Shown: piece by piece, positions 1-64,000 of the stretch
Layout of the letters: each line of letters opens with the position of its first letter
How positions within the stretch are numbered: position 1 is the stretch's first letter
Assembly (NCBI GenBank): GCA_964291215.2
Contig: OZ219790.1
Span: forward strand, 1,600,001 to 1,664,000
DNA: 64,000 nucleotides
Source: Alphaproteobacteria bacterium
Lineage (GTDB): Bacteria; Pseudomonadota; Alphaproteobacteria; MPNO01; UBA830
Reading direction: 5' to 3'
Made by a program: the position numbers and the translations under genes
Notes under the pieces: model-generated
The model's database searches: none
Told to the model about the DNA's origin: nothing
The model's input: only the letters and a program-made list of their open reading frames with translations

Positions 1-870
1 GGCGGTGCGCTCGCGCGCCGCCTGCTGCAGGCGCACCGTCTTCACGTCTGGGACCTCGAGCCCGCCGCCGTTGCCGGCCTCGTCGGAAGCGGCGCGGTTG
101 CGGTCAACGGGCTTGCCGGTCTCGCCAGCTGCGGGGCGGCCGCCATCGTCACCTGCCTGCCGACCTCGCAGGATGTCGAGGATGTCCTGTTCGGCGCGGA
201 CGGCATTGCCGCCCGACTGGAGCCCGGAACCGTGGTCATCGACATGACGACCGGCGATCCCCTGGTCACGGACACGCTTGCGGAACGGCTTGCGGGGCTC
301 GGCGTCGACCTCGTCGACGCGCCGGTGTCGGGAGGCGTAATCGGCGCCGAGGAAGGCACGATCACAATCATGGCGGGGGCGTCTCCGGCATTGTTCGAAC
401 GGGTGCGACCGGTGCTTGAGGACATCAGCCCCAACGTTTTCCATGCAGGCGGCGCCGGCAGCGGGCACGCGATGAAGCTGATCAACAACATGATCTCATC
501 CTGCGCTCGGGTCGCCGTTTTCGAGGGACTCGCGCTTGCGGTCAAGGCGGGCATCGAGCCGGTCCGGTTCACCGAAATTCTCTCCAGGGGTTCGGGCCGC
601 GGCTATGTCGCCGACACGACGCTTCCCCGCTACGTCCTCGCCGACCGCAGCGATCAGGGGTTCGGGCTGGCGCTGATGTACAAGGATCTCGCGCTCGCGA
701 CCCGGCTGGGACAGGATCTCGAGGTGCCGCTCGCCGCGGGGGGCCATGCCCGTGAGGTGTTCCGGCGCGCGCTCAACGAGCTTGGCGCGGATGTCGATAT
801 CACCCAGCTGATCCGCCTGTTCGAGCGCGACGCCGGCGTCGACATCTGCGCATCGTCGGCGGATGCCTGA
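1..870 (+). CDS. NAD(P)-dependent oxidoreductase, 3-hydroxyisobutyrate dehydrogenase family (5' end outside window)
   Basis: Open frame from base 1; motifs DAPVSGG...GTITIMAG and GSGHAMKLINN. Confidence 0.9.
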   Translation, partial: GGALARRLLQAHRLHVWDLEPAAVAGLVGSGAVAVNGLAGLASCGAAAIVTCLPTSQDVEDVLFGADGIAARLEPGTVVIDMTTGDPLVTDTLAERLAGLGVDLVDAPVSGGVIGAEEGTITIMAGASPALFERVRPVLEDISPNVFHAGGAGSGHAMKLINNMISSCARVAVFEGLALAVKAGIEPVRFTEILSRGSGRGYVADTTLPRYVLADRSDQGFGLALMYKDLALATRLGQDLEVPLAAGGHAREVFRRALNELGADVDITQLIRLFERDAGVDICASSADA

Positions 871-912
871 GTGAGGCCCGGTCCGGCGGTCCTGCGGGTG
901 CGCTCCGCCGGA

Positions 913-1541
913 TCAGTTCTCGCCCGGCTCCGGGGACGCAAGCGCGAGATCGGAGACGATGCGATCAGGACGTTGAGATCGCCGGGCAGCCCGCCGCCGT
1001 AGCCCTCTATGCCGAATCCCGGGACTATCACGACATCGCCCTTCGAGGTGCCCAACGGAATATCGACCGCCAGGGTGAGGCCGGTCATGGTGGCGATCAG
1101 CCTGCAGGCACCTTCGCGCGATTCGGTCTCGGTAATCGCAAGGTGCTCCGCCATGTCCTGGCCCCGCATCCACAGCGATGTGGCGGCGGCGCCCTTGACC
1201 TGTCCGAGCCGCGTTCCTGCGATATCGCCGAACAGGTCGATCACGCGTTCGCCGGTGGCCTCGTTGATCTCGAAATCGAACCATGCGCCGCCACGCGCCC
1301 ACGGCTTGGCGCCGTCAGGCTGTGCCTGGGCTTTGGTGAACCGGTCATAGGCGGCACGCCTGTGGCGGTCGGCAAGCAGGTTGTAGGCGGTCGTGATTTC
1401 CTTGAAGCGCTCGGCCGCCGCTTCGTCGCCGGCATTGACGTCGGGGTGAAGCTCCTTGGCGAGTGATCGGTAGGCCTGCTTGATTTGTTCGAGATCGGCG
1501 TTCCGGTCGACACCAATGAGTTCGTAGGCGTTCATCGGCAC
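913..1541 (-). CDS. DnaJ-domain protein (CbpA-like, short), probable frameshift near 965
   Basis: J-domain with HPD (AYRSLAKELHPDVN) and PGDLNVLI; ORF as read runs 216 nt into the convergent gene, while a 1-nt shift gives RIVSDLALASPEPGEN* ending at 913. Confidence 0.75.
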
Positions 1542-1610
1542 AGTGTCGCGACGCGCCGAAACCGGTCAAGGGATGACGGCGCCGTACGGCCCAGGCCTCC
1601 GGTACCCGGG

Positions 1611-2165
1611 TCACGCCGGTTCCGCCGGCAGACCAGCGGTTCCAAGGAGCCCGGCCGCCTGGAGTTCGGTAATGAAGCCGAACATCTGCCTGTCCTCTAT
1701 GCGATCGGGATAGAGAATACCGTCGAGATGATCGCATTCGTGCTGGACGACCCGGGCATGGAACCCCGAGGCCTGCCGGTCTATCGGCCGCCCTTCGCCG
1801 TCGCGTCCGCGATAGCGGATGCGGGCGTGCCGGCGGACGAGCCCCCGCATTCCGGGGACGCTCAGACAGCCCTCCCAACCCTCCTCGCTGGCCTCGCCGA
1901 TCGGGACGATTTCCGGATTGATCAGAACCGTTTGCGGCACGGGCGGCACGTCGGGATAACGCGGACTGTTCTCGATGCCGAATATCACGACGCGGAGCGG
2001 CACGCCGATCTGCGCCGCCGCGAGGCCGACGCCGTCACAGGCCTTCATGGTATCGAGCATGTCGGCGACCAGGTTTTCGAGCGCCACATCGCCGAACCGT
2101 TCCATGTCTTCAGCCCGGCGCCGCAACCGGGGATCGCCCATCCGCAGAACCTCGCATACCGCCAT
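1611..2165 (-). CDS. def: Peptide deformylase
   Basis: GVGLAAAQIG, EGCLSVPG and QHECDHLDG motifs; start set at MAVCEVLRMGDPRL. Confidence 0.95.
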   Translation of the reverse strand: MAVCEVLRMGDPRLRRRAEDMERFGDVALENLVADMLDTMKACDGVGLAAAQIGVPLRVVIFGIENSPRYPDVPPVPQTVLINPEIVPIGEASEEGWEGCLSVPGMRGLVRRHARIRYRGRDGEGRPIDRQASGFHARVVQHECDHLDGILYPDRIEDRQMFGFITELQAAGLLGTAGLPAEPA

Positions 2166-2361
2166 CGGAACAATCTCCCGCAGGTTGCCGTCTCCAAACA
2201 TCCGAACTGCACGGCCAGCCGCAATTCCGGTCTGTCCGGCAGCCATATCCCGTTCCTGCCCGGCTTTCAATCGCAGGCGCGAATCCCGGGCCCGCGGGTC
2301 CTGTGACAGCGGAATTCCGAGCCCATGATCGTTCGCAGCCGCCTTCTGGCCGGCCGGAACG

Positions 2362-2883
2362 TCAGCTCGCGACCAGTTCGTCGATCACGGCCGTGTACAT
2401 GTCCCTGGCCTCGGCGCCGAAACAGGCGAACACGACCTTCTCGACGGTACTGCCGCTTTCGAAATGGCTCGCGGTTTCGGCCACCGCGACGCGCGTTGCC
2501 CGGTCGAGAGGGTAGTCATAGACACCCGCGCTGATCGCCGGAAACGCGATGGAGGCCACGCCCGTGTCCTCCGCGACCTCGAAACAGCGGCGATAGCAGC
2601 ATGCCAGCAGACCGGGTTCGCCGCGGTTGCCGCTCTGCCATACCGGGCCGACGGTGTGGATCACGATACGGGCGGGAAGGCGATAGGCTCCGGTAGCCTT
2701 GGCGTCGCCGGTGTCGCAGCCGCCGAGCGCGCGGCATTCCTCAAGGAGACGAGGTCCCGCCATGCGATGAATTGCGCCGTCGACGCCGCCTCCGCCCAGG
2801 AGGGCGTTGTTGGCCGCGTTCACGACGGCATCGACTGCGAGCGTCGTGATGTCGCCCTCGAAGATCTCGATCCGTTCTCTTAT
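2362..2883 (-). CDS. Macro-domain O-acetyl-ADP-ribose deacetylase (YmdB-like); start codon reads ATA, IS inserted 2 nt upstream
   Basis: [38 protein letters not shown] and [11 protein letters not shown] motifs. Confidence 0.85.
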
Positions 2884-2885
2884 AG

Positions 2886-5125
2886 GTAAGCGTTCGTTCG
2901 TGCGGTGAGGTGTTGTTGTTTTCGTCCGTTTGACGGGCTTTTGTCAGGGAGTTCCAGCGTCACCCGGAGCGGTTTCGTGCGCCGGGATGCGCGGTGAGGG
3001 GCACTGGCGCCATGCCGTGTTTTCCGCATTGGTTGCGGTTTTGTCCCGGCGCTGCGGAGGAGGAGCTGAGCGCCATCCTGTGCCGGTTGCAGGGTTCAGA
3101 GGGTCCGCTTCCAGTCCTTGCGGAGCGGGCCAGATGTCCTTCTTCGGCTTCTGTCATGTCGGTCGTGGCGGCCGCTGGTTGTTCCGACGCGGCCGGCAGA
3201 CGCCGCGGCGCGGGACCAGGGTCTCGCAGGGCACGGGCGTGGTGTTGCAGCGCGCGGTCCATGCGGCGGTCGAGAAGCAGCGGCTCGCCGCATGGTAGCG
3301 CATCTGCGGCGCCGACCAGGCGCGTGTATCCGAGGTCGTGTCAGCGGGCGGGGCTCGTCGAGAATCTTCGGGGCGGCGGTGTCCGACGTGATCAGCTTCG
3401 GGGGGGCTGGCAGCGGCAGAAGGCGCGGGCGATGGGGTTCGCTCCGTGATCGTCGCAGCAGCCGCATCTCCGCGACCATGAAGTCGTGCCCTCGACCTCA
3501 CGGCGGCGCTGCGAATCTCCGCCGCCTCTCCGGGCTCACGGCAACCAGGGCGACAGATCGCCGGGCGGCCGTTCTCCGCGCAGGCGCCAGCGCAGAACGT
3601 CGAGGCCGCTCCTCGCGGCCGTGTACATGACAGCCGTCCATGCTGTCGGAACCGAAGCCGGGCTTCCGCCCGGGCCCCTGACAGCCCTTTCCCCGAAATT
3701 GTTGTCCATGGTCGACGAACACGCGATGGTTGAGCGCAGCGGCCTGCCTTCCGGCGCCGCTTTCGGAAGCCTCGGCGCTTCCGCAAACAGCGACCGCAGT
3801 CTCCGGCGCCGCCTGCGCGGCCTCGAACGCCGCCGGAAGCAAGGCAGTCGAGCCGTGTTCAGGCGGCAGATCTCCGCGATCGATCCATTCCCACCCCTCC
3901 AGCTGCAGCCGGCGCAGTCCGGAAAGTCGCGCCGACAATGCGCCCGGCAACAGCACAGGATGATGAAGGACCACAGGCGCGCCAGCTTCTTGCAGGCGCC
4001 GTAGCGGTCGCAGACATGGGGGCGTCCGCAAACAGCTTCGCCGCGACCTCGGCGCTGCGCGAGGGAGAGGACCGCGTCACGGCTGACCGATGTCCGGAGC
4101 CAGGCGCGACTTCCGGACCTCCCTCAGGGCCCGGATGCATCGGCATGGCGCAGACCCCGGTGCGCGAGGATCGCGTCCCGAAACGGCTCGAACAGGGGCA
4201 GCATCCGGCTCGCTGGCCGGCGTTCCCGGCGAAAGCCCCTGGACGCGGCGCAAGGGCCGCATGCACGCGCTCGTGCAGCACATGCGTCCACACCCGAATG
4301 CGGTGCCGGGAAACAGCCGCCACCGGTGAACCGGGGCAGTCACAGCCCCGGCGGACAATCCGCCGCTTTTGATCTCGATGATCCTGGTGCGAACCGTTGG
4401 CAACGCAGCACGAGCAGGCGTCCTCCGCCACCTTCAGCCGCTCCTCCACCTCCTCGAGCGCCGGCCGCGGCCATGTGCCGCGCTGCTGGCCGCGCTTCGA
4501 TGACGCCCGCTGCCTCTTCTCGCTCTTGCGTCCGTACATCGACGACCTGTTCAAACGAAGCTTGTCGTTCTCCGCCTCGAGCGCCCCGACCCTTCAGAAC
4601 CTTCATCGCGGTCTTCAGGCCGGCATTCTCCATGCACAGCGACACTACCGTCGACCGCTTCCGCGCGCCGGCCTCGGCAAGAAGCCCGCCCGGACGCGCA
4701 ACCTCCTGCTTCAGCGCAAGAGACTGCTTCGCCGTCCGCCGAACTTCCCTGACCTCCGCACGGGCAGCTGACAGCTTCTCGCGATTGCTCTCGAAAATCG
4801 CCTTCAGGGAATTCGTGCGGCTGCGCTCCTCCACCTCCTGCATGCGCAGCTCCTCGCAGCGACCCTCCGCAGCCGCCGTGCGGGCTTCCGCCGCCTCGGC
4901 TCGAATACGCTCGCGATCGTACAGGGACTTCCAGGTGACCGAATCACGACACGACGACTGCAGCATGTCGCCAGCGGCGTCCGCACCCGATGATGGCATG
5001 AAATCCTCAATGCACATGACCATGCACGACCTGATGGCACCGTCAAAAAATTTACGGCCCCCTTCTCCGAATCACCAAAACAAATCTCGGCGCAGATCGT
5101 CATCACCGCATGAACGAACGCTTAC
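2886..5125 (-). mobile_element. Degenerate IS66-family element (type A)
   Basis: Inverted termini GTAAGCGTTCGTTCGTGCGGTGA (2886) and TCACCGCATGAACGAACGCTTAC (ends 5125); frameshifted transposase-like fragments; no matching TSD. Confidence 0.8.
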
Positions 5126-5365
5126 TGCGGAGCGTTCCCACCTCCACCGCTCGGCCCTGCCGTCGTGACAAAATCTTGCCCTGAAACGGGCGATTGTCAC
5201 GAAAACTCGTTTTCGCCGCTGCCTCGCGACCGCACAACCGTGCTAAATCAATGACTTGGATTCGCCATACGAGAACTGCACCCTACCAGCATGAGTTCAC
5301 CTTGATATCACCTAAACCCCAAAATATCATGGACCAATTACATGATTTAGCCGATGAAGTTCCGT

Positions 5366-6361
5366 TTAGATCTTCGAGAGTTCGTGCGTCGATTCCGCAA
5401 ACAGTTCCTCAGGCGTCATCAGGCGTTCGGAAAGCCCGTGGCTGTAGGAGTAGCGCGCGAGCGCCTCGATCTCGTGGCGGCATTCCTCGACGCCGTACCG
5501 CCAGAAGTCGTCGCCCATGAGCGCGACCGTATCGCGCCGTTCCGCATCGACCCACGGAAGCGTTATCGCGAGCGCCGCGGTCTTGGCGATCTGCTCGTAG
5601 GCAGCGTCGCGCGCCTCGACCAGCGCCTTGTAGATGCTGCAGGGAAGCCACGGATATTTTTTGACTAGATTCTTGCGGACGCCCATCAGATGCATGATCG
5701 GGAACATTCCGGTCTTGCTGTAATATTCCCGCTCGACCGACCGGAAATTGGAAAACAGCCTCCCGATGTTGGGCTTGCCCAACGTGAAGCTTGAGGGTGC
5801 GCGCGCCGTGGTCAGCGCATCGAGTTCGCCTGCCTCGAACATTTCGACCAAGGTGCGATCCCCGGGGATCGGCTCGAGATCGAGGCCGGCGGGAGGTTCG
5901 AAAGGCGTGCGCTCGTCTCGTCCCGGCTCCTCCTGGCCGCCGGAGCGCCAGCGTATCTCGGTCGGCTTCACGCCATATTCGTCCTCAAGAATGCCGCGCA
6001 TCCAGACCGGCGCCGTCATCTGGTATTCGGGCACCCCCACGAGCTTGCCGCGCAGGTCTCCCGGCTTCTCGATCCCCCGGTCGGTGCGAATATAGAACGC
6101 CGAATGCCGGAACAGGCGGCTCACGAAGGCCGGAATGCCGACATAGTCGCTCTTGCCCTGAGACATCACCCTGATGTAGCTGGAAAACGACAGTTCGCAG
6201 CAATCGAACTCGGCGAAACGGAAGGCCCGAAAGAACACCTCCTCCGGTTCCATCGGGATGAAGGTGACGTCGCACCCCTCTACCTTGACGCTGCCGTCCT
6301 TGATCGCCGCGAGCCTGTCCGTGTCCCCGGCCACGATCGTGATGGGTATGTCTCTTGCCAT
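5366..6361 (-). CDS. 4,5-dihydroxyphthalate decarboxylase-like / ABC substrate-binding-fold protein
   Basis: EEVFFRAFRFAEFDCCELSFSSY, GVPEYQMTAPVW and FPIMHLMG motifs typical of the family. Confidence 0.8.
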   Translation of the reverse strand: MARDIPITIVAGDTDRLAAIKDGSVKVEGCDVTFIPMEPEEVFFRAFRFAEFDCCELSFSSYIRVMSQGKSDYVGIPAFVSRLFRHSAFYIRTDRGIEKPGDLRGKLVGVPEYQMTAPVWMRGILEDEYGVKPTEIRWRSGGQEEPGRDERTPFEPPAGLDLEPIPGDRTLVEMFEAGELDALTTARAPSSFTLGKPNIGRLFSNFRSVEREYYSKTGMFPIMHLMGVRKNLVKKYPWLPCSIYKALVEARDAAYEQIAKTAALAITLPWVDAERRDTVALMGDDFWRYGVEECRHEIEALARYSYSHGLSERLMTPEELFAESTHELSKI

Positions 6362-6453
6362 GGATGAACTCCTGCCGTCGGATGTGTGCTGCCGCCGATG
6401 ATACCAGTCTCGGGCCGGCTCGCAAAAGGAAGCGCCCGGGTCCGCGGCATCCG

Positions 6454-7524
6454 CTATCCGGCGGCCACCTTCATTTCCCCGGCCCAATCCAGCCCGAGCC
6501 GTTCGCCAGCCGCAAGAATCCCGCTCCAGGCCGTGTCGTCGATGAAGACGCCGTCTGCACTGCGGACCTTGTTGTTCGCCCGTTCCATGTCGCCGGCCAC
6601 GATCACCGGCGTCGCCGCATCGACGGGCCGCGCTGATTTGACGTAGTCAACCGTCGCGTCGATCTCGGTCTCAAGCCAGGACCTGTCGACCAGGCGTGCC
6701 GGATCGATGACAACCGTCAGCATGTTGTTGACGATCCCTCCCAGGCGCTGGTTTCTCGGCTGGATGGTGCCGCCGCCGGACAGGCCGCCGGCGAGCAATT
6801 CGCATACGAGGGCAAGTCCCGATCCCTTGTGCAGCCCGAACGGAAGCAGGGCGCCCCGCGGCTCGGAGAAGATTACCGCGGGATCCGTCGTCGCCTGTCC
6901 GCGGGCGTCGATGACAAGCCCGTCATCGAGCTTCTCGCCCTTGGTCATGGCGACCCGCGCCTTGCCCATCGCGATCCGGCTCGTTGCCATGTCGAGCAGC
7001 GTCATCGGCGTGTTATCGGTCGCTGGCACCGCGATGCAGACCGGATTGGTCACGAAACGCGCCTCGGCGCCTCCCCACGGCGCAACGCACGGCTCATGGT
7101 CGACGACATTCACGAAATGAAGCGAGATCAGCCCGGCGTCGGCCGCGATTTCGCCGTAGGCGCCGATGCGCCCGAGATGGTGGGCGTCGCGCAGGGTCAT
7201 CAGGACGACTCCGGTCTCGCGGCACCTCGCGACGGCCGCCGCCATCGCCTCGCCGCCGACCCGCCGCCCGAAGCCGTGGCGGCCGTCGAACATCAGAATG
7301 GCGCCGTCGTCTCCCACCTGCTCGACCGCGGTGCCCGGACGCAGGCGCCCGGCCTCGAAATGCTCGACATAGGCCGGCACCAGCCCGACCCCGTGGCTGT
7401 CATGGCCCATTAGGTTCGCCGTCACCAGGGATTCCGCGACGAGCGCAGCCTCGTCCTCTGGACTTCCCATCTTCTCGAATATGCCGGCTGTCAGTCCGGT
7501 CAGCGCCTCAGCCTGAATCTGCAT
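6454..7524 (-). CDS. Ldh2-family malate/lactate/ureidoglycolate dehydrogenase (YbiC/HcxB-like)
   Basis: ANLMGHDSHGVG, HHLGRIGAY, LDMATSRIAMGK and PFGLHKGSGL motifs. Confidence 0.9.
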   Translation of the reverse strand: MQIQAEALTGLTAGIFEKMGSPEDEAALVAESLVTANLMGHDSHGVGLVPAYVEHFEAGRLRPGTAVEQVGDDGAILMFDGRHGFGRRVGGEAMAAAVARCRETGVVLMTLRDAHHLGRIGAYGEIAADAGLISLHFVNVVDHEPCVAPWGGAEARFVTNPVCIAVPATDNTPMTLLDMATSRIAMGKARVAMTKGEKLDDGLVIDARGQATTDPAVIFSEPRGALLPFGLHKGSGLALVCELLAGGLSGGGTIQPRNQRLGGIVNNMLTVVIDPARLVDRSWLETEIDATVDYVKSARPVDAATPVIVAGDMERANNKVRSADGVFIDDTAWSGILAAGERLGLDWAGEMKVAAG

Positions 7525-7537
7525 CACTGCTCCTCGG

Positions 7538-8794
7538 TCAGAATCGTTCGGCGGCGAAGGGCGCCATGTCCATCGGAGGCGTCCGGCCGCCGGCAAGATC
7601 AGCGATCAGGCGTCCGGTCACTGCCGCCATTGTAAGACCGAGATGGCCATGCCCAAAGGCGAAAAACACGTCCCGGCGCCTCGGCGCGCGCCCGATGACC
7701 GGAAGGCTGTCGGGCAATGCCGGACGGTCGCCCATCCACCGTTCCGCTGCTTCGAGACGGAGACCCGGCACGAACGGCCTCGCGAGATCGCCAAGGATGT
7801 CGGCCCGCTCCCAGTAGGGCGGCAGGTCGAGGCCGGCAAGTTCGGCCGTGCCCGCAAGCCTAATCCCGCCCGTCATCGGCACGATGGCGAAGAAATGGTC
7901 ACCGACCACGATCGGCCGCCGCATCTCGACGCCGGGCTGCGGGAGCCAGAGATGGTAGCCGCGCTCGGTGTCAAGCGGCACCGGCGATCCGGAAGCCCGC
8001 GCAAACGACCGGGAGAACGCGCCGGCCGCAATCACGAGGGAGTCCGCCTCGTGGGCGCCGCCGTCGGTCAGGAGCCGGACCCGGCCCGCCGCGCCAGTCT
8101 CGATCCCCGTCACGTTCTCGCGGACGAAGGCGCCACCCTTGCGCCGGATCAGTTCGACCAGCCGCTGCGAAAGATGAAGCGGATGGGTGACCGAACTTGC
8201 CGCAGGCGAATAGACGCCGGCGTGGAGGTCGCGCGCCAGCGCCGGCTCGAGCTGGCGCATCTCGGCGACCGTGAGTTCCTCGAGCCGGGCGCCGCGCCGG
8301 CGACGCAGCGCGTGGCTCTCCTGTGCCGCCTCCCATGCCTCCTTCCTGCGGTACACATGGAGCTCGCCGGTCTCGCGCCATACATCCTCGGCGCCGGCCT
8401 CGCGGATCAGGATCCGCCACGCTTCATCCGACCGGTCGAGAAGCGACGCGAGCGCGATCGAGATCTTCTCGACGCTGGATTTCCGCGCCGCCCACGCAAA
8501 CCGCACGAGCCACGGGGCGACGCGGTGCAGGTAGCGCCAGCGCACTACCAGCGGTCCGGTGGGATCGAGCAGCATGCGCGGAATTCGCCGCACCACGCCC
8601 GGCGTCGCTATCGGCGTCATCGCGTCGACCTGGATGAGGCCGGCATTGCCGAACGAGGTTCCGGTTCCGGGCTCGGCACGATCGACGAGCGTGACCTCGT
8701 GGCCGTCGCGCTGCAGGAAGGCAGCGCAGCAGAGCCCGACAACGCCGGCGCCTAGAATCGTGAACCGTCCTGATGGCATCGGCATCTCCGCCAT
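7538..8794 (-). CDS. FAD-dependent D-amino acid dehydrogenase-like oxidoreductase (DadA/DAO family)
   Basis: GAGVVG Rossmann motif, TSFGNAG, ERGYH, RPALPDSLPVIG, FGHGHLGLT; RBS GGGAGG upstream. Confidence 0.9.
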   Translation of the reverse strand: MAEMPMPSGRFTILGAGVVGLCCAAFLQRDGHEVTLVDRAEPGTGTSFGNAGLIQVDAMTPIATPGVVRRIPRMLLDPTGPLVVRWRYLHRVAPWLVRFAWAARKSSVEKISIALASLLDRSDEAWRILIREAGAEDVWRETGELHVYRRKEAWEAAQESHALRRRRGARLEELTVAEMRQLEPALARDLHAGVYSPAASSVTHPLHLSQRLVELIRRKGGAFVRENVTGIETGAAGRVRLLTDGGAHEADSLVIAAGAFSRSFARASGSPVPLDTERGYHLWLPQPGVEMRRPIVVGDHFFAIVPMTGGIRLAGTAELAGLDLPPYWERADILGDLARPFVPGLRLEAAERWMGDRPALPDSLPVIGRAPRRRDVFFAFGHGHLGLTMAAVTGRLIADLAGGRTPPMDMAPFAAERF

Positions 8795-8946
8795 GTCGCC
8801 TCCCGTCAGCAGCCGGACCGCGCGTCCGGAAACGCCGCAGCGGCACCCGTCCTGCAGCCACTGCATCACTGATACCATTCTGCTATTAATCTGGCGACCC
8901 GCAACCCTTTGCTGCGCCGGCAACCACCCGGCAACCGGAGTTCGCC

Positions 8947-9567
8947 ATGTCCGACCCCGTCACGCTGATGGTCTTTACCGACTACGTCTGACCCTGGTGC
9001 TACCTCGGCACCGTGCGTGTCGACCAACTCCGCAAGGCCTACGACATCGCCGTCGAGCTCGTGCATTTCCCGCTGCATCCGGACACACCGAAAGAGGGGC
9101 GCGAGATGGCCGGGTTCTACGCCGCCCGCGGCCTCGATCCCGACAGGATGTACCGGGAGATGAAGGCGCGCATGGACGCCGAGGGCCTTCCCTACAGCCG
9201 GCGCACCCATACCTACAACAGCCGTCTCGCCCAGGAGCTCGGCAAGTGGGCCGACACCATTGAGGACGGCGAACCTCTCCATGACGCGCTCTATCGCGCC
9301 TATTTCGTGGACGCGCGGAACATCGGCGATACCGAGGTGCTGCTCGATCTCGTGGACGGACTCGGACTGCCGGCCGACCAGGCACGCGAGGTCATCGCCA
9401 CACGCGCTTTCAGTGATGCCGTCGACGAGGACTGGGCGCGGTCCCGCAGCTACGGCGTGACCGGGGTGCCAACCTATGTCGTCGGCGGCTACGGTGTGGT
9501 CGGCGCCCAGCCCTACGAGGCGCTCGTACAGCTCGTACAGCAGGCCGGCGGCACGGCGCGAAACTGA
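8947..9567 (+). CDS. DsbA/FrnE-family thioredoxin-fold protein with in-frame TGA at the first active-site Cys (candidate selenoprotein, UPWC)
   Basis: GGAG RBS, then MSDPVTLMVFTDYV-TGA(8989-8991)-PWCY; later FPLHP, GVTGVPTY and GAQPYE motifs. Confidence 0.8.
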
Positions 9568-9576
9568 CGGCCCGAC

Positions 9577-11639
9577 ATGCCGTTCGCCGCGGCAACAACC
9601 GGAGACGCGATCGCCGCGTTCGAGCGCGACGGCGTAGCGCTGGTCCGGCGAGCCTTCACCGACCGGTGGCTCGGCATGCTCGACGAGGCCGTGGACGCAG
9701 CGCTCGCAACGCCGAGCCCGCTGTCGCGCGAATACGCACCCACAGGCCGCGGCCACTTCTTTGCCGACCATCACATGAGTCAGAACAGCGAGGACTTCCA
9801 GCAGTTCATCGAGGAGTCGCCGGCAGCCGCGATTCCGCCGGGGTACTGTAACTTGATGTCTGGAAATTTGTCTGAGGTTTGCGCTTTGAGGCGTTTCACT
9901 GGGGGGCTAGCCCCCCCAGTGAAACGCGGCGCCATCGTGCTATCCCATGGAGTTGTAAAACCTTCATGGAGGAAGCGAATGGACCTGCGACACACTACGA
10001 CGATTGAGGCCGTTTTGGAACATCTGATCGCAAACGGAGCAACGGATCTGGGGCGGGTCTTTGGCCAGCTCTTCGAGCTTGCGATGCATATCGAGCGCGA
10101 GCAGTACTTGAAAGCGGGCCACCGGACACCGGAGCGACAGGGCTATGCCAACGGCTACAAACGGATCGACACCCCCACTGTTGCCGTTCAGGTGCCAAAG
10201 ACGGCCGGTCACGGGGACGACCCCCCAGTCGCTTGAACGCGGCCAGCGATCTTCTCGCGCCGTAGCCGAGATGTACATCAAGGGTGTTTCCACACGGCAG
10301 GATGTAATGCGCGAGTTCGGGAGCCTGTCCTCTTCTCAGGTCAGCCGGGCCACCAGGTTGCTCGATGAAGAACTCGCCGCGCAACCGGCCCCTGATGAAA
10401 TACCTGGATGCGCGCTACGAAAAAGCCCGCCATGACGGCGTTGTGCGCGATGTCGCAGTGCTCTCGGCCATCGGAATAGGGGCTGCAGGCACGTTCTGGG
10501 GCTCTCTGTGGCGCTCTCCGAGGCCGAGGTCCATTGGAGAGCCTTCCTGGAAAGCTTGCTAGCCCTGCATGGTACGACCTTCATCGTCTCGGATGCCGGG
10601 CTGAAAGCGGCACGACGCGCGGTGCTGGGCGCGGCGACATGGCAGCGCTGCCAGTTCCACCTGGCGCAAAACGCCGTGCACCGAACAACGACATCAGGAA
10701 ACGTATTGGAAAACAGCTCAGAGCCACGCCTCCTCACTCCAAACCGCCGAGGCTGAACTGGGCGCCCTCGTGGCCAGCGACAAGCATCCAGGCTTCCTGG
10801 CTGGAAAACAATGCGGGGCTCGCTGTCTTCACCTTGCCCGATGCTCACCACAAGCGTATGCGAACCTCGAACGGCATCGAGCGACCGATCCAGCAAGAGC
10901 TCAAGCGGCGCATCTCCAAAGTCAGGGTCTTTCCGAACCTCGCCTCGTTGGAGCGCCTCTCAACCGCGGTCCTCATCGACGAAAAATGGGAAACCGAAAC
11001 CAAGATCAAATGGGAACAGCTCGATCAGCTTCACGACAATTTCCAGACATCAGGTTGCGTAATCATCGCCGCCACGCTGCTCCGGGCAAACCGGCTCTGG
11101 TTGGTCGACGAGCACCTGCTGGTGAAGGAGCCGGGAACCGATGTCCCGACGCACTGGCATCACGACCTCCCCTACTACGACATTTCCCGGGACGGCTTCG
11201 CGTCCCTCTGGATCCCGCTCGACATGGTCACCGCAACATCGGGTGCGATGAAATTCGTGAAGGGATCGCACCGGTGGAACAAGTTGTTCAGGCCGATAGG
11301 GATCGGCACCGGACTTGAGGCCGAGGGCGCCGACAGGTTCGACGGCCCGGCGCCGGAAATCGACGCCAGTCCCGGCGACTACGATGTCGAGATCTTCAAA
11401 ATGGACCGCGGCGACGCGCTGTTCTTCCAGACGGCGACGCTGCACGCCGCCAAGCCCAACCGGACCGCCGCCGCGCACTATCGCTGCGCTATGCCAGCGA
11501 GGCTGCGCGCTGGCAGCCTCGCACCTACGTTCCATCGCGGCCCGACAAGCCCGACCTTGTCCCCGGCTCCGTTCTCGGCGATAACCTCTATCCGGTGGTT
11601 TGGCCGCGCAGGAACGCGGCGCAGCCTGACGAGGTCTGA
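9577..11639 (+). pseudogene. Phytanoyl-CoA dioxygenase (PhyH)-family gene split by IS256, plus one small deletion near 11468
   Basis: N-half AFERDGVALVR...SPAAA ends about 9830; C-half IAATLL...KEPG...WHHD...GSHRW...TLHAA resumes at 11065; RRRALSLRY tail lies in a shifted frame. Confidence 0.85.
9841..11064 (+). mobile_element. Degenerate IS256-family element, copy 1
   Basis: Fragments AEMYIKGVSTR, LDARYEK, WQRCQFH, RTSNGIER, ELKRR..VRVFPN; imperfect TIRs sharing TGATGTCTGGAAATT; palindrome 9891-9927. Confidence 0.9.
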
Positions 11640-11641
11640 CG

Positions 11642-12073
11642 ATGCAGGTTCACACGATACTCCGGGAAAAGGGTACCGACATCCACACCATCGGCCCCGG
11701 CGCCACCATCGCGGAGGCCGCGGTCCGCCTCAGGGATCTCGGGATCGGCGCCCTGATCGTGTCCGAGGACGGAGCCGCGATCACCGGCATCATCTCCGAG
11801 CGGGACATCGTCTATGGCCTCGCCGAGCACGGGGGCGGATTCCTCGACCTCGCGGTCAGGAACGCGATGACGGCCGATGTCGTCACCTGCTCCCCCGAAG
11901 ACACCGGGCGCGTCGTGCTCGGACGCATGACCGAGCACCGCATGCGCCATGTCCCCGTCGTCGAGGCCGGTCGGCTCGTCGGTCTGGTGAGCATCGGAGA
12001 CGTCGTGAAGAGCCGCCTCCAGGAAATCATGTCGGAGGCCAACGCCCTCAGGGACTATATCGCGGGCGCGTGA
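11642..12073 (+). CDS. CBS-domain protein
   Basis: IGALIV, GIISERDIV, MRHVPVV and GLVSIGDVVK tandem CBS motifs. Confidence 0.9.
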   Translation: MQVHTILREKGTDIHTIGPGATIAEAAVRLRDLGIGALIVSEDGAAITGIISERDIVYGLAEHGGGFLDLAVRNAMTADVVTCSPEDTGRVVLGRMTEHRMRHVPVVEAGRLVGLVSIGDVVKSRLQEIMSEANALRDYIAGA

Positions 12074-12077
12074 CGGA

Positions 12078-12266
12078 TCAGTCGCCGCCGCCGTCAGCCT
12101 CGAGATAGGCGTCGTCCTTGGTCCACCGGGTAGCCATCCCGCAGGCGTTGCACTCCGTCGTCGCGGCCTGAACGTCGACCCAGTCGAAGGTGAACCACTG
12201 TTCGAAGTTCAGGCCCGTATAGACCGGACGCTCGCACCCGGAGCAATTGATCAGGACACGCGGCAT
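12078..12266 (-). CDS. Small hypothetical zinc-ribbon-like protein (62 aa)
   Basis: MPRVLINCSGC...ECNACG with two CxxC motifs; GGAAGG upstream. Confidence 0.6.
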   Translation of the reverse strand: MPRVLINCSGCERPVYTGLNFEQWFTFDWVDVQAATTECNACGMATRWTKDDAYLEADGGGD

Positions 12267-12481
12267 GGGCTCGCCTTCCATCTCCCCGCAAACCGGACCC
12301 CGCGCCAGCCTCCGCATGGAGGCGGAGTACACGGTTCCACGCTGCCGCAGAGCATATGGGCTGCGGACGCGGAACTCAAGGCGGGTCCGGAATTGGTGGA
12401 GAGATCGGCAGCAATGGTCTAAAACACGCCGTCGCCGCCCCTCGCCGGGCGGCACGCGCTAGACGGAGCGGAGCGACGGGA

Positions 12482-13645
12482 ATGAAGGCAGGCAACAGCG
12501 TCCTTTCCGGTTTCGGGACGACGATATTCGAGGTCATGTCGCGGCTCGCGCAGGAGCACGATGCGGTCAATCTCGGCCAGGGATTTCCCGACGGCAACGG
12601 CCCCGAGGATGTTGTCGAGGCGGGCGCCGACTACCTCCGCAACGGCGTCAACCAGTATCCCTCGATGTTCGGCATCCCCGATCTGCGCCGCGCCGTAGCC
12701 GAGCATGCCCAGCGCTTTTACGGCATCGAGATCGACTGGCAGACGGAGGCCATGGTGACCTCGGGCGGCACCGAGGCGCTCGGATCAGCACTTCTCGGTC
12801 TGATCGAGCCGGGCGACGAGGTGATTCTCATCGAACCACTCTATGACAGCTACCTGCCGATCGTCGAACGCGGCGGCGGCATCGCTAAGTTCGTGCGCCT
12901 CGAACCACCGGGCTGGGAACTGCCGCGCGAACAGCTCGCGGCGGCGTTCTCCGACCGTACCAAGCTGATCCTGGTCAACACCCCGATGAATCCGTGTGCC
13001 AAGGTCTTCAGCCGCGACGAGCTCGAGTTCATCGCAAGCCTGTGCATCAGACATGACTGTTTCGCCGTGTGCGACGAGGTTTACGAACATCTCGTCTTTG
13101 ACAATGCCCCGCATGTCCCGCTGATCACCCTTCCGGGCATGCGCGAACGCACGGTGCGCATCCAGTCGGCCGGCAAGATCTTCTCGCTCACGGGCTGGAA
13201 AATCGGTATGATCACCGCGGCGCCGGCGGTGCTGACCCCGATCGCCAAGGCCCACCAGTACCTGACCTTCACGACGCCGCCGAACCTCCAGGCCGCCGTT
13301 GCCTACGGGCTTGGCAAGGACAACGCGTATTTCGAGGGACTGCGCCGCGACATGCAGTCGCGCCGCGACCATCTTGCGTCGGGGCTCGCCGCAGTCGGGT
13401 TCGAGATCATTCCGTGCCAGGGGACGTATTTCATCACCACGGATTTTCGGCCGCTGGGCTACAACGGCTCAGACGCCGAATTCTGCAAACACCTCACCAC
13501 GGAGGCCGGCGTCGCCGCCGTGCCGGTCAGCGCGTTCTACACCGCCGACGACGTCAGACACTTCGCGCGCTTTTCGTTCTGCAAGAAGGCCGAGACCATC
13601 GACGAGGCAATCCGTCGCCTCAAGCACCATTTCGGCCGCGCGTAG
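12482..13645 (+). CDS. PLP-dependent aminotransferase class I/II (YbdL-like)
   Basis: VNLGQGFPD, NTPMNP, DEVYEHL and SAGKIFSLTGWKIG motifs. Confidence 0.92.
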   Translation: MKAGNSVLSGFGTTIFEVMSRLAQEHDAVNLGQGFPDGNGPEDVVEAGADYLRNGVNQYPSMFGIPDLRRAVAEHAQRFYGIEIDWQTEAMVTSGGTEALGSALLGLIEPGDEVILIEPLYDSYLPIVERGGGIAKFVRLEPPGWELPREQLAAAFSDRTKLILVNTPMNPCAKVFSRDELEFIASLCIRHDCFAVCDEVYEHLVFDNAPHVPLITLPGMRERTVRIQSAGKIFSLTGWKIGMITAAPAVLTPIAKAHQYLTFTTPPNLQAAVAYGLGKDNAYFEGLRRDMQSRRDHLASGLAAVGFEIIPCQGTYFITTDFRPLGYNGSDAEFCKHLTTEAGVAAVPVSAFYTADDVRHFARFSFCKKAETIDEAIRRLKHHFGRA

Positions 13646-13681
13646 ACCGGCGCCCTCTGCGGCGGCGATGCCGGCATCGCC

Positions 13682-13710
13682 TTGACCCCGGGGCGGGAAT
13701 TCCCTACATA
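13682..13710 (+). promoter_or_regulatory. Putative sigma70 promoter of tRNA-His
   Basis: TTGACC-17 nt-TACATA, about 20 nt upstream of the tRNA. Confidence 0.45.
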
Positions 13711-13729
13711 ACCGCGTTCTGACATTCGC

Positions 13730-13807
13730 GGTGGCTATAGCTCAGTTGGTTAGAGCGCCTGGTTGTGGTCCAGGAGGTCGTGGGTTCGAATCCCATTAGC
13801 CACCCCA
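13730..13807 (+). tRNA. tRNA-His(GTG) with encoded G-1, C73 and CCA
   Basis: Acceptor stem GTGGCTA/TAGCCAC, anticodon loop TTGTGGT, GGTTCGAATCC T-loop. Confidence 0.95.
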
Positions 13808-13870
13808 GCCCCCCTGCTCTCCGCGGGTTCCCTCGCGACCCAGCCCGGCGTCATCCGACCTCGCCTCACC

Positions 13871-14545
13871 TCAATCCCAGCGCCAAGAGCAGGCATCGAC
13901 CTGCCCGAACGCGCCCTGTTGCCATTGGTCAGCGGTGCGCTCTTCGAGGATTTCGGGCCGATCGACGAACTGTCGTACGCTGGTCGGACCGAAATCATCC
14001 AGACGGCGAAATTTCTCCGCAATTTGGAGATAGCCGGTCCTCGCCGTATTGAACGCGAGGAGTGGTTCCGCTGCCGCGACGAGGGCATCGACGCCGCCCG
14101 GGAAGTTGCGGATGCTGAAGTAGATGTCGTAGGCGTCCTTCTGCTTGCGGCGGTTGGCGATGGCATAGCCCGTCATGGCTAGCAGCGCGGGAATGGACGC
14201 GACGGCGATGTGCACGCGGTTTGCGCCGCCGTCGGGCATGTCGCGATCGATGGCAACGAGCTGGTAGAACCGCAAGGTGAAATCCACGCCATCGGCGCGC
14301 TGAACCGCGAAGTCCGCCACGAGCGGAGGCGCGTTCTTCGCGATCTTGGCGTCGCGCGGCATCAGGAAGTCGACGATGATGTCGATGTCGGCTCCGCCAT
14401 CGCAGGCGGGCACGGTACGCACGATTTGGAAGCGGGGCCGATTCTCGGACTGGTGGTAGCGCTGCCTCGAGGGGGACTCGACAAGCCGGGCGTATTCGCC
14501 GTCACCCAAGGCTTCGGCATCGAGACTGAGATCCACGCCCAAGGT
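13871..14545 (-). pseudogene. Nucleotidyltransferase (AbiEii/AbiGii-toxin-like), 5'-truncated by an IS remnant
   Basis: VDLSLD, IIVDFLMP, ASIPALLAM and KQKDAYDIY motifs; N-terminus replaced by a transposon end. Confidence 0.6.
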
Positions 14546-14549
14546 TCCA

Positions 14550-14985
14550 ACATCAGATGTCCTGACCTCGGGTCCGATTTTTCCAATCAGAGTGATGCTT
14601 CCGGGCCGGGTTTGCGTGCGTTGTCTGGCAGTTCGTAGATCATGCGGAGGCCGGTTCCGGGGAAGACCGTGCGCATCCGGTTGAGTTCGTCGAGCAGTCC
14701 GGCGATGTCAGCGTCGCGCGCGTTGCTGGCGGTGCCGAGGATGCGCACCCGCAGGACGCCGTTCTCCGGGTCGGGGATGATGTCGACGTCCGACTGGAAC
14801 AGTTCGGCGAGAGGGCGTCGCGAACGCTGCTTTGCGCCCTGCGCCGCGGCGACGGCGGACATCATCCGGGTCTCGGCGCGGTAGGCGATCATGCGAACGA
14901 TGTCGAGCAGCAGCCTCTCGCTAGAGGGCAGGGCGTCGAGCCTCTCGTCGAGCTCGGCCACCGTGACATGCTTCGGGGTTTCTGA
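14550..14985 (-). mobile_element. Transposase C-terminal remnant with element end
   Basis: DIVRMIAYRAET...LLDELNRMRTVFPGTGLRMIYEL resembles the C-terminus of putative DDE transposases. Confidence 0.55.
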
Positions 14986-14999
14986 ACGCCGGACCTTGA

Positions 15000-15046
15000 C
15001 CCAAGTTGGCACTTTTTGCGACCTGGAATTTTTATCACGTACCCCG
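15000..15046 (+). mobile_element. IS1634-type left-end remnant
   Basis: CCCAAGTTGGCACTTTTTGCG is identical to the end at 59640 that precedes an IS1634 transposase. Confidence 0.6.
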
Positions 15047-17798
15047 TTCCATAGTGAAGTGCAACACATGATGGGCTGTGACCATGTGTTTTAAGACGCA
15101 TGATGTTGCGGAGCGGTAGCGGCGAGAGTTCCTGTACAAGATGAAGGGAGCTTGTTCATGTCCAAAGGCTACCGTCACCTACGAAGAGCGATGCCAGATT
15201 GAGGCGTTACAGAAAAGCGGTCTTTCACAAGGTGCGCTTGCTCGGCAGCTGGGCCGATCAACAATTTTTCGGGAGATCAAGCGTAACACCGGGGGACGGG
15301 GTTACCGTCACAAGCAGGCGCAAAGGATGGCAGAAACGCAGGGCAGCCTCGTCTGTTTCCTGGCGGTTGACGCCTCGAGTTGAAGCTCAGAAAAAGCTGC
15401 GGGAGGGCCCCGAGCAGCGGCCGTTTTCGACTGGAAGGCCGTGAACGGATCCATGATCGCCGAAGATCGGAGAGCCGGGGGTGTCTTGTGGAAGAAGCTT
15501 CGGCGGCGCGGCAAGAAGCCGAACTGGAAGGGCGGATACCATTCCGGCCGGGTCCTGTGGACATTTCCGAGCGCCCTGCGGAGGCAAAGGAACGGGTCGG
15601 CGACTGGGAGCCATCATCGGCGAAGCTCACAGTGGAGCTGTCGTGTCGCTCGTACCACGAAATACACCTTGCTGGGTGGACAGAAAGACACGGTCGGTTC
15701 GGTCATGATCCGCCTGCTCGGCTCTGGTGCGCTATTGGTCCACACAATCACGTCAGACAACGGAGTTCGCAGACCACAGGCGTGTCGCACTTGACGCAGA
15801 TTTCTTCTTCGCTTGTAACTGCTCACCCCCCTGGTTCCGGCTTGATGTCGGGGTAGAGCAACGAACGGGTTTTCGTGGAGATTTGACACTGCAGGCCGAT
15901 TCGCTTAGTGGTGGTCATCGAGAACGACGGGGACCGCCAGTGGGCTACTTTGGATCGAAGGCGACGAGCGGGCTGTGCCAGCTGCTTCCGGGGCTCCAGC
16001 CCCCGCATGATCTGTATGTGGAAACGCATCTCGGAAGCGGCGCGTTGATGAAGCGCAAGGCCGGGTGATGGCGACGGGCGGCGCGCGAGGAGTTCGAAGC
16101 GGCCAAGACCGCGGCGCTGCGTGCGGCCGGCAAGGTGCCGAAAGATGTCGATGCCGTGATCCGCGTCTTCGTCATCCTGCTCGATATCCTCATCGTCGTC
16201 CTTCTGGAGAAGACCACGCACGAGCCGGAACTCCGGTCTGCTGCCGTCACAGACGGACAAGAGCGTGCCGGGAGCAACGGCAAGGGCCCGAAGCCGAACC
16301 GGCGGATGGGCGACAACCTGCGCAAGACCATCGTCGAGGAGACGGTCGCGGCCTGCGACGCCTGCGGCGCTGGCATCGACGGCCCCATCGATCGGGAGCG
16401 CCGCACGACATCGTGTTCGAGGTCGTCGAGCGCCGCGCCGAGATCAAGGAATGCCCGAAGTGCAAGGGCCGGTTCCCCGAAAACATCCCGTGCAGTACGG
16501 CATCGGCATCCAGGCCCTCGTTATCAACCTGCTGGTCGCCCAGATGCTGTCCCTGCGCCGTGCCGTCGCGCTCATGCAGGCGATCTCCGGCATCAAGCTC
16601 TCCGAGGCAACCTGCCTCGGCTATGCTTTCACGATGTGTCATGGAAGGAGGCCGCCGTGGCGCACTTCCTGCAACGCCCGATGTCGACGATTTCGGATCA
16701 ACGGCAAGTGGCTCCATGTCGTCACCGACGGAACCCTGACGTGTAAGTTCCCGCACCGCAAGCGCGGCCGGGAGGCAAGAGATCGGCCCGTGCTACAAGG
16801 GCGTTCTGACTGCTGGGCCTCGTACATGGGCTATGACCAGTGTAGCCACCAGCTGTGCGGTAGCCACCTGCTGCGCGAACTGACCTTTGTCGTCGAGGCT
16901 ACCGCGCGACTGATGAAGAGCCTGCTCCGCGAGATCTGCCACAAGGTCAACAAGAGCGCATCCAAAACCCTGAACGAGGCCGACCTCCGGGCCGTGCGCA
17001 AGCGCTACCGTACCATCAGGGTGCCAGGGAACTGCCCGACATCCCGCCGAAAGGAAAACGTGGACGCAAGTCCGACGCGCACAACCTGCACGAACGTCTC
17101 GTGAAACACGAAAACCTGCGCTTCACAGACGACCCCGATGTCAGCTTCACCAACAATGCCGGAGAACAGAAGATCAGGATGGCAAAGCTCAAGGTGTCCG
17201 GATGCTTCCGCTCCACGCGAAAGCATGGTGCCGGGGCTCAAGCTACCTCACCTCCATGGCGGCACTCGGCTACAACCCACTCGTCGCCACCCAGATCGCC
17301 CTCGACGGAAAAGCCGCAGACATCATCAACGAGCACTACGACCAATCAGAACCCAATTAGGGGTGAGTAGATACCTTCGCTTTTCCATTCCCGGGAACGC
17401 GGCTTGAATGAGCACACCAACGGCCTGGTGCGGGAGTACTTCCCGAAGGGCACGGACTTTCGCGCGACATGCAACGAAGATGTTCAGAAGGTGCAGGATC
17501 GGCTCAACACTCGGAAAGTCATGGGATCGCCGACGGAGGTAATCTTGAAGTGAAACCGCCCTGACCATCTGCGTTCCGCAGCCGCAACGTGCAGCAGGGT
17601 CCATGCCGCGCGACGGCGAAATAGTGGCTTGAAGCCGACAAAGGCGTTGCATAAGCTCGATGTTGAAGGAACTGAAGCTGTTCCCAGGCGGAATCGAGAG
17701 GGGCAGAGGGGAAAAATTTGCACAACATCCGGCCCTCATCTCCGTTCGGGCTACGCCCTCACTGCGATGAGGGCCGGATGTTGCACTTCAGACTGGAA
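15047..17798 (+). mobile_element. Degenerate IS30-family element interrupted by IS66-B copy 1
   Basis: TIRs TTCCAtagTGAAGTGCAACA (15047) and TGTTGCACTTCAgacTGGAA (ends 17798); fragments YEERCQI, REIKRN, GDWE, TITSDNG, ERGLNEHTNGLVREYFPKGTDF. Confidence 0.85.
15815..17374 (+). mobile_element. IS66-family element type B, copy 1 (truncated MTase plus degenerate transposase)
   Basis: Ends GTAACTGCTCACCCC / GGGGTGAGTAGATAC; 8-bp TSD CTTCGCTT; HQLCGSHLLREL and FTNNAGEQKIRMAK motifs. Confidence 0.92.
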
Positions 17799-17871
17799 GT
17801 GGGGATTTAAAAATCTCCTCGCACCAACCCGCGCCCCCGCAACACCCAGATGCTGTCTTGAAAAACCAAAC

Positions 17872-19370
17872 GTATCTACTCACCCCTAGTTGGGTTCTGA
17901 TTGGCCATAGTGCTCGTTGATGATGTCTGCGGCTTTTCCGTCGAGGGCGATCTGGGTGGCGACGAGTGGGTTGTAGCCGAGTGCCGCCATGGAGGTGAGG
18001 TAGCTTGGCACCATGCTTTTGCGTGGAGCGGAAGCATCCGGACACCTTGAGCTTGACCTTTGCCATCCTGATCTTCTGTTCTCCAGCATTGTTGGTGAAG
18101 CTGACGTCGGGGTTGTCTATGAAGCGCAGGTTTTCGTGTTTCACGAGACGTTCGTGCAGGTTGTGCGCGTCGGACTTGCGTCCATGTTTTCCTTTCGTCG
18201 GGATATCGGGCAGTTCCCTGGCGCCCTGATGGTGCGGTAGCGCTTGCGCCCGGCGTCGTTCAGGGTCTTGGATGCGCTCTTGTTGACCTTGTGGCAGGGA
18301 GCAGGCTCTTCATAAGTCGCGCGGTAGCCTCGACGACAAAGGTCAGTTCGCGCAGCAGGTGGCTACCGCACAGCTGGTGGCTACACTGGCCCATGTACGA
18401 GGCCCAGGACGCCCTTGTAGCACGGGCCGATCTCTTGCCCGCGCTTGCGGTGCGGGAACTTGCACGTCAGGGTCCCACGACATGAAGCCACTTGCTGTTG
18501 ATCCGGTCTCGTCGACATCGGGCGTTGCAGGAGGTGCGCCACGGCGGCCTCCTCCCATGACGCATCGTGAAAGCATAGCCGAGGCCTCGGAGAGCTTGAT
18601 GCCGGAGATCGCCTGCACGAGCGCGACGGCGCAGGGACAGCATCTGGGCGACCAGCAGGTTGATGACGAGGGCCTGAATGCCGTACTGCACGGGATGTTG
18701 TCGGGGAACCGGCCCTTGGTCCGGGCCTTGCACTTCGGGCATTCCTTGATCTCGGCGCGGCGCTCGACAACCTCGAACACGATGTCATAGAGGACGCGGC
18801 GCTCCTGATCGACGGGGCCGTCGATGTCGGCGCCGCAGGCGTCGCAGGCCGCGACCGTTTCCTCGACGATGGTCTTGCGCAGGTTGTCGCCCATCTGCCG
18901 GTTCGGCTTCGGGCCCTTGCCGTTGCTTCCGGCACGCTCTTGTCCGTCTGTGACGGCGGCAGACCGGAGTTCCGGCTCGTGCGTGGTCTTCTCCAGAAGG
19001 ACGACGATGAGGATGTCGAGCAGGAGGACGCGGATCACGGCCTCTTCCGCCACCTTGCCGGCAGCGCCGCGGTCTTGGCCGCTTCGAACTCCTCGCGCGC
19101 CGCGTTGACCGTCGCCATCACCCGGCCTTGCGCTTCATCAGCGCGCCGCCTCCGAGATGCGTTTCCACATACAGATCATGCGGGGGCTGGAGCCCCGGAA
19201 GCAGCTGGCACAGCCCGCTCGTCGCCTTCGATCCAAAGTAGCCCACTGGCGGTCCCCGTCGTTCTCGATGACCACCACTAAGCGAATCGGCATGCAGTGT
19301 CAAATCTCCACGAAAACCCGTTCGTTGCTCTACCCCGACATCAAGCCGAAACCAGGGGGTGAGCAGTTAC
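17872..19370 (-). mobile_element. IS66-family element type B, copy 2
   Basis: Same ends as copy 1, inverted; 8-bp TSD AACCAAAC; sits in a fragment homologous to 29190-29260. Confidence 0.92.
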
Positions 19371-19423
19371 AACCAAACAAAATTTAGCGTGAGATCGTTC
19401 TGTCGTCCGCCAGCGACCGCATG

Positions 19424-19617
19424 CACGACGATCCCATGCTAATTCGGAGACGCGAAATCCGAATGCGTTGGGGCTCGGCTCATCACAGATCGCCTTCTTG
19501 ATCGCAATTTTCGTGCCAAAAAGGCCCCATCAAGCCTTGGCGGCACGATTGCAGCGCGACGCAAACTGAAAAAAATCTCGCCAGTCGTCGCCGGATTAGC
19601 AGCGTGGGATCACCGTG
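19424..19617. mobile_element. 194-bp MITE, copy 1
   Basis: TIRs CACGACGATCCCATGCTAAT / ATTAGCAGCGTGGGATCACCGTG; perfect 9-bp TSD GACCGCATG; second copy at 49345-49537. Confidence 0.85.
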
Positions 19618-19682
19618 GACCGCATGACACCGCGCTGCCGCAACGCTATGATTCAGGCGTAACGACAAACAGGGCCTGTTCC

Positions 19683-20546
19683 ATGAGTCCAGTTGTTTTC
19701 TGCGCATTCGACGACACGACCGGGACCGCATGCTACGTGGTCAGCGACCCCGCAACCGCCCGTGCCGCGATCATCGACGCGGTCCTCGACTTCGATCCGG
19801 TTTCGGGACGTACCGGAAACGTCACCGTCGAACGTTTGCTCGCCCATGTCAGCCACCGTGGCCTGACGGTCGAATGGGTCCTCGACACCCACCTTCATGC
19901 CGACCACCTTTCCGCCGCCGCGCTCCTGGGAGAAAGGTGCGGTTCAAGAACCGGAATGGGCCGCGGCCTGATCGAGGTCCGACAGAACCTCGCGCCGATG
20001 TTCGGTATCGCCGACGAAGCGGCGGACGATTCCCCGACCTGCGACGAGCTGTTCGAGGACGGCAGCACGTTTATGATCGGCACACTCGAATGCCAGGTGC
20101 TGACTACGCCGGGCCACACGCCCTCCTGCGTTACCTATGTCGTCGGCGATGCATGTTTTGTCGGCGATGTCCTGCTGATGCCGGATTCGGGCACTGCACG
20201 CTGCGACTTTCCCGGTGGCAGCGCCACGCAGCTTTTTGCCTCCGTGCAGAAGATCTTCGAGCTTCCGGACGCGACGCGCATGTTCGTCGGCCATGACTAC
20301 GGCGCGAACGGTCGTCGCGACATCGCTTGGGAGACGAGCGTCGGCGAGCAGCGCGACAGCAACATCCATGTCAGCGGCGGCACCCTCGAACACGACTTCA
20401 TCGAGATGCGGCGCGCGCGGGACGAGACCCTGGGCCTTCCGCGTCTCTTCTTCCCGGCCATCCAGGTCAACATGCGGGCCGGGAATCTGCCGCCGCCTGA
20501 TTCCGGCGGCGTAGCCCACATCCGCATTCCGCTCAACCGCATATGA
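19683..20546 (+). CDS. MBL-fold metallo-hydrolase, persulfide dioxygenase (ETHE1/Blh)-like
   Basis: THLHADHLS, TPGHTPSC, GTARCDFPGG and FVGHDY motifs. Confidence 0.88.
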   Translation: MSPVVFCAFDDTTGTACYVVSDPATARAAIIDAVLDFDPVSGRTGNVTVERLLAHVSHRGLTVEWVLDTHLHADHLSAAALLGERCGSRTGMGRGLIEVRQNLAPMFGIADEAADDSPTCDELFEDGSTFMIGTLECQVLTTPGHTPSCVTYVVGDACFVGDVLLMPDSGTARCDFPGGSATQLFASVQKIFELPDATRMFVGHDYGANGRRDIAWETSVGEQRDSNIHVSGGTLEHDFIEMRRARDETLGLPRLFFPAIQVNMRAGNLPPPDSGGVAHIRIPLNRI

Positions 20547-20571
20547 TCCGCCCGATCGAGGACAAGCCACC

Positions 20572-21498
20572 ATGACCACCGGACTATACACCCACCCGAG
20601 TTCGCTGGATCACGACACGAGCCCCGGACACCCGGAGCGGATTGAGCGGATCGCGACCGTCTACACGACCCTCGACGACGCCAGCTTCGCCGCGCTCCGC
20701 CGCAGGGAAGCGCCACCATCGTCCGTCGGCGAGCTCGGTCGGGTGCATCGGGACGACTATGTCACCCATACCCTTGAGCGGATTCCCGCTGCCGGCTTCT
20801 CCCGGCTCGATCCCGACACGGTGGTCTCGTCCGGTTCCGGCACTGCCGCCCTCCATGCCGCTGGCGCGATGATTGCCGCCGTGGACGACGTAGTCGCCGG
20901 CAACGCCGACAATGCATTCTGCGCGGTGCGGCCGCCGGGTCATCACGCCGAGGCCAGCCGCGGCATGGGGTTCTGCCTATTCAACAACGTAGCCGTGGGC
21001 GCGATGCATGCCCGTCACGTCCACGGCCTGCAGCGCGTAGCAATTGTCGATTTCGACGTGCATCACGGAAACGGCACGCAGGCGATGTTCGAGAGTGATC
21101 CGGACACGCTGTTCGCATCGACGCACCAGTACCCGCACTATCCGGGCACCGGAGCCGCCGGAGAGACCGGCGTGGGCAATGTCTTCAACGCACCGCTCGC
21201 CGCCGGCTCGGGCGGCGCCGAGTTCAGGGCGGCAATGGAAGAACGGATCCTGCCGGCGCTGCGCGGCTTCGCGCCTGCCATCGTCTTCGTTTCGGCCGGG
21301 TTCGACGCCCACTCGCGCGACCCGCTGGCGTCACTGAATTTCGAGGAAGCGGATTATGAATGGGCGACTCGCAAACTCATGGAGATCGCGGACGAGTTCT
21401 CCAGAGAGCGCCTCATATCAACCCTCGAAGGAGGCTACGACCTCGAGGCCCTGAGCAACAGTGTGCAGGCGCATGTCGGCGCGCTGATGTCCTCTTAG
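20572..21498 (+). CDS. Histone deacetylase family protein (AcuC/AphA-like)
   Basis: HPERIER, RPPGHHA, GFCLFNN, DFDVHHGNGTQ, SAGFDAH and LEGGY motifs. Confidence 0.95.
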   Translation: MTTGLYTHPSSLDHDTSPGHPERIERIATVYTTLDDASFAALRRREAPPSSVGELGRVHRDDYVTHTLERIPAAGFSRLDPDTVVSSGSGTAALHAAGAMIAAVDDVVAGNADNAFCAVRPPGHHAEASRGMGFCLFNNVAVGAMHARHVHGLQRVAIVDFDVHHGNGTQAMFESDPDTLFASTHQYPHYPGTGAAGETGVGNVFNAPLAAGSGGAEFRAAMEERILPALRGFAPAIVFVSAGFDAHSRDPLASLNFEEADYEWATRKLMEIADEFSRERLISTLEGGYDLEALSNSVQAHVGALMSS

Positions 21499-21626
21499 GA
21501 CGGCGCCAGCGGACCGGTCTGGACGGCGTGCCGGGGGCGGGCGGCCGAAAACTGACCCGAAAACGCCGGAGCGGCCCCTATGTCCGCCGTGTCGGATCCG
21601 GGCGTGACAGCCGGCACGCAGGACCG

Positions 21627-23723
21627 TCACACAGGCGCGGGAACGCCGACAAGATCCACGACCTTCGGAACCTGGCGGAGCGCCCAGTCGAGCTCCCGGC
21701 GCTCGACCTCGCCGCACTGACGCGGCGCGACCAGGTTGGAGAGCGGGATGCCCGCCTCCAGATCACGGAGTTGCTGGCGGAGAACCACTCTGAGCAGAAT
21801 TTCGTGCGCCGCGATCAGGTCACCGACAAGGTCTTCCGGCACGCTTCCCGCCTCAGCTGCAGCGCGTAGACGCGCCTCGGTCGAACGGGCGGCAATGCCG
21901 TTGGAAATGGCCAGCACCCGAGCCGCCGAGAACACCGGCATGAGGCCGGCCATCTTGAGGTCGATCCGCCCCTCCTTAAGCCGCAAGCGGCCGAACCAGC
22001 CATGCGGCTTGGCGAACTGCGCGGCATTCCCGGCCAGCAGTCGCAGGAAGGGACGGCTGGCGCGCGCCATCGTCCGCGCCTCGGCACCCAGCGCCTCGGC
22101 AAGGGAATCGTCGCCGTGAACCGGCGCGGCATCGAAGAAGATATCAGCATTGAGAATGTCTTCGGGCCGGGTACGCGCCAGCCATATTTCCACGGTGGCA
22201 CGCCAGCCATCGAGATCGTGTCTCCAGGCAGCGTTCGACGCCATGATGCCACCCGTACAGTAGCGGACACCGGCCTGGTCGAGGATATCGGCGACGCGCC
22301 GTCCAAGCGCCTCGCACCAGCGGTCGGCGTCGGAACCCGGTGACCCTTCGCGAAACACGATTGCGTTGTCCTGATCCATTGCCAGCAGGCTCTCGCCGCG
22401 CCCGCCGGAACCCAGGACCAGCATCGCATAGGGTGGCGCCTCCGTTGCGGCATGCTCGCTTTCGGCGATCTCGCATGCCCGGCGGGTAAGCGCACGCAGT
22501 TCGCGCGAGATGACCGCGGCGACAAGTCGAGCATCCACCTCCTCGTCGACCAGAGCGCGCGCGACGCCCGCGAGTTCGGACCAGACACGGCCGAGTTCCG
22601 GCGCATCGTTCGCAGATTCGATCTCGTGGCCGAGGGAGACCGAGTCGTCGGCCCGCCCGCGCAGCAGATCGCGGGCGCTCAGTACGCCGACGACAGTCCC
22701 ATCTGCGTCAACGACACCGAGGTGCCGGAAGCCGCCGGTCTTCATCGACACCAGCGCCCGGTACACCAACTCCGAGTGTCCGACAGTCCTCAGCGAACTC
22801 GAGCAGACATCGCCGACCGGATCCGCAAGCACCTGCGCGCCGCCGCGACGCAGGGCGCGCAGCACGTCGCGTTCGGTGATGATCCCGTATGGCTCTTCCG
22901 CCTCCGGTGTGACGATGAGCGAACCCACCCTTTCGTCGATCATGCGCGCGAGCGCGTCGGCAAGCGGCAGGTCGCGCACCGCGAAAACCGGCGGCGCGGT
23001 CATCAATTCGGCGACGCGATGACGGTACGGAAAGCTGTCTATGCGCGCGTACTCGGCCGGGGCGGATGACGGAATCTCACGCACCCCAAGGCCGGCGGCC
23101 TGGCTTCGCTCGCACGACCGGCGGCAGATCCTTTCCGCCTCGGCAAGAGTGGAGACGCCGCGCCCGCGCAGCTTCGGAAGAAGCGCGAGAAAGATCCGGG
23201 CCGTCAGCACCGCATCCGCAAGCGCCCGGTGCCGTCCCTCGACCGGCACGCCCAGCCAGCCAGCCAGGGTCTCGAGCGACCAGTCCGGCAGGTCCGAACC
23301 GACCGCCTGAGCCAGATCGCGCGTATCCAGTGTGCGCGGCGCCTGCCATGAGAGTCCGTGCCGCCGATGCTCGGCTTCGAGGATCGCGAGGTCGAACCCC
23401 ACCGAATGGCCGAGAAACACGGCCGGTCCGGCCCACTCCGCGAAACTCCGCATGCCGGCAACAAATCCCGGCGCGCCCGCAACTTCGCCGTCCGTAATTC
23501 CGTGAATGGCGGTGGAAGCGGGCGGAATCGGCTCTCCGGGATCGATCAGGTGGCAATTGCTGTCGCTGTCGTCGATCCTACCCGCCGCGAGCCGCACGGC
23601 ACCGATCTCGATCACGCGGTCCCGCGTCGTATCGAGGCCCGTGGTCTCGGTATCAAAAACGACGACCGTAAGCGACGCCAGTGGAAGGGCCGAAAGGCCC
23701 GGCGGAGACGGCAGGAAGCTCAT
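21627..23723 (-). CDS. Fusion: DEDDh 3'-5' exonuclease + CBS pair + DUF294 nucleotidyltransferase-like domain
   Basis: FDTETTG, HSVGFD, HRALADA; GIITERDV; LGSGGRGESLLAMDQDNA; IDLKMAG; ATGA overlap with upstream gene. Confidence 0.88.
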   Translation of the reverse strand: MSFLPSPPGLSALPLASLTVVVFDTETTGLDTTRDRVIEIGAVRLAAGRIDDSDSNCHLIDPGEPIPPASTAIHGITDGEVAGAPGFVAGMRSFAEWAGPAVFLGHSVGFDLAILEAEHRRHGLSWQAPRTLDTRDLAQAVGSDLPDWSLETLAGWLGVPVEGRHRALADAVLTARIFLALLPKLRGRGVSTLAEAERICRRSCERSQAAGLGVREIPSSAPAEYARIDSFPYRHRVAELMTAPPVFAVRDLPLADALARMIDERVGSLIVTPEAEEPYGIITERDVLRALRRGGAQVLADPVGDVCSSSLRTVGHSELVYRALVSMKTGGFRHLGVVDADGTVVGVLSARDLLRGRADDSVSLGHEIESANDAPELGRVWSELAGVARALVDEEVDARLVAAVISRELRALTRRACEIAESEHAATEAPPYAMLVLGSGGRGESLLAMDQDNAIVFREGSPGSDADRWCEALGRRVADILDQAGVRYCTGGIMASNAAWRHDLDGWRATVEIWLARTRPEDILNADIFFDAAPVHGDDSLAEALGAEARTMARASRPFLRLLAGNAAQFAKPHGWFGRLRLKEGRIDLKMAGLMPVFSAARVLAISNGIAARSTEARLRAAAEAGSVPEDLVGDLIAAHEILLRVVLRQQLRDLEAGIPLSNLVAPRQCGEVERRELDWALRQVPKVVDLVGVPAPV

Positions 23724-24376
23724 TCTGCCGAGCGCGCCGTGCGCCGCCACGCCCGGCAGACAGCGGGCCCGTCGACCCGCTTGCGGAACTGGGTTCGGAC
23801 GTCGCGCCAGCGAAAACGGATCGAATTGCTGACGATCCCGCTGTCCAACTGCTTGAACTCGTCGATGACCGGCGCGAACCGGACAAGGTCGGCGGCGCTG
23901 CCGGCAAAGGCATTCTCGCCGACGGCCGCGTCATGCCAGCGGATCCCTTCCACGCGTCCGCGGAAGTCCGCCGCCATACTCGCCGCGACCTCGTCGGGAT
24001 CCTCCCCTTCGAGAACGCGTCGCATGGCGCCGGCGAAGCAGAGGCGCGCGAGTGCCGCCGCATCATCGGCATCCAGACCGCCGTGTTCGCGAGTTACCGC
24101 TACCGTGAACACAGTCAGGTCGGCGAGCGAGGAGACGAAGACCCTGATCGCCGCCAGCCTGATGGCGCCGGCGAAGACTTCATCCTGAAACAGGTCGCGG
24201 TACCGGGTTCCCATGCGGGTCTTCAGATAGCCGTAGAGCGCGGTCTGCGCGACATAGGCGGACCGCGTCTGCACGAAATGCGTGAGCGTCTCGACGGAAT
24301 CGATCGGGCTCCGATCGAAGCGTTCGGCGAGCACCTTCAGCGGTCCGGGCAACAGGGCGGCAACGCGTTGAAGCAT
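23720..24376 (-). CDS. Hypothetical protein translationally coupled to the DUF294 fusion
   Basis: Coding-like ORF (FVQTRSAYVAQTALYGYLKTRMG); stop overlaps the next ATG. Confidence 0.7.
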   Translation of the reverse strand: MLQRVAALLPGPLKVLAERFDRSPIDSVETLTHFVQTRSAYVAQTALYGYLKTRMGTRYRDLFQDEVFAGAIRLAAIRVFVSSLADLTVFTVAVTREHGGLDADDAAALARLCFAGAMRRVLEGEDPDEVAASMAADFRGRVEGIRWHDAAVGENAFAGSAADLVRFAPVIDEFKQLDSGIVSNSIRFRWRDVRTQFRKRVDGPAVCRAWRRTARSAE

Positions 24377-25100
24377 CGGAAGACCCCATGGTCAGGCAAT
24401 CGGGATGGAAGAGCGGGCAGCCAAACCGCGCCCGCCTCCGTCGGCTGACGCCGGCCACACCGCGAACCGGTGCCAACGATGCCAGATGGTAATGGCGAAG
24501 AAAAGAGATCGGATCGCAGCCTCCGCTTGAGCTCCGTGCAGACCGGTTTCAAGGTCCGAACCGTTCGTCATCCCACCTCGAAAACGCAGAGCCAGACCGA
24601 ATCGATACCGTCTTCGCCGGCGAGGCCAGCCGATCGCTGGAGTTTGCCGACGCCCGTCGCAGGCGGGCCGCACGCGCAACATATTCGTTCGCGACACCGG
24701 ACCGGCGGCCTAGACCACGACCCGGAACCACTTGCACGAACTCGGGACATCCAGATAATAATTTCATGTATTATATGAATCAACATGTTGAGCATGATTT
24801 TTGCCGGTTTGACGGACACATCATCTTGCTGCCAGAGATGCCGCCGCCACCCGAGAATATGTCGGGCCCCGGCATTCGCGCCAGCCTGATTCGCAACCGT
24901 GTCATCGCCGCGGATGTCGAGCGCGCCTAGCCCGTGCAATCCGGCGGGTCGCGGACCGAAAGAAATTCTGTCTTGCATTTGTTAACGCAAGATCGTTAGA
25001 TATGGCTTGTCGGAGAAGTCGGCACTCCTGCAGACTATGAGACCTACACGGAGGCTGGTCGTTCGGCAAGCAAGATAATTTCAAGGCGAGGATGGGTTTA

Positions 25101-25361
25101 ATGTCTCAGAATAAATCGGAGAAGCGCAGACTCCATTGGGAGAAGACCCGGAACCTGACGATCTTGGTTCTGGTCATCTGGTTCATCTTCTCCTTCGTTG
25201 TTCATTGGTTTGCCAAGGGATTGAACGAAATGTCGTTCATCGGCTTCCCCTTCGGCTACTACCTGGCGGTCCAAGGCTCGCTCATCATTTTCGTGCTGCT
25301 GATCTTCTACCAGAACTGGCGGCAGGACAAGATCGACGACGAGTCCGGACTCGGCGAGTGA
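25101..25361 (+). CDS. DUF4212 small membrane subunit of solute symporter
   Basis: Two TM helices, GFPFGYYLAVQGS; directly upstream of the SSS gene. Confidence 0.85.
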   Translation: MSQNKSEKRRLHWEKTRNLTILVLVIWFIFSFVVHWFAKGLNEMSFIGFPFGYYLAVQGSLIIFVLLIFYQNWRQDKIDDESGLGE

Positions 25362-25374
25362 AGGGAGCGGCACC

Positions 25375-27189
25375 ATGTTCAGTTTCAAAGGCAACTTCAT
25401 CGATAACCTGCCGAAGATCTACGGGCTGTATACGGGCGGGTTCATCGTCTTCATCCTGCTCATGGCTATCCTTGAGCAGGCGGGATTGGGTGCGGATACG
25501 ATCGGCATCCTCTTCGTGGCCTTCACAATCGTCATCTATGCCGGCATCGGCTGGCTGTCACGAACCATGCAGGTCGAGGCCTACTATGTTGCGGGCCGGG
25601 AGGTGCCACCAGTCTTCAACGGCATGGCGACGGCGGCGGACTGGATGTCCGGCGCCTCCTTCGTCGCCCTTGCCGGCGGCATCTATTTCGGCGGGCATGG
25701 CTACCTGGCCTTCGTGGTCGGATGGACCGGCGGCTATGTGCTGGTAAATTCGCTGATGGCGCCGTATCTGCGGAAGTTCGGCTGCTACACGGTTCCAGAC
25801 TTCATCGGCACGCGCTACGGCGGAAACACGGCGCGCTTCGTCGCGGTCGTCATTCTGGTGGTCGCGTCTTTCACCTATGTGACGGCGCAAATCAACGCCA
25901 CCGGCACCATCGCCGCGCGCGCGCTTCAGATCCCGTTCGAGGCCGGCGTGTGGATCGGGCTCTTGGGCATTCTGCTGTGCTCGATGCTCGGCGGCATGCG
26001 GGCCGTGACCTGGACTCAGGTGGCGCAGTACATCGTGCTCATCATCGCCTATCTGGTTCCGGTGATCTGGATGTCGAACAAGCAGGGCTTCGGGGTCATT
26101 CCGCATTTTACCTACGGCGACGCAGTGGCGCGCATCGCGGAACTCGAACAGACGCTGAAGGTCGGCATGGCAGCCGCAGAACAGGTCGCCGGCGTGAAGG
26201 TTCTCACCAATCTGCACAACGCCCCCGAGGGCGGCATAGCGGCGTGGAAGTTCGTCACGCTCGCCCTCTGCATGATGGCCGGCACCGCCTCGTTGCCGCA
26301 CATTCTCATGCGTTATTTCACCACGCCGAGCGTGCGTGCGGCGCGGAAATCGGTGGCCTGGTCGCTGCTGTTCATCTTCCTGCTGTACTTCACGGCTCCG
26401 GCGCTGGCGACCCTGACCAAGCTCCAGCTCCTGGACCCGAACCTGGCTACCAGTATCATCGGCAAGGCGATTGCCGATGTGAACGCCCTCGAATGGGTGC
26501 AGAAGTGGGCCTCGGTGGGAATGCTGGCGATCAAGGACAGCAATGCCGACGGCATACTGCAGATCAACGAGTTCTTCATGCGGCCTGATATCGTCGTGCT
26601 GGCAACACCGGAAATCGCCGGCCTGCCATACGTCATCTCAGGCCTCGTCGCGGCCGGCGGAATGGCCGCGGCCATGTCGACCGCCGACGGTCTGCTGCTC
26701 GCCATCGCAAACGCGCTGAGCCACGATCTGTACTACAAGATCATTGATCCCAAGGCGGACACCCGCCACCGGCTCATAGTGGCGCGCGTTTTGCTGATCG
26801 TGATCGGCGCACTCGGCGCCCTGGTCGCAAGCATGAAGCTGACGGGCATCCTCGGCGCGGTCGCCTGGGCGTTTTGCTTCGCTTGCTCGGGACTGTTTTT
26901 TCCCCTTGTCCTCGGAATTTGGTGGCGTCGGGCGAACCGGGCCGGTGCCATAGCCGGCATGATCGCCGGTTTCATTGCGGGGTCCGCCTATCTGGCGTAC
27001 GTATACAATGGCGGTGCTCAATGGTGGGGTATTGACCATCTCCGCTTCGGGATGATCGGCATGCCGGTCAGCCTCATAGTGATGGTTGTGGTCAGTCTCA
27101 TGACCGAGGAACCGGATGAGGAAACCAAGGCCATGGTGGACGAGGTGCGCGACCCAACGGGTCAAACCATCCTCGCTTCCGAGCAATAG
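25375..27189 (+). CDS. Sodium:solute symporter, ActP/VC_2705-like (acetate/monocarboxylate uptake)
   Basis: NGMATAADWMSGASF, GTASLPHILMRYFT and AAAMSTADGLLL motifs. Confidence 0.92.
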   Translation: MFSFKGNFIDNLPKIYGLYTGGFIVFILLMAILEQAGLGADTIGILFVAFTIVIYAGIGWLSRTMQVEAYYVAGREVPPVFNGMATAADWMSGASFVALAGGIYFGGHGYLAFVVGWTGGYVLVNSLMAPYLRKFGCYTVPDFIGTRYGGNTARFVAVVILVVASFTYVTAQINATGTIAARALQIPFEAGVWIGLLGILLCSMLGGMRAVTWTQVAQYIVLIIAYLVPVIWMSNKQGFGVIPHFTYGDAVARIAELEQTLKVGMAAAEQVAGVKVLTNLHNAPEGGIAAWKFVTLALCMMAGTASLPHILMRYFTTPSVRAARKSVAWSLLFIFLLYFTAPALATLTKLQLLDPNLATSIIGKAIADVNALEWVQKWASVGMLAIKDSNADGILQINEFFMRPDIVVLATPEIAGLPYVISGLVAAGGMAAAMSTADGLLLAIANALSHDLYYKIIDPKADTRHRLIVARVLLIVIGALGALVASMKLTGILGAVAWAFCFACSGLFFPLVLGIWWRRANRAGAIAGMIAGFIAGSAYLAYVYNGGAQWWGIDHLRFGMIGMPVSLIVMVVVSLMTEEPDEETKAMVDEVRDPTGQTILASEQ

Positions 27190-27210
27190 CTGAAGTTTCC
27201 CGTTGCGTTT

Positions 27211-27246
27211 CGAGGGCGGGACCCTGTCCCGCTCTCGACTTTTTTT
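27211..27246 (+). terminator. Rho-independent terminator
   Basis: CGAGGGCGGGAC-CCT-GTCCCGCTCTCG hairpin followed by a T7 tract. Confidence 0.75.
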
Positions 27247-27400
27247 GCGGCTGACGGTTGTGTCCATGCGTCCGCAGTCCGGGACGGAAAGGCGCCCCGA
27301 CGCGCTGTAGAATCGGGCGCATTGATACGTACCATCGCCTCGCTTCGGCGAACGTCTTCCAGACAGGCGAGAAGTTGAACGGTTTTATTTCGGGGGAGAC

Positions 27401-27739
27401 ATGGCGATTCCGCTTTGGGCGATCGCGCTCGACTATCTCCTAGGCATGGTCATGTGGACGCTGATCGGGCGGTCGGCGATGAATATATTCCTGCCGGTCA
27501 CGTCAGACTTCTTTTTCATGAAGGCGTTCGTGAAGCTGACCGATCCGGTACTGCGAGTGTTCAGACCCGTCACTCCCGGTTTTCTGCTCGACGCCATCAT
27601 CCCGCTCTACGTAGCTTGGTTCTTCTACATGATCCGGTTCTACGCCATGCCCGGACTACTCGGATACTCGATCATGGGCATGTTGTCCTTCCCGCTTGAG
27701 AGCGAGATAGCGGCGGTGCTCTACCGTACCTTCAACTAG
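27401..27739 (+). CDS. YggT-like membrane protein
   Basis: Hydrophobic ORF with FVKLTDPVLRVFRPVTP; RBS GGGGAG. Confidence 0.7.
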   Translation: MAIPLWAIALDYLLGMVMWTLIGRSAMNIFLPVTSDFFFMKAFVKLTDPVLRVFRPVTPGFLLDAIIPLYVAWFFYMIRFYAMPGLLGYSIMGMLSFPLESEIAAVLYRTFN

Positions 27740-27871
27740 CCGGCAGGCTGCGAACCCCGTTTGGCACAAGGGGATTTCCGGCGACAGCGGCACGGCGAAA
27801 CGCCTTCGGCAGTCTGTCACGGCCCTTTCCATCGCCGGTCAGGAATAGATCACATCGCGTCCGGACCAAGT

Positions 27872-28010
27872 GTTTCCCACGCTGCATTCAATTTTGCTGT
27901 CTTCTGCTGTCTGGAGGTTTCACGGCGTGTCGGGTTTTCTGGCTTCGGGGCCATCCGCGGTCGTCGCCGGCGGCGTTATCGGCGCGTGGGCGGGTTGTTT
28001 TCGGGATGTG
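27872..28010. mobile_element. IS4-type element end remnant
   Basis: TTTCCCACGCTGCATTCAATTTTGCTGTC... is homologous to 49214-49555. Confidence 0.6.
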
Positions 28011-28047
28011 GGCGGCGTCCGGGAATCGGCCGGACACCATTGGCGCT

Positions 28048-29616
28048 CAGGGCTGCGACGGCTTTCCGGCGGTCGAGCCGCCGCCGTGTTTCGGCGAGGC
28101 TCTCGCGTCGGTTGGCGAAGATCACCGCGAGCGCGATGTTGTCGAGGCTGGCGCGGTTTGCGGGTCAGGCAGGCGTCCTCGCCGAAGACGCAGTCTCGAT
28201 GGTTCATGTTTTCCACGGCCCGCGGCTGCAGCAGTTCCTCTGGCGACGCGTGTTGCGCATCGAGCGAGCATCCATGTTTCTTGGCAAGGTTTTTGCGGGT
28301 GTCTGCGGTGATTTTTTCTGTGGTTGTCCACAAGCGGTGCAGTCGTTGCCGCTCGCCGCGCCGCTGGCGCTCTTTCCCGGCGGCTCGCGGTAGCATGCGG
28401 GCGATCTGCCGGGGTAGTTGATCAGGTCCTCGAGCGGCACGCGCTGCTCGAGGCGGGCCTTGCCTCCTTGAAGCGGCCATCCGTCTCCCGGTCGATGCCG
28501 TCGAAGGTTTCGGGCGCCCTTGACCGGGACGACATAGTCTGCGCCGCAGCGCCGGGTGATCAGCGTCGCCGGCGTCGTGCGGGTGATCACCTTGCCGCGG
28601 ACATCGGTGCGCTCGAGGAGGTGGCCGCCAGCTCGCCGTCGTCGAAGTTCAACAGCGCGAAGGGTGCGCCGGAGGCGTGACCACGGTCTCGTGGTGGCCG
28701 CCGCGGATGCGCTTGCCGTCGGCGGCAAGCGCCCGGGCGAGCCCGCGGCCGAGCACATCCTCGAGCGCCTCGGGATCGATCGACCGGACGACCCGGTGGA
28801 GGGTCGCCCCGGAGGGCGGCTCGCGCAGCTCCGTCCTCGGGTTCCGCCGATGGCCTCGTCCCGGGACAGCGACCGCGCAAACTGCGCAGCTGCCTTTCAT
28901 GTTCGCAAGCTCGGCGAGAACGTGAGCACACCGTGTGCTTCCTGCGTGGCGGAAGTCCTCGATCGCCGCCAGCTCGTCGTGCAGCGAACGCATCACCTCG
29001 GAACCCCGGGGAGCGAGGAGGCAGGCGGCGCCACCGCCTGCGACAGCAGCCGTCGCGCCGCACAACGAAAATCTCCTTGCCATGGGGGTCGGTGCAGCGC
29101 CCGCGGGCAAACCCCTTGGCACGCCAGCCCGCCGCCTTGTGCCCGCAAAATGCTCCGGATTGCAGAACGTCTCCGCCACAACCCAGGACGATCTTACGCT
29201 AAATTCTGTTCGATTTTTCAAGGTAGTACCTGGGTTTTGCGGGGGCGCGGGTTGGTGCGGGAATGTCGGTTCACAAGTACATCGCGTCCCGTCCGATTCA
29301 CGTCGCAGCTCCGGAAAGGTCTGTCCGAGGTTCGCGAAGCCTGAGGAGCGTCCGCTGCGTTGATGGACGACTATCTCGGGTTTCGTCGTCTGGCAGGGCT
29401 GCACCATATTGCGTCCTTCAGGGGGCAGTGGTCTGGCGGCGTGACGGGGCCTTCAAGTGCCGCGACCGGTGGCTGGAAGCCGGAGCAGCAGTGGCTTGAT
29501 CTGACAACACGCGACTGCTTGCGGCGCCGGGAACGTTTCCGAACCTTGCCTCCTTCTTTCTTGCGACGCGGCGGCTGGCCGACGACTGGGCCTGCGGCCA
29601 CCAGATGGTTGTGGCG
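28048..29616 (-). mobile_element. Degenerate ISAs1-family element (transposase plus fragment of an upstream ORF)
   Basis: CAGGGCTG terminus at 28048; fragments LAADGKRIRG, DVRGKVIT, ADYVVPVKG, IENMNHRD.VFGEDAC; many small deletions. Confidence 0.7.
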
Positions 29617-29802
29617 CAGGACTTTCCCACGCTGTGGTTGATGTTTGAATGACCGCTGAACGGGGCACAAATTTCCGCATTCTTGACAGGTTTTCCGGCT
29701 GTGGCGACCCGTGGACAGCCCTGCGGCCAGAAAACCCGGCAGGCTGCGCAACTTCTCTCCATAAGCAGTCGGCAAGATCGAATGCAGCGTGGGAAAGTCC
29801 TG
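29617..29802. mobile_element. 186-bp MITE-like element with IS4-type ends
   Basis: Perfect 18-bp inverted repeat CAGGACTTTCCCACGCTG; no TSD. Confidence 0.6.
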
Positions 29803-29890
29803 GAGCGTGGGACAGGCTCATGCGGTTCCGCATCAGGGTCGCGAGATCGTCGAGCAGCGTGTAGAAGCTGTGCACCGAGAACCGGCGGCA
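29803..29890 (-). mobile_element. IS1634-type transposase C-terminal scrap
   Basis: VHSFYTLLDDLATLMRN motif. Confidence 0.45.
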
Positions 29891-29975
29891 TCCGCAGAGT
29901 TTCAAGGAAAATCTTGGCGCCAAGGCGCCAAGCCATGGTATTCTCGGGCCGACAAACAACGGAAGACGTGAAATC

Positions 29976-30809
29976 ATGACACTCAAAGCACAGGCTCATG
30001 ACGACACGGTCCAGGGCATTCTCCAGTTCACCGTGCATACCGGCGAGATCCCGACGACGCAGGTCGGCGACGGGGGTGGGCGCAGCGATCCCAAGACCGG
30101 AACCTACGAAATGAAGCAGGTGGCGATCCACAACGGACGACCCATGGCGGACAGCTTCGATCTGGAACGACAGGGCTTCAATTTCCTGAGATATCCCACC
30201 GCGGTCAGGGATTTTACGGATCGTTCCGAAGTCGAAAGCGTCTACTACCCGGAACTCGAACGGCTGCTGCTCAGGGAAACCGGTGCCGCCAAGGTTGTCA
30301 TTTTCGACCATACGATACGCATCGGCGATCCGGCAAAGAGGGATGCGCTCGGCGTGCGCGATCCGGTGCGCAACGCACACAACGACTTCACCGACGAGTC
30401 CGCCCCCCAGCGCGTCCGCGACCTGCTGCCCGCCGACGAGGCGGAAGAGCGCCTCAACCGGCGCTTCACGTCCATCAACGTCTGGCGCCCGCTGACCGGG
30501 CCGGTGAAGACCGATCCGATCGCCATCTGCGAATGGGAAAGTATCGGGGTAAACGACATGATCGTTGCCCGGCGCGTCTACAAGGACCGCGTCGGCAGCA
30601 TCCTCAATCTCAGCTACAACCCCCGGCAGCGCTGGTACTATTTCCCGGAGATGGGGTGCGACGAGGTCATCCTGCTCAAGTGCTTCGATTCCGAGCGCGA
30701 CGGTCGCGCCCGCTGGACCGCGCATGCCGCGTTCGAGGACCCGGATGGCAACGACAGCAGCCTTCCCGCGCGAGAGAGCATAGAAGTCAGAACGCTGCTG
30801 TTCTACTGA
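29976..30809 (+). CDS. CmcJ/NvfI (AsaB-like) family oxidoreductase
   Basis: FDLERQGF, VIFDHTIR, AHNDFT, INVWRPL, QRWYYFPEM, HAAFEDP and RESIEVR motifs. Confidence 0.85.
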   Translation: MTLKAQAHDDTVQGILQFTVHTGEIPTTQVGDGGGRSDPKTGTYEMKQVAIHNGRPMADSFDLERQGFNFLRYPTAVRDFTDRSEVESVYYPELERLLLRETGAAKVVIFDHTIRIGDPAKRDALGVRDPVRNAHNDFTDESAPQRVRDLLPADEAEERLNRRFTSINVWRPLTGPVKTDPIAICEWESIGVNDMIVARRVYKDRVGSILNLSYNPRQRWYYFPEMGCDEVILLKCFDSERDGRARWTAHAAFEDPDGNDSSLPARESIEVRTLLFY

Positions 30810-30934
30810 ACAGCAGCGCCGGGGGCCGTGAGCGGCAAGCGGCGACGCAGTTTCGGCGCTGGCCGAACGCCCTGTAGCGGCAGCTTCTCCGGCGTTAGGG
30901 TACGGCCGTTCGGATCAACGGTTTCCGCCCGCGG

Positions 30935-31444
30935 TCACGGCCGCAACGCAACATGGCCACAGCTTCCGCAGGTGCGGTGTTCCTCGGAATCGAAGAAATT
31001 TGCATAGGCATTCGAGACCGGATCCTTCGCGTAGTCGTCGACCACGAACGTCTCCTCGTGCAGAAAAGCATCGCATGAGGGACAGTACCACTGGAAACGG
31101 TCGATTTCGCCGCCGCGGCGCATGCGCTCCGAGACCAGAAGATAGGCGTCCGGCGGAAACCGCGGCGAATGCGGTATGCCGGCAGCGGTATAGATCGTGC
31201 AGCCCTCCCTGACGACGGCCACATCCTCCTCTCCTTCCGGCGTGCGGTAGTGAAGATTCATCTCGCCGCGCAGCATGGTCATGGTTTCATCGCCGGGATT
31301 GATGTGGAACTCGCTGCGATACGGGCGGCCACGCGCGACGAACACCAGAGATTCAGGCGTCTGCCACAACACGTGGACATGTGCCCCCGTTCGGCCGAGT
31401 TCCTCGGATATCGCGTTGAGGTCAGCAACTGGCATAGGCAACAT
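30935..31444 (-). CDS. 3-hydroxyanthranilate 3,4-dioxygenase-like cupin
   Basis: RSEFHINPGDE, IPHSPR, WYCPSC and EEHRTCGSCG (rubredoxin-like Cys pairs). Confidence 0.85.
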   Translation of the reverse strand: MLPMPVADLNAISEELGRTGAHVHVLWQTPESLVFVARGRPYRSEFHINPGDETMTMLRGEMNLHYRTPEGEEDVAVVREGCTIYTAAGIPHSPRFPPDAYLLVSERMRRGGEIDRFQWYCPSCDAFLHEETFVVDDYAKDPVSNAYANFFDSEEHRTCGSCGHVALRP

Positions 31445-31521
31445 TCGCTTGTCTCCCTTGCTTAACCAGCGGGCTGCGGCGACGCCAGCTGGCCGACATT
31501 AGCGGGATGCGGTGCCGTCCA

Positions 31522-33159
31522 TCATCCGGCCCCTTCCGATGCGGCCGGCGCCGACCTGCCAAGGATCATGTCGGAGGCCTTTTCCGCCACCATCACCACG
31601 ACCGCATTGATGTTTCCTCCGACGAGGTCGGGGAAAATCGACGCGTCAGCGACGCGAAGCCCGTCCACTCCGCGCACCCTGAGTTCCGAATCGACAACCG
31701 AGTTCTGGTCGGCACCCATCCGGCAGGTACTTGCCGGATGATATACCGTCGTCAACGTCTCGCGAACGAAGGCATCCACCTCGTCATCGCTGTTCACGTC
31801 GTCTCCCGGCATCAGTTCCTTGCCGCGCGCGCCGTCGAATGCCGGCTGCGCTACTAGCCGGCGGATAAGCCGGAAACTCTCTCGCTGCACTAACCGATCG
31901 GTCTCGGTCGCAAGGAAGTTGTTCTGGATGCGTACCGGATCGACAGGATCGGCCGAACGCAGGCGCACAGTGCCACGGCTCTCGGGACGCAAATGGCAAG
32001 TCCGGAAAGCGAAACTCTCGTCCGCCGGCGGGCGGATCACTGGAAACCACTCGCGCGCGTCCAAGGCCGTTGGCCGGAAGAACATCTGGATGTCGGGCAG
32101 TTCGAGTTCAGGGCGGCTCTTGAAGAAGCCGGTCAGCGACGACGGCGGCAGGGCGACCGGACCCCTCCCGAAGAACATGGCGCGGATCGCATTCAGGAAA
32201 AGCCGGTCCATCCGCAGGTGCTCGTGGAATCGCGACGGCGTCGCATATTCATATTCGACGCCGATCGCAGGATGGTCCTGCAGGTTTCCGCCGACCTGGG
32301 GCAGTTCATGCCTGGTCTCGATGCCGATCTCCGCAAGATGGTCCCCGGGACCGATCCCGGACAGCATCAGGACCTGAGGCGAGTTGATGGCGCCTCCCGA
32401 CAGGATCACCTCGCGCTCCGCACCGACTCGTCTGGTCTCTCCGCCGATGACGTATTCGACGCCGACCGCCTGACCATCCTCGAGCAGGATCCGCGTCACA
32501 TGCGCACCGGTCTCCACCTTGACGTTGGATCTCTGCATCGCAGGCCGCAGATAGGCGACCGCCATGCTCTGCCGCCGGCCCCGGTCGACATTGATCTGGA
32601 GACGGGCGACACCGTCCTGGACGGCGCCGTTGTAGTCCGGCGTCTGCGGGTATCCGGCGGAGCGCGCAGCGTCGAAGAAGGTGTCGATGATCGGATCGGC
32701 AATCGGCGTCGTGCGGATCTTCCACGGACCGTCCGCCCCATGATAGGGGTTGTCACGGCCCTCGAACGACTCCGCCCGCCTGAAATACGGCAGCACGTCG
32801 TCGTAGGACCAGCCGCCGAGCCCGGTCTGCCGCCACCGGTCGAAGTCTCCCCGGTTGCCGCGCACATAGGCCATCATGTTTATCGACGACCCGCCGCCAA
32901 GCACCTTGCCGCGGGGATGGAAGATCTGACGCCCCCCGAGATGAGGTTCGGGTTCTGACATGTAGGACCAGTTGAAACGCGGGTCGTTCCATACCTTGCC
33001 GACACCGAGCGGCAGGTGAATCAGCATGCTGCGGTCGCGGATACCAGCTTCCAGAACGAGAACCCGGCTGTTTCCGTCCTCGCTCAGCCGGTGTGCAAGC
33101 ACGCATCCCGCGGATCCGGCGCCGACGATCACGAAATCGAAGCTCTCTGACGGTGGCAC
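31522..33159 (-). CDS. GMC oxidoreductase (choline dehydrogenase-like)
   Basis: [36 protein letters not shown] and [10 protein letters not shown] motifs; GTG start after AGGAG. Confidence 0.92.
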
Positions 33160-33406
33160 GGTGGAAATTCTCCTGCAAAGCGTGATTCGCACGGCATCCG
33201 CACCTTGGCAAGGCTACCAGAATTCCCCCGGTGCCACAATTCGCCATGACCGGCCGGACGCGCCTCACCGTCTCCGCGGAATGCCGTGACGGGTTCTGGC
33301 AGCGGCCGGCGAAAAACCGCGGGGAAGCGCGGTTTGTGACATGCCGGCGAACGTCGGGACTCTTCCGGAGCACACTCCCCGGCCGGGCGCTGTTCGGCGA
33401 AAGGTC

Positions 33407-33483
33407 TGGCGCGCCCGGAAGGATTCGAACCCTCGACCTGCGGATTAGAAGTCCGCTGCTCTATCCGGCTGAGCTACGGGCGC
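33407..33483 (-). tRNA. tRNA-Arg(TCT)
   Basis: Cloverleaf GCGCCCG...anticodon loop CTTCTAA...GGTTCGAATCC...CCA. Confidence 0.95.
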
Positions 33484-33636
33484 CTAGTGCCATCATCGCT
33501 CCATAGCACAATGGCGACGAGGATGGGAGCGAGCGGCGCAGATCCACGACGGCTCAGCCAGCATGCGCCGCACTACCGATCCTGTATATTTGGTTCCTCT
33601 GGCGGGCGGATCCGCCACTTGAACAGCGACGGAAGG

Positions 33637-34413
33637 ATGACGGCAATGGGCGGAAGGATTGACGGAAAGAGAACGCTGATCGTGGGCGGCGGCGGTGGTA
33701 TTGGCGGCGCAACCGCCAAACGGTTTCACACCGAGGGTGCCAGCGTCGCCATCATCGATGTCGATGCCGAGGCCGGCGTGCGTATGGCGGACGCGCTTCG
33801 GGAGAGTTCCGGTAGCGGCAGGGTCCTGACGCTCGCAACCGACATCGGCGAGCCCGGCGCCGCGAAGGAGGCCGTAGACCAGGCCGCCGCCGAACTCGGA
33901 GGCCTTGACATCACCGTTCATTCCGCAGCCGCCCGCGAGGCGACAGCCACCATCGAGGAGTTGGCCGTCGAGGAATGGCACGAGGTCGTACGCGTAAACC
34001 TCACGAGCATGTTCTATCTCTGCAAATACGCGCTTCCTCACCTGCGCGCCGACGGCGGCGGCGTGATCATCAACATCGCCTCCCAATTCGGCAGTGTCGC
34101 GACGGCCGGGCGTCCCGCCTATCACGCGACAAAGGGTGCCGTCATTCAACTCACCCGCGCGCTAGCTGTCGAGAACGCAACCGACGGCATCCGCGCAGTC
34201 AGCATCTCTCCTGGGGCCATCGAGACCAACCGCCTTCTGGCCCGCCACAAGACCTTCGAACGGGTGCGCGAGCGGCTTGTGCCCGGACATCCGATCGGAC
34301 GGCTGGGCCAGCCCGAGGAGATCGCGAACGCCGTCCTGTTCGCCGCCAGCGATGAGGCCGCGTTCATGACGGGATCCGATCTTCTGGTCGACGGCGGATA
34401 CACCGCCGTCTGA
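33637..34413 (+). CDS. SDR family oxidoreductase
   Basis: GGGGGIG, NIAS, YHATK and TGSDLLVDGG motifs. Confidence 0.92.
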   Translation: MTAMGGRIDGKRTLIVGGGGGIGGATAKRFHTEGASVAIIDVDAEAGVRMADALRESSGSGRVLTLATDIGEPGAAKEAVDQAAAELGGLDITVHSAAAREATATIEELAVEEWHEVVRVNLTSMFYLCKYALPHLRADGGGVIINIASQFGSVATAGRPAYHATKGAVIQLTRALAVENATDGIRAVSISPGAIETNRLLARHKTFERVRERLVPGHPIGRLGQPEEIANAVLFAASDEAAFMTGSDLLVDGGYTAV

Positions 34414-34518
34414 CGGGGCGGGAACGGACGGGCCCGTCCGCGAGCCGCGGAACCGGTCTTCGGCCCCCGCCCGCTTCCCCCTGGACAGAATCCGCTGCTT
34501 TCGCCATTCTCCGCCGCC

Positions 34519-35610
34519 ATGCCGCCTATCGCATATTTTCCGGCCGACTATCGCAGCGGGCGCGCCGCCTTCCGCGCCGCGGCCGCAACCGCAGGAGCGC
34601 GGCTCACCAGCTACATGGCGCCGTCGACGGGGCCGGACGGCAAACCACTCCATACCGACGTCGCAGTCATCGGCGCCGAGGACGCACCCCATGTCCTGAT
34701 ATGCAATTCCGCAACACACGGCGTCGAGGGTTTCTGCGGTTCCGGCGTATTCACCGGCTGGCTCGATTGCAACGGCGTCGCGCAGCTTCCAGACTCCGTC
34801 AAGGTCGTACTGATCCACGCTCTAAACTGCCACGGTTTTGCGTGGCTGCGGCGCGTGACCGAGGAGAATGTCGATCTCAACCGGAACTTCGTCGATCATT
34901 CCGCGACACTTCCCGCAAATTCCGAATACCGCCAGTTCCACACAGTGCTGCTCCCGGACAGGTGGGATGATCAGTCGACTGCGCCGATGATCGCCGCGTT
35001 CGAGCGCTATTCGGCCAAGCACTCACCCTTCCGGCTGCAATGCGTCCTGACCGCCGGCCAGTACGAGTACGAGGACGGCATCTTCTATGGCGGGCGGCAG
35101 GAGACGGCGGCGCGCCGACGTTTTCTCAAGATCATCGACGCGCACGCGTCCGGGGCCAGCCACCTCTTCTTCCTTGACTGGCACACCGGTCTCGGGGAGT
35201 ACGGGGCTGCCGAGCTGATCGGGCAGACCCGCCCGGGAACCGCGCATGGCGACCGGGTGTCGCGATGGTTCGTCACCGGTCTGACCTCGACGAAGGACGG
35301 AACATCGTCCTCGGCACCGGTCTCGGGCACCATCGGTTCCGGGCTGCGCCGCCGGCTGGCCGCAGCGCCTACAGAGGTTACGAGCCTGACGGTCGAGTTC
35401 GGAACCTACCCGCCACGCGATGTCCTGATGCCGATCATTGCTGACAACTGGCTGCATCTCAGAGGCGATCCCGGCGACGGGACCGGCCGCAGCATCAAGG
35501 CCGGCATCCGCAGGGCGCTCTATCCCGACCATGATGACTGGAAGGAACTCGTGTGGATGCGCGGACGCGAGATCATGAACCAGGCCATCGAGGGGCTTGG
35601 CAGCCTCTGA
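34519..35610 (+). CDS. DUF2817 / M14-like metallopeptidase
   Basis: SATHGVEG, NVDLNRNF, DWHTGLG and VEFGT motifs. Confidence 0.8.
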   Translation: MPPIAYFPADYRSGRAAFRAAAATAGARLTSYMAPSTGPDGKPLHTDVAVIGAEDAPHVLICNSATHGVEGFCGSGVFTGWLDCNGVAQLPDSVKVVLIHALNCHGFAWLRRVTEENVDLNRNFVDHSATLPANSEYRQFHTVLLPDRWDDQSTAPMIAAFERYSAKHSPFRLQCVLTAGQYEYEDGIFYGGRQETAARRRFLKIIDAHASGASHLFFLDWHTGLGEYGAAELIGQTRPGTAHGDRVSRWFVTGLTSTKDGTSSSAPVSGTIGSGLRRRLAAAPTEVTSLTVEFGTYPPRDVLMPIIADNWLHLRGDPGDGTGRSIKAGIRRALYPDHDDWKELVWMRGREIMNQAIEGLGSL

Positions 35611-35620
35611 CGGCGAACGT

Positions 35621-35929
35621 TCAGTGCGTCCAGTTGTTTTCGCGTCCGAAACGGAAATTGTCGGAATAGCTCTTCGGCTGCGGCGCACGTGTCCGGGGCT
35701 CGATCACCTGGTAGTCGAGCCCTTCACGCTCGCAAAACGCGATCGCATTCTCTCGACTGTCGAAGACCATGCGCAACTGGTTCCTGGTGTCGCCCCGACC
35801 AGCCCAGCCCATAAGCGGATCGCTGACCTGACGGGCACCTGGCTCGAACTCCACGAGCCAGTTCCGCGTCCGCGCCCGGCCGGACTGCATCGCCGTCTTG
35901 CGGGGCTGGTAGATCCGTACCGCCACCAT
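35621..35929 (-). CDS. ETC complex I subunit (NDUFS4-like)
   Basis: RIYQPRKTAMQSG, DPLMGW and KSYSDNF motifs. Confidence 0.9.
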   Translation of the reverse strand: MVAVRIYQPRKTAMQSGRARTRNWLVEFEPGARQVSDPLMGWAGRGDTRNQLRMVFDSRENAIAFCEREGLDYQVIEPRTRAPQPKSYSDNFRFGRENNWTH

Positions 35930-36137
35930 CCCGTCCCGTTCCGTCTCGATTACCGTCGCGCTTATAATCCCACAGCCGCAGACGAGGTCAAGTTGCACGA
36001 AACTGTTGCAAATGCTAACCTTTCAAATGTTGACCTACGGCAGGCGGAAGCGCTGGCGCTTGAGCGTCGCCAAACGGCTATGCTGCCGGATGCCTATTAT
36101 GTGCGCCTGCTGCGCACCCCAGATGGAGAGCCCTTTC

Positions 36138-37175
36138 ATGCAATTCAGAAAACTCGTACCGCTTGCCGGCGGCGTTCTCGCCGCGACCGCCATTCTGGCG
36201 GCACCGGCTAAGGCTGCCGACTTCGACTTTGCCGGCAAGCAGATCAAGCTGGTGATCGGCTTCGGCTTCGGCGGCACCTACGGCAAGTACACGCGGATGT
36301 TCGCCGAGCATCTGAAGAAACACATCCCGGGCACCCCGAACATCATCGTCGAATCGCGGCCCGGCGCCGGCGGCGTGCTGGCCACCAACTACGCGGCCAA
36401 GGCGATGCCCGCAAACGGTCTCAACTATCTCGTGCCGCCAGACAGTTCGGTCATCGTGCAGCTCATGCGTCCCAAGAAGGCCAAGTTCGACATGAGCAAG
36501 TTCACCTGGATCGGCAGCGCCAACCAGACCAACGTGATCATGGTCGTGCGCAGCGACACCGGCGTCACCAAATGGGAGGATCTCCGCACGACCGCGGTTC
36601 CGATGGGGTCAACGGGCCTAGGCTCGACATCGACCATCATGCCGGGGCTCGTCAACCGCATGCTGGGAACGAAGATGAAGATCGTCACCGGCTACAAGGG
36701 CTCGTCGAAGACCGGCCTCGCAGTCGAGCAGGGCGAGGTGCGTGGCGCCGCGTTCAACTGGCTGTTCTGGAAGTCCAAGTACGAAAGATGGTTCCAGGGC
36801 GACAAGCCCTATGCCCGCGCCGTGCTGCAGCTCGGTCATTTCAAGGATCCGGAACTCCCGAACGTCCCCATGATGAACGACATTGCCGATCCCAAGTATC
36901 TTCCGGTCCTCAAATTCATCGGCGCGCTCGGGCTCATCGGCCGCGGCGTCGCCGCCCCGCCGGGCACTCCGAAAGGCGCCATCTCGGTGATGCGGACGGC
37001 ATGGGACAAGATGGTCGTCGATCCGGCATTCATCGCCGACGCGAAGAAGCGCAAGCTTCGCGTCATTCCGGGGAGCGGAGCCGATATCCAGAAGGTCGTC
37101 AATGACGCCATCGCAAACACTGATCAGAGTGTCGCCAAGCAGGCCGCCGCGCTCGCCTACGGCACCAAGAAATAG
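36138..37175 (+). CDS. Tripartite tricarboxylate transporter substrate-binding protein (Bug/TctC family)
   Basis: Signal peptide; GFGFGGTY, PGAGG, VTGYKGS and APPGTP motifs. Confidence 0.88.
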   Translation: MQFRKLVPLAGGVLAATAILAAPAKAADFDFAGKQIKLVIGFGFGGTYGKYTRMFAEHLKKHIPGTPNIIVESRPGAGGVLATNYAAKAMPANGLNYLVPPDSSVIVQLMRPKKAKFDMSKFTWIGSANQTNVIMVVRSDTGVTKWEDLRTTAVPMGSTGLGSTSTIMPGLVNRMLGTKMKIVTGYKGSSKTGLAVEQGEVRGAAFNWLFWKSKYERWFQGDKPYARAVLQLGHFKDPELPNVPMMNDIADPKYLPVLKFIGALGLIGRGVAAPPGTPKGAISVMRTAWDKMVVDPAFIADAKKRKLRVIPGSGADIQKVVNDAIANTDQSVAKQAAALAYGTKK

Positions 37176-37209
37176 ACCGGCATCGGCGCTCGGTCGCCGC
37201 AGCGGTCGC

Positions 37210-37238
37210 GAACGGCCCTTCCCCGTGAAGGGCCGTTC
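37210..37238 (+). terminator. Intergenic hairpin (terminator or mRNA stabiliser)
   Basis: GAACGGCCCTTC-CCCGT-GAAGGGCCGTTC. Confidence 0.5.
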
Positions 37239-37256
37239 GTCTTCTGGCGCAGCATC

Positions 37257-38393
37257 ATGATAACCTACAAGTACAATTCCGCCGACAACCATCTCGACCA
37301 GCGCTGGATTCCGGCAAACCTCTGGCAGAGCCGCGTTACATCGAACTTTCGCCGCAACGCCCCGAAGGTGGTCGAACGCGACGGAAGCTGGGTCTGGGAA
37401 TGGGAGGGCCGCATTTTCGGCGGTCGCGACGGCGGAAGCGCCGACAGCCCCGACAACCGGCGCATTCTCGAAGAGCATTATGGCGCGCATGCGGACGGCC
37501 TGCCGGACGGAGCGCTGCCGCCCGCCGATCCCGAGATCATCCTCCGGCACATGGACATGGCCGGAATCTGGGCCTATGTCGGCTATGCCGCGGTCCGCAA
37601 GTGGCAGGTCGGCGATGTCGCGCTGCGCCACGAGATTCACCGGGTCTACAACGACTGGATGATGGAGCTGAACGCGGTCCAGCCCGACCGTCTGCTCATG
37701 CTTCCGATCATGCCGGTATTCGATCCCGGAGCCACGCTCGTCGAGCTCGAGCGCATGAAGACGCTGGGCTGCAAGGCGGTGGAGTTTCCCGTCGCCGATC
37801 TTGCGGAGGATATCTGGGCGGAATGCTGGGATCCGTTCTGGTCAGCCTGCGAGGACGGCAACGTAACCGTGTGCAGCCACATCGGCGACAGCGCCGGTGC
37901 ACCCTATCCCCCGACCACGCGCGGCGCGCGCATGGCCTATTTCTCATGCGTGCCGTTCAGCGCCGCGAAGCCGATCTCCGAACTTGCGTATTCCGGCACC
38001 CTTATGCGCCATCCGCGGCTGCGCTACAACTATGGCGAATGCCGCGCCGGTTGGGGGCCGATGCTGCTGCAGTGGATGGACCGCCAGGCCGTCGAGCGGC
38101 CCGGCCTGTTCGCCGACACCGGGCTGAAGGACATGCCGAGCGCCTATGTCAGGCGCCAGGTGACGATCACCTACGAGGAGGACTATGTCGCAGGCATGCT
38201 GCTCCACCATCCCGAATCCGGAATGGCGGACATCCTGATGTGGGGTGCCGACTATCCCCACGGCCAGGGCGTGTGGCCGGACGCCGGTCCGGTGATGGAC
38301 CGGATGTTCGAGGGTCTCGACGACGGACTCCGCCGCAAGATCGTGTTCGACCGCTGCCTTGAGGTGTTTGACCTCGAGGGACCACCGGTGTAG
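37257..38393 (+). CDS. Amidohydrolase family protein
   Basis: SADNH, HIG and MWGADYPH motifs. Confidence 0.85.
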   Translation: MITYKYNSADNHLDQRWIPANLWQSRVTSNFRRNAPKVVERDGSWVWEWEGRIFGGRDGGSADSPDNRRILEEHYGAHADGLPDGALPPADPEIILRHMDMAGIWAYVGYAAVRKWQVGDVALRHEIHRVYNDWMMELNAVQPDRLLMLPIMPVFDPGATLVELERMKTLGCKAVEFPVADLAEDIWAECWDPFWSACEDGNVTVCSHIGDSAGAPYPPTTRGARMAYFSCVPFSAAKPISELAYSGTLMRHPRLRYNYGECRAGWGPMLLQWMDRQAVERPGLFADTGLKDMPSAYVRRQVTITYEEDYVAGMLLHHPESGMADILMWGADYPHGQGVWPDAGPVMDRMFEGLDDGLRRKIVFDRCLEVFDLEGPPV

Positions 38394-38436
38394 GGAAACA
38401 GAACTCTCCGATCGGCCGGAGAAGGAAGGGGAGACC

Positions 38437-38937
38437 ATGGCAAAGCTCAGGCACATCGCACTTTCGGTTCCGGATCCCGAGAAGGCGGCCGACTTCTACT
38501 GCGAGGCCTTCGATATGGTCCGCGTCGGCAAGACGGATTCGCCGCTTGCCAAGGGGTGCTATGTCTCGGACGGGGTGATCACGGTTGCGCTTCTCGCCTA
38601 CAAGACCGACGAATGGGCCGGCTACGTCGAAGGCGAGGACGAGCGCGGCAAGGACCATGTCGGATTGCATCACATCGGCTTCTGGGTCGACGACTTGCGC
38701 GAAGCCGAGGAAAAGATCGAGAAAGCTGGCGGCAAGTACTTCATGGGGCGTCCCGAAGACGATGCACCGAGCACCTTCTACGAGATGAAGTTCCGCGATC
38801 CGCACGGGGTGATCGTCGACTGCACCCATCTCGGATGGGGCGGTTCCGTCAAGGAGGTAATTCCGGCGGACGAGTCGGAGCGCGAGAGATTCCGGAAACG
38901 TTTCGCCGGCACGGCGATCGCAGAGGCCGCCGAATAG
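38437..38937 (+). CDS. VOC/glyoxalase family protein
   Basis: KLRHIALSV, GLHHIGFWVDD and EMKFRDPHG motifs. Confidence 0.88.
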   Translation: MAKLRHIALSVPDPEKAADFYCEAFDMVRVGKTDSPLAKGCYVSDGVITVALLAYKTDEWAGYVEGEDERGKDHVGLHHIGFWVDDLREAEEKIEKAGGKYFMGRPEDDAPSTFYEMKFRDPHGVIVDCTHLGWGGSVKEVIPADESERERFRKRFAGTAIAEAAE

Positions 38938-38968
38938 CGAGCGGGACCGCGCCGAATCGGGCACCAGT

Positions 38969-39979
38969 TCACTCCGGGGCCAGACCTCCGGTCGGGGGCA
39001 GCGGGATGCCGCGGCCTGCGGTACGAGCGGCCTCGTAGATGTGGTGGCAGACGGCCACATCGTGCGAAACCAGACCCGCAGTGTGAATCAGCACGCGCTC
39101 GCTGTCGCGCTCGCGTCCGGCAACCCTCTCTGTGACGACATCGCAGATCTCGCCGTGGAGGCGCTCGCGCGGAAATTGCCCGTCACCAACCATCTGCACG
39201 AACTCCGGATACAGCATGTTGGTGTTCCAGTCATCGACCACGACTTTGTCGAACGCTGACCAGCCCCCCGGATCCATCTCCCGCCGCGCCAGCGAGATGT
39301 AGACGGCACCAGGTTTGACCCACCCCTCGCGGGCGTTGATGTCATTCGATGTGGTGCCACCGACGCAGATGTCGGCCGGACGCACCACCTTCTCGATCGA
39401 ATCGACGGCGTCGACCACGATCCCAAGCCGGGATGACCAGTCGGCAGCGAATTTCTCGCGGGTCTCGTGCCGCCGCGAAGTACAGACGATCCTCTCGAAA
39501 TCGTAGAGTGTCAACAGGCACCGGAGCGCGTTGACCCCCATCGTCCCGACGCCGACCAGCCCCAGCACGCGCGGTGCAGCTGGCCCGAGCCAGCGTAACG
39601 CAAGAACGGCCGCCGCCGCACTCCGGATCGCATAGGACCAGTGTTCCTCGACGATCGCCTGTGCCCGGCCTGTAGCGGGATCGGACAGCGTCACATAGCG
39701 CGTGCAATCCAGCTGGCCGACGGTGTTGCGCACACCATCGTCGTAATAGTTGTACATGCGCACGCCCGACGCCGGGATGTCGGGAAGGAAAGCCCCCTTC
39801 ACATGCCAGTGGTTATGCCATGGGGCGGAGGTGTCGATACGCCAAGACAGCGGCGTCGACCATTGCACGGTTCCCCGGGCGTGCATGCGATAGACATCCT
39901 CGCAGATCCGCATCGCGTCCTAGACTCCGAGAAGGTCTAGCGTCTCGCGATAGGGTACGAACAGGACGCCGTCGGGCAT
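38969..39979 (-). pseudogene. Ornithine cyclodeaminase/mu-crystallin family protein with in-frame TAG at codon 20
   Basis: AAGGAG RBS and ATG at 39979; TAG at 39920-39922; GLVGVGTMG and AGLVSHDVAV motifs. Confidence 0.7.
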
Positions 39980-40012
39980 CTCGTCTCCTTTTGCCGATCC
40001 GGCCGGCCCGGA

Positions 40013-40372
40013 TCAGCTGTCGATCACGAAGTCGAAACTGTCGCCGGCCGGCGCATAGATCTCGAACAGTTCAAGCTCGCCTTCGCCAGCATTGGTAAGC
40101 GAATGCCGCAACCCCGCCGGAATGTAGACCACGTCGTCCTCGCGAATCGTGTGGTTCTTCCCTTCAACCACCAGAAGGCCCGTTCCGCGTTTGACGATAT
40201 AGACATTGTCAGATGAGGTGTGACGGTGATAACGGCCACCCGGCTCGCCGGCGCGAAGCAGGTTAAGATGGACATCGACCGCAGCGACATCGACGAAGCG
40301 CTTCTGGAGGCCGCGTCCCCGCGGCATGGCGACGGCCTCCGCCTCATCGCCACGCACTATCCTGAATTCCAA
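40013..40372 (-). CDS. Cupin domain protein
   Basis: YHRH...NVYIV and YIPAGLRHSLTN motifs; TTG start after GGGAGG. Confidence 0.8.
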   Translation of the reverse strand: MEFRIVRGDEAEAVAMPRGRGLQKRFVDVAAVDVHLNLLRAGEPGGRYHRHTSSDNVYIVKRGTGLLVVEGKNHTIREDDVVYIPAGLRHSLTNAGEGELELFEIYAPAGDSFDFVIDS

Positions 40373-40391
40373 CGCCGGCCTCCCAGCCACG

Positions 40392-41351
40392 CTACATCCG
40401 GAGCAGCTGCTCCGCGTTCCCGGAAAGGACCTTTCTCTTGTCCTCTGCTGAAAGCGGAAACGCCTCGATCCAGTCGGCGCCGGCCTTGTTGGAAGCAAAC
40501 GGATAATCGATCGAGTACATGATTCGGTCGATGCCGAGCTCCGCGATCGAACAGGTCATGGCGGTATCCGAGAAGTTACCGCTTGTCGTAACGTGGACGT
40601 GCCTGCAGAAGATTTCGCGGAACGAATAGTCCTTGCCGCGGCTGAGGGCGTCGTTGATGCGCCACAGCAGGAACGGTAGCCCCTCGCCGAGATGCCCGAT
40701 GATCACCTGCAGTTTCGGATGAGCGTCGAACACGCCGCTGAGCACCATGCGGATGCCCTGCGTGGCGGTCTCCACGGTAAAGCCCCAGCCAGCCGTGAGC
40801 AGCGCCGGGTGGTCACCAACATAGTCGGCGTAATACGCCTTGACGACATCGGGATGCGGTATCGCGGGATGCAGGTAGATCGGCACGTCAATCGCCTCGG
40901 CGCGCTCGAAGATCGGCCAGAATTCCGGAAGGTCGATGAACTTGCCATGGGTCAGGCCGTGGACCATGCCGCCCTTGAATCCGAAGTCCGATACGGCCCG
41001 CTCAAGCTCGTCGGCCGCGGCCCGCGGATCCGGCGTCGGCAGCGTCGCGAACCCGGCAAAACGTTCCGGATGGCGCCGCACCGTTTCGTAGAGGCGATCG
41101 TTCGCTTCACGGGCAAGCGCAACCGAGCTTTCCGCGTCGAATCGCTGCACCCCCGGCGCGCCTTGCGAAAGCACCTGGACATCGATACCTGCCGCATCCA
41201 TTTCCCGGATCCGGAGGTCGTCGAGATCGTCCAGCCGGTTGCGCACGGGCGTGCCCTCGAATCCCGTGTTCGCATCGTATCTTGCAGCAATGCTCGGGTC
41301 GAAATAGTGCTCCTCGAGCGCAATCACCCGGTATCCGTCACTGCTCGCCAT
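40392..41351 (-). CDS. Amidohydrolase-fold decarboxylase (2,3-dihydroxybenzoate decarboxylase/ACMSD-like)
   Basis: IALEEH, IYLHP, GHLGEGLP, TTSGNF and SIDYPF motifs. Confidence 0.88.
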   Translation of the reverse strand: MASSDGYRVIALEEHYFDPSIAARYDANTGFEGTPVRNRLDDLDDLRIREMDAAGIDVQVLSQGAPGVQRFDAESSVALAREANDRLYETVRRHPERFAGFATLPTPDPRAAADELERAVSDFGFKGGMVHGLTHGKFIDLPEFWPIFERAEAIDVPIYLHPAIPHPDVVKAYYADYVGDHPALLTAGWGFTVETATQGIRMVLSGVFDAHPKLQVIIGHLGEGLPFLLWRINDALSRGKDYSFREIFCRHVHVTTSGNFSDTAMTCSIAELGIDRIMYSIDYPFASNKAGADWIEAFPLSAEDKRKVLSGNAEQLLRM

Positions 41352-41479
41352 CGGCGCCTCCCGCTGTTCGCGCAAGCTCACGCCCGCCAGTCTACCAAGC
41401 GCCCCCTCGGGTGTCAGCCTCGCCACGGCAGCGACGGCAGATTTGACAGCCGTGCCGCTCCGCAGGATTCTTCACCTTC

Positions 41480-42367
41480 ATGATTCCCTCCCACATCGCT
41501 CTGCCCGTCATCGTCATGACGGTATGGGCCTCCAACATCGTTGCCGCGCGACACACCGTCCTGGAAATGCCGGGGTGGCTGGTGATCACCGTCCGCATGG
41601 CCGTGCTCGCGACGCTGCTCATTCCCTTCGTGCGTTTCCCGCGCGCCCATCTCGGCAGGATATTCGCGCTTTCGATCACGATGGGGACAGGTCATTTCGG
41701 CCTGATGTTCGTCGCTCTCCAGCGCGTCGACGCAGCGCCAGCAGCGCTGCTGATACAGACGGCGGTCCCCTTCGCCGCGCCCCTGACCTGGATTCTTTAC
41801 CGCGAACCCCTTGGCTGGCTCCGCGCCGCCGGGATCGCTGGCGCCTTCGCCGGCGTTGCGCTGCTCGTCGGCGGACCCGATGCACCTGCCGGCGTTCCCC
41901 TGTCCGCCGCCGCCATGGTCCTCGCTTCGGCCTTCTTCTTCGCGATTGCCAACATCCAGCTTCGTGGCCTCGGCGAGGTCAATGTCTTCGCGGTCAACGG
42001 CTGGATGGCGGTCTTCGCCGTGCCTCAGATGGCGATCTTGTCACTGCTGCTCGAAAACGACCAGATCGCGGCGCTCTCCGACACCTCCCTTCCGGCAACG
42101 CTCGCCATTCTTCACATGAGCATCGTCGTGAGCATCCTTGGCCATGGCCTGTGGTACCATCTGGTGCCCAAGTACCGGACCAACCAAATCATGCCCCTGA
42201 CCCTGCTAATTCCCGTATTCGGTGTGACGTTCGGCATCGTGCTTCTGGACGAAGGCGTCACCTGGCGCGTCTTCGTCGACGGGCTGATCACGATCGCCGG
42301 TGTCGCCACCGTGATGTTCGACGGCACGCAGAAAGGCGAGGGTCGGGAACAGCAGGCGGCGCCATGA
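41480..42367 (+). CDS. EamA/DMT family transporter
   Basis: About 10 hydrophobic segments, WASN and LLIPVFG motifs. Confidence 0.85.
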   Translation: MIPSHIALPVIVMTVWASNIVAARHTVLEMPGWLVITVRMAVLATLLIPFVRFPRAHLGRIFALSITMGTGHFGLMFVALQRVDAAPAALLIQTAVPFAAPLTWILYREPLGWLRAAGIAGAFAGVALLVGGPDAPAGVPLSAAAMVLASAFFFAIANIQLRGLGEVNVFAVNGWMAVFAVPQMAILSLLLENDQIAALSDTSLPATLAILHMSIVVSILGHGLWYHLVPKYRTNQIMPLTLLIPVFGVTFGIVLLDEGVTWRVFVDGLITIAGVATVMFDGTQKGEGREQQAAP

Positions 42368-43041
42368 GGCTGATCGACCGGCCCTCCCCCAATTTTGGCC
42401 ACCGCCCGGCCGCCACAGCGGTCGACACGGTGATCCTTCACTACACCGGCATGCGCACTGCAGCAGAGGCGATCGAGCGGCTCTGCGACCCAGAATCCGA
42501 AGTCAGCGCGCACTACGCGATCGACGAAGTCGGCGAAGTCTTCCGTCTGGTCGACGAGAGCCAACGCGCCTGGCACGCGGGACGATCCAGGTGGCGGGGA
42601 GATACCGACATCAATGACAGGTCGATCGGCATCGAACTCGTCAACCCCGGCCATGAATTCGGCTACCGCGCCTTTCCGGAACCACAGATGGCGGCCCTCG
42701 AAGAACTCCTCGACGATCTCATCCGGAGGCACGATATCCCGCCGGCGCGGATCCTCGGACATTCAGATGTCGCGCCGACACGCAAACACGACCCCGGGGA
42801 ACTGTTCGACTGGCAGAGACTGGCCGAGAAGGGGCTCGCGATATGGCCCGACACCAAAGACACCGACGACACACACGTTGACATGCGTGGGATGCTCACC
42901 GCTATCGGCTATGACGCCGACGCGCCGCTGGCAAGCGTTGTTGCCGCATTCCAGCGCCGGTTCGCACAGGATACAGTCACGGGAGAGCCCGATCTGGCAA
43001 CACGAAAGATCATCGGCGCCGTATACCGGCTCTCACGATGA
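42364..43041 (+). CDS. N-acetylmuramoyl-L-alanine amidase (AmpD/AmiD, Amidase_2)
   Basis: ILHYTGM, VSAHY, RAWHAG, SIGIELVN and GHSDVAPTRKHDPG motifs. Confidence 0.93.
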   Translation: MRLIDRPSPNFGHRPAATAVDTVILHYTGMRTAAEAIERLCDPESEVSAHYAIDEVGEVFRLVDESQRAWHAGRSRWRGDTDINDRSIGIELVNPGHEFGYRAFPEPQMAALEELLDDLIRRHDIPPARILGHSDVAPTRKHDPGELFDWQRLAEKGLAIWPDTKDTDDTHVDMRGMLTAIGYDADAPLASVVAAFQRRFAQDTVTGEPDLATRKIIGAVYRLSR

Positions 43042-43110
43042 ATCCCGCAAGACGCATCGTCGCCGACTCTGGAAGCCACGAAACCGCCCCGTCCGCCCAA
43101 CCGGAGCAAC

Positions 43111-43263
43111 CTACAGCCGCGCCGTTATCAGCTCGAAGGCGATATAGCCGAAGAAGAGGACGCCGACCGCCAGATAGAAGCGGGCAAGCCACGGATTCCG
43201 TTCCTTCCTCGTGGCAAGGCCGAGAAAATCAATCCGGTGCTTTTCGCGCGGAAACAGCTTCAT
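43111..43263 (-). CDS. Small hypothetical membrane protein (50 aa)
   Basis: GGAG RBS; single C-terminal TM helix. Confidence 0.5.
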   Translation of the reverse strand: MKLFPREKHRIDFLGLATRKERNPWLARFYLAVGVLFFGYIAFELITARL

Positions 43264-43357
43264 ATCGATCTCCGCGCCCGCAGCCGGTTCGCCGGCAACA
43301 ACGCCGGTGTCACCCGGACAGCTTTGCCTCTGCACCCCGCACTGCCAAGGAACGCGC

Positions 43358-43433
43358 TGGTGCCGGTTGAGGGACTCGAACCCCCGACCTCCTGATTACA
43401 AATCAGATGCTCTACCAGCTGAGCTAAACCGGC
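43358..43433 (-). tRNA. tRNA-Thr(TGT)
   Basis: Cloverleaf GCCGGTT...anticodon loop TTTGTAA...GGTTCGAGTCC...ACCA. Confidence 0.95.
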
Positions 43434-43502
43434 AACTCTTCCGCGCAGTCATCGCGCCCGTATAGCGCGGCCAGCCAGCCGGAACAAGACGATAGAGTCT
43501 GT

Positions 43503-44102
43503 TCAGCGCTTCGCTTGCGTCTTGCGGCGCAGTGCATCCAGGAGCCCCGCTACCCTGCCCCCGCTCTGACGGATGACAGCGGTGAATTCGTCACGCAGCG
43601 AGATCCGCATGCTCACCCCTTCAAGAAGGACATCGACGATCTTCAGTTCCGACCCGCGGGTCTGGATCCGCCAGCCGACTTCTATCGGCGCCCTGTCCGG
43701 GAGTTCGATCAGCGACGACACCAACACCTGATTCGCGGAAACCTCTGTCGACTTGACCACGCTCAACCGGGCGCTGCCGATCTCGCGGAAGCGCACGGCA
43801 TAAGCCAGAACGGTGAAATCCTCGAACAGGGAAACGAAGCTCTTCCGCTGTTCATCGGTTGCCTTGCGCCAGTACCGCCCCAGCACGAACCGGGAAATCC
43901 CCGGAAGGTCGAAACTCTGCGTCAACAGCCCGCGGAACCGTCGATTATGTTCTTCATCGGCAACCCCTTCTTCGCCGAGAGAGGTCAGGGCATTGGCTGC
44001 CAAATCACGAACGAACGCTTCGGAAGCCGCCGCGTACGCCGGCGCCGCCAGAACCAGAAACACCATGCAGAGGGCGCTTACGCGTGACATTCTTCCAAAC
44101 AC
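43503..44102 (-). CDS. mlaC: MlaC/Ttg2D phospholipid-binding protein
   Basis: FDLPGISRFVLGRYWR and KIVDVLLEGVSM motifs; adjacent to mlaA. Confidence 0.85.
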   Translation of the reverse strand: MFGRMSRVSALCMVFLVLAAPAYAAASEAFVRDLAANALTSLGEEGVADEEHNRRFRGLLTQSFDLPGISRFVLGRYWRKATDEQRKSFVSLFEDFTVLAYAVRFREIGSARLSVVKSTEVSANQVLVSSLIELPDRAPIEVGWRIQTRGSELKIVDVLLEGVSMRISLRDEFTAVIRQSGGRVAGLLDALRRKTQAKR

Positions 44103-44130
44103 CTGCCTTCGTGGCCTCCGTTGAATTCGG

Positions 44131-44940
44131 TTACCTGACGCTCTCGGTGATCACGCGCGCCGGCACACTCGGCGGCGGTACCCGCGGCAGGCGACGGTCG
44201 TCGATCTCCCTGGCCCGGTACTGGCGGTAGAGGCTCCGTGCGGCAGCATAGAAGTCGAGCGAGTTTTCTTCAAGATCGTTAAGCGCACTGTAGTTCCGGG
44301 CGCGGAAATCCAGCACCGAGAGCCCGGCGGCACCCATGCGGAAGCCGACCGGCGTCGTCCATATCACCGGATCGCCCACCGAGTCCACGAGCCGCCCGCC
44401 AACATCCCTGAAATTCGAGGAACCGAGCACCGGGAGGACCAGATAGGGGCCGCTTCCGAAACCCCAGGATGCGAGTGTCTGGCCGAAATCCTCTCCATAC
44501 CCCTCGATTCCGAACTCGGAGGCAACATCAATGAAACCGAGCAGGCCGATGGTCGAGTTGATGGAGAACCTGGTGAACGTGTCGGCCGCAAGGTCCGTCT
44601 TGCCCTGCAGCAGCTCGTTGGCGAAGACAATCGGGGCCCTCAGGTTACCCAGGAAATTGGAAATCCCAACCCGTACCGGACGCGGCACGCCCTTCAGGTA
44701 TGCATACGCGGCCGGGCGCAGCACCGTACGGTCAAGCAACAGATTCGCCTCGAACACAGCCCTGTTGAGCGGCTCGTAGGGATCGTTGATTTCGGCGAAT
44801 GCCTCAAGGGCGTCAGGATCATCGTCCGGTGGCGGCGTCGCGCAGGCCACCATTGCAAGAAACGCGCAAGACATCGCAGCAATGCGGCGGAGACTCCGAA
44901 AGGCGCACCGAGCCGAAGCCCCGGCAGAATCTCGATACAT
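44131..44940 (-). CDS. mlaA: MlaA/VacJ lipoprotein (start uncertain)
   Basis: Lipobox VAC; DPYEPLNR, INSTIGLLG and EDFGQTLASWG...GPYLVLP motifs. Confidence 0.9.
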   Translation of the reverse strand: MYRDSAGASARCAFRSLRRIAAMSCAFLAMVACATPPPDDDPDALEAFAEINDPYEPLNRAVFEANLLLDRTVLRPAAYAYLKGVPRPVRVGISNFLGNLRAPIVFANELLQGKTDLAADTFTRFSINSTIGLLGFIDVASEFGIEGYGEDFGQTLASWGFGSGPYLVLPVLGSSNFRDVGGRLVDSVGDPVIWTTPVGFRMGAAGLSVLDFRARNYSALNDLEENSLDFYAAARSLYRQYRAREIDDRRLPRVPPPSVPARVITESVR

Positions 44941-45151
44941 CTGCTGTCCCAGTTCTGCCACTGCCGCGCCGATCCGGCAGGTTCTCGGACCGGAAACCGG
45001 TGAGACGGGAAGCATCGCAACTCCGGCCTCGACAGGCCCAAAAAGGCCTGCTCCAGGATCCGGCCGTTCGATTGCCCGCCAACCCGGCCTTTGCCACAAA
45101 CGAAAGGGAACGTTACCATCGGGTGCTCCCCGACGCAAGCCTCGGTAGGAA

Positions 45152-45718
45152 GTGGCTGCCGGCGGCGGGATTGTAACCGCGCCTTGCAATTCGTCGTCAT
45201 GCGGGACAAATCGCCTTCAGGAGCACGGACCCATCGTTATCCGGCACGAGATACCCGAGACATGGCGCGAGCATGTCCGCAGCGAATGGTGCGATTACAA
45301 TGACCACCTCAATCTCGCATACTATGTGTTGATCTTCGATCACGCGACGGATGCCTTCTACGACTCCCTCGGTCTAGATCGGTCCTACCGCGAGGCAACT
45401 AACTGTTCGACATTCGCGGTAGAGTCGCACACGGTCTATCTCGCCGAACTCCTTGACGGCGATGAGGTGTTCTGCACGACCCAGATTCTCGACTACGACG
45501 AGCGCCGCCTGCACTATTTCCATCGCCTCTACCACTCGGAAAAGCGGTATCTGTCGGCAACCACGGAACTGCTGGCCGTCCATGTCGATCTCGGCCTTCG
45601 CAAGACCGCGCCGATGACTCCGGGCCTGCTTGAAAGACTGTCCCGAGAACTTGAGGATCATCGCAACTTTCCCCGGCCCGACCAGCAGGGACAGGTTATC
45701 GGAATCCAGCGGAAATAG
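45152..45718 (+). CDS. Thioesterase family (4HBT-like) protein, start unresolved
   Basis: EWCDYNDHLNLAYYVLIFDHATD motif. Confidence 0.75.
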   Translation: MAAGGGIVTAPCNSSSCGTNRLQEHGPIVIRHEIPETWREHVRSEWCDYNDHLNLAYYVLIFDHATDAFYDSLGLDRSYREATNCSTFAVESHTVYLAELLDGDEVFCTTQILDYDERRLHYFHRLYHSEKRYLSATTELLAVHVDLGLRKTAPMTPGLLERLSRELEDHRNFPRPDQQGQVIGIQRK

Positions 45719-46056
45719 AGTTTGCTGTCGAGCTCCGCGGTTGCCTTTCCCGGCCGCTTGCGAACGACCATCCCGAACGGGCACGAACAAGGCCTTGTCC
45801 AGACCCGGCGCCACACCGGGTGCAATCGCCTTCGCGAAAGTTGCTGATCCCTGATACGAGGCGGTGTTCGGAAACGAGCGGGATCTGATGGCGGGTCCCG
45901 CGGCCGTATTACCACGGCCCCCTGTCCAGATCTTCGCGTTCCGGTTGCAGGCCGCCAAATTCCCGCTTCGACATCCGGCAGCGGCGGCGGGCACGAGTCG
46001 ACGTTCGCGCAGCCGGGGCTGTATTTCCTAGTGTCGGGGGACTGTATACTGGAGCA

Positions 46057-48291
46057 ATGGAGGAGATACTCGAACCTTCCGACCCCCGGGAGTTGACGAC
46101 GGAGCCGCGCTACATGCGCGGCCTTACCGATGCGCAACGCGAAGCCGTCGAGACCCTGGACGGGCCGCTGCTTGTGCTCGCCGGAGCCGGCACCGGCAAG
46201 ACTCGCGTCCTGACAACGCGGATCGCCCATATCCTGGCCACCCGCAACACCTGGCCGAGCCGGATCCTCGCGGTCACCTTCACCAACAGGGCCGCCAGCG
46301 AGATGCAGGAGCGCATCATCGCGATGACCGGAGAAGATGTTGCAGGCCTCTGGATCGGAACATTCCATGCGGTCTCGGCCCGCATCCTGCGCCGCCACGC
46401 CGAACTCGTCGGTCTGAGGCCAGACTTCACCATTCTCGATCAGGACGACCAGACCAGGCTGGTCAAGCAGGTCCTCGACGCCGAGCAGGTCGACCACAAG
46501 CGATGGCCACCACGAGTCGTGCGTGCAGCAATTGAGCGCTTCAAGGATCGCGGCCTGTCCCCGGAACGGCTGAAGCCCGGCGATATCGGAGATCTCGTCG
46601 ACGGCCGCATCGGTGAGATCTACGGCATGTACCAGGAGCGCCTGGCGACACTCAACTCGGCCGATTTCAGCGATCTCATCCTCCAATGCGTCAGGATCCT
46701 TTCCGAGAATCCCGATATTCTCGCCACCTATCACGACCGGTTCGACTACATTCTGGTGGACGAATACCAGGATTCCAACGTGGCACAGTATCTGTGGCTG
46801 CGGCTGTTGGCACAGGGGCGGCGCAATATCTGCTGCGTCGGGGACGACGACCAGGCGATCTACAGCTGGCGCGGCGCCGAAGTCGGCAACATCCTGCGGT
46901 TTGAACGAGATTTCGAGGGTGCGCATGTTGTCAGGCTCGAGAGGAACTACCGCTCGACGCAACCGATCCTGACCGTTGCCTCGACAATGATCGCACACAA
47001 CAGGGACCGGCTCGGCAAGGTTCTCTGGACGGATGTCCAGGAGGGTGCTCCCGTCCAGGTTTGTGTCGTGGAGAACGGCGATGACGAGGCCAGATTCGTG
47101 TGCGGCGAGATCACGAACCTGCGGCGCCAGGGCGCATCGCTCGACGAGGTTGCGATTCTGGTTCGCGCCGGCTTCCAGATGCTGCTGTTCGAGGAACATC
47201 TGCTTCAAGAGCAGATTCCCTACCGAGTATACGGCGGACCGCGTTTCTTCGAACGTCAGGAGATCCGCGACGCAGTCGCCTACATGCGCGTGATTGTCCG
47301 GCCTAGCGACGATCTGGCCCTCGAACGCATTATCAACGTACCGCGCCGGGGAATCGGCGATGCGACGCTGCAGAAGCTTCGCGAATTCGCGCGCGCGCGT
47401 TCAGTGCCGCTTTGCGATGCCGTGCTCGATCTCGTGAAGACCGAAGAGATCAGCGCACGACCACGACACGAACTTCGGAACCTGATGGCCAATTTCGCGC
47501 GGTGGCGCGCAGATGCCGGGACCGATGGCCATGTCGAACTGGTGCAGATGGTGCTCGACGAATCCGGCTACACGGACATGTGGCTCAAGGCGAGCACGCC
47601 AGACGCCCCGGGACGCCTCGAGAACCTTAAGGAGCTGGTCTCGACGCTCAACGACTTCGGATCGCTTGAAGAGTTCCTTGAGCATGTGAGCCTGGTGATG
47701 GACCGCGAGCGGCGCGATACCGGCGAAATGGTGAGCCTGATGACGCTCCACGCCGCCAAGGGCCTCGAGTTCGCCCATGTGTTTCTTCCCGGATGGGAGG
47801 AGGAGATCTTCCCCAACAAGCGAGCGCTGGCCGATGGCGGCAACCGGGCGCTGGAAGAGGAACGCCGGCTGGCCTATGTCGGGCTCACGCGGGCAAAGCA
47901 GCATGTCCAGATATCCCGCGCAGTCAGCCGGAGGATCTTCAACCAGTGGCTTGCCGGGGTCGAATCCCGCTTCCTCCGGGAACTGCCGGCTGAACATGTC
48001 GAAACGATCGTGCGGACAAGACGCCATGGCGGCACCAGATGGGACAGCGACGGCTTCGACAGCAGCGGTCGCGGGCCGGGCTACCGGCGCCTGCGCGCCG
48101 GGACCCGGAGATCACGCGAAACACAACTGCTCCGAAGCGGAAGCGGCGAGCCGATCGAGGTCGGAACCCGGATATTTCACGAAAAGTTCGGATACGGCAC
48201 CGTGACAGCCAGCGACGCCGGCCGCCTCGAAGTCAGTTTCGAAAAGGCCGGCGACAAGAAGGTCATGAAAGAGTTCGTCAGGCCGGCATGA
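46057..48291 (+). CDS. uvrD: UvrD/PcrA ATP-dependent DNA helicase
   Basis: LAGAGTGKT, VDEYQD, VGDDDQAIY, LERNYRS, TLHAAKGLEF and EEERRLAYVGLTRAK motifs. Confidence 0.95.
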   Translation: MEEILEPSDPRELTTEPRYMRGLTDAQREAVETLDGPLLVLAGAGTGKTRVLTTRIAHILATRNTWPSRILAVTFTNRAASEMQERIIAMTGEDVAGLWIGTFHAVSARILRRHAELVGLRPDFTILDQDDQTRLVKQVLDAEQVDHKRWPPRVVRAAIERFKDRGLSPERLKPGDIGDLVDGRIGEIYGMYQERLATLNSADFSDLILQCVRILSENPDILATYHDRFDYILVDEYQDSNVAQYLWLRLLAQGRRNICCVGDDDQAIYSWRGAEVGNILRFERDFEGAHVVRLERNYRSTQPILTVASTMIAHNRDRLGKVLWTDVQEGAPVQVCVVENGDDEARFVCGEITNLRRQGASLDEVAILVRAGFQMLLFEEHLLQEQIPYRVYGGPRFFERQEIRDAVAYMRVIVRPSDDLALERIINVPRRGIGDATLQKLREFARARSVPLCDAVLDLVKTEEISARPRHELRNLMANFARWRADAGTDGHVELVQMVLDESGYTDMWLKASTPDAPGRLENLKELVSTLNDFGSLEEFLEHVSLVMDRERRDTGEMVSLMTLHAAKGLEFAHVFLPGWEEEIFPNKRALADGGNRALEEERRLAYVGLTRAKQHVQISRAVSRRIFNQWLAGVESRFLRELPAEHVETIVRTRRHGGTRWDSDGFDSSGRGPGYRRLRAGTRRSRETQLLRSGSGEPIEVGTRIFHEKFGYGTVTASDAGRLEVSFEKAGDKKVMKEFVRPA

Positions 48292-49175
48292 CGGAGTCAG
48301 GATCGTGGACGATCAGGGTCGACGCCCCGAACGCGGCTGCAGTGCCTGTTCTTGAGGTGGCGATCGCAGATCTGATAGTTGCCGTCTCGGTGCAGCACGA
48401 CGAACGCGCGGGAATCTGGCGGCTTACCGGCCACTCGGCGGAACGGCCCGACCGTTCGGCCGTCGTCCGTTCCCTTGCCGTTGCTGCCCACGCCGCCGGC
48501 ATCGCCACACCCGCAATCACGATTTCCCGCCTCGCCGCGACGGACTGGATCGCCGAACAGGAACGCGCACTGCCGGCGCTCGACATCGGCCGCTTCCGTG
48601 TCTTCGGATCCCACGTGACCGATCCCGTTCCGGCCGGACGCGTCCCGGTCCGGATCAATGCGGGTCTGGCGTTCGGAACCGGACACCACGAGAGTACCGC
48701 GGGCTGCCTCCTCGCCGTTGACCGCCTGTACGGCAGCGGCCGGTCGCCACCCCGAACTCTCGATATTGGAACCGGAAGCGGGATTCTCGGAATCGCGATC
48801 GCGCGGTGGCTCGATAGCCCGGTCATCGCCACCGACATCGATCCGGTTGCCGTGCGCGTGGCCAACGCCAACGCCCGCATAAACGGGGTCTCTGACCGGT
48901 TCTCGGCCCTCGTGGCCGACGGATTCGGCGACGACGAAGTTGTCCGCAACCAACCTTATGGCTTGATCGTCGCAAACATCTTCGAGAGGCAACTCATCGA
49001 CCTCGCGCCCCTGATCGCTCCGGCGCTCGCTGTCGGTGGTCATGTCGTTCTCTCCGGGCTTCAGGCCAAGAGCGCTGACCGCGTCGCAGAGGCCCTTGCG
49101 GCAGCCGGTATCGCGCGCATCGACCGCGTGGAACTGTCCGACTGGACCACCCTCGTCGGTGCGCAGGCACGGTGA
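48288..49175 (+). CDS. prmA: Ribosomal protein L11 methyltransferase
   Basis: AFGTGHHESTAGC, LDIGTGSGILGI and IVANI motifs; ATGA overlap with uvrD. Confidence 0.92.
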   Translation: MTESGSWTIRVDAPNAAAVPVLEVAIADLIVAVSVQHDERAGIWRLTGHSAERPDRSAVVRSLAVAAHAAGIATPAITISRLAATDWIAEQERALPALDIGRFRVFGSHVTDPVPAGRVPVRINAGLAFGTGHHESTAGCLLAVDRLYGSGRSPPRTLDIGTGSGILGIAIARWLDSPVIATDIDPVAVRVANANARINGVSDRFSALVADGFGDDEVVRNQPYGLIVANIFERQLIDLAPLIAPALAVGGHVVLSGLQAKSADRVAEALAAAGIARIDRVELSDWTTLVGAQAR

Positions 49176-49207
49176 CGGCAGCCGTCCGCACGCCGCGGTC
49201 GCAATCG

Positions 49208-49800
49208 CAGGCATTTCCCACGCTGCATTCAATTTTGCTGTCTTCCACTGTCCGGAGGTTTCACAGACCCAACCGTGCCGGGTTTTCTGGCTTTGGGGCC
49301 GTCCGCGGTCGTCGCCGACGGCGTTATCGGCGCGTAGACGGGTTCACGGTGACCCCACGCTGCTAATCCGGCGACGACTGGCGTGATTTTCTCAGTTTGC
49401 GTCGCGCTACAATCGTGCCGCCAAGGCTCGACGGGATTTTCTCGGCACGAAAATTGCGATCAAGGAGGCGATCTGTGATGATCCGAGCCTCAACGCATTC
49501 GGATTTCGCGTCTCCGAATTAGCATGGCATCGTCGTGGGGCGGGTTGTTTTCGGGTTGTGGGCCTTTCAATCTGACACTATTAAGTCCATTGATTTCTGC
49601 ATATCGGCTTTCCGCATCGCTCGGTGATATTCGGTGAAATTGAGGAGGATCTTGTAGTCCTGCCAGAGTTTCTCGGTTCCCGGCAGGGGGTGGTGTTTGC
49701 CGGGGATGAAGCCTGCCACGCGTGCGACCTCGATGGCGAAGACTTTGATGGTCGGTTCGGGGTCGAGAGGTTCACGCGGTTTGTACTGTTTATAGATCTT
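49208..49800 (-). mobile_element. IS4-family (IS50/Tn5-like) remnant: transposase C-terminus plus end
   Basis: VARVAGFIPGKHHPLPGTEKLWQ resembles the dimerisation domain; end CAGGCATTTCCCACGCTG. Confidence 0.7.
49345..49537. mobile_element. 194-bp MITE, copy 2 (inverted relative to copy 1)
   Basis: Homologous to 19424-19617; degenerate 9-bp TSD AGACGGGTT/GGGCGGGTT; absent from the homologous IS4 end at 27985. Confidence 0.8.
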
Positions 49801-49878
49801 GTAACTGCTCACCCCCTGGTTCCGGCTTGATGTCGGGGTAGAACAACGAACGGGTTTTCGTGGAGATCTGACACTGCA
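49801..49878 (+). mobile_element. Solo left end of IS66-B
   Basis: GTAACTGCTCACCCCCTGG...TGACACTGCAG. Confidence 0.8.
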
Positions 49879-49889
49879 GATCGTTTCGG

Positions 49890-50161
49890 TTAGTGTGAAC
49901 TTCCTAGGCTACCTCCACCAAATCCTGATCCTGGCTGAATGTCACGGCCACATCGAGAGCGCCGTTGCGCGCGATTCGCACCATGTCGAGACCAATCCGA
50001 AGGTCTGTTTCCTTCTCGCGCTGTGCCGGCACACCATGCGTCGTACCGTCCGGAAGCGGGACCCGCTCGGAGCGCGGTTTCCGGGAGGTCACGAGAATCC
50101 CGACGCGGCTCATTGCGGTCAGGTACCGCGCCCGGCACGCCGGATCTTTCCTGGCGTCGGG
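49890..50161 (-). pseudogene. NYN-domain (PIN-like) protein fragment
   Basis: REKETDLRIGLDMV...DVAVTFSQDQDL resembles the NYN EKGVD...SGDSD motifs. Confidence 0.6.
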
Positions 50162-50685
50162 GTATCTCCTCACCCCTCCGCAGAGGCGGGTTTGGCGTTG
50201 TGCATCTTGATCATGTCGGCGGCGTTTCCGGCGAGTGCGATCTGGATGGCAACGAGCGGGCTGTAGCCGAGTGCGGCCATGGAGGTGAGATAGCTTGAGC
50301 TTCGGCACCAAGCCTCGGCTAGAGCGGGGTTCGGAAGCATCTGGAGACCTTGACCTTTGCCATCCGGATTTTCTGCTCGCCGGTGTTGTTGGTGAAGCTG
50401 ATGTTCGGGTCGCTCATGAAGCACAGGACGAACTCTTCATGCCTTGCGAGACGCTCCTGGAGGTTGTGCGCGTTCGCGATCGGTCCGCGTTTTCCTTTCT
50501 GTCGGGGCGGGATTTCAGGCAGTTCCTTCGCCCCCCGGGTCAGGGTGGTCCGGTAGCGCTTGCGCACGGCGGTCGGCCTCGTTCAGGGTCCTGGATGCGC
50601 TCTTGTCAACCCTGTGGCAGGCAGCAGTTTCTTCATCACGCGTGCCCGGCGGTAGCCGTTGGCGTCGACGATGACGGCCGGTTCC
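50162..50685 (-). mobile_element. 3' part of an IS66-B-related element
   Basis: End GTATCTCCTCACCCC; AHNLQERL and FTNNTGEQKIRMAKVK motifs. Confidence 0.85.
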
Positions 50686-51979
50686 GTCGCGGTAGGAATG
50701 CGCATTGCTGCGCACCTCCCGCACAGATCCGGACTTGGACGCCAGTCCATCCGGCCTCGGGTGCTTGACGGTAAACCGCCGGTTCAGCCATGGGTAACGG
50801 ATGGGCGGCCAAGGAAGTTTGGTCATGCGCTCCAGTCGCTTCCAGTTGAAACGGTGGCGTTGGGAGCGGCGGCGTATCGCCCGCATCCACCGGCGTTGCA
50901 GCCTTTGGCGGAACGTGCACAGCCATCGGCCCGGAACGACGAAGTAGTCGAGCCAGCCTTGACAGACCCGCCGACCTCCCATATGTCGTGATGCCATCGT
51001 TTGCGGAGCACCTCCTCGATGCAGGTCCTTGCGACCCGTTTTGCGACCGAGCCTGAAGCGCCCTGCCCGGGTCTTCGTGCAGAAGTGCCTGAAGCCCGGG
51101 AAGTCGAACCCGCCCGGCGCTTCCGGCGGTTCGCCGTGGCGAACCGGCCGAACTCGACGATTGTCCGGGTGCAGGTCGAGACCAAAGCGGCCTCTCCCGA
51201 ACATCGCGAAGGTATTGCTCCGCATCCCGCTTGTACTGCAACCCGACCACGATATCGTCCCGGACAATGATCGCTTGACCATCCGGAACCTTCGGGCGCC
51301 ATGCCTTGTGAAACCACAGATCAAGCACGTAGTGCAGAAACACGTTCGCAGGGGCTGACAATGGCACCCTGAGGCGATCCAACACCGGTGTCGCTCCATG
51401 GCGCCAGCGTTCAGCCACTTGCGAATCAGCACCCGCCTGTCGCCAATGCGGTGCTCAAGGAGCATGATCAACCAATCCCTCGGGATCGTGTCGAAGAACC
51501 CACGGGCATCAACAATCCAGTTGACCTTCCGCCGTTCCACCGTGACTGCATCGAGCGCATCGTGCGCCCCGGCCGGAAACCGTAACTGAACCCGAGGAAC
51601 TCCGTCTCGTGGAGCGGTACCAGAATCGTGTCCGTCACCGCCCGCTGCAGAATCTTGTCCTCCAGCGAGGCAAGCGGTCGTTGCCCTCCATCCTCTTTTG
51701 GTATGTATACCCGCCGCGACGGGGGCACCCGATACGCATCCCTGTGCACACGGGCGTGCAGGTCGGCCAGTTCCGCGCCTTCCGCGTACGCGTGCCACGT
51801 AACTTCGTCCACCCCCGCTGCCGCGTCCTTTCTCAAGGAGTGAAACGCAGCGTGCAGGACGTCACGTGGTGGAGCAACGTCACAAGACGCTCTTCCGGAT
51901 TCCTCTTCGCAGCTTGTCGTATGCGCCGCCTGTGACCCGCTTCTGCGCGCGGCGCGGGTCAACCGCATTGCCCTTCCCT

Positions 51980-54900
51980 ATCGCGGTAGGGAACCGGGTT
52001 ACCCCGGTCCCCCCGCACGGATCCGGACGTGCGCTGTTCGCATCCGGCTCTTCCCTCAAGTCCTGACGACAAGGCGCTGGCTTGGCCACGGGTGGCGGAT
52101 GCTGGCTCAGTGGGCAGCGATAAGGGTGTCCAAGACCCTCCAATCGGTGCGGTCCTTTTGGAAGCGTCGCCGAAGGGCACGCAGCAGTTTGCATTGGTAT
52201 ATGAACTCCCGCAGGCTGCTTCCCGGAACGGCGTAGTAGCAGCCGTTGATAACTCACCACTTGGCCGTCTTGTGCCGGTTGTCGTGCCACCGCATGCGCA
52301 AGGCCTCATTGATCCGCCGCAAGGTGCCCGTTTGCGAGACGGTTTGCGACCAACCCTGAACCTGCCTTTCCTCGTCTGCTCGCAGAAGTGCGTCATGCCG
52401 AGGAAGTCGAACGTCTTGCCCACGCTTCCGGCGGTTCGCTCTGGCAAACCGACCGAACTCGATGATTGTCCGGGTGCAGTTCAAGCGGGCCAGTCTCTCC
52501 CCAAGGTCCCAGCGCTGCGCATCACCCAGATGCTGAAAGCCGCACACGAAGTCGTCCGCATAGCGGACAATGATCGTGTCAGCCATCCGCTTGCGCCAGT
52601 GGTTCTGGAACCAGTCGTACGTAGTGCAGGTTCGCAAGGCATGGCGATACGACGCCCCGAACGCAAAAGGTAACTCTCGCCTTCGGGTCCGCCGTTGTCG
52701 GGTTTCGACGGGTCCGCGCCCGGCGAGCCCGAGATCGGGATGGAATGGCGGATAGTGATTTTGTCCTCGGTGACAAGTATCTCCTTCACGAGGAGCCGGA
52801 CGATACGCTGCCGTTCGGCGATGTCCAGAGTTTCGGCTGACGAACGCAGCCGCGCCAGAAAGCCGGTCAGAGTCTCGGCGAGCCGAAGATAAGTCTCTCG
52901 ATCCTTGGCCCGATCGACAGTGGATTGCAGTTCGCGATGCAACGCTTGTTCCTGACGGCGGAGCTCGGGCGTTCTGTTGCGCAACTCGTCGATGGTGATC
53001 AACTCCTCCTGATAGGCCGTGACGAGGCGGTCGATGGCCTTGCGGACCCAGCCGATGCCGAAGGTCGGCTGCTGGCTTGGATCGGAGACACGGGCTGCCT
53101 CCAGTCCGATCTCTGCTTTCACGAGCGCCGGATCTTCGAGCAAGCGGACCAGCCATACGATGTCATCGAGCAGATGCACGGGACGGCTGTTGCACAGCGG
53201 GCCGTTGAGATGGCGCCAGGCGTCGGAACCCAGGCAGCGGTAGTAGGAGATCTTGCGCGCAGTGGTGCGGGCCGACGTGCGATACAGCGCGTAGCCGCAT
53301 TTGCCGCACGCCCCTGCGAGACGCTGGGCGTTTTGGTCCTACGCCTGGAGAAGACCTTGTTGCGTTGCTCTTCGGCGAGGGCGAAGGTCTCTTCGCTGAC
53401 GATCGCCGGCACTGGGATCTCGATCCAGTCTTCCCGCGGCCGTTCGTGACCGGCAGTGTTGCTGTCGGCGAACCCGTCGCGGCGGCGCAGAGGCCGCACG
53501 CTGCGGCGCAACCCGGGTCTTGCACGCCCTTCCCTTGTACTCCGCAGGATCACCACCGAGCGTTCCCAGCGCCCGGAAGACGTGGGGACACTTGTTGAGT
53601 GTGCGAGCGATCGCGCCGATGCTGACGTGATCTTCGGTGTAATGGCGGTAGATCACGGACGCCTGCGGTTCGGTGATTTCGTAGAAAGCGTCGCTGTCCT
53701 GGGTTTTCTTGTGGTAGCCATAGGGTGCGCCGGCGAGGACGGCGACCTCGCCGCGCCCGATGACGCTTGCCGCGACGGGAACGCTCCAGAATCTGCGCCC
53801 GCTCGTATTCCGCGATCATTCCCTGGACGAGGAGATGGTCTTCGGGGGTTTCCATCGACGGCAGGAACACGGTCTCAACGCCGGGCCAGCTCCTCGATGA
53901 TCAGAACCTGATAGGCGGCGGCTCAAGCGATCCGGGGCATGGACCAGGACGGCGCGCCCCTCCGCGGCGAGGTCCCTGACACGCGTTCGAGAACCGCGCC
54001 GGTATAGCCGTCATCCTCGATGACCATGTCGGGCGCCACGCAGTAGCCATGGCGTGTAGGCAACCAAGGCCTGGCTGGCGATCGTGTTGCTATCCCTGCT
54101 CGCCCGAGACCCACAGGGCTGCAATCTTCATGATCGTCTCCTACGTCGTGGGTTGGGATCTTGTGGGCCGGGCACCAGGATCGCGTAGGCGTTCTGGAGC
54201 TTGGCGGCGAGCAGACGATCAAAGTCAAGGTGAACGGCGGGCCGAGAGCTTGAGCGGCGTTCAGCAATGACGACCCATGTCCGAGCGTCTCAAAGCCCGC
54301 GCGACAATCTCCCCTATCGAATCGCCGCTGCTCCTGGAATGCGCCCGCAAAGCCTCCGTGCCTGGAATCTTGATGGTGATCGGGATCACCGCCTCGGCCG
54401 GCTGGCGCACGCCTCCTGGAGGTAGCGATACGCCGTGACAAACCGAAGCGCTGAGACAGGCACCGCTTCGCTTGCCGTCACGCCTTGGGCGAGCAAGGTG
54501 TACGCGGTGCCGCTCGACCTTTTGGGATCGCGATGATCGGGCCATTTGTCATAACGATATTACCGTTTGCGTCTCAAGTCAATCAAAGGGCGGTCGCGCC
54601 AATGCACAATTTCGCGCTCAAAGCGGAAGTTACCTTTTGCGTTCGAGGCGTTACAATCGCCCCTTGCGGTGTTCCCTTGCCAGTCGGTCCCTTCCATGAC
54701 GCCGGCGTCACTTGATGATCAGACCCCCCGATCCGTTTCTCAAGCATCGCAACCAGCTGGTCGCGGTTGTCGAAGAACCCCCGGGCGTCAACGATCCAGT
54801 TGACCTTCCACCGTTCCACCGTGACGGCGCATGATGCGCCCCGTCCGGAAGCCGTAACTAAACCCGAGGAACTCCGTCTCGCGGCACCAGAATCACACCG

Positions 54901-55625
54901 CCCGCTGAAGAATCTTGTCCTCCAGCGAGGCAAGCGGTCGTTGCCCTCCATCCTCCTTGGGTATGTAGACCCTGGAGGCGCCCGGTACGCACCCCTGTGC
55001 ACACGGGCGTGCAGGTCAACCAGACGGTCTTCCAAACCCTCCGCGTACGCTTGCCACACAACGCCCCGCCGCCGCGTCCTTCCTCAAGGAATGGAACGCA
55101 TCGTGCAGAATGTCGACCGTCACGTGGTGGAGTAAAGACGCTCTTCCGGGTTCCTCTTCGCTACCTGCGTTCAGCCGCCTGTGACCCCCGCTTCTGCGCG
55201 CGGCGCGGGCCAACCGCATTGCCCTTCCCTCAAACAACTCCGCAGGCTCCGAAGAACCCTTGTTCGCCGCCTTCAACGGTACTATGGCCGAATCTGACTT
55301 CTCGTTCATCATCGGTTTACGGATTAGTTCCTTTCCTCTGCGGCCCCTCCACGACAGAGGGGCAAGACCTCCCAGGTCCCTGCTTCGGCCATGGTTCTCA
55401 GACCCCGCGGAGCCCCCGTCTGCCTCACCAATACGGCACACAGGGTGTTGCCTTCGGCCACGACCTCGGCACTCCGGTTTCACAGAATCTCGTGGCTCAA
55501 TAGCCCGGCCTGCCGCTCACCAACGCTTCGCCTCACGACGCATGGTTCACGGAGAAAGTGGTGGTTAGCCTCTCTTCCTGCCGGGACTTGCACCCGGCAA
55601 CATTCCACCAGTTAGCCTGGCGCAC
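51980..55625 (-). mobile_element. Group II intron 2 nested in intron 1 (close homolog), RT split by a recombinase element
   Basis: 5' GTGCGCCAGG at 55625; DV GAGCCGGATGCG...CGCACGTCCGG and 3' end CCTACCGCGAT at 51980; GTPQG, VRYADDF and FDFLG motifs. Confidence 0.88.
52651..54651 (-). mobile_element. Large serine recombinase element (degenerate) with terminal inverted repeats
   Basis: 24-bp IR ACGCC(C/T)CGAACGCAAAAGGTAACT; TAC direct repeats on both flanks; fragments EDDGYTG, IAEYERAQILERSRRGK, IPVPAIVSEETF, ERQRIVRLLVKEI. Confidence 0.82.
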
Positions 55626-55921
55626 CCAGCAACTCCGCAGGCTCCGAAGAACCCTTGTTCGCCGCCTTCGACGGTACCATGGCCGAATCTGACTTCTCGT
55701 TCATCATCGGGTTACGGAATAGTCCCTTTCCTCTGCGGCCCCTCTACGACAGTGGGGCAATTGAAAGACCTCCCGGGTCCCTACTTCGGCGTGTGCCATG
55801 GTTCTCGGACCCCGCGGAGCACCTGCTCGCCTCACCATCGCGGCTCGCAGGGTGTTGCCTTCGGCTTGGCGGACCATCTCGATACTCCGGTTTGACCTGA
55901 ATCTCGTGGCTCGATAGCCCG

Positions 55922-56761
55922 GTCGGGTAGGCCGCTGGCGCGCGCATCCTTAGGCGAAGGCTTTATCCGTCACCGCTCTTTCGATTGCGGGCGGGTTCGC
56001 AGAATCGCCATAGACCACGTTTCCAGCAGCCCCCCTAAAATTCCGTACGTCCGGTTTTCCCGGTTCAAGCATCAGGCACCCACTTGGAGTTCGGTGCGGA
56101 GCCTTCCCACGCCATGGTCAAGGCTGACCCAACCATACCCACGGCATCTCCGAGCGTTTGCTCCGTCCTTCGGCCTTGCAGTCTGTCGGTCGGTGCCGGT
56201 CTCTGCGTACCGGCTTGACCTGCCGCATAGGCCACCTGAGCCCTGAGGTCCTCGTTCGGGACGGGTTGTGTTGTCCCGCCCGTAAACGCTTAGGCGACCT
56301 CATCCGCCAGTCAGGAGGACTCCGCGTCCTTTCCCGTTTCCCGGTTATAGACGCGGTCCTTGACGGGTCACTTCATCCTGTCTGTCCTCCTCACCTTCCG
56401 GTCTTTCACTGCTGATCTGTCCCGGATTGCCGCCGTCTGTACCCCGGGGAACCCGATGCGTGTTCCTCCGTTCTTCCGCATCGACACTGGCCATCGGGTA
56501 GCAACCTTGGCGTTCACCGTCTATCCCACAAATCAGCTTCGTGTGGGTGGGGAATTTCGGGGCTTCCCGTTCGCTTTCGCCCTCCGGTTTGCTCGCCGCC
56601 CTGGCTGACCGAACCGGCTGGACACTGCGTTCCAGCCAGCCCACAACGGCTTCCTACGTCCCAGCTCGCTGGTCCAGGGTCGCCCCTGAACCAATGCTAC
56701 GGCGCCAAACTGAGAATTGCGGGACTTTCACCCGCAAGATCAGCAGCTAGACTCGCTGCAC
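55922..56761 (-). mobile_element. Group II intron 3 (ORF-less or ORF-deleted, 840 nt) nested in domain I of intron 1
   Basis: 5' GTGCAG at 56761; DV-like CGGACGTACGGAATTTTAGGGGGG and 3' CCTACCCGAC at 55922; flanks rejoin to GAGCGGCAGGC|CGGGCTA as in intron 2. Confidence 0.8.
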
Positions 56762-56879
56762 GCCTGCCGCTCCCCAACGCTTCGCCTCGCGACGCATGGT
56801 TCACGGAGGAAGTGGTGGTTAGCCTTTCTTCCTGCCGGGACTTTCACCCGGCGACATTCTGCCAGTTAGCCTGACGCAC

Positions 56880-57188
56880 CCACCGGATAGTCGCACCCGA
56901 ACCCGTCCAGCGCTCCCGGTCGATCCCGATAGAGCGCCGGCGCCTTGCGCTTCATCAGCGCGCCGCCTCCCGGATGCGTTTCCACATACAGACCATGCGG
57001 AGGCTGGAGCCCCGGAAGCAGCTGGCACAGCCCGCTCGTCGCCTTCGATCCAAAGTAGCCCACTGGCGGTCCCCATCGTTCTCAATGACCGTCACTAAAC
57101 GAATCGGGCTGCAGTGTCAAATCTCCACAAAAACCCGTTCGTTGCTCTACCCCGACATCAAGCCGGAACCAGGGGGGTGAACAGTTAC
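56880..57188 (-). mobile_element. IS66-B left part with a longer Dam-like adenine MTase fragment, interrupted by intron 1
   Basis: End GTAACTGTTCACCCC; GYFGSKATSGLCQ...PPH..YVETHPGGGALMKRKAPAL...FGCDYPV. Confidence 0.8.
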
Positions 57189-57245
57189 CAATCACCAAAA
57201 TAAACCTCTGCGGAGATCGTCATCACCGCACGAACGAACGCTTAC
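57189..57245 (-). mobile_element. Solo end of IS66 type A
   Basis: Homologous to 5070-5125, ending TCACCGCACGAACGAACGCTTAC. Confidence 0.8.
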
Positions 57246-57372
57246 GTCGCAATCGTGCCGACGAGAAAAGAGCCGTAGCGGCTGTGATATGCTGGCGAAC
57301 CAGCATTCCCGACTTGTCCGGCGAGCAGGCGGGGTCCCGGGGATTTCGCATCTGGGTGTTCCGGAAGTTCAC

Positions 57373-59355
57373 ATGGTTTCTCGGACGACTGATATCGACG
57401 ACGCCCTGATCCGGGGCATTGCCGCATCTGCCTTCGATACCGCAAGAGACGACGCCGAAGCGGTCTTGGCATCTGTCCTGCCGGATCTCGACGCCGTGCA
57501 ATTACGCCTCCGAATCGAGACCGTACGGAACACCAACGCCGGCGCACCACCGAGCCGCGCGTCGGAAAGGGAGTTGGCGACATTTCGCCAGCTGTTGGCC
57601 GAGCGGAAACTCGACGGCTTTCTCGTTCCGGTGGCAGACGAATATCAGGGGGAGTTCATCCCGCCCAGCGCACAACGCTTGAGATGGCTCAGCGGTTTCA
57701 GCGGATCCGCCGGGCTCGCCGTCGTCCTTGTGGACAGGGCCGCGATCTTCGTTGACGGCAGATACGAGTTGCAGGCCATTGACCAGGTCGATGCCGATAT
57801 GTTTGATTTGCATCATCTGACGCGGTCCCCGCCGCGCGACTGGCTTGCCACCCACGCCAGATCCGGCGCGCGGGTAGGCTTCGATCCGTGGATTCACACA
57901 CCAAACGGCCTCCGCGGCCTCAGCGAAGGATGCCGAAAGGCAGGCGCCGAACTTGTGCCCGCGGTGCCCAATCCCGTCGATACGGTCTGGACTGACCGTC
58001 CGCCGGAGCCAGTCGGCCCGGTGGCGCCGCACGAAATCCGCCACGCCGGCGTCAGCGCCGAGGACAAGCGCCGGCAAATTGCCCGGAAGATCGCCGGACA
58101 AGGGCACAAAGCAGCGGTGATCAGCGCGCCGCCCTCCGTCGCGTGGCTGCTCAATGTACGCGGATCAGACATCGCCAACACGCCACTCCCGCTGAGCCGG
58201 GCCATCATCTATGCCGATGGCCGCGTCGACTGGTTCATCGATCCGCGCAAGGTCGGCGATACCGTCCGCGCAGCGCTTGGTCCGAAAGTCGTGGTCCGGG
58301 CTCCGGACGGATTCGGCCAAACGCTTGACCGTCTTGGCAGTGAAGGCGCCTCCGTCCTGGCCGATCCCGCGACGACACCAGAATGGATCGTGCGGCGGCT
58401 TGCCGACGCGGGCGTTGCGTCCTCGACCAGCAGCGACCCCTGCGAGGCGGCCAAGGCGACAAAGAACCCGGTAGAGCTTGACGGCGCCCGCGCCTGCCAC
58501 ATCCGCGACGGCGCCGCGCTGTGCGAATTCCTCGCATGGCTGTCCCGAAAAGCGCCGGGCGGCGGGGTGACGGAGCTTTCGGCAGCGGAACGCCTGACAG
58601 AATTGCGGCGGCGCGATGCGACCTACAGGGGTCCGAGTTTCGACACCATATCGGGGTCGGGACCCAACGGCGCGATCGTGCACTACCGGGTGTCGGAAAG
58701 GACGGATCGGACCATTGCTGATGGCGACATGTACCTTGTCGATTCGGGCGCCCAGTATCCCGACGGCACCACCGACGTCACGCGGACCGTCTTCATCTCC
58801 GGAGATGCCGCCACACGGCCCTCCGACGAGGCCAAGGACCGCTTCACGCGGGTGCTAAAGGGCCATATAGCCATTGCCACCGCCCGGTTCCCGGAGGGCA
58901 CCACCGGCGGACGGCTCGACACCCTGGCCAGGGCCTCACTGTGGCAGGCGGGCCTCGACTACGATCACGGCACCGGCCACGGGGTCGGAAGCTATCTCGG
59001 CGTTCACGAGGGGCCCCAGCGCATTTCGTCGCGCCAGGATTCGACGGCCCTCGAGCCCGGGATGATCCTCTCCAACGAGCCCGGCTACTATCGGCCCGAC
59101 GCGTACGGCATTCGCATCGAGAATCTCGTCGTCGTGCAGAAATGGGAAGGTGGCGGAGAGGACGGCCGGAACATGCTGTGTTTCGAGACTCTCACTCTTG
59201 CACCGATCGACCGCTTCCTCATCGAATCCGCGCTGCTGACGCCCGAGGAACGGAACTGGCTGAACGGTTACCACATATGGGTACGCAAAACGCTCGCCCC
59301 AAACCTGTCGCCAACGGCAAGACACTGGCTCGAAGAAGTCACGGCCCCGATCTGA
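57373..59355 (+). CDS. pepP: Xaa-Pro aminopeptidase P (M24B)
   Basis: RLRWLSGFSGSAG, DSGAQYPDGTTDVTRT, HGTGHGVG, VHEGP, SNEPGYY and GIRIEN motifs; start may lie at 57289. Confidence 0.93.
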   Translation: MVSRTTDIDDALIRGIAASAFDTARDDAEAVLASVLPDLDAVQLRLRIETVRNTNAGAPPSRASERELATFRQLLAERKLDGFLVPVADEYQGEFIPPSAQRLRWLSGFSGSAGLAVVLVDRAAIFVDGRYELQAIDQVDADMFDLHHLTRSPPRDWLATHARSGARVGFDPWIHTPNGLRGLSEGCRKAGAELVPAVPNPVDTVWTDRPPEPVGPVAPHEIRHAGVSAEDKRRQIARKIAGQGHKAAVISAPPSVAWLLNVRGSDIANTPLPLSRAIIYADGRVDWFIDPRKVGDTVRAALGPKVVVRAPDGFGQTLDRLGSEGASVLADPATTPEWIVRRLADAGVASSTSSDPCEAAKATKNPVELDGARACHIRDGAALCEFLAWLSRKAPGGGVTELSAAERLTELRRRDATYRGPSFDTISGSGPNGAIVHYRVSERTDRTIADGDMYLVDSGAQYPDGTTDVTRTVFISGDAATRPSDEAKDRFTRVLKGHIAIATARFPEGTTGGRLDTLARASLWQAGLDYDHGTGHGVGSYLGVHEGPQRISSRQDSTALEPGMILSNEPGYYRPDAYGIRIENLVVVQKWEGGGEDGRNMLCFETLTLAPIDRFLIESALLTPEERNWLNGYHIWVRKTLAPNLSPTARHWLEEVTAPI

Positions 59356-59639
59356 TCGAGGGTTTCCGCCTGTCCTGGACCTTGGCAACCAGATTCGACC
59401 GCCTGCAGGGACCGTGTGCAGGCGGAGAATGCCGGCGGCCAGTCCATTACCTCCCGGTCCGCCCGCAAAAGCCCAGCGACCGGCTTCGTCCCGCCGGCAC
59501 GGTAGCGGCGCCATCTGATCGCGGAGCCTGCAGGACAGGTTCGTCCATACTCAATGCTGCACGTAACTGCTCACCCCCTGGTTCCGGCTTGATGTCGAGG
59601 TAGGCAACGAACGGGTTTTCGTGGAGATTTGACACTGTA

Positions 59640-59990
59640 CCCAAGTTGGCACTTTTTGCGTCAGTTGAAGGGGAAATTTATGCGCCAGCCCCGCTCCATA
59701 TAGTATATGTTGGTGCTTCATGTGCTATACTCACTGTATCTGCGGTTTCCTGCCCAAGATGGCCGGTGTAATGCTAGGATATTGCCAATTCGCTCGACCC
59801 CGCCGCCAAACCCGGTATATCTGGAGCCTCGTCAACACAAAAGCCTCCAGCCAACATGTTCATCAGGGCAACCAAAACCCACAGCACCGCAGACGGCAAA
59901 CCCGTCCGCAGCCACCGGCTCGTGCTTTCTCAACGCATCGGCGACAAGGTCAGACAGCGCACCCTGCTCAATCTCGGCACCGACTATCCG
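59640..59990 (+). mobile_element. IS1634-family left end and transposase N-terminus
   Basis: CCCAAGTTGGCAC end; MFIRATKTH...HRLVLSQRIGDKVRQRTLLNLG from 59856. Confidence 0.8.
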
Positions 59991-62733
59991 GTGGGGGGGG
60001 GCTAGCCCCCCAGTGAAACGCGGCGCCATCGTGCTATCCCATGGAGCTGTAAACATTCATGGAGAGTAACTGCTCACCCCCTGGTTCCGGCTTGATGTCG
60101 GGGTAGAGCAACAAACGGGGTTTCGTGGAGATTTGACACTGCAGGCCGATTCGTTTAGTGGTGGTCATCGAGAACGATGGGGACCGCCAGTGGGCTACTT
60201 TGGATCGAAGGCGACGAGCGGGCTGTGCCAGCTGCTTCCGGGGCTCCAGCCCCCGCATGATCTGTATGTGGAAACGCATCTCGGAGGCGGCGCGCTGATG
60301 AAGCGCAAGGCCGGGTGATGGCGACGGGCGGCGCGCGAGGAGTTCGAAGCGGCCAAGACCGCGGCGCTGCCGGCAAGGTGGCGGAAGAGGCCGTGATCCG
60401 CGTCTTCGTCATCCTGCTCGACATCATCATCGTCGTCCTTCTGGAGAAGACCACGCACGAGCCGGAACTCCGGTCTGCCGCCGTCACAGACGGACAAGAG
60501 CGTGCCGGGAGCAAGGGCCCGAAGCCGAACCGGCAGATGGGCGACAACCTGCGCAAGACCATCGTCGAGGAGACGGTCGCGGCCTGCGACGCCTGCGGCG
60601 CCGACATCGACGGCCCCGTCGATCGGGAGCGCCGCGTCCTCTATGACATCGTGTTCGAGGTAGTCGAGCGCCGCACCGAGATCAAGAAATGCCCGAAGTG
60701 CAAGGCCCGGGGCCGGTTCCCCGACAACATCCCGTGCAGTACGGCATCGGCATTCAGGCCCTCGTCATCAACCTACTGGTCGCCCAAATGCTGTCCCTGC
60801 GCCGTGCCGTCGCGTTCGTGCAGGCGATCTCCGGCATCAAGCTCTCCGAGGCCTCGGCTATGCTTTCACGATGCGTCATGGGAGGAGGCCGCCGTGGCGC
60901 ACCTCCTGCAACGCCCGATGTCGACGATTTCGGATCAACAGTAAGTGGCTTCATGTCGTGGGACCCTGACGTGCAAGTTCCCGCACCGCAAGCGCGGCCG
61001 GGAGGCAAGAGATCGGCATCATCCCGTGCTACAAGGGCGTCCTGGGCCTCGTACATGGGCTATAACCAGTGTAGCCACCAGTTGTGCGGCAGCCACCTGC
61101 TGCGCGAACTGACCTTTGTTGTCGAGGCTACCGCGCGACTGATGAAGAGCCTGCTCCGCGAGGTCTGCCACAAGGTCAACAAAAGCGCATCCAAGACCCT
61201 GAACGACGCCGGGCCGTGCGCAAGCGCTACCGCACTATCCTCACTCAGGGCGCCAAGGAACTGCCCGACATCCCGCCGCCGCCGAAAGGAAAACGTGGAC
61301 GCAAGTCCGACGCGCACAACCTGCACGAACGTCTCGTGAAACACGAAAACCTGCGCTTCACAGACGACCCCAACGTCAGCTTCACCAACAATGCCGGAGA
61401 ACAGAAAATCAGGATGGCAAAGTTCAAGGTGTCCGGATGCTTCCGCTCCACGCAAAAGCATGGTGCCGGAGCTCAAGCTACCTCACCTCCATGGCCGCAC
61501 TCGGCTACAACCCACTCGTCGCCACCCAGATCGCCCTCGACGGAAAAGCCGCAGACATCATCAACGAGCACTATGAATCAGAACCCAACAAGGGGTGAGT
61601 AGATACCATGGAGAAAGCGAATGGACCTGCGACACACTACGACGATCGGGACTGTTTTGGAACATCTGATCGCAAACGGAGCAACGGATCTGGGGCGGAT
61701 CTTTGGTCAGCTCTTCGAGCTTGCGATGCAAATCGAGCGCGAGCAGCACTTGAAAGCGGGCCACCGGACACCGGAGCGACAGGGCTATGCCAACGGCTAT
61801 AAGCCCAAACGGATCGACACCCCCACTGTTACCGTTCAGGTGCCAAAGACGGCCGGTCACGGGGACGACCCGTCCCCAGTCGCTTGAACGCGGCCAGCGA
61901 TCTTCTCGCGCCGTGGCCGTAGCTGAGATGTACATCAAGGGTGTTTCCACGAGGCAGGATGTAATGCGCGAGTTCGGGAGCCTGTCCTCTTCTCAGGTCA
62001 GCCGGGCCACCAGGTTGCTCGATGAAGAACTCGCCGCGCAACCGGCCCCTGATGAAATACCTGGATGCGCGCTATGAAAAAGCCCGCCATGACGGCGTTG
62101 TGCGCGATGTTGCAGTGCTCTCGGCCATCGGAATAGGGGCTGCAGGCACGTTCTGGGGCTCTCTGTGGCGCTCTCCGAGGCCGAGGTCCATTGGAAAGCC
62201 TTCCTGGAAAGCTTGCAAACCCTGCATGGTACGACCTTCATCGTCTCGGATGCCGGGTTGAAAGCGGCACGACGCGCGGTGCTGGGCGCGGCGATGTGGC
62301 AGCGCTGCCAGTTCCACCTGGCGCAAAACGCCGTGCACCGAACAACGGCATCAGGAAACGTATCGGAAAACAGCTCGGAGCCACGCCTCCTCACTCCAAA
62401 CCGCCGAGGCTGAACCGGGCACCCTCGTGGCCAGCTATCGCGACAAGCATCCAGGCTTCCTGGCTGGAAAACAATGCGGGGCTCGCTGTCTTCACCTTGC
62501 CCGATGCTCACCACAAGCGCATGCGAACCTCGAACGGCATCGAGCGACCGATCCGGCAAGAGCTCAAGCGGCGCACCTCCAAAGTCAGGGTCTTTCCGAA
62601 CCTCGCCTCGTTGGAGCGCTTCTCAACCGCGGTCCTCATCGACGAAAAATGGGAAACCGAAACCAAGGCATACATCAAATGGGAGCAGCTCGATCAGCTT
62701 CACGACAATTTCCAGACATCAGGTTGCGTAATC
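59991..62733 (+). mobile_element. Degenerate IS256-family element, copy 2 (left end lost; interrupted by IS66-B copy 3)
   Basis: Closely homologous to 9900-11064; same right end. Confidence 0.9.
60066..61606 (+). mobile_element. IS66-family element type B, copy 3
   Basis: Both ends present; 8-bp TSD CATGGAGA. Confidence 0.92.
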
Positions 62734-62735
62734 AA

Positions 62736-63363
62736 ATTTGACACTGCAGGCCGATTCGTTTAGTGGTGGTAATCGAGAACGACGGGGACCGCCAGTGGGC
62801 TACTTTGGATCGAAGGCGACGAGCGGGCTGTGCCAGCTGCTTCCGGGGCTCCAGCCCCCGCATGATCTGTATGTGGAAATGCATCCGGGAGGTGGCGCGC
62901 TGATGAAGCGCAAGGCCGGGTGATGGCGACGGGCGGCGCGCGAGGAGTTCGAAGCGGCCAAGACCGCGGCGCTGCCGGCAAGGTGGCGGAAGAAGCCGTG
63001 ATCCGCGTCCTCGTCATCCTGCTCGACATCCTCATCGTCGTCCTTCTGGAGAAGACTACGCACGAGCCGGAACTCCGGTCTACCGCCGTCACAGACGGAC
63101 AAGAGCGTGCCGGGAGCAAGGGCCCGAAGCCGAACCGGCAGATGGGCGACAACCTGCGCAAGACCATCGTCGAGCGCCGCGTCGACGCCGAGATCAAGGA
63201 ATGCCCGAAGTGCAAGGGCCGGTTCCCCGACAACATCCCGTGCAGTACGGCGTCGGCATCCAGGCCCTCGTCATCAACCTGCTGGTCGCCCAAATGCTGT
63301 CCCTGCGCCGTCGCGCTCGTGCAGGCGATCTCCGGCATCAAGCTCTCCGAGGCAACCTGCCTC
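62736..63363 (+). mobile_element. IS66-B copy 4 (continuation of the left end at 59563-59637; 3'-truncated)
   Basis: Resumes at ATTTGACACTG, where the 59563 end stops. Confidence 0.85.
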
Positions 63364-63540
63364 GACCACTCGCCTCCGCGCCCGATGGCACGGGCCTCCG
63401 TCGCCGCCCACAGGCGCCGCGCACGTTCGTTCAGAACCGGACGCAACACCACAAACTTGGATCGCAGCGTATCGACCATCGCTTCCATGACATCATCGAT
63501 GGCAGATCCACACCAAAAAATAACCTATTTTGGCGAGAGA
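63364..63540 (-). mobile_element. ISAzo13-family transposase N-terminal fragment
   Basis: LRSKFVVLRPVLNERARRLWAATEARAIGRGG from 63488. Confidence 0.75.
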
Positions 63541-63554
63541 CCTAAGCACGTCTG

Positions 63555-63845
63555 CGGGCGGGCGGACAGCGGTCTCGGTCAGTGGTTCGACCACGGCCTG
63601 CCCGCGGCCGCATCCGCTGCGGCGCCGGCAGAGGCGGAGGTGGGGCACGGGTTCGGCCTTGCCGGTCCGAGCCTCTGGCGGTGCTCACCCCCTGGGCCGG
63701 GCTGAGCCTGGCGGGCGCACGCTGCGGCTCGGCACCCGCTACCACATGGACGCGGGGCTTTCGCTCGGCCTCAAGGGCGCGCACCGGCCGGGTCCGGCTC
63801 CCGAAGACAGCCTCATGCTGCGCGGCGCGCTGCGCTGGTCGAACG
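63555..63845 (+). pseudogene. C-terminal beta-barrel fragment of an autotransporter-like outer membrane protein
   Basis: EAEVGHGFGL...LTPWAGLSLA...RTLRLGTRY...LSLGLKG...LMLRGALRW in shifted frames. Confidence 0.5.
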
Positions 63846-64000
63846 CCCGGAGATGGCGCGTCAGGTCTCCGACATGCAGTTTGGCATTTCATTGCTCTAC
63901 CCCGACATCAAGCCGGAACCAAGGGGTGAGCAGTTACTGCTGCACAGGCGTTTTCATGTCTGTCCAATAGTCGGCAACCAACTCGGGCGGAACGTGTCCT

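Follow-up and report, generated by a model that had tools for sequence, protein, structure and literature searches.

Peppered mobile elements in the window

The window (the whole 64,000-nt stretch of DNA analysed) lies in an alphaproteobacterial genome, here called G000. Repeats account for one third of this genome (6.15 Mb). The features of the window are as follows.

2886..5125, minus strand: IS66-type copy (families F14 and F20, 26-32 copies); 32 deletions, chiefly of 5-7 nt
9843..11064, plus strand: IS256 copy with a PF00872 match (~100 copies); 17 deletions
15042..15812: 5' part of a family F3 copy (60 copies); 11 deletions of 5-7 nt
15816..17374, plus strand: IS66-B copy (F0, 181 copies) with a weak PF03050 match; 22 deletions
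17375..17804: 3' part of family F3; a single 5-nt deletion, in a spared terminal zone
17872..19369, minus strand: IS66-B copy; 30 deletions
27873..29616: nested F15 and F18 copies (31-37 copies); 27, 12 and 13 deletions
33401..49207: single-copy host genes, used as a control, 90-93% identical to the sister genome G001; only small, scattered gaps
49563..50319: short terminal fragments of families F36 and F30; no deletions
51980..55626, minus strand: group II intron copy (F5, 62 copies), with Rfam RF02005 at 55393-55590
60067..61606, plus strand: IS66-B copy; 26 deletions
61607..62733, plus strand: 5'-truncated IS256 copy with a PF00872 match; 14 deletions
62736..63364, plus strand: IS66-B fragments; 10 deletions

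The IS66 label at 2886..5125 comes from the first-pass annotation and from the IS66-type ends of the element, its fragments having no Pfam match. Family F3 is the IS30 element of that annotation and F15/F18 its ISAs1 element, two labels that were not checked against profiles. The F5 intron is interrupted at ~52660-54640 by a three-copy insert and carries 10 and 23 deletions in its two halves; the insert differs from one of its siblings by 19 SNPs and 9 indels of 5-16 nt.

Nearly every multicopy element had been described as broken by short deletions, and these were found in the sequence where they had been placed. The three junctions quoted as examples were located in deleted form at 60510, at 60848 and 18581, and at 10775, with intact counterparts at 16273, 16604 and 62432, respectively. 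Gap sizes in the IS256 pair (6, 3, 6, 6 and 6 nt) were reproduced exactly, and the IS66-B copies at 15815 and 60067 differed by gaps of 7, 6, 6, 7, 6, 7, 7, 6, 7, 7, 7, 6 and 3 nt, together with one 1-nt gap. Relative to family reconstructions, the IS66, IS256, F3, F15/F18 and intron copies of the window carried 2-30 deletions apiece, mainly of 5-7 nt. Host genes were little affected, as claimed: six host stretches of the window showed scattered gaps relative to G001, mostly of 1-2 nt. Chance was excluded because of the genome-wide size spectrum and the single-copy control.

Deletion size, density and copy number

The main survey covered 21 families with at least 20 copies, in which distinct deletion events were counted. 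Events of 5, 6 and 7 nt numbered 169, 349 and 218, respectively, with 23 of 4 nt and 55 of 8 nt. Distinct 6-nt events outnumbered 1-nt events 3 to 1 and, counted per copy, 5-8-nt deletions outnumbered 1-nt deletions 24 to 1. Deletion density in these families was 12.3 per kb, and no clear periodicity was detected in the spacing.

Across 74 families, density rose with copy number (Spearman 0.62), while the load levelled off above ~25 copies with no further scaling. The deletion rate per substitution was 0.50 in repeats and 0.013 in single-copy non-coding DNA, a difference of ~40-fold. Some two-copy pairs were peppered and many were not (mean 0.066 vs 0.013 per substitution), and coding DNA duplicated in 2-3 copies contained 19 gaps of 6 nt vs 3 gaps of 3 nt. 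A young 12-copy IS66 family had no 5-7-nt deletions at all; the multicopy state is therefore insufficient, and time is needed. The copy-number trend and the contrast with single-copy pseudogenes back the first-pass proposal that the process is enzymatic, tuned to a size and directed mainly at repeated DNA.

Deletions were absent from the first 50 nt of elements (0 per kb), reached ~2 per kb out to 150 nt and ~16 per kb in the interior. These spared ends bear out the earlier statement that termini and target duplications are largely kept, as does the 8-bp target duplication of the IS66-B family, which was retained in 83 of 114 full-length copies (the deletion load being equal, 23.2 vs 23.2). 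Sparing of the ends may reflect selection for mobility. The short IS1634 and ISAzo13 fragments, which had been singled out as apparently undeleted, are terminal fragments (F36 and F30) with zero deletions, explained by end sparing or young age. Near internal copy breakpoints, deletions at 10-50 nt were not depleted (26 vs 31 expected), which gives no sign of long homology arms.

Single-copy DNA and related genomes

The claimed restriction to repeats was strong but not absolute. Single-copy DNA showed a fainter excess of 5-8-nt deletions in G000 over G001 (56 vs 5 non-coding gaps; 26 vs 2 in-frame 6-nt gaps). These gaps were no closer to repeats than substitutions were, giving no indication of spread into flanking host DNA. 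Because the single-copy 5-8-nt deletions lack the junction motif described below (9/88 vs 17%), their cause may differ from that in repeats. The relative G002 showed the same pattern and motif as G000, with the size mode shifted to 5-6 nt, and the single-copy signature was absent from G001. In the stretches examined of G003, G004 and G030, old multicopy elements were few; G004 had many 1-nt and some 7-9-nt gaps. Among single-copy mobile remnants, one case was usable.

A general 5-8-nt deletion mutator could also produce such a pattern by inheritance, if dead copies were moved in trans, their ends kept by selection and their alleles shuffled by unbiased recombination. The single-copy excess and the spared ends are consistent with this, as is the IS256 copy at 9843..11064, which already carries deletions and lies at a site unoccupied in sequencing runs X2 and X3 (joint 9831-11065), whose strains are ~0.5% from X1. 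However, the rates differ too widely (0.50 vs 0.013 per substitution), and 50 broken single-copy genes contained 11 deletions of 5-7 nt vs 19 of 1 nt. Inheritance further predicts equal frequency spectra and equal linkage for deletions and SNPs, whereas a sharp difference was observed. The first-pass annotation had proposed single-copy pseudogenes as the test of such a mutator. Equal density was not the case there; the single-copy excess in G000 agrees in part, but its rate is only ~1/40 as high and it lacks the motif. The mutator explanation is thus largely refuted and highly unlikely.

Junction sequences

Microhomology of at least 2 nt was present at 186 of 425 common deletions (44%, vs 18% by chance) and of at least 4 nt at 52, the remaining 239 having 0-1 nt. 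The earlier statement that most deletions lie between 2-5-nt direct repeats did not hold, and the role of microhomology is minor. The junctions instead share a weak motif, S|RTC, with TC at +1 in 144 of 332 events vs 66 expected. The same motif was found in G002 (35/76 vs 17%) and in peppered two-copy families (19/58 vs 20%, p 0.017), and it is two-fold symmetric in coding orientation. Hairpin loops were rejected as deletion sites, as stems scarcely exceeded the null, and so were abortive transposase cuts, since no family has flanks that match the motif and target duplications in the main family are 8 bp long.

The alternative closest to the first-pass idea is recurrent cutting at fixed hot spots, in which sites defined by sequence or structure are hit independently in each copy, with no template. 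The motif-bearing deletions of peppered two-copy families would fit, as would the two size alleles carried by some deletion sites; a lack of linkage to SNPs would also be expected. Local sequence, however, was a poor site predictor (AUC 0.77; sensitivity 29% at 5% false positives), and distinct deletions overlapped scarcely above chance (149 vs 97-143). Endpoints were invariant even where microhomology was lacking (341 common sites with 11,590 carriers and 648 overlapping variants), and older, diverged copies carried fewer deletions. We therefore regard independent recurrence as improbable.

Deletion alleles are shared across SNP backgrounds

Isolated deletions of 5, 6 and 7 nt had allele frequencies of 0.52, 0.52 and 0.47, with 0.29 at 8 nt, 0.03-0.06 at 1-4 nt and 0.01-0.05 at 9-12 nt. 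Isolated singletons looked ordinary: 49 were of 1 nt, and 3, 10 and 7 were of 5, 6 and 7 nt. As read from one assembly, linkage between deletions and SNPs at 4-6 nt was at background (r2 0.13, four-gamete 61%), vs r2 0.43 and four-gamete 17% between SNPs. Copy pairs only 1.8 SNPs per kb apart already differed by 4.2 deletions per kb, and this value reached a plateau at ~5.7. A small set of alleles, recurring on different SNP backgrounds, makes up most of the load; in G002, too, an identical deletion was found on two SNP subfamilies.

The changes had a clear polarity. An intact G001 homologue contained 12 extra segments and no losses over 486 nt, and comparison of G002 copies with an intact copy likewise favoured deletions over insertions. 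Common deletions were fewer in more diverged copies in five of six families. In two two-copy families, one copy was peppered and its sibling nearly clean (29 deletions vs 32 SNPs; 13 vs 21).

Scrambling of indel states among copies during assembly or polishing would also make deletion state nearly independent of SNP genealogy, and phase was indeed taken from the assembly. However, read-derived contigs from three runs cover deleted copies at 95-99%+, young families are clean in the same assemblies, and private SNPs survive. The second genome, with its shifted mode and shared motif, and the 5-7-nt limit would also be unexpected from an artefact, to which we give very little weight. The read-derived contigs also show intact alleles at the window deletions 10403 and 10777.

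Candidate effector and repair genes

Searches covered the routes suggested by the first-pass annotation (Ku/LigD, Argonaute, CRISPR and loss of repair genes). Ku was found in 0/5 and an ATP-dependent ligase in 0/7 genomes, a type IB topoisomerase gene in 0/5, and no Y1 transposase was found. Among the genes looked for, no effector candidate emerged. Independent cutting with microhomology rejoining in each copy, as originally suggested, is not supported, in view of the modest microhomology, the lack of Ku and of an ATP-dependent ligase, and the alleles common to different SNP backgrounds.

Loss of repair genes was rejected: an open frame or a full match was obtained for MutS, MutL, RecA, RuvABC and a UvrC-type GIY-YIG protein, and likewise for ExoVII, RecJ, Smr, TopA, RecG, AddA and RecN. 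Mismatch-centred cutting by EndoMS/NucS was rejected as well, the NucS gene being absent in G000 and deletion centres showing no SNP excess; an SNP excess at deletion edges was mostly hidden microhomology (29/48). CRISPR genes of types I-G and II-C are intact, but self-targeting was rejected, as 112 spacers had no long match outside the arrays. PF22548, which we take to be the marker of the IS-excision enhancer (IEE), occurred only as a 35-position stub in G000 and was not found in G002.

These searches also bear on templating by RNA or short guides, in which transcripts or small DNAs of deleted copies would pair with intact DNA and the loop would be excised and sealed on the guide, one way and with no SNP transfer. 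Such guides would account for polarity and for SNP decoupling at 4 nt and beyond without long DNA pairing; they would also suit the lack of depletion at internal breakpoints, and spared ends could be untranscribed. Against this, sparing affects both ends, and in coding orientation the motif has two-fold symmetry. The Piwi domain (PF02171) was absent from all five genomes (G000-G004), a search that divergent short Argonautes could escape, and 0/112 spacers matched a repeat at length. Guide templating is thus unlikely.

A proposed mechanism

The size window, the allele frequencies, the unlinkage from SNPs, the deletion-only polarity, the copy-number dependence and the motif common to a second species are direct observations. 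To explain them, we propose, with a probability of roughly 55%, that repeat copies pair, that a putative nuclease-plus-ligation step removes 5-7-nt loops in one direction, and that deletions thereby sweep through a family. Non-crossover pairing of copies, probably driven by RecA, would form heteroduplex; RecA, RuvABC, MutS and MutL are all intact. A mismatch or a 1-4-nt loop would go to MutSL and not be transferred, whereas a 5-7(8)-nt loop would be cut out and sealed over the partner strand, repair synthesis being slight or absent. A new deletion could then climb through the family within ~10 SNPs per kb. The same or a linked activity would make fresh deletions inside paired repeats, preferring cuts just 5' of RTC, and its action on slipped loops might account for the slight surplus of 5-8-nt deletions that single-copy DNA shows. 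Transposases and reverse transcriptases would end up frameshifted, with ends and target duplications intact.

The weak motif and the two peppered two-copy families point to new deletions also being made enzymatically. These two-copy families could have arisen by copying from siblings only if the donors have since disappeared or belonged to another strain; that a single partner was hit is also left unexplained by simple pairing.

Comparison with known systems

The process proposed here resembles the deletion-biased nonallelic gene conversion of flies and primates, in which paralogues on different backgrounds gain identical deletions and deletions beat insertions. That conversion reportedly outpaces mutation, makes paralogues shrink together and, in flies, rises in rate with similarity. 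Its bias is ~3.4:1 over all lengths, stronger for long indels in primates, whereas here it is near one-way and limited to 5-7(8) nt, with 9-12-nt deletions at frequencies of at most 0.05. Conversion generally transfers tracts that carry neighbouring substitutions; here, SNPs 4-6 nt away from a deletion show only background linkage to it, a motif is present, and the host is a bacterium. Gene conversion is also said to homogenise dead IS copies in Wolbachia (Cordaux, 2009), where, as proposed here, non-functional IS copies of a symbiont exchange sequence, although the size-selective deletion differs.

Fungal RIP inactivates repeats by C-to-T changes. The likeness lies in inactivation proportional to repetition, with single-copy DNA largely spared; the differences are that the lesion is a deletion and that alleles spread between copies. 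C-to-T singleton rates differed little between contexts (2.6-4.4 per 1000), and no preferred context of the RIP kind was seen. Known bacterial defences against mobile DNA rely, to our knowledge, on guides, methylation marks or cell death, and no bacterial description of such repeat-crippling was found in the literature searched, in which subscription journals were thinly covered. A dedicated bacterial counterpart of RIP is possible, though doubtful. Its enzyme would recognise repeats when paired, imprint deletions of 5-7 nt and copy each to all siblings, killing transposons and introns with neither guides nor methylation; it would have been gained in the IS-flooded G000 and G002 and be absent or quiet in G001.

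According to the accessible part of one source, bacterial mismatch repair is efficient only for loops up to ~4 nt, and Escherichia coli has a separate route that removes loops of up to hundreds of nucleotides (PMC2504288). Escape of loops above ~4 nt from mismatch repair is a shared feature; that part of the source describes no 8-nt upper cut-off and no peppering of repeats, unlike here (PMC2504288). In bacterial pseudogenes, as far as the accessible text goes, deletions are more frequent than insertions, with multiples of three somewhat over-represented, and deletion sizes follow a power law that peaks at 1 nt (131/396 one-base), unlike the 6-nt mode here (PMC6054270). IEE mediates IS-related deletion with end joining, for which the portion available gives a need for at least 4 bp of homology (PMC9943667). 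Microhomology end joining of this kind differs from our case, in which few junctions reach 4 nt and the IEE-type gene is only a stub.

If the proposed mechanism is true, a genome would frameshift every one of its repeats by using them as templates for each other. Symbionts would then have a different answer to IS explosions, and genome reduction would have a route missed by single-copy studies of mutation rate. The implied nuclease and ligation activity, removing 5-7-nt loops while leaving bases 4 nt away untouched, would be useful for precise editing, and the deletion-biased conversion described in flies and primates could be tested in a bacterium. For gene hunting, a ready contrast is offered by G000 and G002 vs G001; 171 genes of G001 have no close match in G000.

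Deletion size spectrum in repeat families

The window spans C1:1600001-1664000 of the source genome, G000 (6.15 Mb in two contigs, C1 and C2; 99% complete). The 16S gene of G000 shares ~89% identity with records from Rhizobiales and Skermanella, which identifies it as an alphaproteobacterium distant from the taxa compared. Repeats make up one third of it (980 segments, 2.06 Mb). We built 79 repeat families and aligned copies for 74; deletions were pooled over 21 families with at least 20 copies, sampling at most 30-40 copies per family. Families F16, F23 and F24, which also have at least 20 copies and consist of short terminal pieces with a low deletion load, were excluded before counting. One IS66 copy (G000:C2:143081-145297) lies ~500 nt from the sole 16S gene.

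The junctions quoted in the first-pass annotation, and its list of IS256 deletion sizes, were reproduced in the window sequence. Across the 21 families, distinct deletions of 1-10 nt numbered 119, 29, 27, 23, 169, 349, 218, 55, 33 and 20, respectively, with a second bump at 11-14 nt compatible with merged neighbouring deletions. The 716 copies counted (680 kb) carried 16,658 substitutions, 340 one-base deletions and 8,345 deletions in the 5-8-nt range; the latter amount to 12.3 per kb, or 0.50 per substitution. One published study of pseudogenes reports power-law deletion sizes, the mode being one base (PMC6054270). The deletion pattern is real and strongly non-random. Microhomology, previously proposed to guide rejoining, was indeed enriched (at least 2 nt in 44% of 425 common deletions vs 18% by chance), but it accounted for a minority of junctions.

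Assembly controls

Three sequencing runs from one study (X1, X2 and X3) contain most of a window stretch. Their contigs covered deleted copies, and loose ends in all three matched the undeleted sequence at two of the window's deletions, 10403 and 10777. The same assembly holds a young family that is a natural time-zero control, with no 5-7-nt deletions in its 12 copies:

G000:C1:922200-924000 and 11 siblings: single-ORF IS66-like family, ~99% identical, intact 463-aa frames

Furthermore, the complete genome of a relative of the same genus, G002, showed the same pattern with a shifted size mode: 155 copy pairs, from 400 kb picked around IS66 matches, had 602 gaps of 5 nt, 881 of 6 nt and 85 of 7 nt. 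These observations make an assembly artefact an unlikely source of the deletions, and the least probable of the explanations considered.

Repeats, single-copy DNA and copy number

We compared single-copy DNA of G000 with ~1 Mb of the 5 Mb of its sister genome G001 (93% identical). In 69 kb of non-coding DNA (8,488 substitutions), one-base gaps numbered 108 in G000 vs 87 in G001, and 5-8-nt gaps 56 vs 5; six-base gaps in coding DNA numbered 26 vs 2. The deletions are concentrated in repeats, as first described, but not confined to them. A general mutator whose products are then inherited is nevertheless very improbable: the non-coding 5-8-nt rate was ~0.013 per branch substitution, ~40-fold below that of repeats, and in 50 broken single-copy genes, 1-nt deletions (19) outnumbered those of 5-7 nt (11).

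Families with more copies had higher deletion rates (Spearman 0.62 across all 74; 0.59 across the 56 also having one-base indels). The rate was 0.03 in families of 4-7 copies, climbed to 0.4-0.5 in those with more than 25 and then reached a plateau. Host duplicates seem to be affected too, as duplicated coding DNA with two to three copies had 19 six-base vs 3 three-base gaps. In G030, a genome of another family, more than 40 near-identical intact IS256 copies were present (C12 and others), and no peppering of these was seen in the 100 kb examined.

Sharing of deletions among copies

Deletions were distributed in a mosaic across copies. Isolated deletions of 5, 6 and 7 nt were carried on average by 52%, 52% and 47% of copies, whereas the figure was at most 6% for sizes of 1-4 nt and of 9-12 nt; isolated singletons were mostly one-base. 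In assembled copies, deletion-SNP linkage at 4-6 nt was at background (r2 0.13; 61% of 89 pairs showed all four combinations), compared with r2 0.43 and 17% for SNP-SNP pairs. Inheritance alone would give SNPs and deletions equal spectra and linkage; these were observed to differ, and we reject it. Copies 1.8 SNP/kb apart differed at 4.2 deletions/kb, near the plateau (59 pairs, a few of which may be close by chance). Common deletions were fewer in more diverged copies in five of six families. In G002, identical deletions occurred on two subfamilies with the diagnostic SNPs of each unchanged. Endpoints at each site were nearly invariant, although sequence context was a weak predictor of sites (AUC 0.77).

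Compared with an 11-copy family, an intact G001 homologue lacked nothing over 486 nt and had 12 additional segments, each of 5-14 nt, indicating that deletions become fixed and act in one direction. Target duplications were kept in 83 of 114 full-length copies, so exchange between copies does not proceed by crossover. We infer, with a probability of roughly 0.55, a templated, size-selective removal of loops between paired copies plus a de novo component. Copies would pair, a sibling copy would serve as template for size-selective loop removal, and new deletions would also arise besides the templated ones. The lower size limit matches that of bacterial mismatch repair, for which a loop limit of ~4 nt has been reported in one source (PMC2504288); a further activity would be needed to account for the upper limit and for the bias in one direction.

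Recurrent hot spots could produce the same deletion repeatedly, but we consider this explanation improbable. Templating by RNA or short guides is slightly less improbable, though still unlikely. Both CRISPR types of G000 have intact genes, and none of the 112 spacers matched repeats:

G000:C1:574322-591435 and C2:2063981-2069555: type I-G CRISPR (~97 repeats) and type II-C Cas9 (17 repeats)

One spacer is present twice in the first of the two arrays.

Sequence motif and putative de novo deletions

On either strand, starts of deleted stretches favoured S|RTC: of 332 events, 144 had TC at +1, compared with 66 expected. The motif was symmetric in coding orientation. It was stronger in G002 (35 of 76 edge positions vs 17%), was missing from single-copy deletions (9/88) and showed little relation to allele frequency. 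Two two-copy families had one peppered member. One is a transposase family (13 deletions vs 21 SNPs in the peppered copy) and the other an intron (29 deletions vs 32 SNPs):

G000:C1:94843-96596 and C2:14825-13292: two-copy group II intron, 29 deletions in one copy and 3 in the other

In these families the motif was weak (p 0.017). For them to arise from ordinary mutation multiplied by copy number, donors would have to have been lost or imported, and together with the motif they are a sign of an enzymatic origin. Many other two- or three-copy pairs, often with intact frames, had no such deletions.

Candidate effectors

Ku, ATP-dependent ligase, Piwi, TopIB and Y1 transposase were not found in the genomes searched, nor NucS in G000. 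MutS, MutL, RecA, RuvABC, ExoVII, RecJ, Smr, TopA, RecG, AddA and RecN were present. The IEE-type primase domain was represented by a stub alone (AEP-TOTE, G000:C2:1964090-1964197). The family-library scan outside the window covered 23 of ~3,600 predicted proteins. G000 also encodes a 1666-aa RecQ-UvrD fusion helicase (C2:2751913-2756913), a DrmD-like SNF2 helicase (C1:101820) and a helicase IV-like protein (C2:2009369).

Comparison with known systems

The process resembles deletion-biased nonallelic gene conversion (PMC3280953) in its working, but the broad size range and expected SNP co-transfer of that system are absent here. Fungal RIP has a similar repeat-inactivating effect, but its C-to-T signature is likewise absent. 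The deletions thus fail defining tests of both systems, and we found no description of such a bacterial process in the literature searched.

Spared element ends

Internal breakpoints of copies gave no support to homology arms as the reason for spared ends. A plausible reason is selection for movement in trans, because an IS256 with 17 deletions (window 9832-11064) occupies a site empty in X2 and X3, strains ~0.5% in SNPs from X1. This is a recent insertion with its deletions already present. At window position 11465, single-copy DNA carries a 10-nt deletion relative to X2 and X3.

Follow-up and report, generated by a model that had tools for sequence, protein, structure and literature searches.

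The IS256-family element that interrupts a PhyH gene in the window, by which we mean the whole 64,000-nt stretch of DNA analyzed, is best explained as a recent, non-autonomous member of its family. Its deletions would then be family alleles, carried in when the element was moved in trans or gained by gene conversion, and not local damage; we assign this reading a probability of roughly 0.78. A preliminary description, made from the sequence alone, had used the shredded element and its almost intact host gene as an internal control, proposing either that the element was mobilized in trans after being damaged or that deletions are directed at repeated DNA and stop near the element boundary. The contrast is real (18 deletion blocks in the element and one 10-nt deletion in the gene), but it falls short of a clean control, given the youth of the insertion and the status of the deletions as family alleles. 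Mobilization in trans after damage is now the best-supported alternative: the site is empty in sister strains, 18 of 18 deletions are alleles of the family, all 49 full-length copies already carry deletions, and no reading frame of the family is intact.

The element and its host gene

The features of the locus, all within the window, are as follows.

9577..9841, plus strand: N-terminal part of the PhyH gene, 88 codons, colinear with its ortholog in the same-genus genome G001, an open frame of 282 aa
9832..9839: degenerate target duplication on the left side, ATTCCGCC (from the sequence, the G001 alignment and the empty-site joint of 9831 to 11065 in the contigs of runs X13, X14 and X2)
9842..11064, plus strand: defective IS256-family element, 1,223 bp, its start possibly at 9840; 49 full-length and many partial copies genome-wide
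9842-9868 and 11038-11064: terminal inverted repeats of the element (from the sequence)
9897..9921, plus strand: palindrome of a G run, CTAG and a C run in the 5' untranslated part; the lengths of the G and C runs vary among copies
9979..11030, plus strand: remnant of the transposase reading frame, split over several frames (from the family alignment and the frames)
After 10122, 10157, 10222, 10258, 10298, 10378, 10391, 10402 and 10484: deletions of 5 to 12 nt in the element
After 10563, 10592, 10677, 10725, 10776, 10796, 10814, 11004 and 11025: deletions of 5 to 12 nt in the element, continued
11065..11073: target duplication on the right side, 9 bp, ATCGCCGCC (from the sequence, the G001 alignment and the run contigs)
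11065..11639, plus strand: C-terminal part of the PhyH gene, with a Pfam PhyH match; original stop at 11637-11639

The C-terminal piece of the host gene matches PF05721, the phytanoyl-CoA dioxygenase family, with an E value of 2.2e-21 and 77.6 bits (cut-off, 22); the N-terminal 88 aa, searched alone, gave no Pfam match. Both pieces align end to end with the G001 ortholog at ~93% DNA identity, and the sole internal indel over the 840 nt is a 10-nt deletion after 11465 that shifts the frame. The single small deletion that had been noticed near 11468, in some 830 nt of PhyH, is thus confirmed. The missing nucleotides, CGCCGCCACG, lie between CGCCGCC repeats and are present in G001, X13, X14, and X2.

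The inserted element has the hallmarks of the IS256 family, namely, a PF00872 transposase, terminal inverted repeats, and a 9-bp target duplication. The repeats are 27 bp long and imperfect, with 21 of 27 positions identical (counted by inspection) and the core TGATGTCTGGAAATT. The 9 bp that flank the element on both sides at the window locus occur once, as ATCGCCGCC, in the empty sites of the G001 alignment and the run contigs; relative to the right copy, one base is missing from the left copy and another is altered. The IS256/Mutator transposase profile matches the element in pieces only (PF00872 at window positions 10451-10687, model positions 183-265, E value of 3.3e-12), and the one uninterrupted transposase frame that characterizes an autonomous element is absent from this copy.

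When the window copy was compared with an alignment of the 49 full-length copies, 21 gaps were found, of which 18 are internal blocks and 3 are changes of length in the G/C-run hairpin, in good agreement with the earlier estimate of about 20 deletions. The internal blocks are 5, 6, 7, 8, and 12 nt long; not all are multiples of three, and the transposase frame is broken. Each of the 18 deletions is common to between 11 and 46 of the 48 other full-length copies, relative to which private gaps and private insertions are both absent from the window copy and private substitutions number only two. A consensus of the longest alleles, in which every block is kept, gives an almost uninterrupted translation that runs colinear with an intact IS256-family protein encoded in the same genome. 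The blocks were therefore present in the ancestral element, and each gap records a deletion. Since all 18 are variants found in other copies, they probably came to this copy by descent or by copying and did not arise at the PhyH locus.

The age of the insertion was assessed by comparing window positions 9300-11900 with contigs of four public runs (X12, X13, X14, and X2). In X13 and X14, two runs of the study that also yielded X12, each with 11 to 12 differences over ~1,300 nt of flank, position 9831 is joined directly to 11065, skipping 1,233 nt. X2, a relative ~6% diverged, has the same empty site and skips 1,234 nt, and in G001 the site lacks the element and PhyH is whole. The contigs of X12 do not differ from the window over either junction, nor does the N-terminal part of PhyH in them, and this run contains every word sampled from the flank. 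The genome was probably assembled from X12, which, as the probable source sample, does not support the assembly independently. The insertion is thus polymorphic among close strains, being present in X12 and the window and absent from X13, X14, X2, and G001. Since X13 and X14 have the empty site and keep the 10 nt, the insertion and the PhyH deletion are both younger than the split of very close strains. PhyH is consequently a poor control for slow erosion, having been a pseudogene only briefly; under the favored explanation, it is the youth of the insertion, and the short time since inactivation, that leave the host gene looking untouched. Some runs labeled as sponge or marine metagenome, X2 among them, contain small shares of a unique stretch.

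Two other remnants in the window had been described as single copy and in frame. That at 13871-14545 is single copy and open, with a 1-nt difference from G001 at 13889 and a weak, sub-threshold likeness to AbiEii. The remnant at 49890-50161, by contrast, is not single copy: it has nine other near-full-length matches of 258 to 276 nt at 95 to 98% identity, one of which is gapped.

The degraded family and the source of its transposase

A BLAST search of the element against its own genome (6.15 Mb in two contigs) returned 49 end-to-end copies and many fragments. The family comprises more than 100 degraded IS256 copies, and the 15-nt core of the inverted repeat occurs 219 times in the genome. The 49 aligned copies range from 1,193 to 1,323 bp and differ mainly by about two dozen discrete blocks of 5 to 8 nt, with a mode of 6 nt, together with one block of 12 nt; individual blocks are absent from as few as 2 and as many as 47 copies. 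With 24 deletions scored, every full-length copy carries between 3 and 23. The preliminary description had raised the prospect of many identical copies deleted in advance; pre-deleted copies are indeed found throughout the genome, but none are identical, and the nearest neighbor of a copy lies 14 to 47 events away.

A search for an intact IS256 copy that could supply transposase had also been proposed. PF00872 has 151 matches in the genome, only 2 of which span the whole model in a single frame, and none of the 151 is a single-frame, full-length match from the degraded family. The two intact genes are IS256-like but belong to another lineage, with 36% identity (77 of 213 residues) and unrelated ends, on which grounds they were rejected as a cross-mobilizing source. 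The least-broken copy of the degraded family was likewise rejected, its frame being split into 195 aa and 224 aa, and the stretch presumed to hold the first catalytic aspartate, which we placed by eye, is out of frame. The family's reconstructed transposase is a single frame of ~390 to 420 aa. No matching source was found in the assembly, and DNA searches of 30 other genomes, all relatives, gave no match to the degraded lineage. PF00872 itself is scarce in relatives, with eight matches in each of two of the four same-genus genomes. We infer that the donor, whichever copy it was, was already defective, because all 49 copies carry deletions and no family frame is intact. For lack of an intact family frame, the transposase would have come from elsewhere, perhaps from a copy that has since disappeared or from other cells in the population.

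The variants that are private to single copies bear on when the deletions were made. Only 1 of ~30 deletion alleles of 5 to 8 nt is private, while 165 of 320 single nucleotide polymorphism (SNP) sites are singletons; therefore, resident copies accumulate point mutations and gain almost no new deletions of this size. The number of deletions per copy was not correlated with the number of private substitutions (rho of 0.19 and P of 0.19; 49 copies). With rough inputs (private substitutions of ~0.25% per copy, neutral lineage divergence of ~10%, and ~1 to 2 deletions/kb in neutral unique DNA), about two private deletions would be expected in the 49 copies, and one was observed. Resident copies are not struck faster than other DNA.

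Allele mosaics and a genome-wide deletion signature

The alleles of the family are combined almost freely. In four-gamete tests on the deletion sites, all four combinations were present in 204 of 276 pairs. For 50 common base variants and 19 deletions, the mean r2 was 0.17 at distances below 25 nt and 0.03 to 0.05 beyond (permutation null, 0.021), so that linkage is lost over about 25 to 50 nt. The copies show no tree structure and no near-identical pair, even though the median number of private substitutions per copy is only ~3. The copy closest to that in the window differs from it by 18 mismatches and 5 gap events, and the window copy resolves into 12 segments, each matched exactly in another copy. 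Shared alleles, mosaic combinations, and linkage that decays with distance together form the pattern by which ectopic gene conversion is recognized, and exchange among copies appears to generate the mosaic. The same lack of any two close copies was seen in 30 high-copy families, with IS families of 100 to 230 copies.

A young insertion that has no close donor can be read in three ways: reshuffling is faster than point mutation, donors are lost systematically, or alleles are misassigned to copies by the assembly. Reshuffling could proceed by ectopic conversion or by recombination during transposition. Three duplicated segments mix low-copy and high-copy parts, and in these the high-copy parts differ 5 to 16 times more, mostly by alleles known elsewhere. 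This excess fits exchange in place; it could also reflect independent insertions into the different copies. Old IS copies inside two-copy duplications, which would provide a clean case of conversion in place, were sought genome-wide, with zero candidates.

Deletions of the same size class are not confined to the IS256 family. Over 183,072 aligned columns of unique DNA at 7.06% mismatches, 32 blocks of 5 to 7 nt are missing from the window genome (G000) and none are missing from G001; 2 of the 32 are 5 nt long, 21 are 6 nt, and 9 are 7 nt. For one of these events, polarity could be assigned: two residues of a helix motif, PLYWxI, are retained in all seven outgroups and lost in G000, and the event is therefore a deletion in the G000 lineage. 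Two further events at protein ends were dropped from the polarity check. The X12 contigs agree without a single difference over 16.2 kb of such unique DNA, including its deletions. In the one event listed at L060:1035, 6 nt are absent from X12, X13, and X14 and present in X2. A division of unique DNA into coding and noncoding parts by a GC3 rule was discarded, as the mask covered ~58% of the sequence.

Within repeats, which make up one third of the genome, a peak of 5- to 7-nt gaps was found in all repeat families of the window and in each of the 30 high-copy seeds across the genome. By comparison, only four such gaps were counted in 322 kb of alignments between repeats at least 99.5% alike; among these near-clean young repeats is a 2,357-bp IS66-family element with eight full-length and two partial copies. 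The size distribution is sharp: it peaks at 6 nt, lengths of 5 and 7 nt are common, deletions of 1 to 4 nt or of at least 8 nt are few, and there is a sevenfold fall from 7 to 8 nt. Microhomology of at least 1 nt was found at 66% of 1,947 deletion alleles, and microhomology of at least 2 nt was found at 40%. Position-specific base frequencies around 429 deletion sites revealed no PAM-like or other motif, the borders being slightly G+C rich, and guide- or motif-directed cutting was rejected on this basis. An Argonaute combined with end joining was also rejected, since the genome has no match to Piwi (PF02171) or Ku (PF02735). The 5- to 7-nt deletions are a mutational signature of the whole lineage.

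The density of these deletions differs between the two kinds of DNA. On a rough reading, old IS families carry ~15 to 17 deletions/kb per copy, compared with ~1 to 2/kb in the most diverged unique stretches, and the excess in the IS families resides in shared alleles, mostly of high frequency. A tenfold or so excess needs a further cause. Loops of at least 5 nt escape MutS; it is conceivable that this escape explains the lower size bound, and an exchange biased toward the shorter allele could, again as a conjecture, explain both the excess in IS families and the skew toward high frequencies. Loss of mismatch repair was rejected as the cause of the scrambling: mutS (981 aa) and mutL (670 aa) are open frames without stops.

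Competing explanations and known systems

In the favored explanation, a donor IS256 copy would have been damaged before it transposed, with transposase supplied in trans from outside the degraded family, by a copy since lost or by other cells of the population. The damaged copy would then have inserted in PhyH recently with its family deletion alleles aboard; alternatively or additionally, it may have received such alleles from sister copies through gene conversion. A host gene that had been a pseudogene for only a short time would be little changed. The main gap in this account is the matching transposase, which is not in the assembly. The want of a near-identical donor and the 12-segment tiling also count against it: with no close donor, a simple faithful copy of a resident element is not seen, and either the donor is gone or the copy has been reshuffled. 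We consider a second course of events unlikely. A less damaged copy could have landed in PhyH and had its deletions written in place by ectopic gene conversion, which requires homology and would thus halt at the element boundary. Alleles near linkage equilibrium beyond 25 nt, a mosaic window copy without a close donor, at least 14 events between any two of the 49 copies despite so few private substitutions, and duplicated segments whose high-copy parts differ mainly by alleles seen elsewhere are all consistent with it. However, every copy carries at least 3 of the 24 deletions and an interrupted frame, which means that the donor would have been damaged anyway; around nine conversions in the time of two private substitutions imply a high rate; and the two-copy duplications offered no clean test case. 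Conversion in place differs from the favored explanation in timing only, and both can hold.

Two further proposals fare considerably worse. That deletions are directed at repeated DNA, as the preliminary description had suggested, would call for a repeat-sensing machinery, a bacterial analogue of repeat-induced point mutation (RIP), that makes 5- to 7-nt deletions de novo in repeats and spares the unique PhyH flanks. The 5- to 7-nt peak in 30 of 30 high-copy seeds, a density in IS copies exceeding that of unique DNA as a whole about a hundredfold, and damage that stops at the element boundary at the PhyH locus all point that way. The proposal is nevertheless largely refuted, and we find it barely credible: unique DNA is also affected (32 events against 0), repeats at least 99.5% alike, the IS66 family included, are nearly free of such gaps, the window copy has no private deletion and the family one private allele of this class, no motif accompanies the deletion sites, and the genome lacks Piwi and Ku domains. 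Deletions in unique DNA and clean young repeats therefore do not support a machinery that senses repetition. A weaker form of the idea survives, in which alleles are exchanged only among homologous copies and so halt at the element boundary. It is also very improbable that the deletions, or the copy-by-copy mosaic, are artifacts of assembly or polishing in a genome so rich in repeats. The independence of alleles beyond 25 nt, and 30 families without a near-identical pair, would be expected if variants had been assigned to copies at random, and the comparison rests on contigs, with no read spanning the window copy. On the other hand, deleted and undeleted alleles both occur in read-derived contigs, though not every allele in each run: as inserted letters, CCTGAT and GCTATC occur in X12 and zero times in X13 or X14; at loose ends, ATGACC, GCATAC, and GACTGA occur in X12 and X13, and GACTGA, GCTATC, and GCCCGA occur in X14. 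The X12 contigs match exactly at both junctions and over the 16.2 kb of unique DNA, and the 6 nt missing at L060:1035 are missing from three runs and present in the fourth. The contig evidence speaks against artifactual deletions; a wrong assignment of real alleles to copies is compatible with it, although we hold this, too, to be very improbable.

The favored explanation can be set beside several known systems. Like other members of the IS256 family, the element has inverted repeats of ~27 bp, a 9-bp target duplication, a PF00872 match, and, when reconstructed, a single transposase frame of the expected length; unlike them, its frame is broken by 18 deletions, and its lineage has no intact member in the genome and no DNA match in 30 relatives. 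Non-autonomous, MITE-like derivatives likewise have conserved ends and a target duplication, encode no functional transposase, and insert at sites that are occupied in some close strains and empty in others. Such families usually consist of one or a few deletion derivatives in many copies, while here each copy has its own combination of ~24 small deletions, no two copies are close, and a trans-acting source was not found in the assembly. Concerted evolution by ectopic gene conversion similarly yields shared polymorphisms in all combinations and linkage that falls with distance. Usual conversion tracts are much longer than ~25 to 50 nt, but linkage in this family is gone within that distance, and the family is not homogenized, with 2 to 4% mismatches retained. 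In fungi, RIP converts C to T in duplicated sequences of any kind. The two have in common a heavy damage that falls mainly on repeats; in contrast to RIP, however, the lesions here are deletions, they strike unique DNA as well as repeats, and young duplicates are spared. Degraded IS copies have been described in endosymbionts such as Wolbachia (PMC3205602). For small deletions in bacterial pseudogenes, Danneels et al. 2018 (PMC6054270) report that 43% lie between microhomologies of 2 to 11 nt and that the sizes are distributed as a power law biased toward multiples of three. Their microhomology-flanked deletions, in the decaying DNA of a host-associated bacterium, resemble the present ones; the power law with its bias to multiples of three differs from the mode at 6 nt, with 5 and 7 nt common, seen here.

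The PhyH locus offers nothing out of the ordinary, being a young insertion of a dead element; what is unusual is the background to it, a deletion signature found across the genome and families with a mosaic structure. Full-text literature searches listed no paper on a 5- to 7-nt deletion signature or on eroded mosaic IS families of this kind. As a tentative idea, which we regard as more doubtful than probable, a lineage-specific process may remove 6 ± 1 nt genome-wide and a biased exchange between copies may drive these deletions to high frequency in the hundreds of dead IS copies, amounting to a self-propagating erosion with no described bacterial counterpart. The paradox of a shredded IS in an intact-looking host gene dissolves, since the insertion is young and the erosion came with the history of its family. 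What stands out are three features of the genome: a sharply sized 5- to 7-nt signature, IS families of 100 to 230 copies without close pairs, and a fine-scale scrambling of alleles. If the signature reflects a defined defect in repair or recombination, this bacterium would be a natural system for the erosion of dead mobile DNA in bacteria, and, if that defect is real, it would provide an in vivo view of loops too large for mismatch repair.

The insertion site and its strain variants

The defective IS256-family copy that splits the PhyH gene carries a palindrome 5' of its transposase start, and the lengths of the G-run and the C-run of this palindrome differ between IS256 copies.

Window 9897-9921: perfect palindrome, CACT-G(n)-CTAG-C(n)-AGTG

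The left copy of the target duplication (window 9832-9841) has two changes in 9 nt, while the remainder of PhyH has none relative to run X12, the public run that is probably the source sample; the left junction may have been made imprecisely. Run X14, from a sister strain, diverges from the window by about 0.9% in the PhyH region (window 9300-11900) but from the window's own genome, G000, by about 0.08% over 10.4 kb of a unique stretch (L060; G000:C1:750500-767000). These values suggest either that close strains have recombined or that X14 contains more than one strain.

Other repeats and remnants

The segment at window 49890-50161, which the preliminary description took to be single copy, proved to be a repeat of about ten copies at 95-98% identity, only one of which has a gap; its likeness to an NYN domain is weak and sub-threshold. 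Nested and strongly eroded elements, comprising Transposase_29 and IS66 remnants, form a cluster at window 14587-15069 and 15000-19600, and the syntenic stretch of the same-genus genome, G001, is without it. Of 73 long window frames scanned, 6 retain a Pfam match at E 1e-5.

Deletions of 5-7 nt

An IS66-family element of G000 (L070) is present in eight full-length and two partial copies at 99.2-100% identity, from all of which 5-7-nt deletions are absent. One copy adjoins the least-deleted IS256 copy, and another has inserted into an IS256 copy.

G000:C1:332259-334615 and nine other places: IS66-family element, 2,357 bp
Window 12322 and 24610: examples of the deletions in unique DNA

Across 183 kb of unique DNA compared, 5-7-nt blocks are absent 32 times in G000 and never in G001, and deletions of 8-14 nt are likewise commoner in G000 (18 versus 4). 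An EamA-type transporter gene, otherwise open, has two 6-nt deletions spaced 46 nt apart (G000:C1:751501-751541; about 1002-1042 of L060), and several other unique-DNA deletions of the 5-7-nt class are also paired, at spacings of 14-46 nt. Loss of 5-7-nt blocks throughout the genome is a lineage-specific signature.

Follow-up and report, generated by a model that had tools for sequence, protein, structure and literature searches.

Short deletions at common breakpoints across the repeat families of a sponge-associated bacterium

Introduction

RIP, described in Neurospora and other fungi, inflicts homology-dependent damage on any repeated DNA and inactivates transposons, while single-copy DNA is largely spared. 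To our knowledge, no homology-sensing mutagenic defence of this kind is known in bacteria, where IS elements are thought to be lost to purifying selection, to large deletions, and to slow decay. The literature searched, with most subscription journals outside its coverage, contained no bacterial RIP-like defence and no deletion pattern like the one reported here.

Short deletions and loop repair have been described elsewhere. In E. coli, the topA R35P mutator produces 1- to 7-bp deletions at hot spots, independent of tandem repeats, while point mutation does not increase (available text of PMC6954433). Loops of up to ~4 nt are efficiently repaired by the bacterial mismatch system; heteroduplex loops beyond the range of MutS are also removable, and loop-directed removal, reported in yeast extracts, favors the short allele (PMC2504288, in the portion available). 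Published indel spectra of bacterial pseudogenes are power-law shaped, with an excess of 3n lengths (available part of PMC6054270).

Here we describe a sponge-associated bacterium (genome G000) in which nearly all multicopy DNA families carry 5- to 7-base deletions at common breakpoints. As in fungal RIP, the deletions hit repeats of any family and inactivate transposons, with single-copy DNA largely spared. Unlike RIP, the host is bacterial, the product is a 5- to 7-nt deletion and not a C-to-T change made by a dedicated methyltransferase-like protein, the breakpoints are common to copies, single-copy DNA has a weak background, and searches yielded no dedicated gene. The topA R35P mutator likewise makes short hot-spot deletions independent of tandem repeats, but it acts genome-wide and includes 1- to 4-nt losses (available text of PMC6954433), whereas the events in G000 span 5 to 7 nt, are concentrated ~100-fold in repeats, and accompany a TopA that looks ordinary. 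Large-loop repair has been characterized on in vitro substrates and in yeast extracts for loops of 8 to 216 nt (PMC2504288, portion available), compared with 5 to 7 nt in G000; the literature searched yielded no report that such repair acts on every repeat family of a bacterium or is limited to 5 to 7 nt. Many dead IS copies, inter-copy exchange, and a deletion bias are shared with IS decay in Wolbachia and other symbionts, as presented in the accessible part of PMC3205602. Compared with the pseudogene spectra in the available part of PMC6054270, 4-nt losses are nearly absent, 5- to 7-nt losses dominate, and deletions are not linked to the SNPs beside them in the way expected.

Results

The window analyzed, a stretch of 64,000 nt, contains four copies of a single-ORF IS66-family element (IS66-B), which has ~200 copies in the genome. 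Copy 1 (15815..17374, plus strand; target site duplication [TSD] CTTCGCTT) has a transposase broken by numerous 5- to 7-nt deletions, with a Pfam DDE_Tnp_IS66 match at 16265-17101. Copy 2 lies at 17872..19370 on the minus strand (TSD GTTTGGTT in element orientation). Copy 3 (60066..61606, plus; TSD CATGGAGA) sits within an IS256 (Mutator)-like element at 59638..62735 (plus), which in turn splits copy 4, a composite spanning 59563..63937 (plus; TSD TGCTGCAC). The IS66 left end of copy 4 occupies 59563-59637 and its body, truncated and with one larger internal deletion, 62736-63364; the right part consists of unrelated cargo followed by the left end repeated in inverted form at 63937. The DDE_Tnp_IS66 transposase, inverted ends starting with GTAA, and 8-bp TSD place the element in the IS66 family, and NF033517 scored 241 bits on an intact relative at 88%. 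Genome-wide, perfect 8-bp TSDs flank 80 of 118 end-paired IS66 copies.

A sequence-only reading of this DNA had noted that the deletions in these four copies fit no tree, and its observations were reproduced. The retained allele ACGGTCAACGCG was found solely in copy 2 (19112, minus strand), CTGCGTGCGGCCGG solely in copy 1 (16117), and CGCCGCGTCGACGCC solely in copy 4 (63175); copies 1 and 2 kept AGCAACGGCAAG (16273 and, on the minus strand, 18927), and copies 1 and 4 kept GAGGCAACCTGCCTC (16604 and 63349). A site with three states (full, −6, and −12) was visible in the alignment of the copies, and the TSDs of copies 1 to 3 were perfect, 8 bp long, and all different. Of 113 IS66 copies aligned, one with a non-homologous interior was excluded; among the remaining 112, the four-gamete test was failed by 61 to 89% of deletion pairs per distance bin. 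That reading was silent on the 5- to 7-nt size range, on the involvement of all repeat families, and on host dependence.

Other repeats in the window were affected as well. A further multicopy element adjoining copy 1 (15300..15814, strand not assigned) had 8.1 gaps of 5 to 7 nt per kb over 68 hits, and its 5-nt deletion at 15552 was present in deep unitigs of three runs. In the non-coding group II intron RNA domains at 55235..55964 (minus), segment 55235-55630 had 10.1 such gaps per kb over 77 hits. The family of the IS256-like element carried 5.0 per kb in its middle, and a fragment of a diverged IS66-like relative (50161..50638, minus; 74 to 78% identical to copies 1 to 3, counting gaps) was gapped too.

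Full IS66-B copies carried ~25 deletions of 5 to 7 nt each and no 4-nt deletions (112 copies), a total of 2,807 or ~18 per kb, and deletions per copy outnumbered substitutions per copy. The repeat families together yielded 1,286 distinct clean indels of 1 to 9 nt, of which 916 fell at 5 to 7 nt, 17 at 4 nt, and 69 at 8 nt; deletion lengths were 5 to 7 nt or sums of such units. The affected repeats comprised many IS families (Pfam matches to IS66, IS256, IS630-type, and ISAzo13), duplicated genes of the host, and group II intron RNA. Low-copy repeats were equally riddled: a two-copy family had 11 per kb, a density of pairwise gaps in which shared events are counted repeatedly, whereas the 916/1,286, 112-copy, and host-duplicate figures are distinct counts, and an IS4-like element that is now single-copy had 15 such gaps in 1.9 kb. 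Element ends were frequently spared. Nearly all older mobile-element reading frames were destroyed, while the same elements are intact in other hosts; a young IS66 family in G000 (99.7% identical) was clean and intact. In duplicated host genes, distinct deletions of 6 nt numbered 96, whereas 5-nt deletions numbered 13 and 7-nt deletions 15, and this retention of mainly in-frame losses implies selection in vivo. At the IS66 deletion sites, 46 of 48 long alleles matched intact copies of another genome without gaps, and the long allele is thus the ancestral state.

Junction microhomology was absent in 252 of the 916 events and at most 1 nt in 473, although microhomology of at least 3 nt was enriched relative to chance. 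Slippage or microhomology-mediated deletion was rejected because direct repeats at the junction were not required. A C stood at −4 of one end in 188 of 252 events (141 expected). No strand or codon-phase asymmetry was seen in 232 oriented events, and a link to transcription or translation was therefore rejected. Hairpin context differed little (unpaired fraction, 0.51 versus 0.54), and C-to-T changes had no strong dinucleotide context.

Relatives were sampled as 400 kb each of G002 to G004 and ~760 kb of the 5 Mb of G001, the sister species, which is 7% away and has intact IS66 and RT reading frames. In single-copy DNA, 5- to 7-nt segments were absent 19 times in G000 and once in G001, while 1- to 4-nt losses were nearly even (30 versus 26). 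Single-copy non-coding DNA had 7 deletions of 5 to 7 nt per 37 kb, and 40 broken single-copy genes had 7 in 47 kb, some of these genes holding 4 to 5 frameshifts of 1 to 2 nt. Among 355 intact genes there were 20 in-frame 6-nt losses and one reverse 5- to 7-nt case. The single-copy density (~0.15 to 0.2 per kb) was thus ~100-fold below the ~18 per kb of IS66, but not zero. G041, another host of the same IS, has ~40 largely intact copies that differ by 19 substitutions per kb, with 2 gaps of 5 to 7 nt in 400 kb of pairwise alignment; in G002 the signature was present but weaker than in G000. The deletion process is dependent on the host, and since G001 has intact IS66 and RT frames at 7% distance, its cause should be mappable by gene content. 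A search for another affected host carrying a near copy of the IS66 element returned 0 hits in metagenome contigs and, at E 1e-40, nothing in 25 genomes of the family.

Gene searches of G000 did not find NucS, endonuclease VII, S1/P1, EndoV, UvdE, RecT, Ku, Piwi, topoisomerase IB, or ATP-dependent ligase. MutS, MutL, RecJ, RNase HII, RecA, XseA, and TopA occurred both in genomes with the deletions and in those without (with G000 having intact MutS, MutL, and RecA), and no searched gene separated G000 and G002 from the remaining genomes. Mismatch-directed (NucS/EndoMS) cutting was rejected: a polymorphic site occurred in 24 of 65 deletions (21.6 expected), and NucS is among the genes not found. 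Self-targeting by CRISPR, or by an Argonaute recognizable by a Piwi domain, followed by end joining was also dismissed, as 0 of 112 spacers matched the repeats at full length and Ku, Piwi, and an ATP-dependent ligase were not found; in the CRISPR analysis the repeats themselves were without deletions. The GHVR and ARR motifs of TopA, predicted from sequence to hold R35 and R168, were conserved in G000, and outside its C-terminal domains the protein shares 95% identity with G001 TopA. A topA mutator was discarded, conserved TopA residues being unaltered.

Linkage between SNPs was strong at short range (D' of 0.89 at <10 nt and 0.66 at 10 to 20 nt) and fell to 0.32 with distance; short-tract exchange between IS66 copies occurs. 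Linkage between SNPs and deletions was 0.37 at <10 nt and 0.28 at 10 to 20 nt against a baseline of 0.27, the nearest class comprising only nine pairs, three of them significantly linked. Frequencies above 50% were reached by 27 of 48 deletion sites but only 13 of 262 derived SNPs, and singletons made up 6 of 48 and 139 of 262, respectively. Of the rare deletions, 25 of 27 touched a common site, where a "shifted" rare deletion is indistinguishable from a common deletion with an adjacent SNP; the other two junctions have 5 and 20 genomic occurrences. Neighboring deletions co-occurred at 15 to 50 nt (r from 0.33 to 0.13; background, 0.055 to 0.08), and apparent mutual exclusion at <15 nt was disregarded because the aligner merges adjacent gaps. 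Diversity within 12 nt was slightly lower for deleted alleles (0.0168 versus 0.0218; p=0.01).

Sequence also influenced where deletions fell. A model trained on other families, with microhomology among its features, predicted sites in IS66-B with an AUC of 0.81, but motif score did not track site frequency (rho 0.04). An IS66 family at 81 to 84% identity shared deletion positions with IS66-B: exact coincidence was seen at 9 of 17 sites (1.0 expected; ~6 of 11 once redundancy was removed) and 15 of 17 overlapped (null, 8.2), even though coinciding sites differed by up to 8 nt in 29 to 31 nt of context. The earlier proposal of recurrence at sequence-determined hot spots thus holds for the sequence preference; nearly all sites, however, are frequent and common to many copies, not private, a pattern in favor of templated spread. 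The alternative proposal, patchwork gene conversion, gains from the short-tract exchange, but a check for co-segregation found that SNPs flanking a shared deletion were mostly not shared between copies, and plain conversion is therefore insufficient.

Discussion

The explanation that we tentatively place first combines a lineage-specific, low-rate deletion mutator with deletion-biased loop excision between paired copies. The G000 lineage has a weak genome-wide 5- to 7-nt deletion bias with a mild symmetric end preference, as the genome comparison shows. Intact MutS and MutL would remove loops of up to ~4 nt, which would set the lower size limit. The exchange of short tracts between copies, which is shown, would take a biased form: copies would pair, and wherever the two alleles differ in length the 5- to 7-nt loop would be cut out and resealed on the short strand as splint, so that the junction would be copied exactly onto any SNP background, always toward the shorter allele, and neighboring point mutations would not be carried along. 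The outcome would be a ratchet: transposase and intron reading frames are destroyed, while in duplicated host genes in-frame 6-nt losses remain. Templated spread is favored by sites that are common and frequent but rarely private; the co-occurrence at 15 to 50 nt and the lower diversity near deleted alleles may be traces of templating. By simple arithmetic, the background rate applied to the family's 280 kb gives ~40 to 55 origins, which comes near the 50 to 70 or so sites. Against templated excision, low-copy elements are riddled like high-copy ones, which fits poorly with an origin limited by pool size; the shared sites of the 81 to 84% family would need homeologous pairing despite MutS; and the sharp upper limit at 7 to 8 nt is unaccounted for. 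On the same side, deletion differences exceed SNP differences among 14 close copies of family F17, and loop-nuclease candidates were not found in G000.

A possible but doubtful alternative, the main rival, is repeat-induced deletion in the manner of RIP, in which homologous pairing itself triggers a nuclease- or topoisomerase-type cut-and-rejoin, with 5 to 7 nt lost de novo at preferred sites; identical junctions would then recur independently in each copy, and ordinary short-tract conversion would just shuffle them. This would account for deletions unlinked from SNPs 3 to 10 nt away, for the sites shared with the 81 to 84% family and the cross-family prediction, and for riddled low-copy repeats with spared element ends. 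The tandem-repeat-independent hot spots of topA R35P (PMC6954433, available text) and the excess of C at −4, which resembles the TopA rule in the accessible part of PMC7587558, point the same way. However, private deletions at new sites are almost absent, although a weak motif should yield many low-rate sites; motif score is unrelated to site frequency; deletions co-occur at 15 to 50 nt; and TopA keeps its motifs and is nearly the protein of G001, a genome with unbroken IS66 and RT frames. That a dedicated, recently gained host system senses repeats by pairing and punches 5- to 7-nt deletions, as a bacterial counterpart of RIP, is an idea we rate about equally doubtful; if true, it would silence almost every IS and group II intron family. 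The range of such a counterpart would be G000 and, more weakly, G002; no sign of it appeared in the sister species or in other hosts of the same IS.

The remaining readings are improbable. Were a genome-wide hot-spot mutator visible only in neutral DNA, repeats would be nothing special; the 19:1 single-copy bias and the in-frame losses in intact genes agree with this, but 40 broken single-copy genes with only 7 such deletions do not, nor does strain X2, with ~177 SNPs and no 5- to 7-nt indel among the differences listed over 20 kb of single-copy DNA, nor the lack of strand or codon-phase bias. That reading is already largely refuted. It is similarly improbable that each deletion arose once and that deleted copies, mobilized in trans, were scrambled by ordinary unbiased conversion. 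Perfect TSDs in 80 of 118 copies, decaying SNP linkage, and the intact young IS66 family are compatible with it, and gene conversion among dead IS copies of Wolbachia was reportedly described by Cordaux in 2009. Unbiased conversion nevertheless predicts deletions linked to adjacent SNPs and an SNP-like frequency spectrum, both of which fail, and it does not account for the size range; plain gene conversion is rejected on the decoupling and the frequency skew, and this reading is refuted unless the decoupling is an alignment artefact. Least probable is an assembly or polishing artefact in repeats. Per-locus haplotypes are those of the assembly, and run X1, from which the assembly may have been made, equals it over 20 kb; yet three samples, including a ~0.7% divergent strain, have 5- to 6-nt indels in their deep k-mer unitigs, the ~40 copies in G041 show 2 gaps, the young G000 family is clean, and host-gene duplicates keep mainly in-frame losses.

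Returning to the mutator with templated loop excision, the passing of a rare deletion from copy to copy in this manner would be a way, not described before, for a bacterium to wreck its own jumping genes. Even on a non-adaptive reading, repeats and paralogues would be under a new evolutionary force, namely deletion-biased micro-conversion beyond the reach of mismatch repair. The pattern also calls for caution in dating IS copies or building their trees. Repeats make up one-third of the G000 genome.

Results

The four IS66-B copies of the window (copy 1, 15815-17374, plus strand; copy 2, 17872-19370, minus strand; copy 3, 60066-61606, plus strand; copy 4, composite, 59563-63937) were aligned with one another. 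Each retained allele quoted in the sequence-only reading was found in place, its tree-incompatible deletion pattern and three-state site were both visible, and the perfect 8-bp TSDs of copies 1 to 3 differ from one another, as its claim of independent insertions had it. Copy 4 has its own TSD; an IS256-like element splits it and contains copy 3. The nesting at 59563-63937 has three levels: an IS66 composite that has two ends of the left type and carries non-IS cargo, the IS256-like element, and another IS66 copy. In many genomic copies the match to copy 1 covers no more than its first 1,320 bp.

The genome (G000; 6.15 Mb, 2 contigs, 99.3% complete, with a 16S gene whose sequence reads as alphaproteobacterial) is ∼34% repeated. 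It holds 210 IS66-B matches of at least 300 bp, and perfect TSDs flank 80 of 118 end-paired copies. Sequencing runs with related DNA are labeled sponge or marine metagenome; run X1 may be the source of the assembly, and run X2 represents a strain ∼0.7% away.

Comparison of 112 full IS66-B copies with a script-built union reference gave 154 distinct deletions, including 15 of 5 nt, 48 of 6 nt, and 23 of 7 nt but none of 4 nt; a second size group (11 to 14 and 17 to 18 nt) looks like sums of shorter deletions. Each copy carried 12 to 41 substitutions and 17 to 46 deletions (median, 35; ∼25 of 5 to 7 nt), counts in which a few 1- to 2-nt calls are reference artifacts. Another genome, G041 (record OZ220465.1), holds ∼40 copies of the element at 88% identity. 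Sixteen aligned G041 loci were colinear with the long (undeleted) alleles of G000, and the one locus translated has an IS66 frame of 614 codons. Because 46 of 48 long alleles aligned to G041 without gaps, the changes in G000 are deletions; two more, fixed in G000, were exposed by this comparison. Common deletion sites were spaced more evenly than random (CV, 0.52 versus 0.80). The element ends were spared (0.5 and 0.2 deletions per kb), as was often seen across families.

Nearly every multicopy family of G000 carried the 5- to 7-nt peak, which accounted for 916 of the 1,286 distinct clean indels of 1 to 9 nt across repeats. Noncoding group II intron RNA had 10 such deletions per kb. Duplicated nontransposase genes (fn3 repeat proteins, autotransporters, DUF499, and helicases) were also affected, with 96 gaps of 6 nt, 38 of 3 nt, 13 of 5 nt, and 15 of 7 nt, a pattern that would be predicted were selection to retain in-frame losses. 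Junction microhomology aids deletion but is not required, and deletion ends showed a weak symmetric preference with neither strand nor codon bias. A duplicated fn3-repeat and helicase gene cluster (G000:C1:796000-824000) has in-frame 6-nt deletions between paralogues, and the deletion process may diversify host-interaction proteins. An IS4-like element that is now single-copy (G000:C1:1346261-1348199) has 15 gaps of 5 to 7 nt relative to its nearest relative (73%).

The deletions are real and host-specific. The 5- and 6-nt indels of the window region were present in deep unitigs from three samples, all of one study. Although the G041 copies have diverged by 19 substitutions per kb, 2 gaps of 5 to 7 nt turned up in 400 kb of their pairwise alignments; none was found in G042 or G043 in the same comparison or in G000's own young IS66 family, whose copies are 99.7% identical. 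G002, of the same genus, showed a weaker peak (34, 98, and 10 gaps of 5, 6, and 7 nt in 94 kb); the sample from its congener G004 had hardly any such gaps, and that from G003 was without repeats. G000 and G002 had shredded reverse transcriptase genes; in the sister species G001 and in G041 to G043 these genes were largely intact. The latter three MAGs have 32 to 63 reverse transcriptase matches each, many full-length and intact, often in tandem clusters.

The deletion bias of repeats was also present in single-copy DNA, where the density was ∼100-fold lower. Across 300 kb compared between G000 and G001 (20,217 SNPs), G000 lacked the sequence at nontandem 5- to 7-nt gaps 19 times and G001 once, and 1- to 4-nt gaps numbered 30 versus 26. 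Within 355 intact genes, 6 nt was lost in G000 20 times, and 3-nt losses numbered 8 in each direction. Forty broken single-copy genes, some with several 1- to 2-nt frameshifts, had only 7 deletions of 5 to 7 nt in 47 kb; neutrality alone therefore does not account for the riddling. Comparison of locus L089 with run X7 (a relative ∼7% away) gave a skew (A>G, 371, and T>C, 227, versus C>T, 208, and G>A, 188) suggesting that the G000 lineage has drifted from GC toward AT.

SNP pairs were tightly linked when close (D', 0.89 at <10 nt and 0.66 at 10 to 20 nt, declining to 0.32), and short tracts have therefore been exchanged between copies. The sequence-only reading had proposed asking whether SNPs flanking a shared deletion are shared with it; at these distances SNP-deletion linkage was near the baseline of 0.27 (0.37 at <10 nt, from 9 pairs only, 3 of them linked, and 0.28 at 10 to 20 nt). 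Polarized with G041, 27 of 48 deletion sites but 13 of 262 derived SNPs exceeded 50% of copies, and 25 of 27 rare deletions touched a common site. Plain, unbiased conversion was thus rejected on both linkage and frequency, although copies do trade short tracts. Mosaic SNPs also occur among young IS66 copies.

Discussion

The phenomenon is well supported, and we infer its mechanism from sequence patterns. Two mechanisms are left, both homology-dependent. Templated loop excision, in which looped extra bases would be cut out between paired copies and deletions would thereby spread among them, is our tentative preference. It is supported by the high-frequency skew of deletions, the lack of private sites, the co-occurrence of deletion neighbors at 15 to 50 nt, and slightly lower diversity within 12 nt of deleted alleles. 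A rough calculation adds to this support: the background rate would yield about as many sites as the large IS66-B family has. In pairing-triggered recurrence, which we consider somewhat less likely, deletions would re-form at preferred sites. Three observations support it: deletions in an 81 to 84% identical family fall at matching positions (9 of 17 exact versus a null of 1.0; about 6 of 11 with redundancy removed), low-copy elements are riddled to an equal extent, and a model trained on other families predicts the sites in part (AUC, 0.81). The sequence-determined hotspots proposed earlier are borne out to that degree, although the frequency skew and the lack of private sites favor templated excision. 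The even spacing of sites is compatible with either mechanism. MutS is intact in G000 and deals with loops of about 4 nt or less (PMC2504288), in keeping with the lower size limit.

For the de novo deletion step, the E. coli topA R35P mutator, which makes 1- to 7-bp deletions at hot spots, is the closest precedent (PMC6954433). C at -4 of one deletion end, as in the TopA rule (PMC7587558), was enriched (188 of 252 versus 141 expected), but other end positions were as strong. TopA of G000 is ordinary and 95% identical to that of G001. Type IA topoisomerase gave one match per genome in G000 to G004 and a second in three other genomes (G029, G041, and G043). In published data, indels of bacterial pseudogenes show a power-law spectrum with an excess of 3n lengths (PMC6054270), and dead IS copies with conversion between copies are known in Wolbachia (PMC3205602). 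Fungal RIP resembles the deletion process in target and outcome, but the process is not a member of RIP. Our literature search, with most subscription journals outside its range, found no account of a bacterial deletion process that is restricted in size and concentrated in repeats.

Core repair genes were present in every genome tested. Searches of G000 did not find NucS, Ku, Piwi, topoisomerase IB, ATP-dependent ligase, RecT, endonuclease VII, S1/P1, EndoV, or UvdE; within the genus, a NucS_C-like domain above the cutoff occurs in G002 only (L022, G002:C1:2513338-2513547). CRISPR spacers of G000 did not match its repeats. The two arrays (C1:574173-581216, 96 spacers; C2:2068487-2069571, 16 spacers) have repeats without deletions and lie beside genes that, named from their translations, are presumably Cas3/Cmr-like and Cas9-like. 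The young IS66 family (L100, G000:C2:2470771-2473170) is intact, with about a dozen copies, and encodes a 234-aa passenger with a weak, below-cutoff likeness to Dam/D12 adenine methyltransferases; judged by their translations, IS66-B copies appear to retain, at the left end, a piece of a similar passenger.
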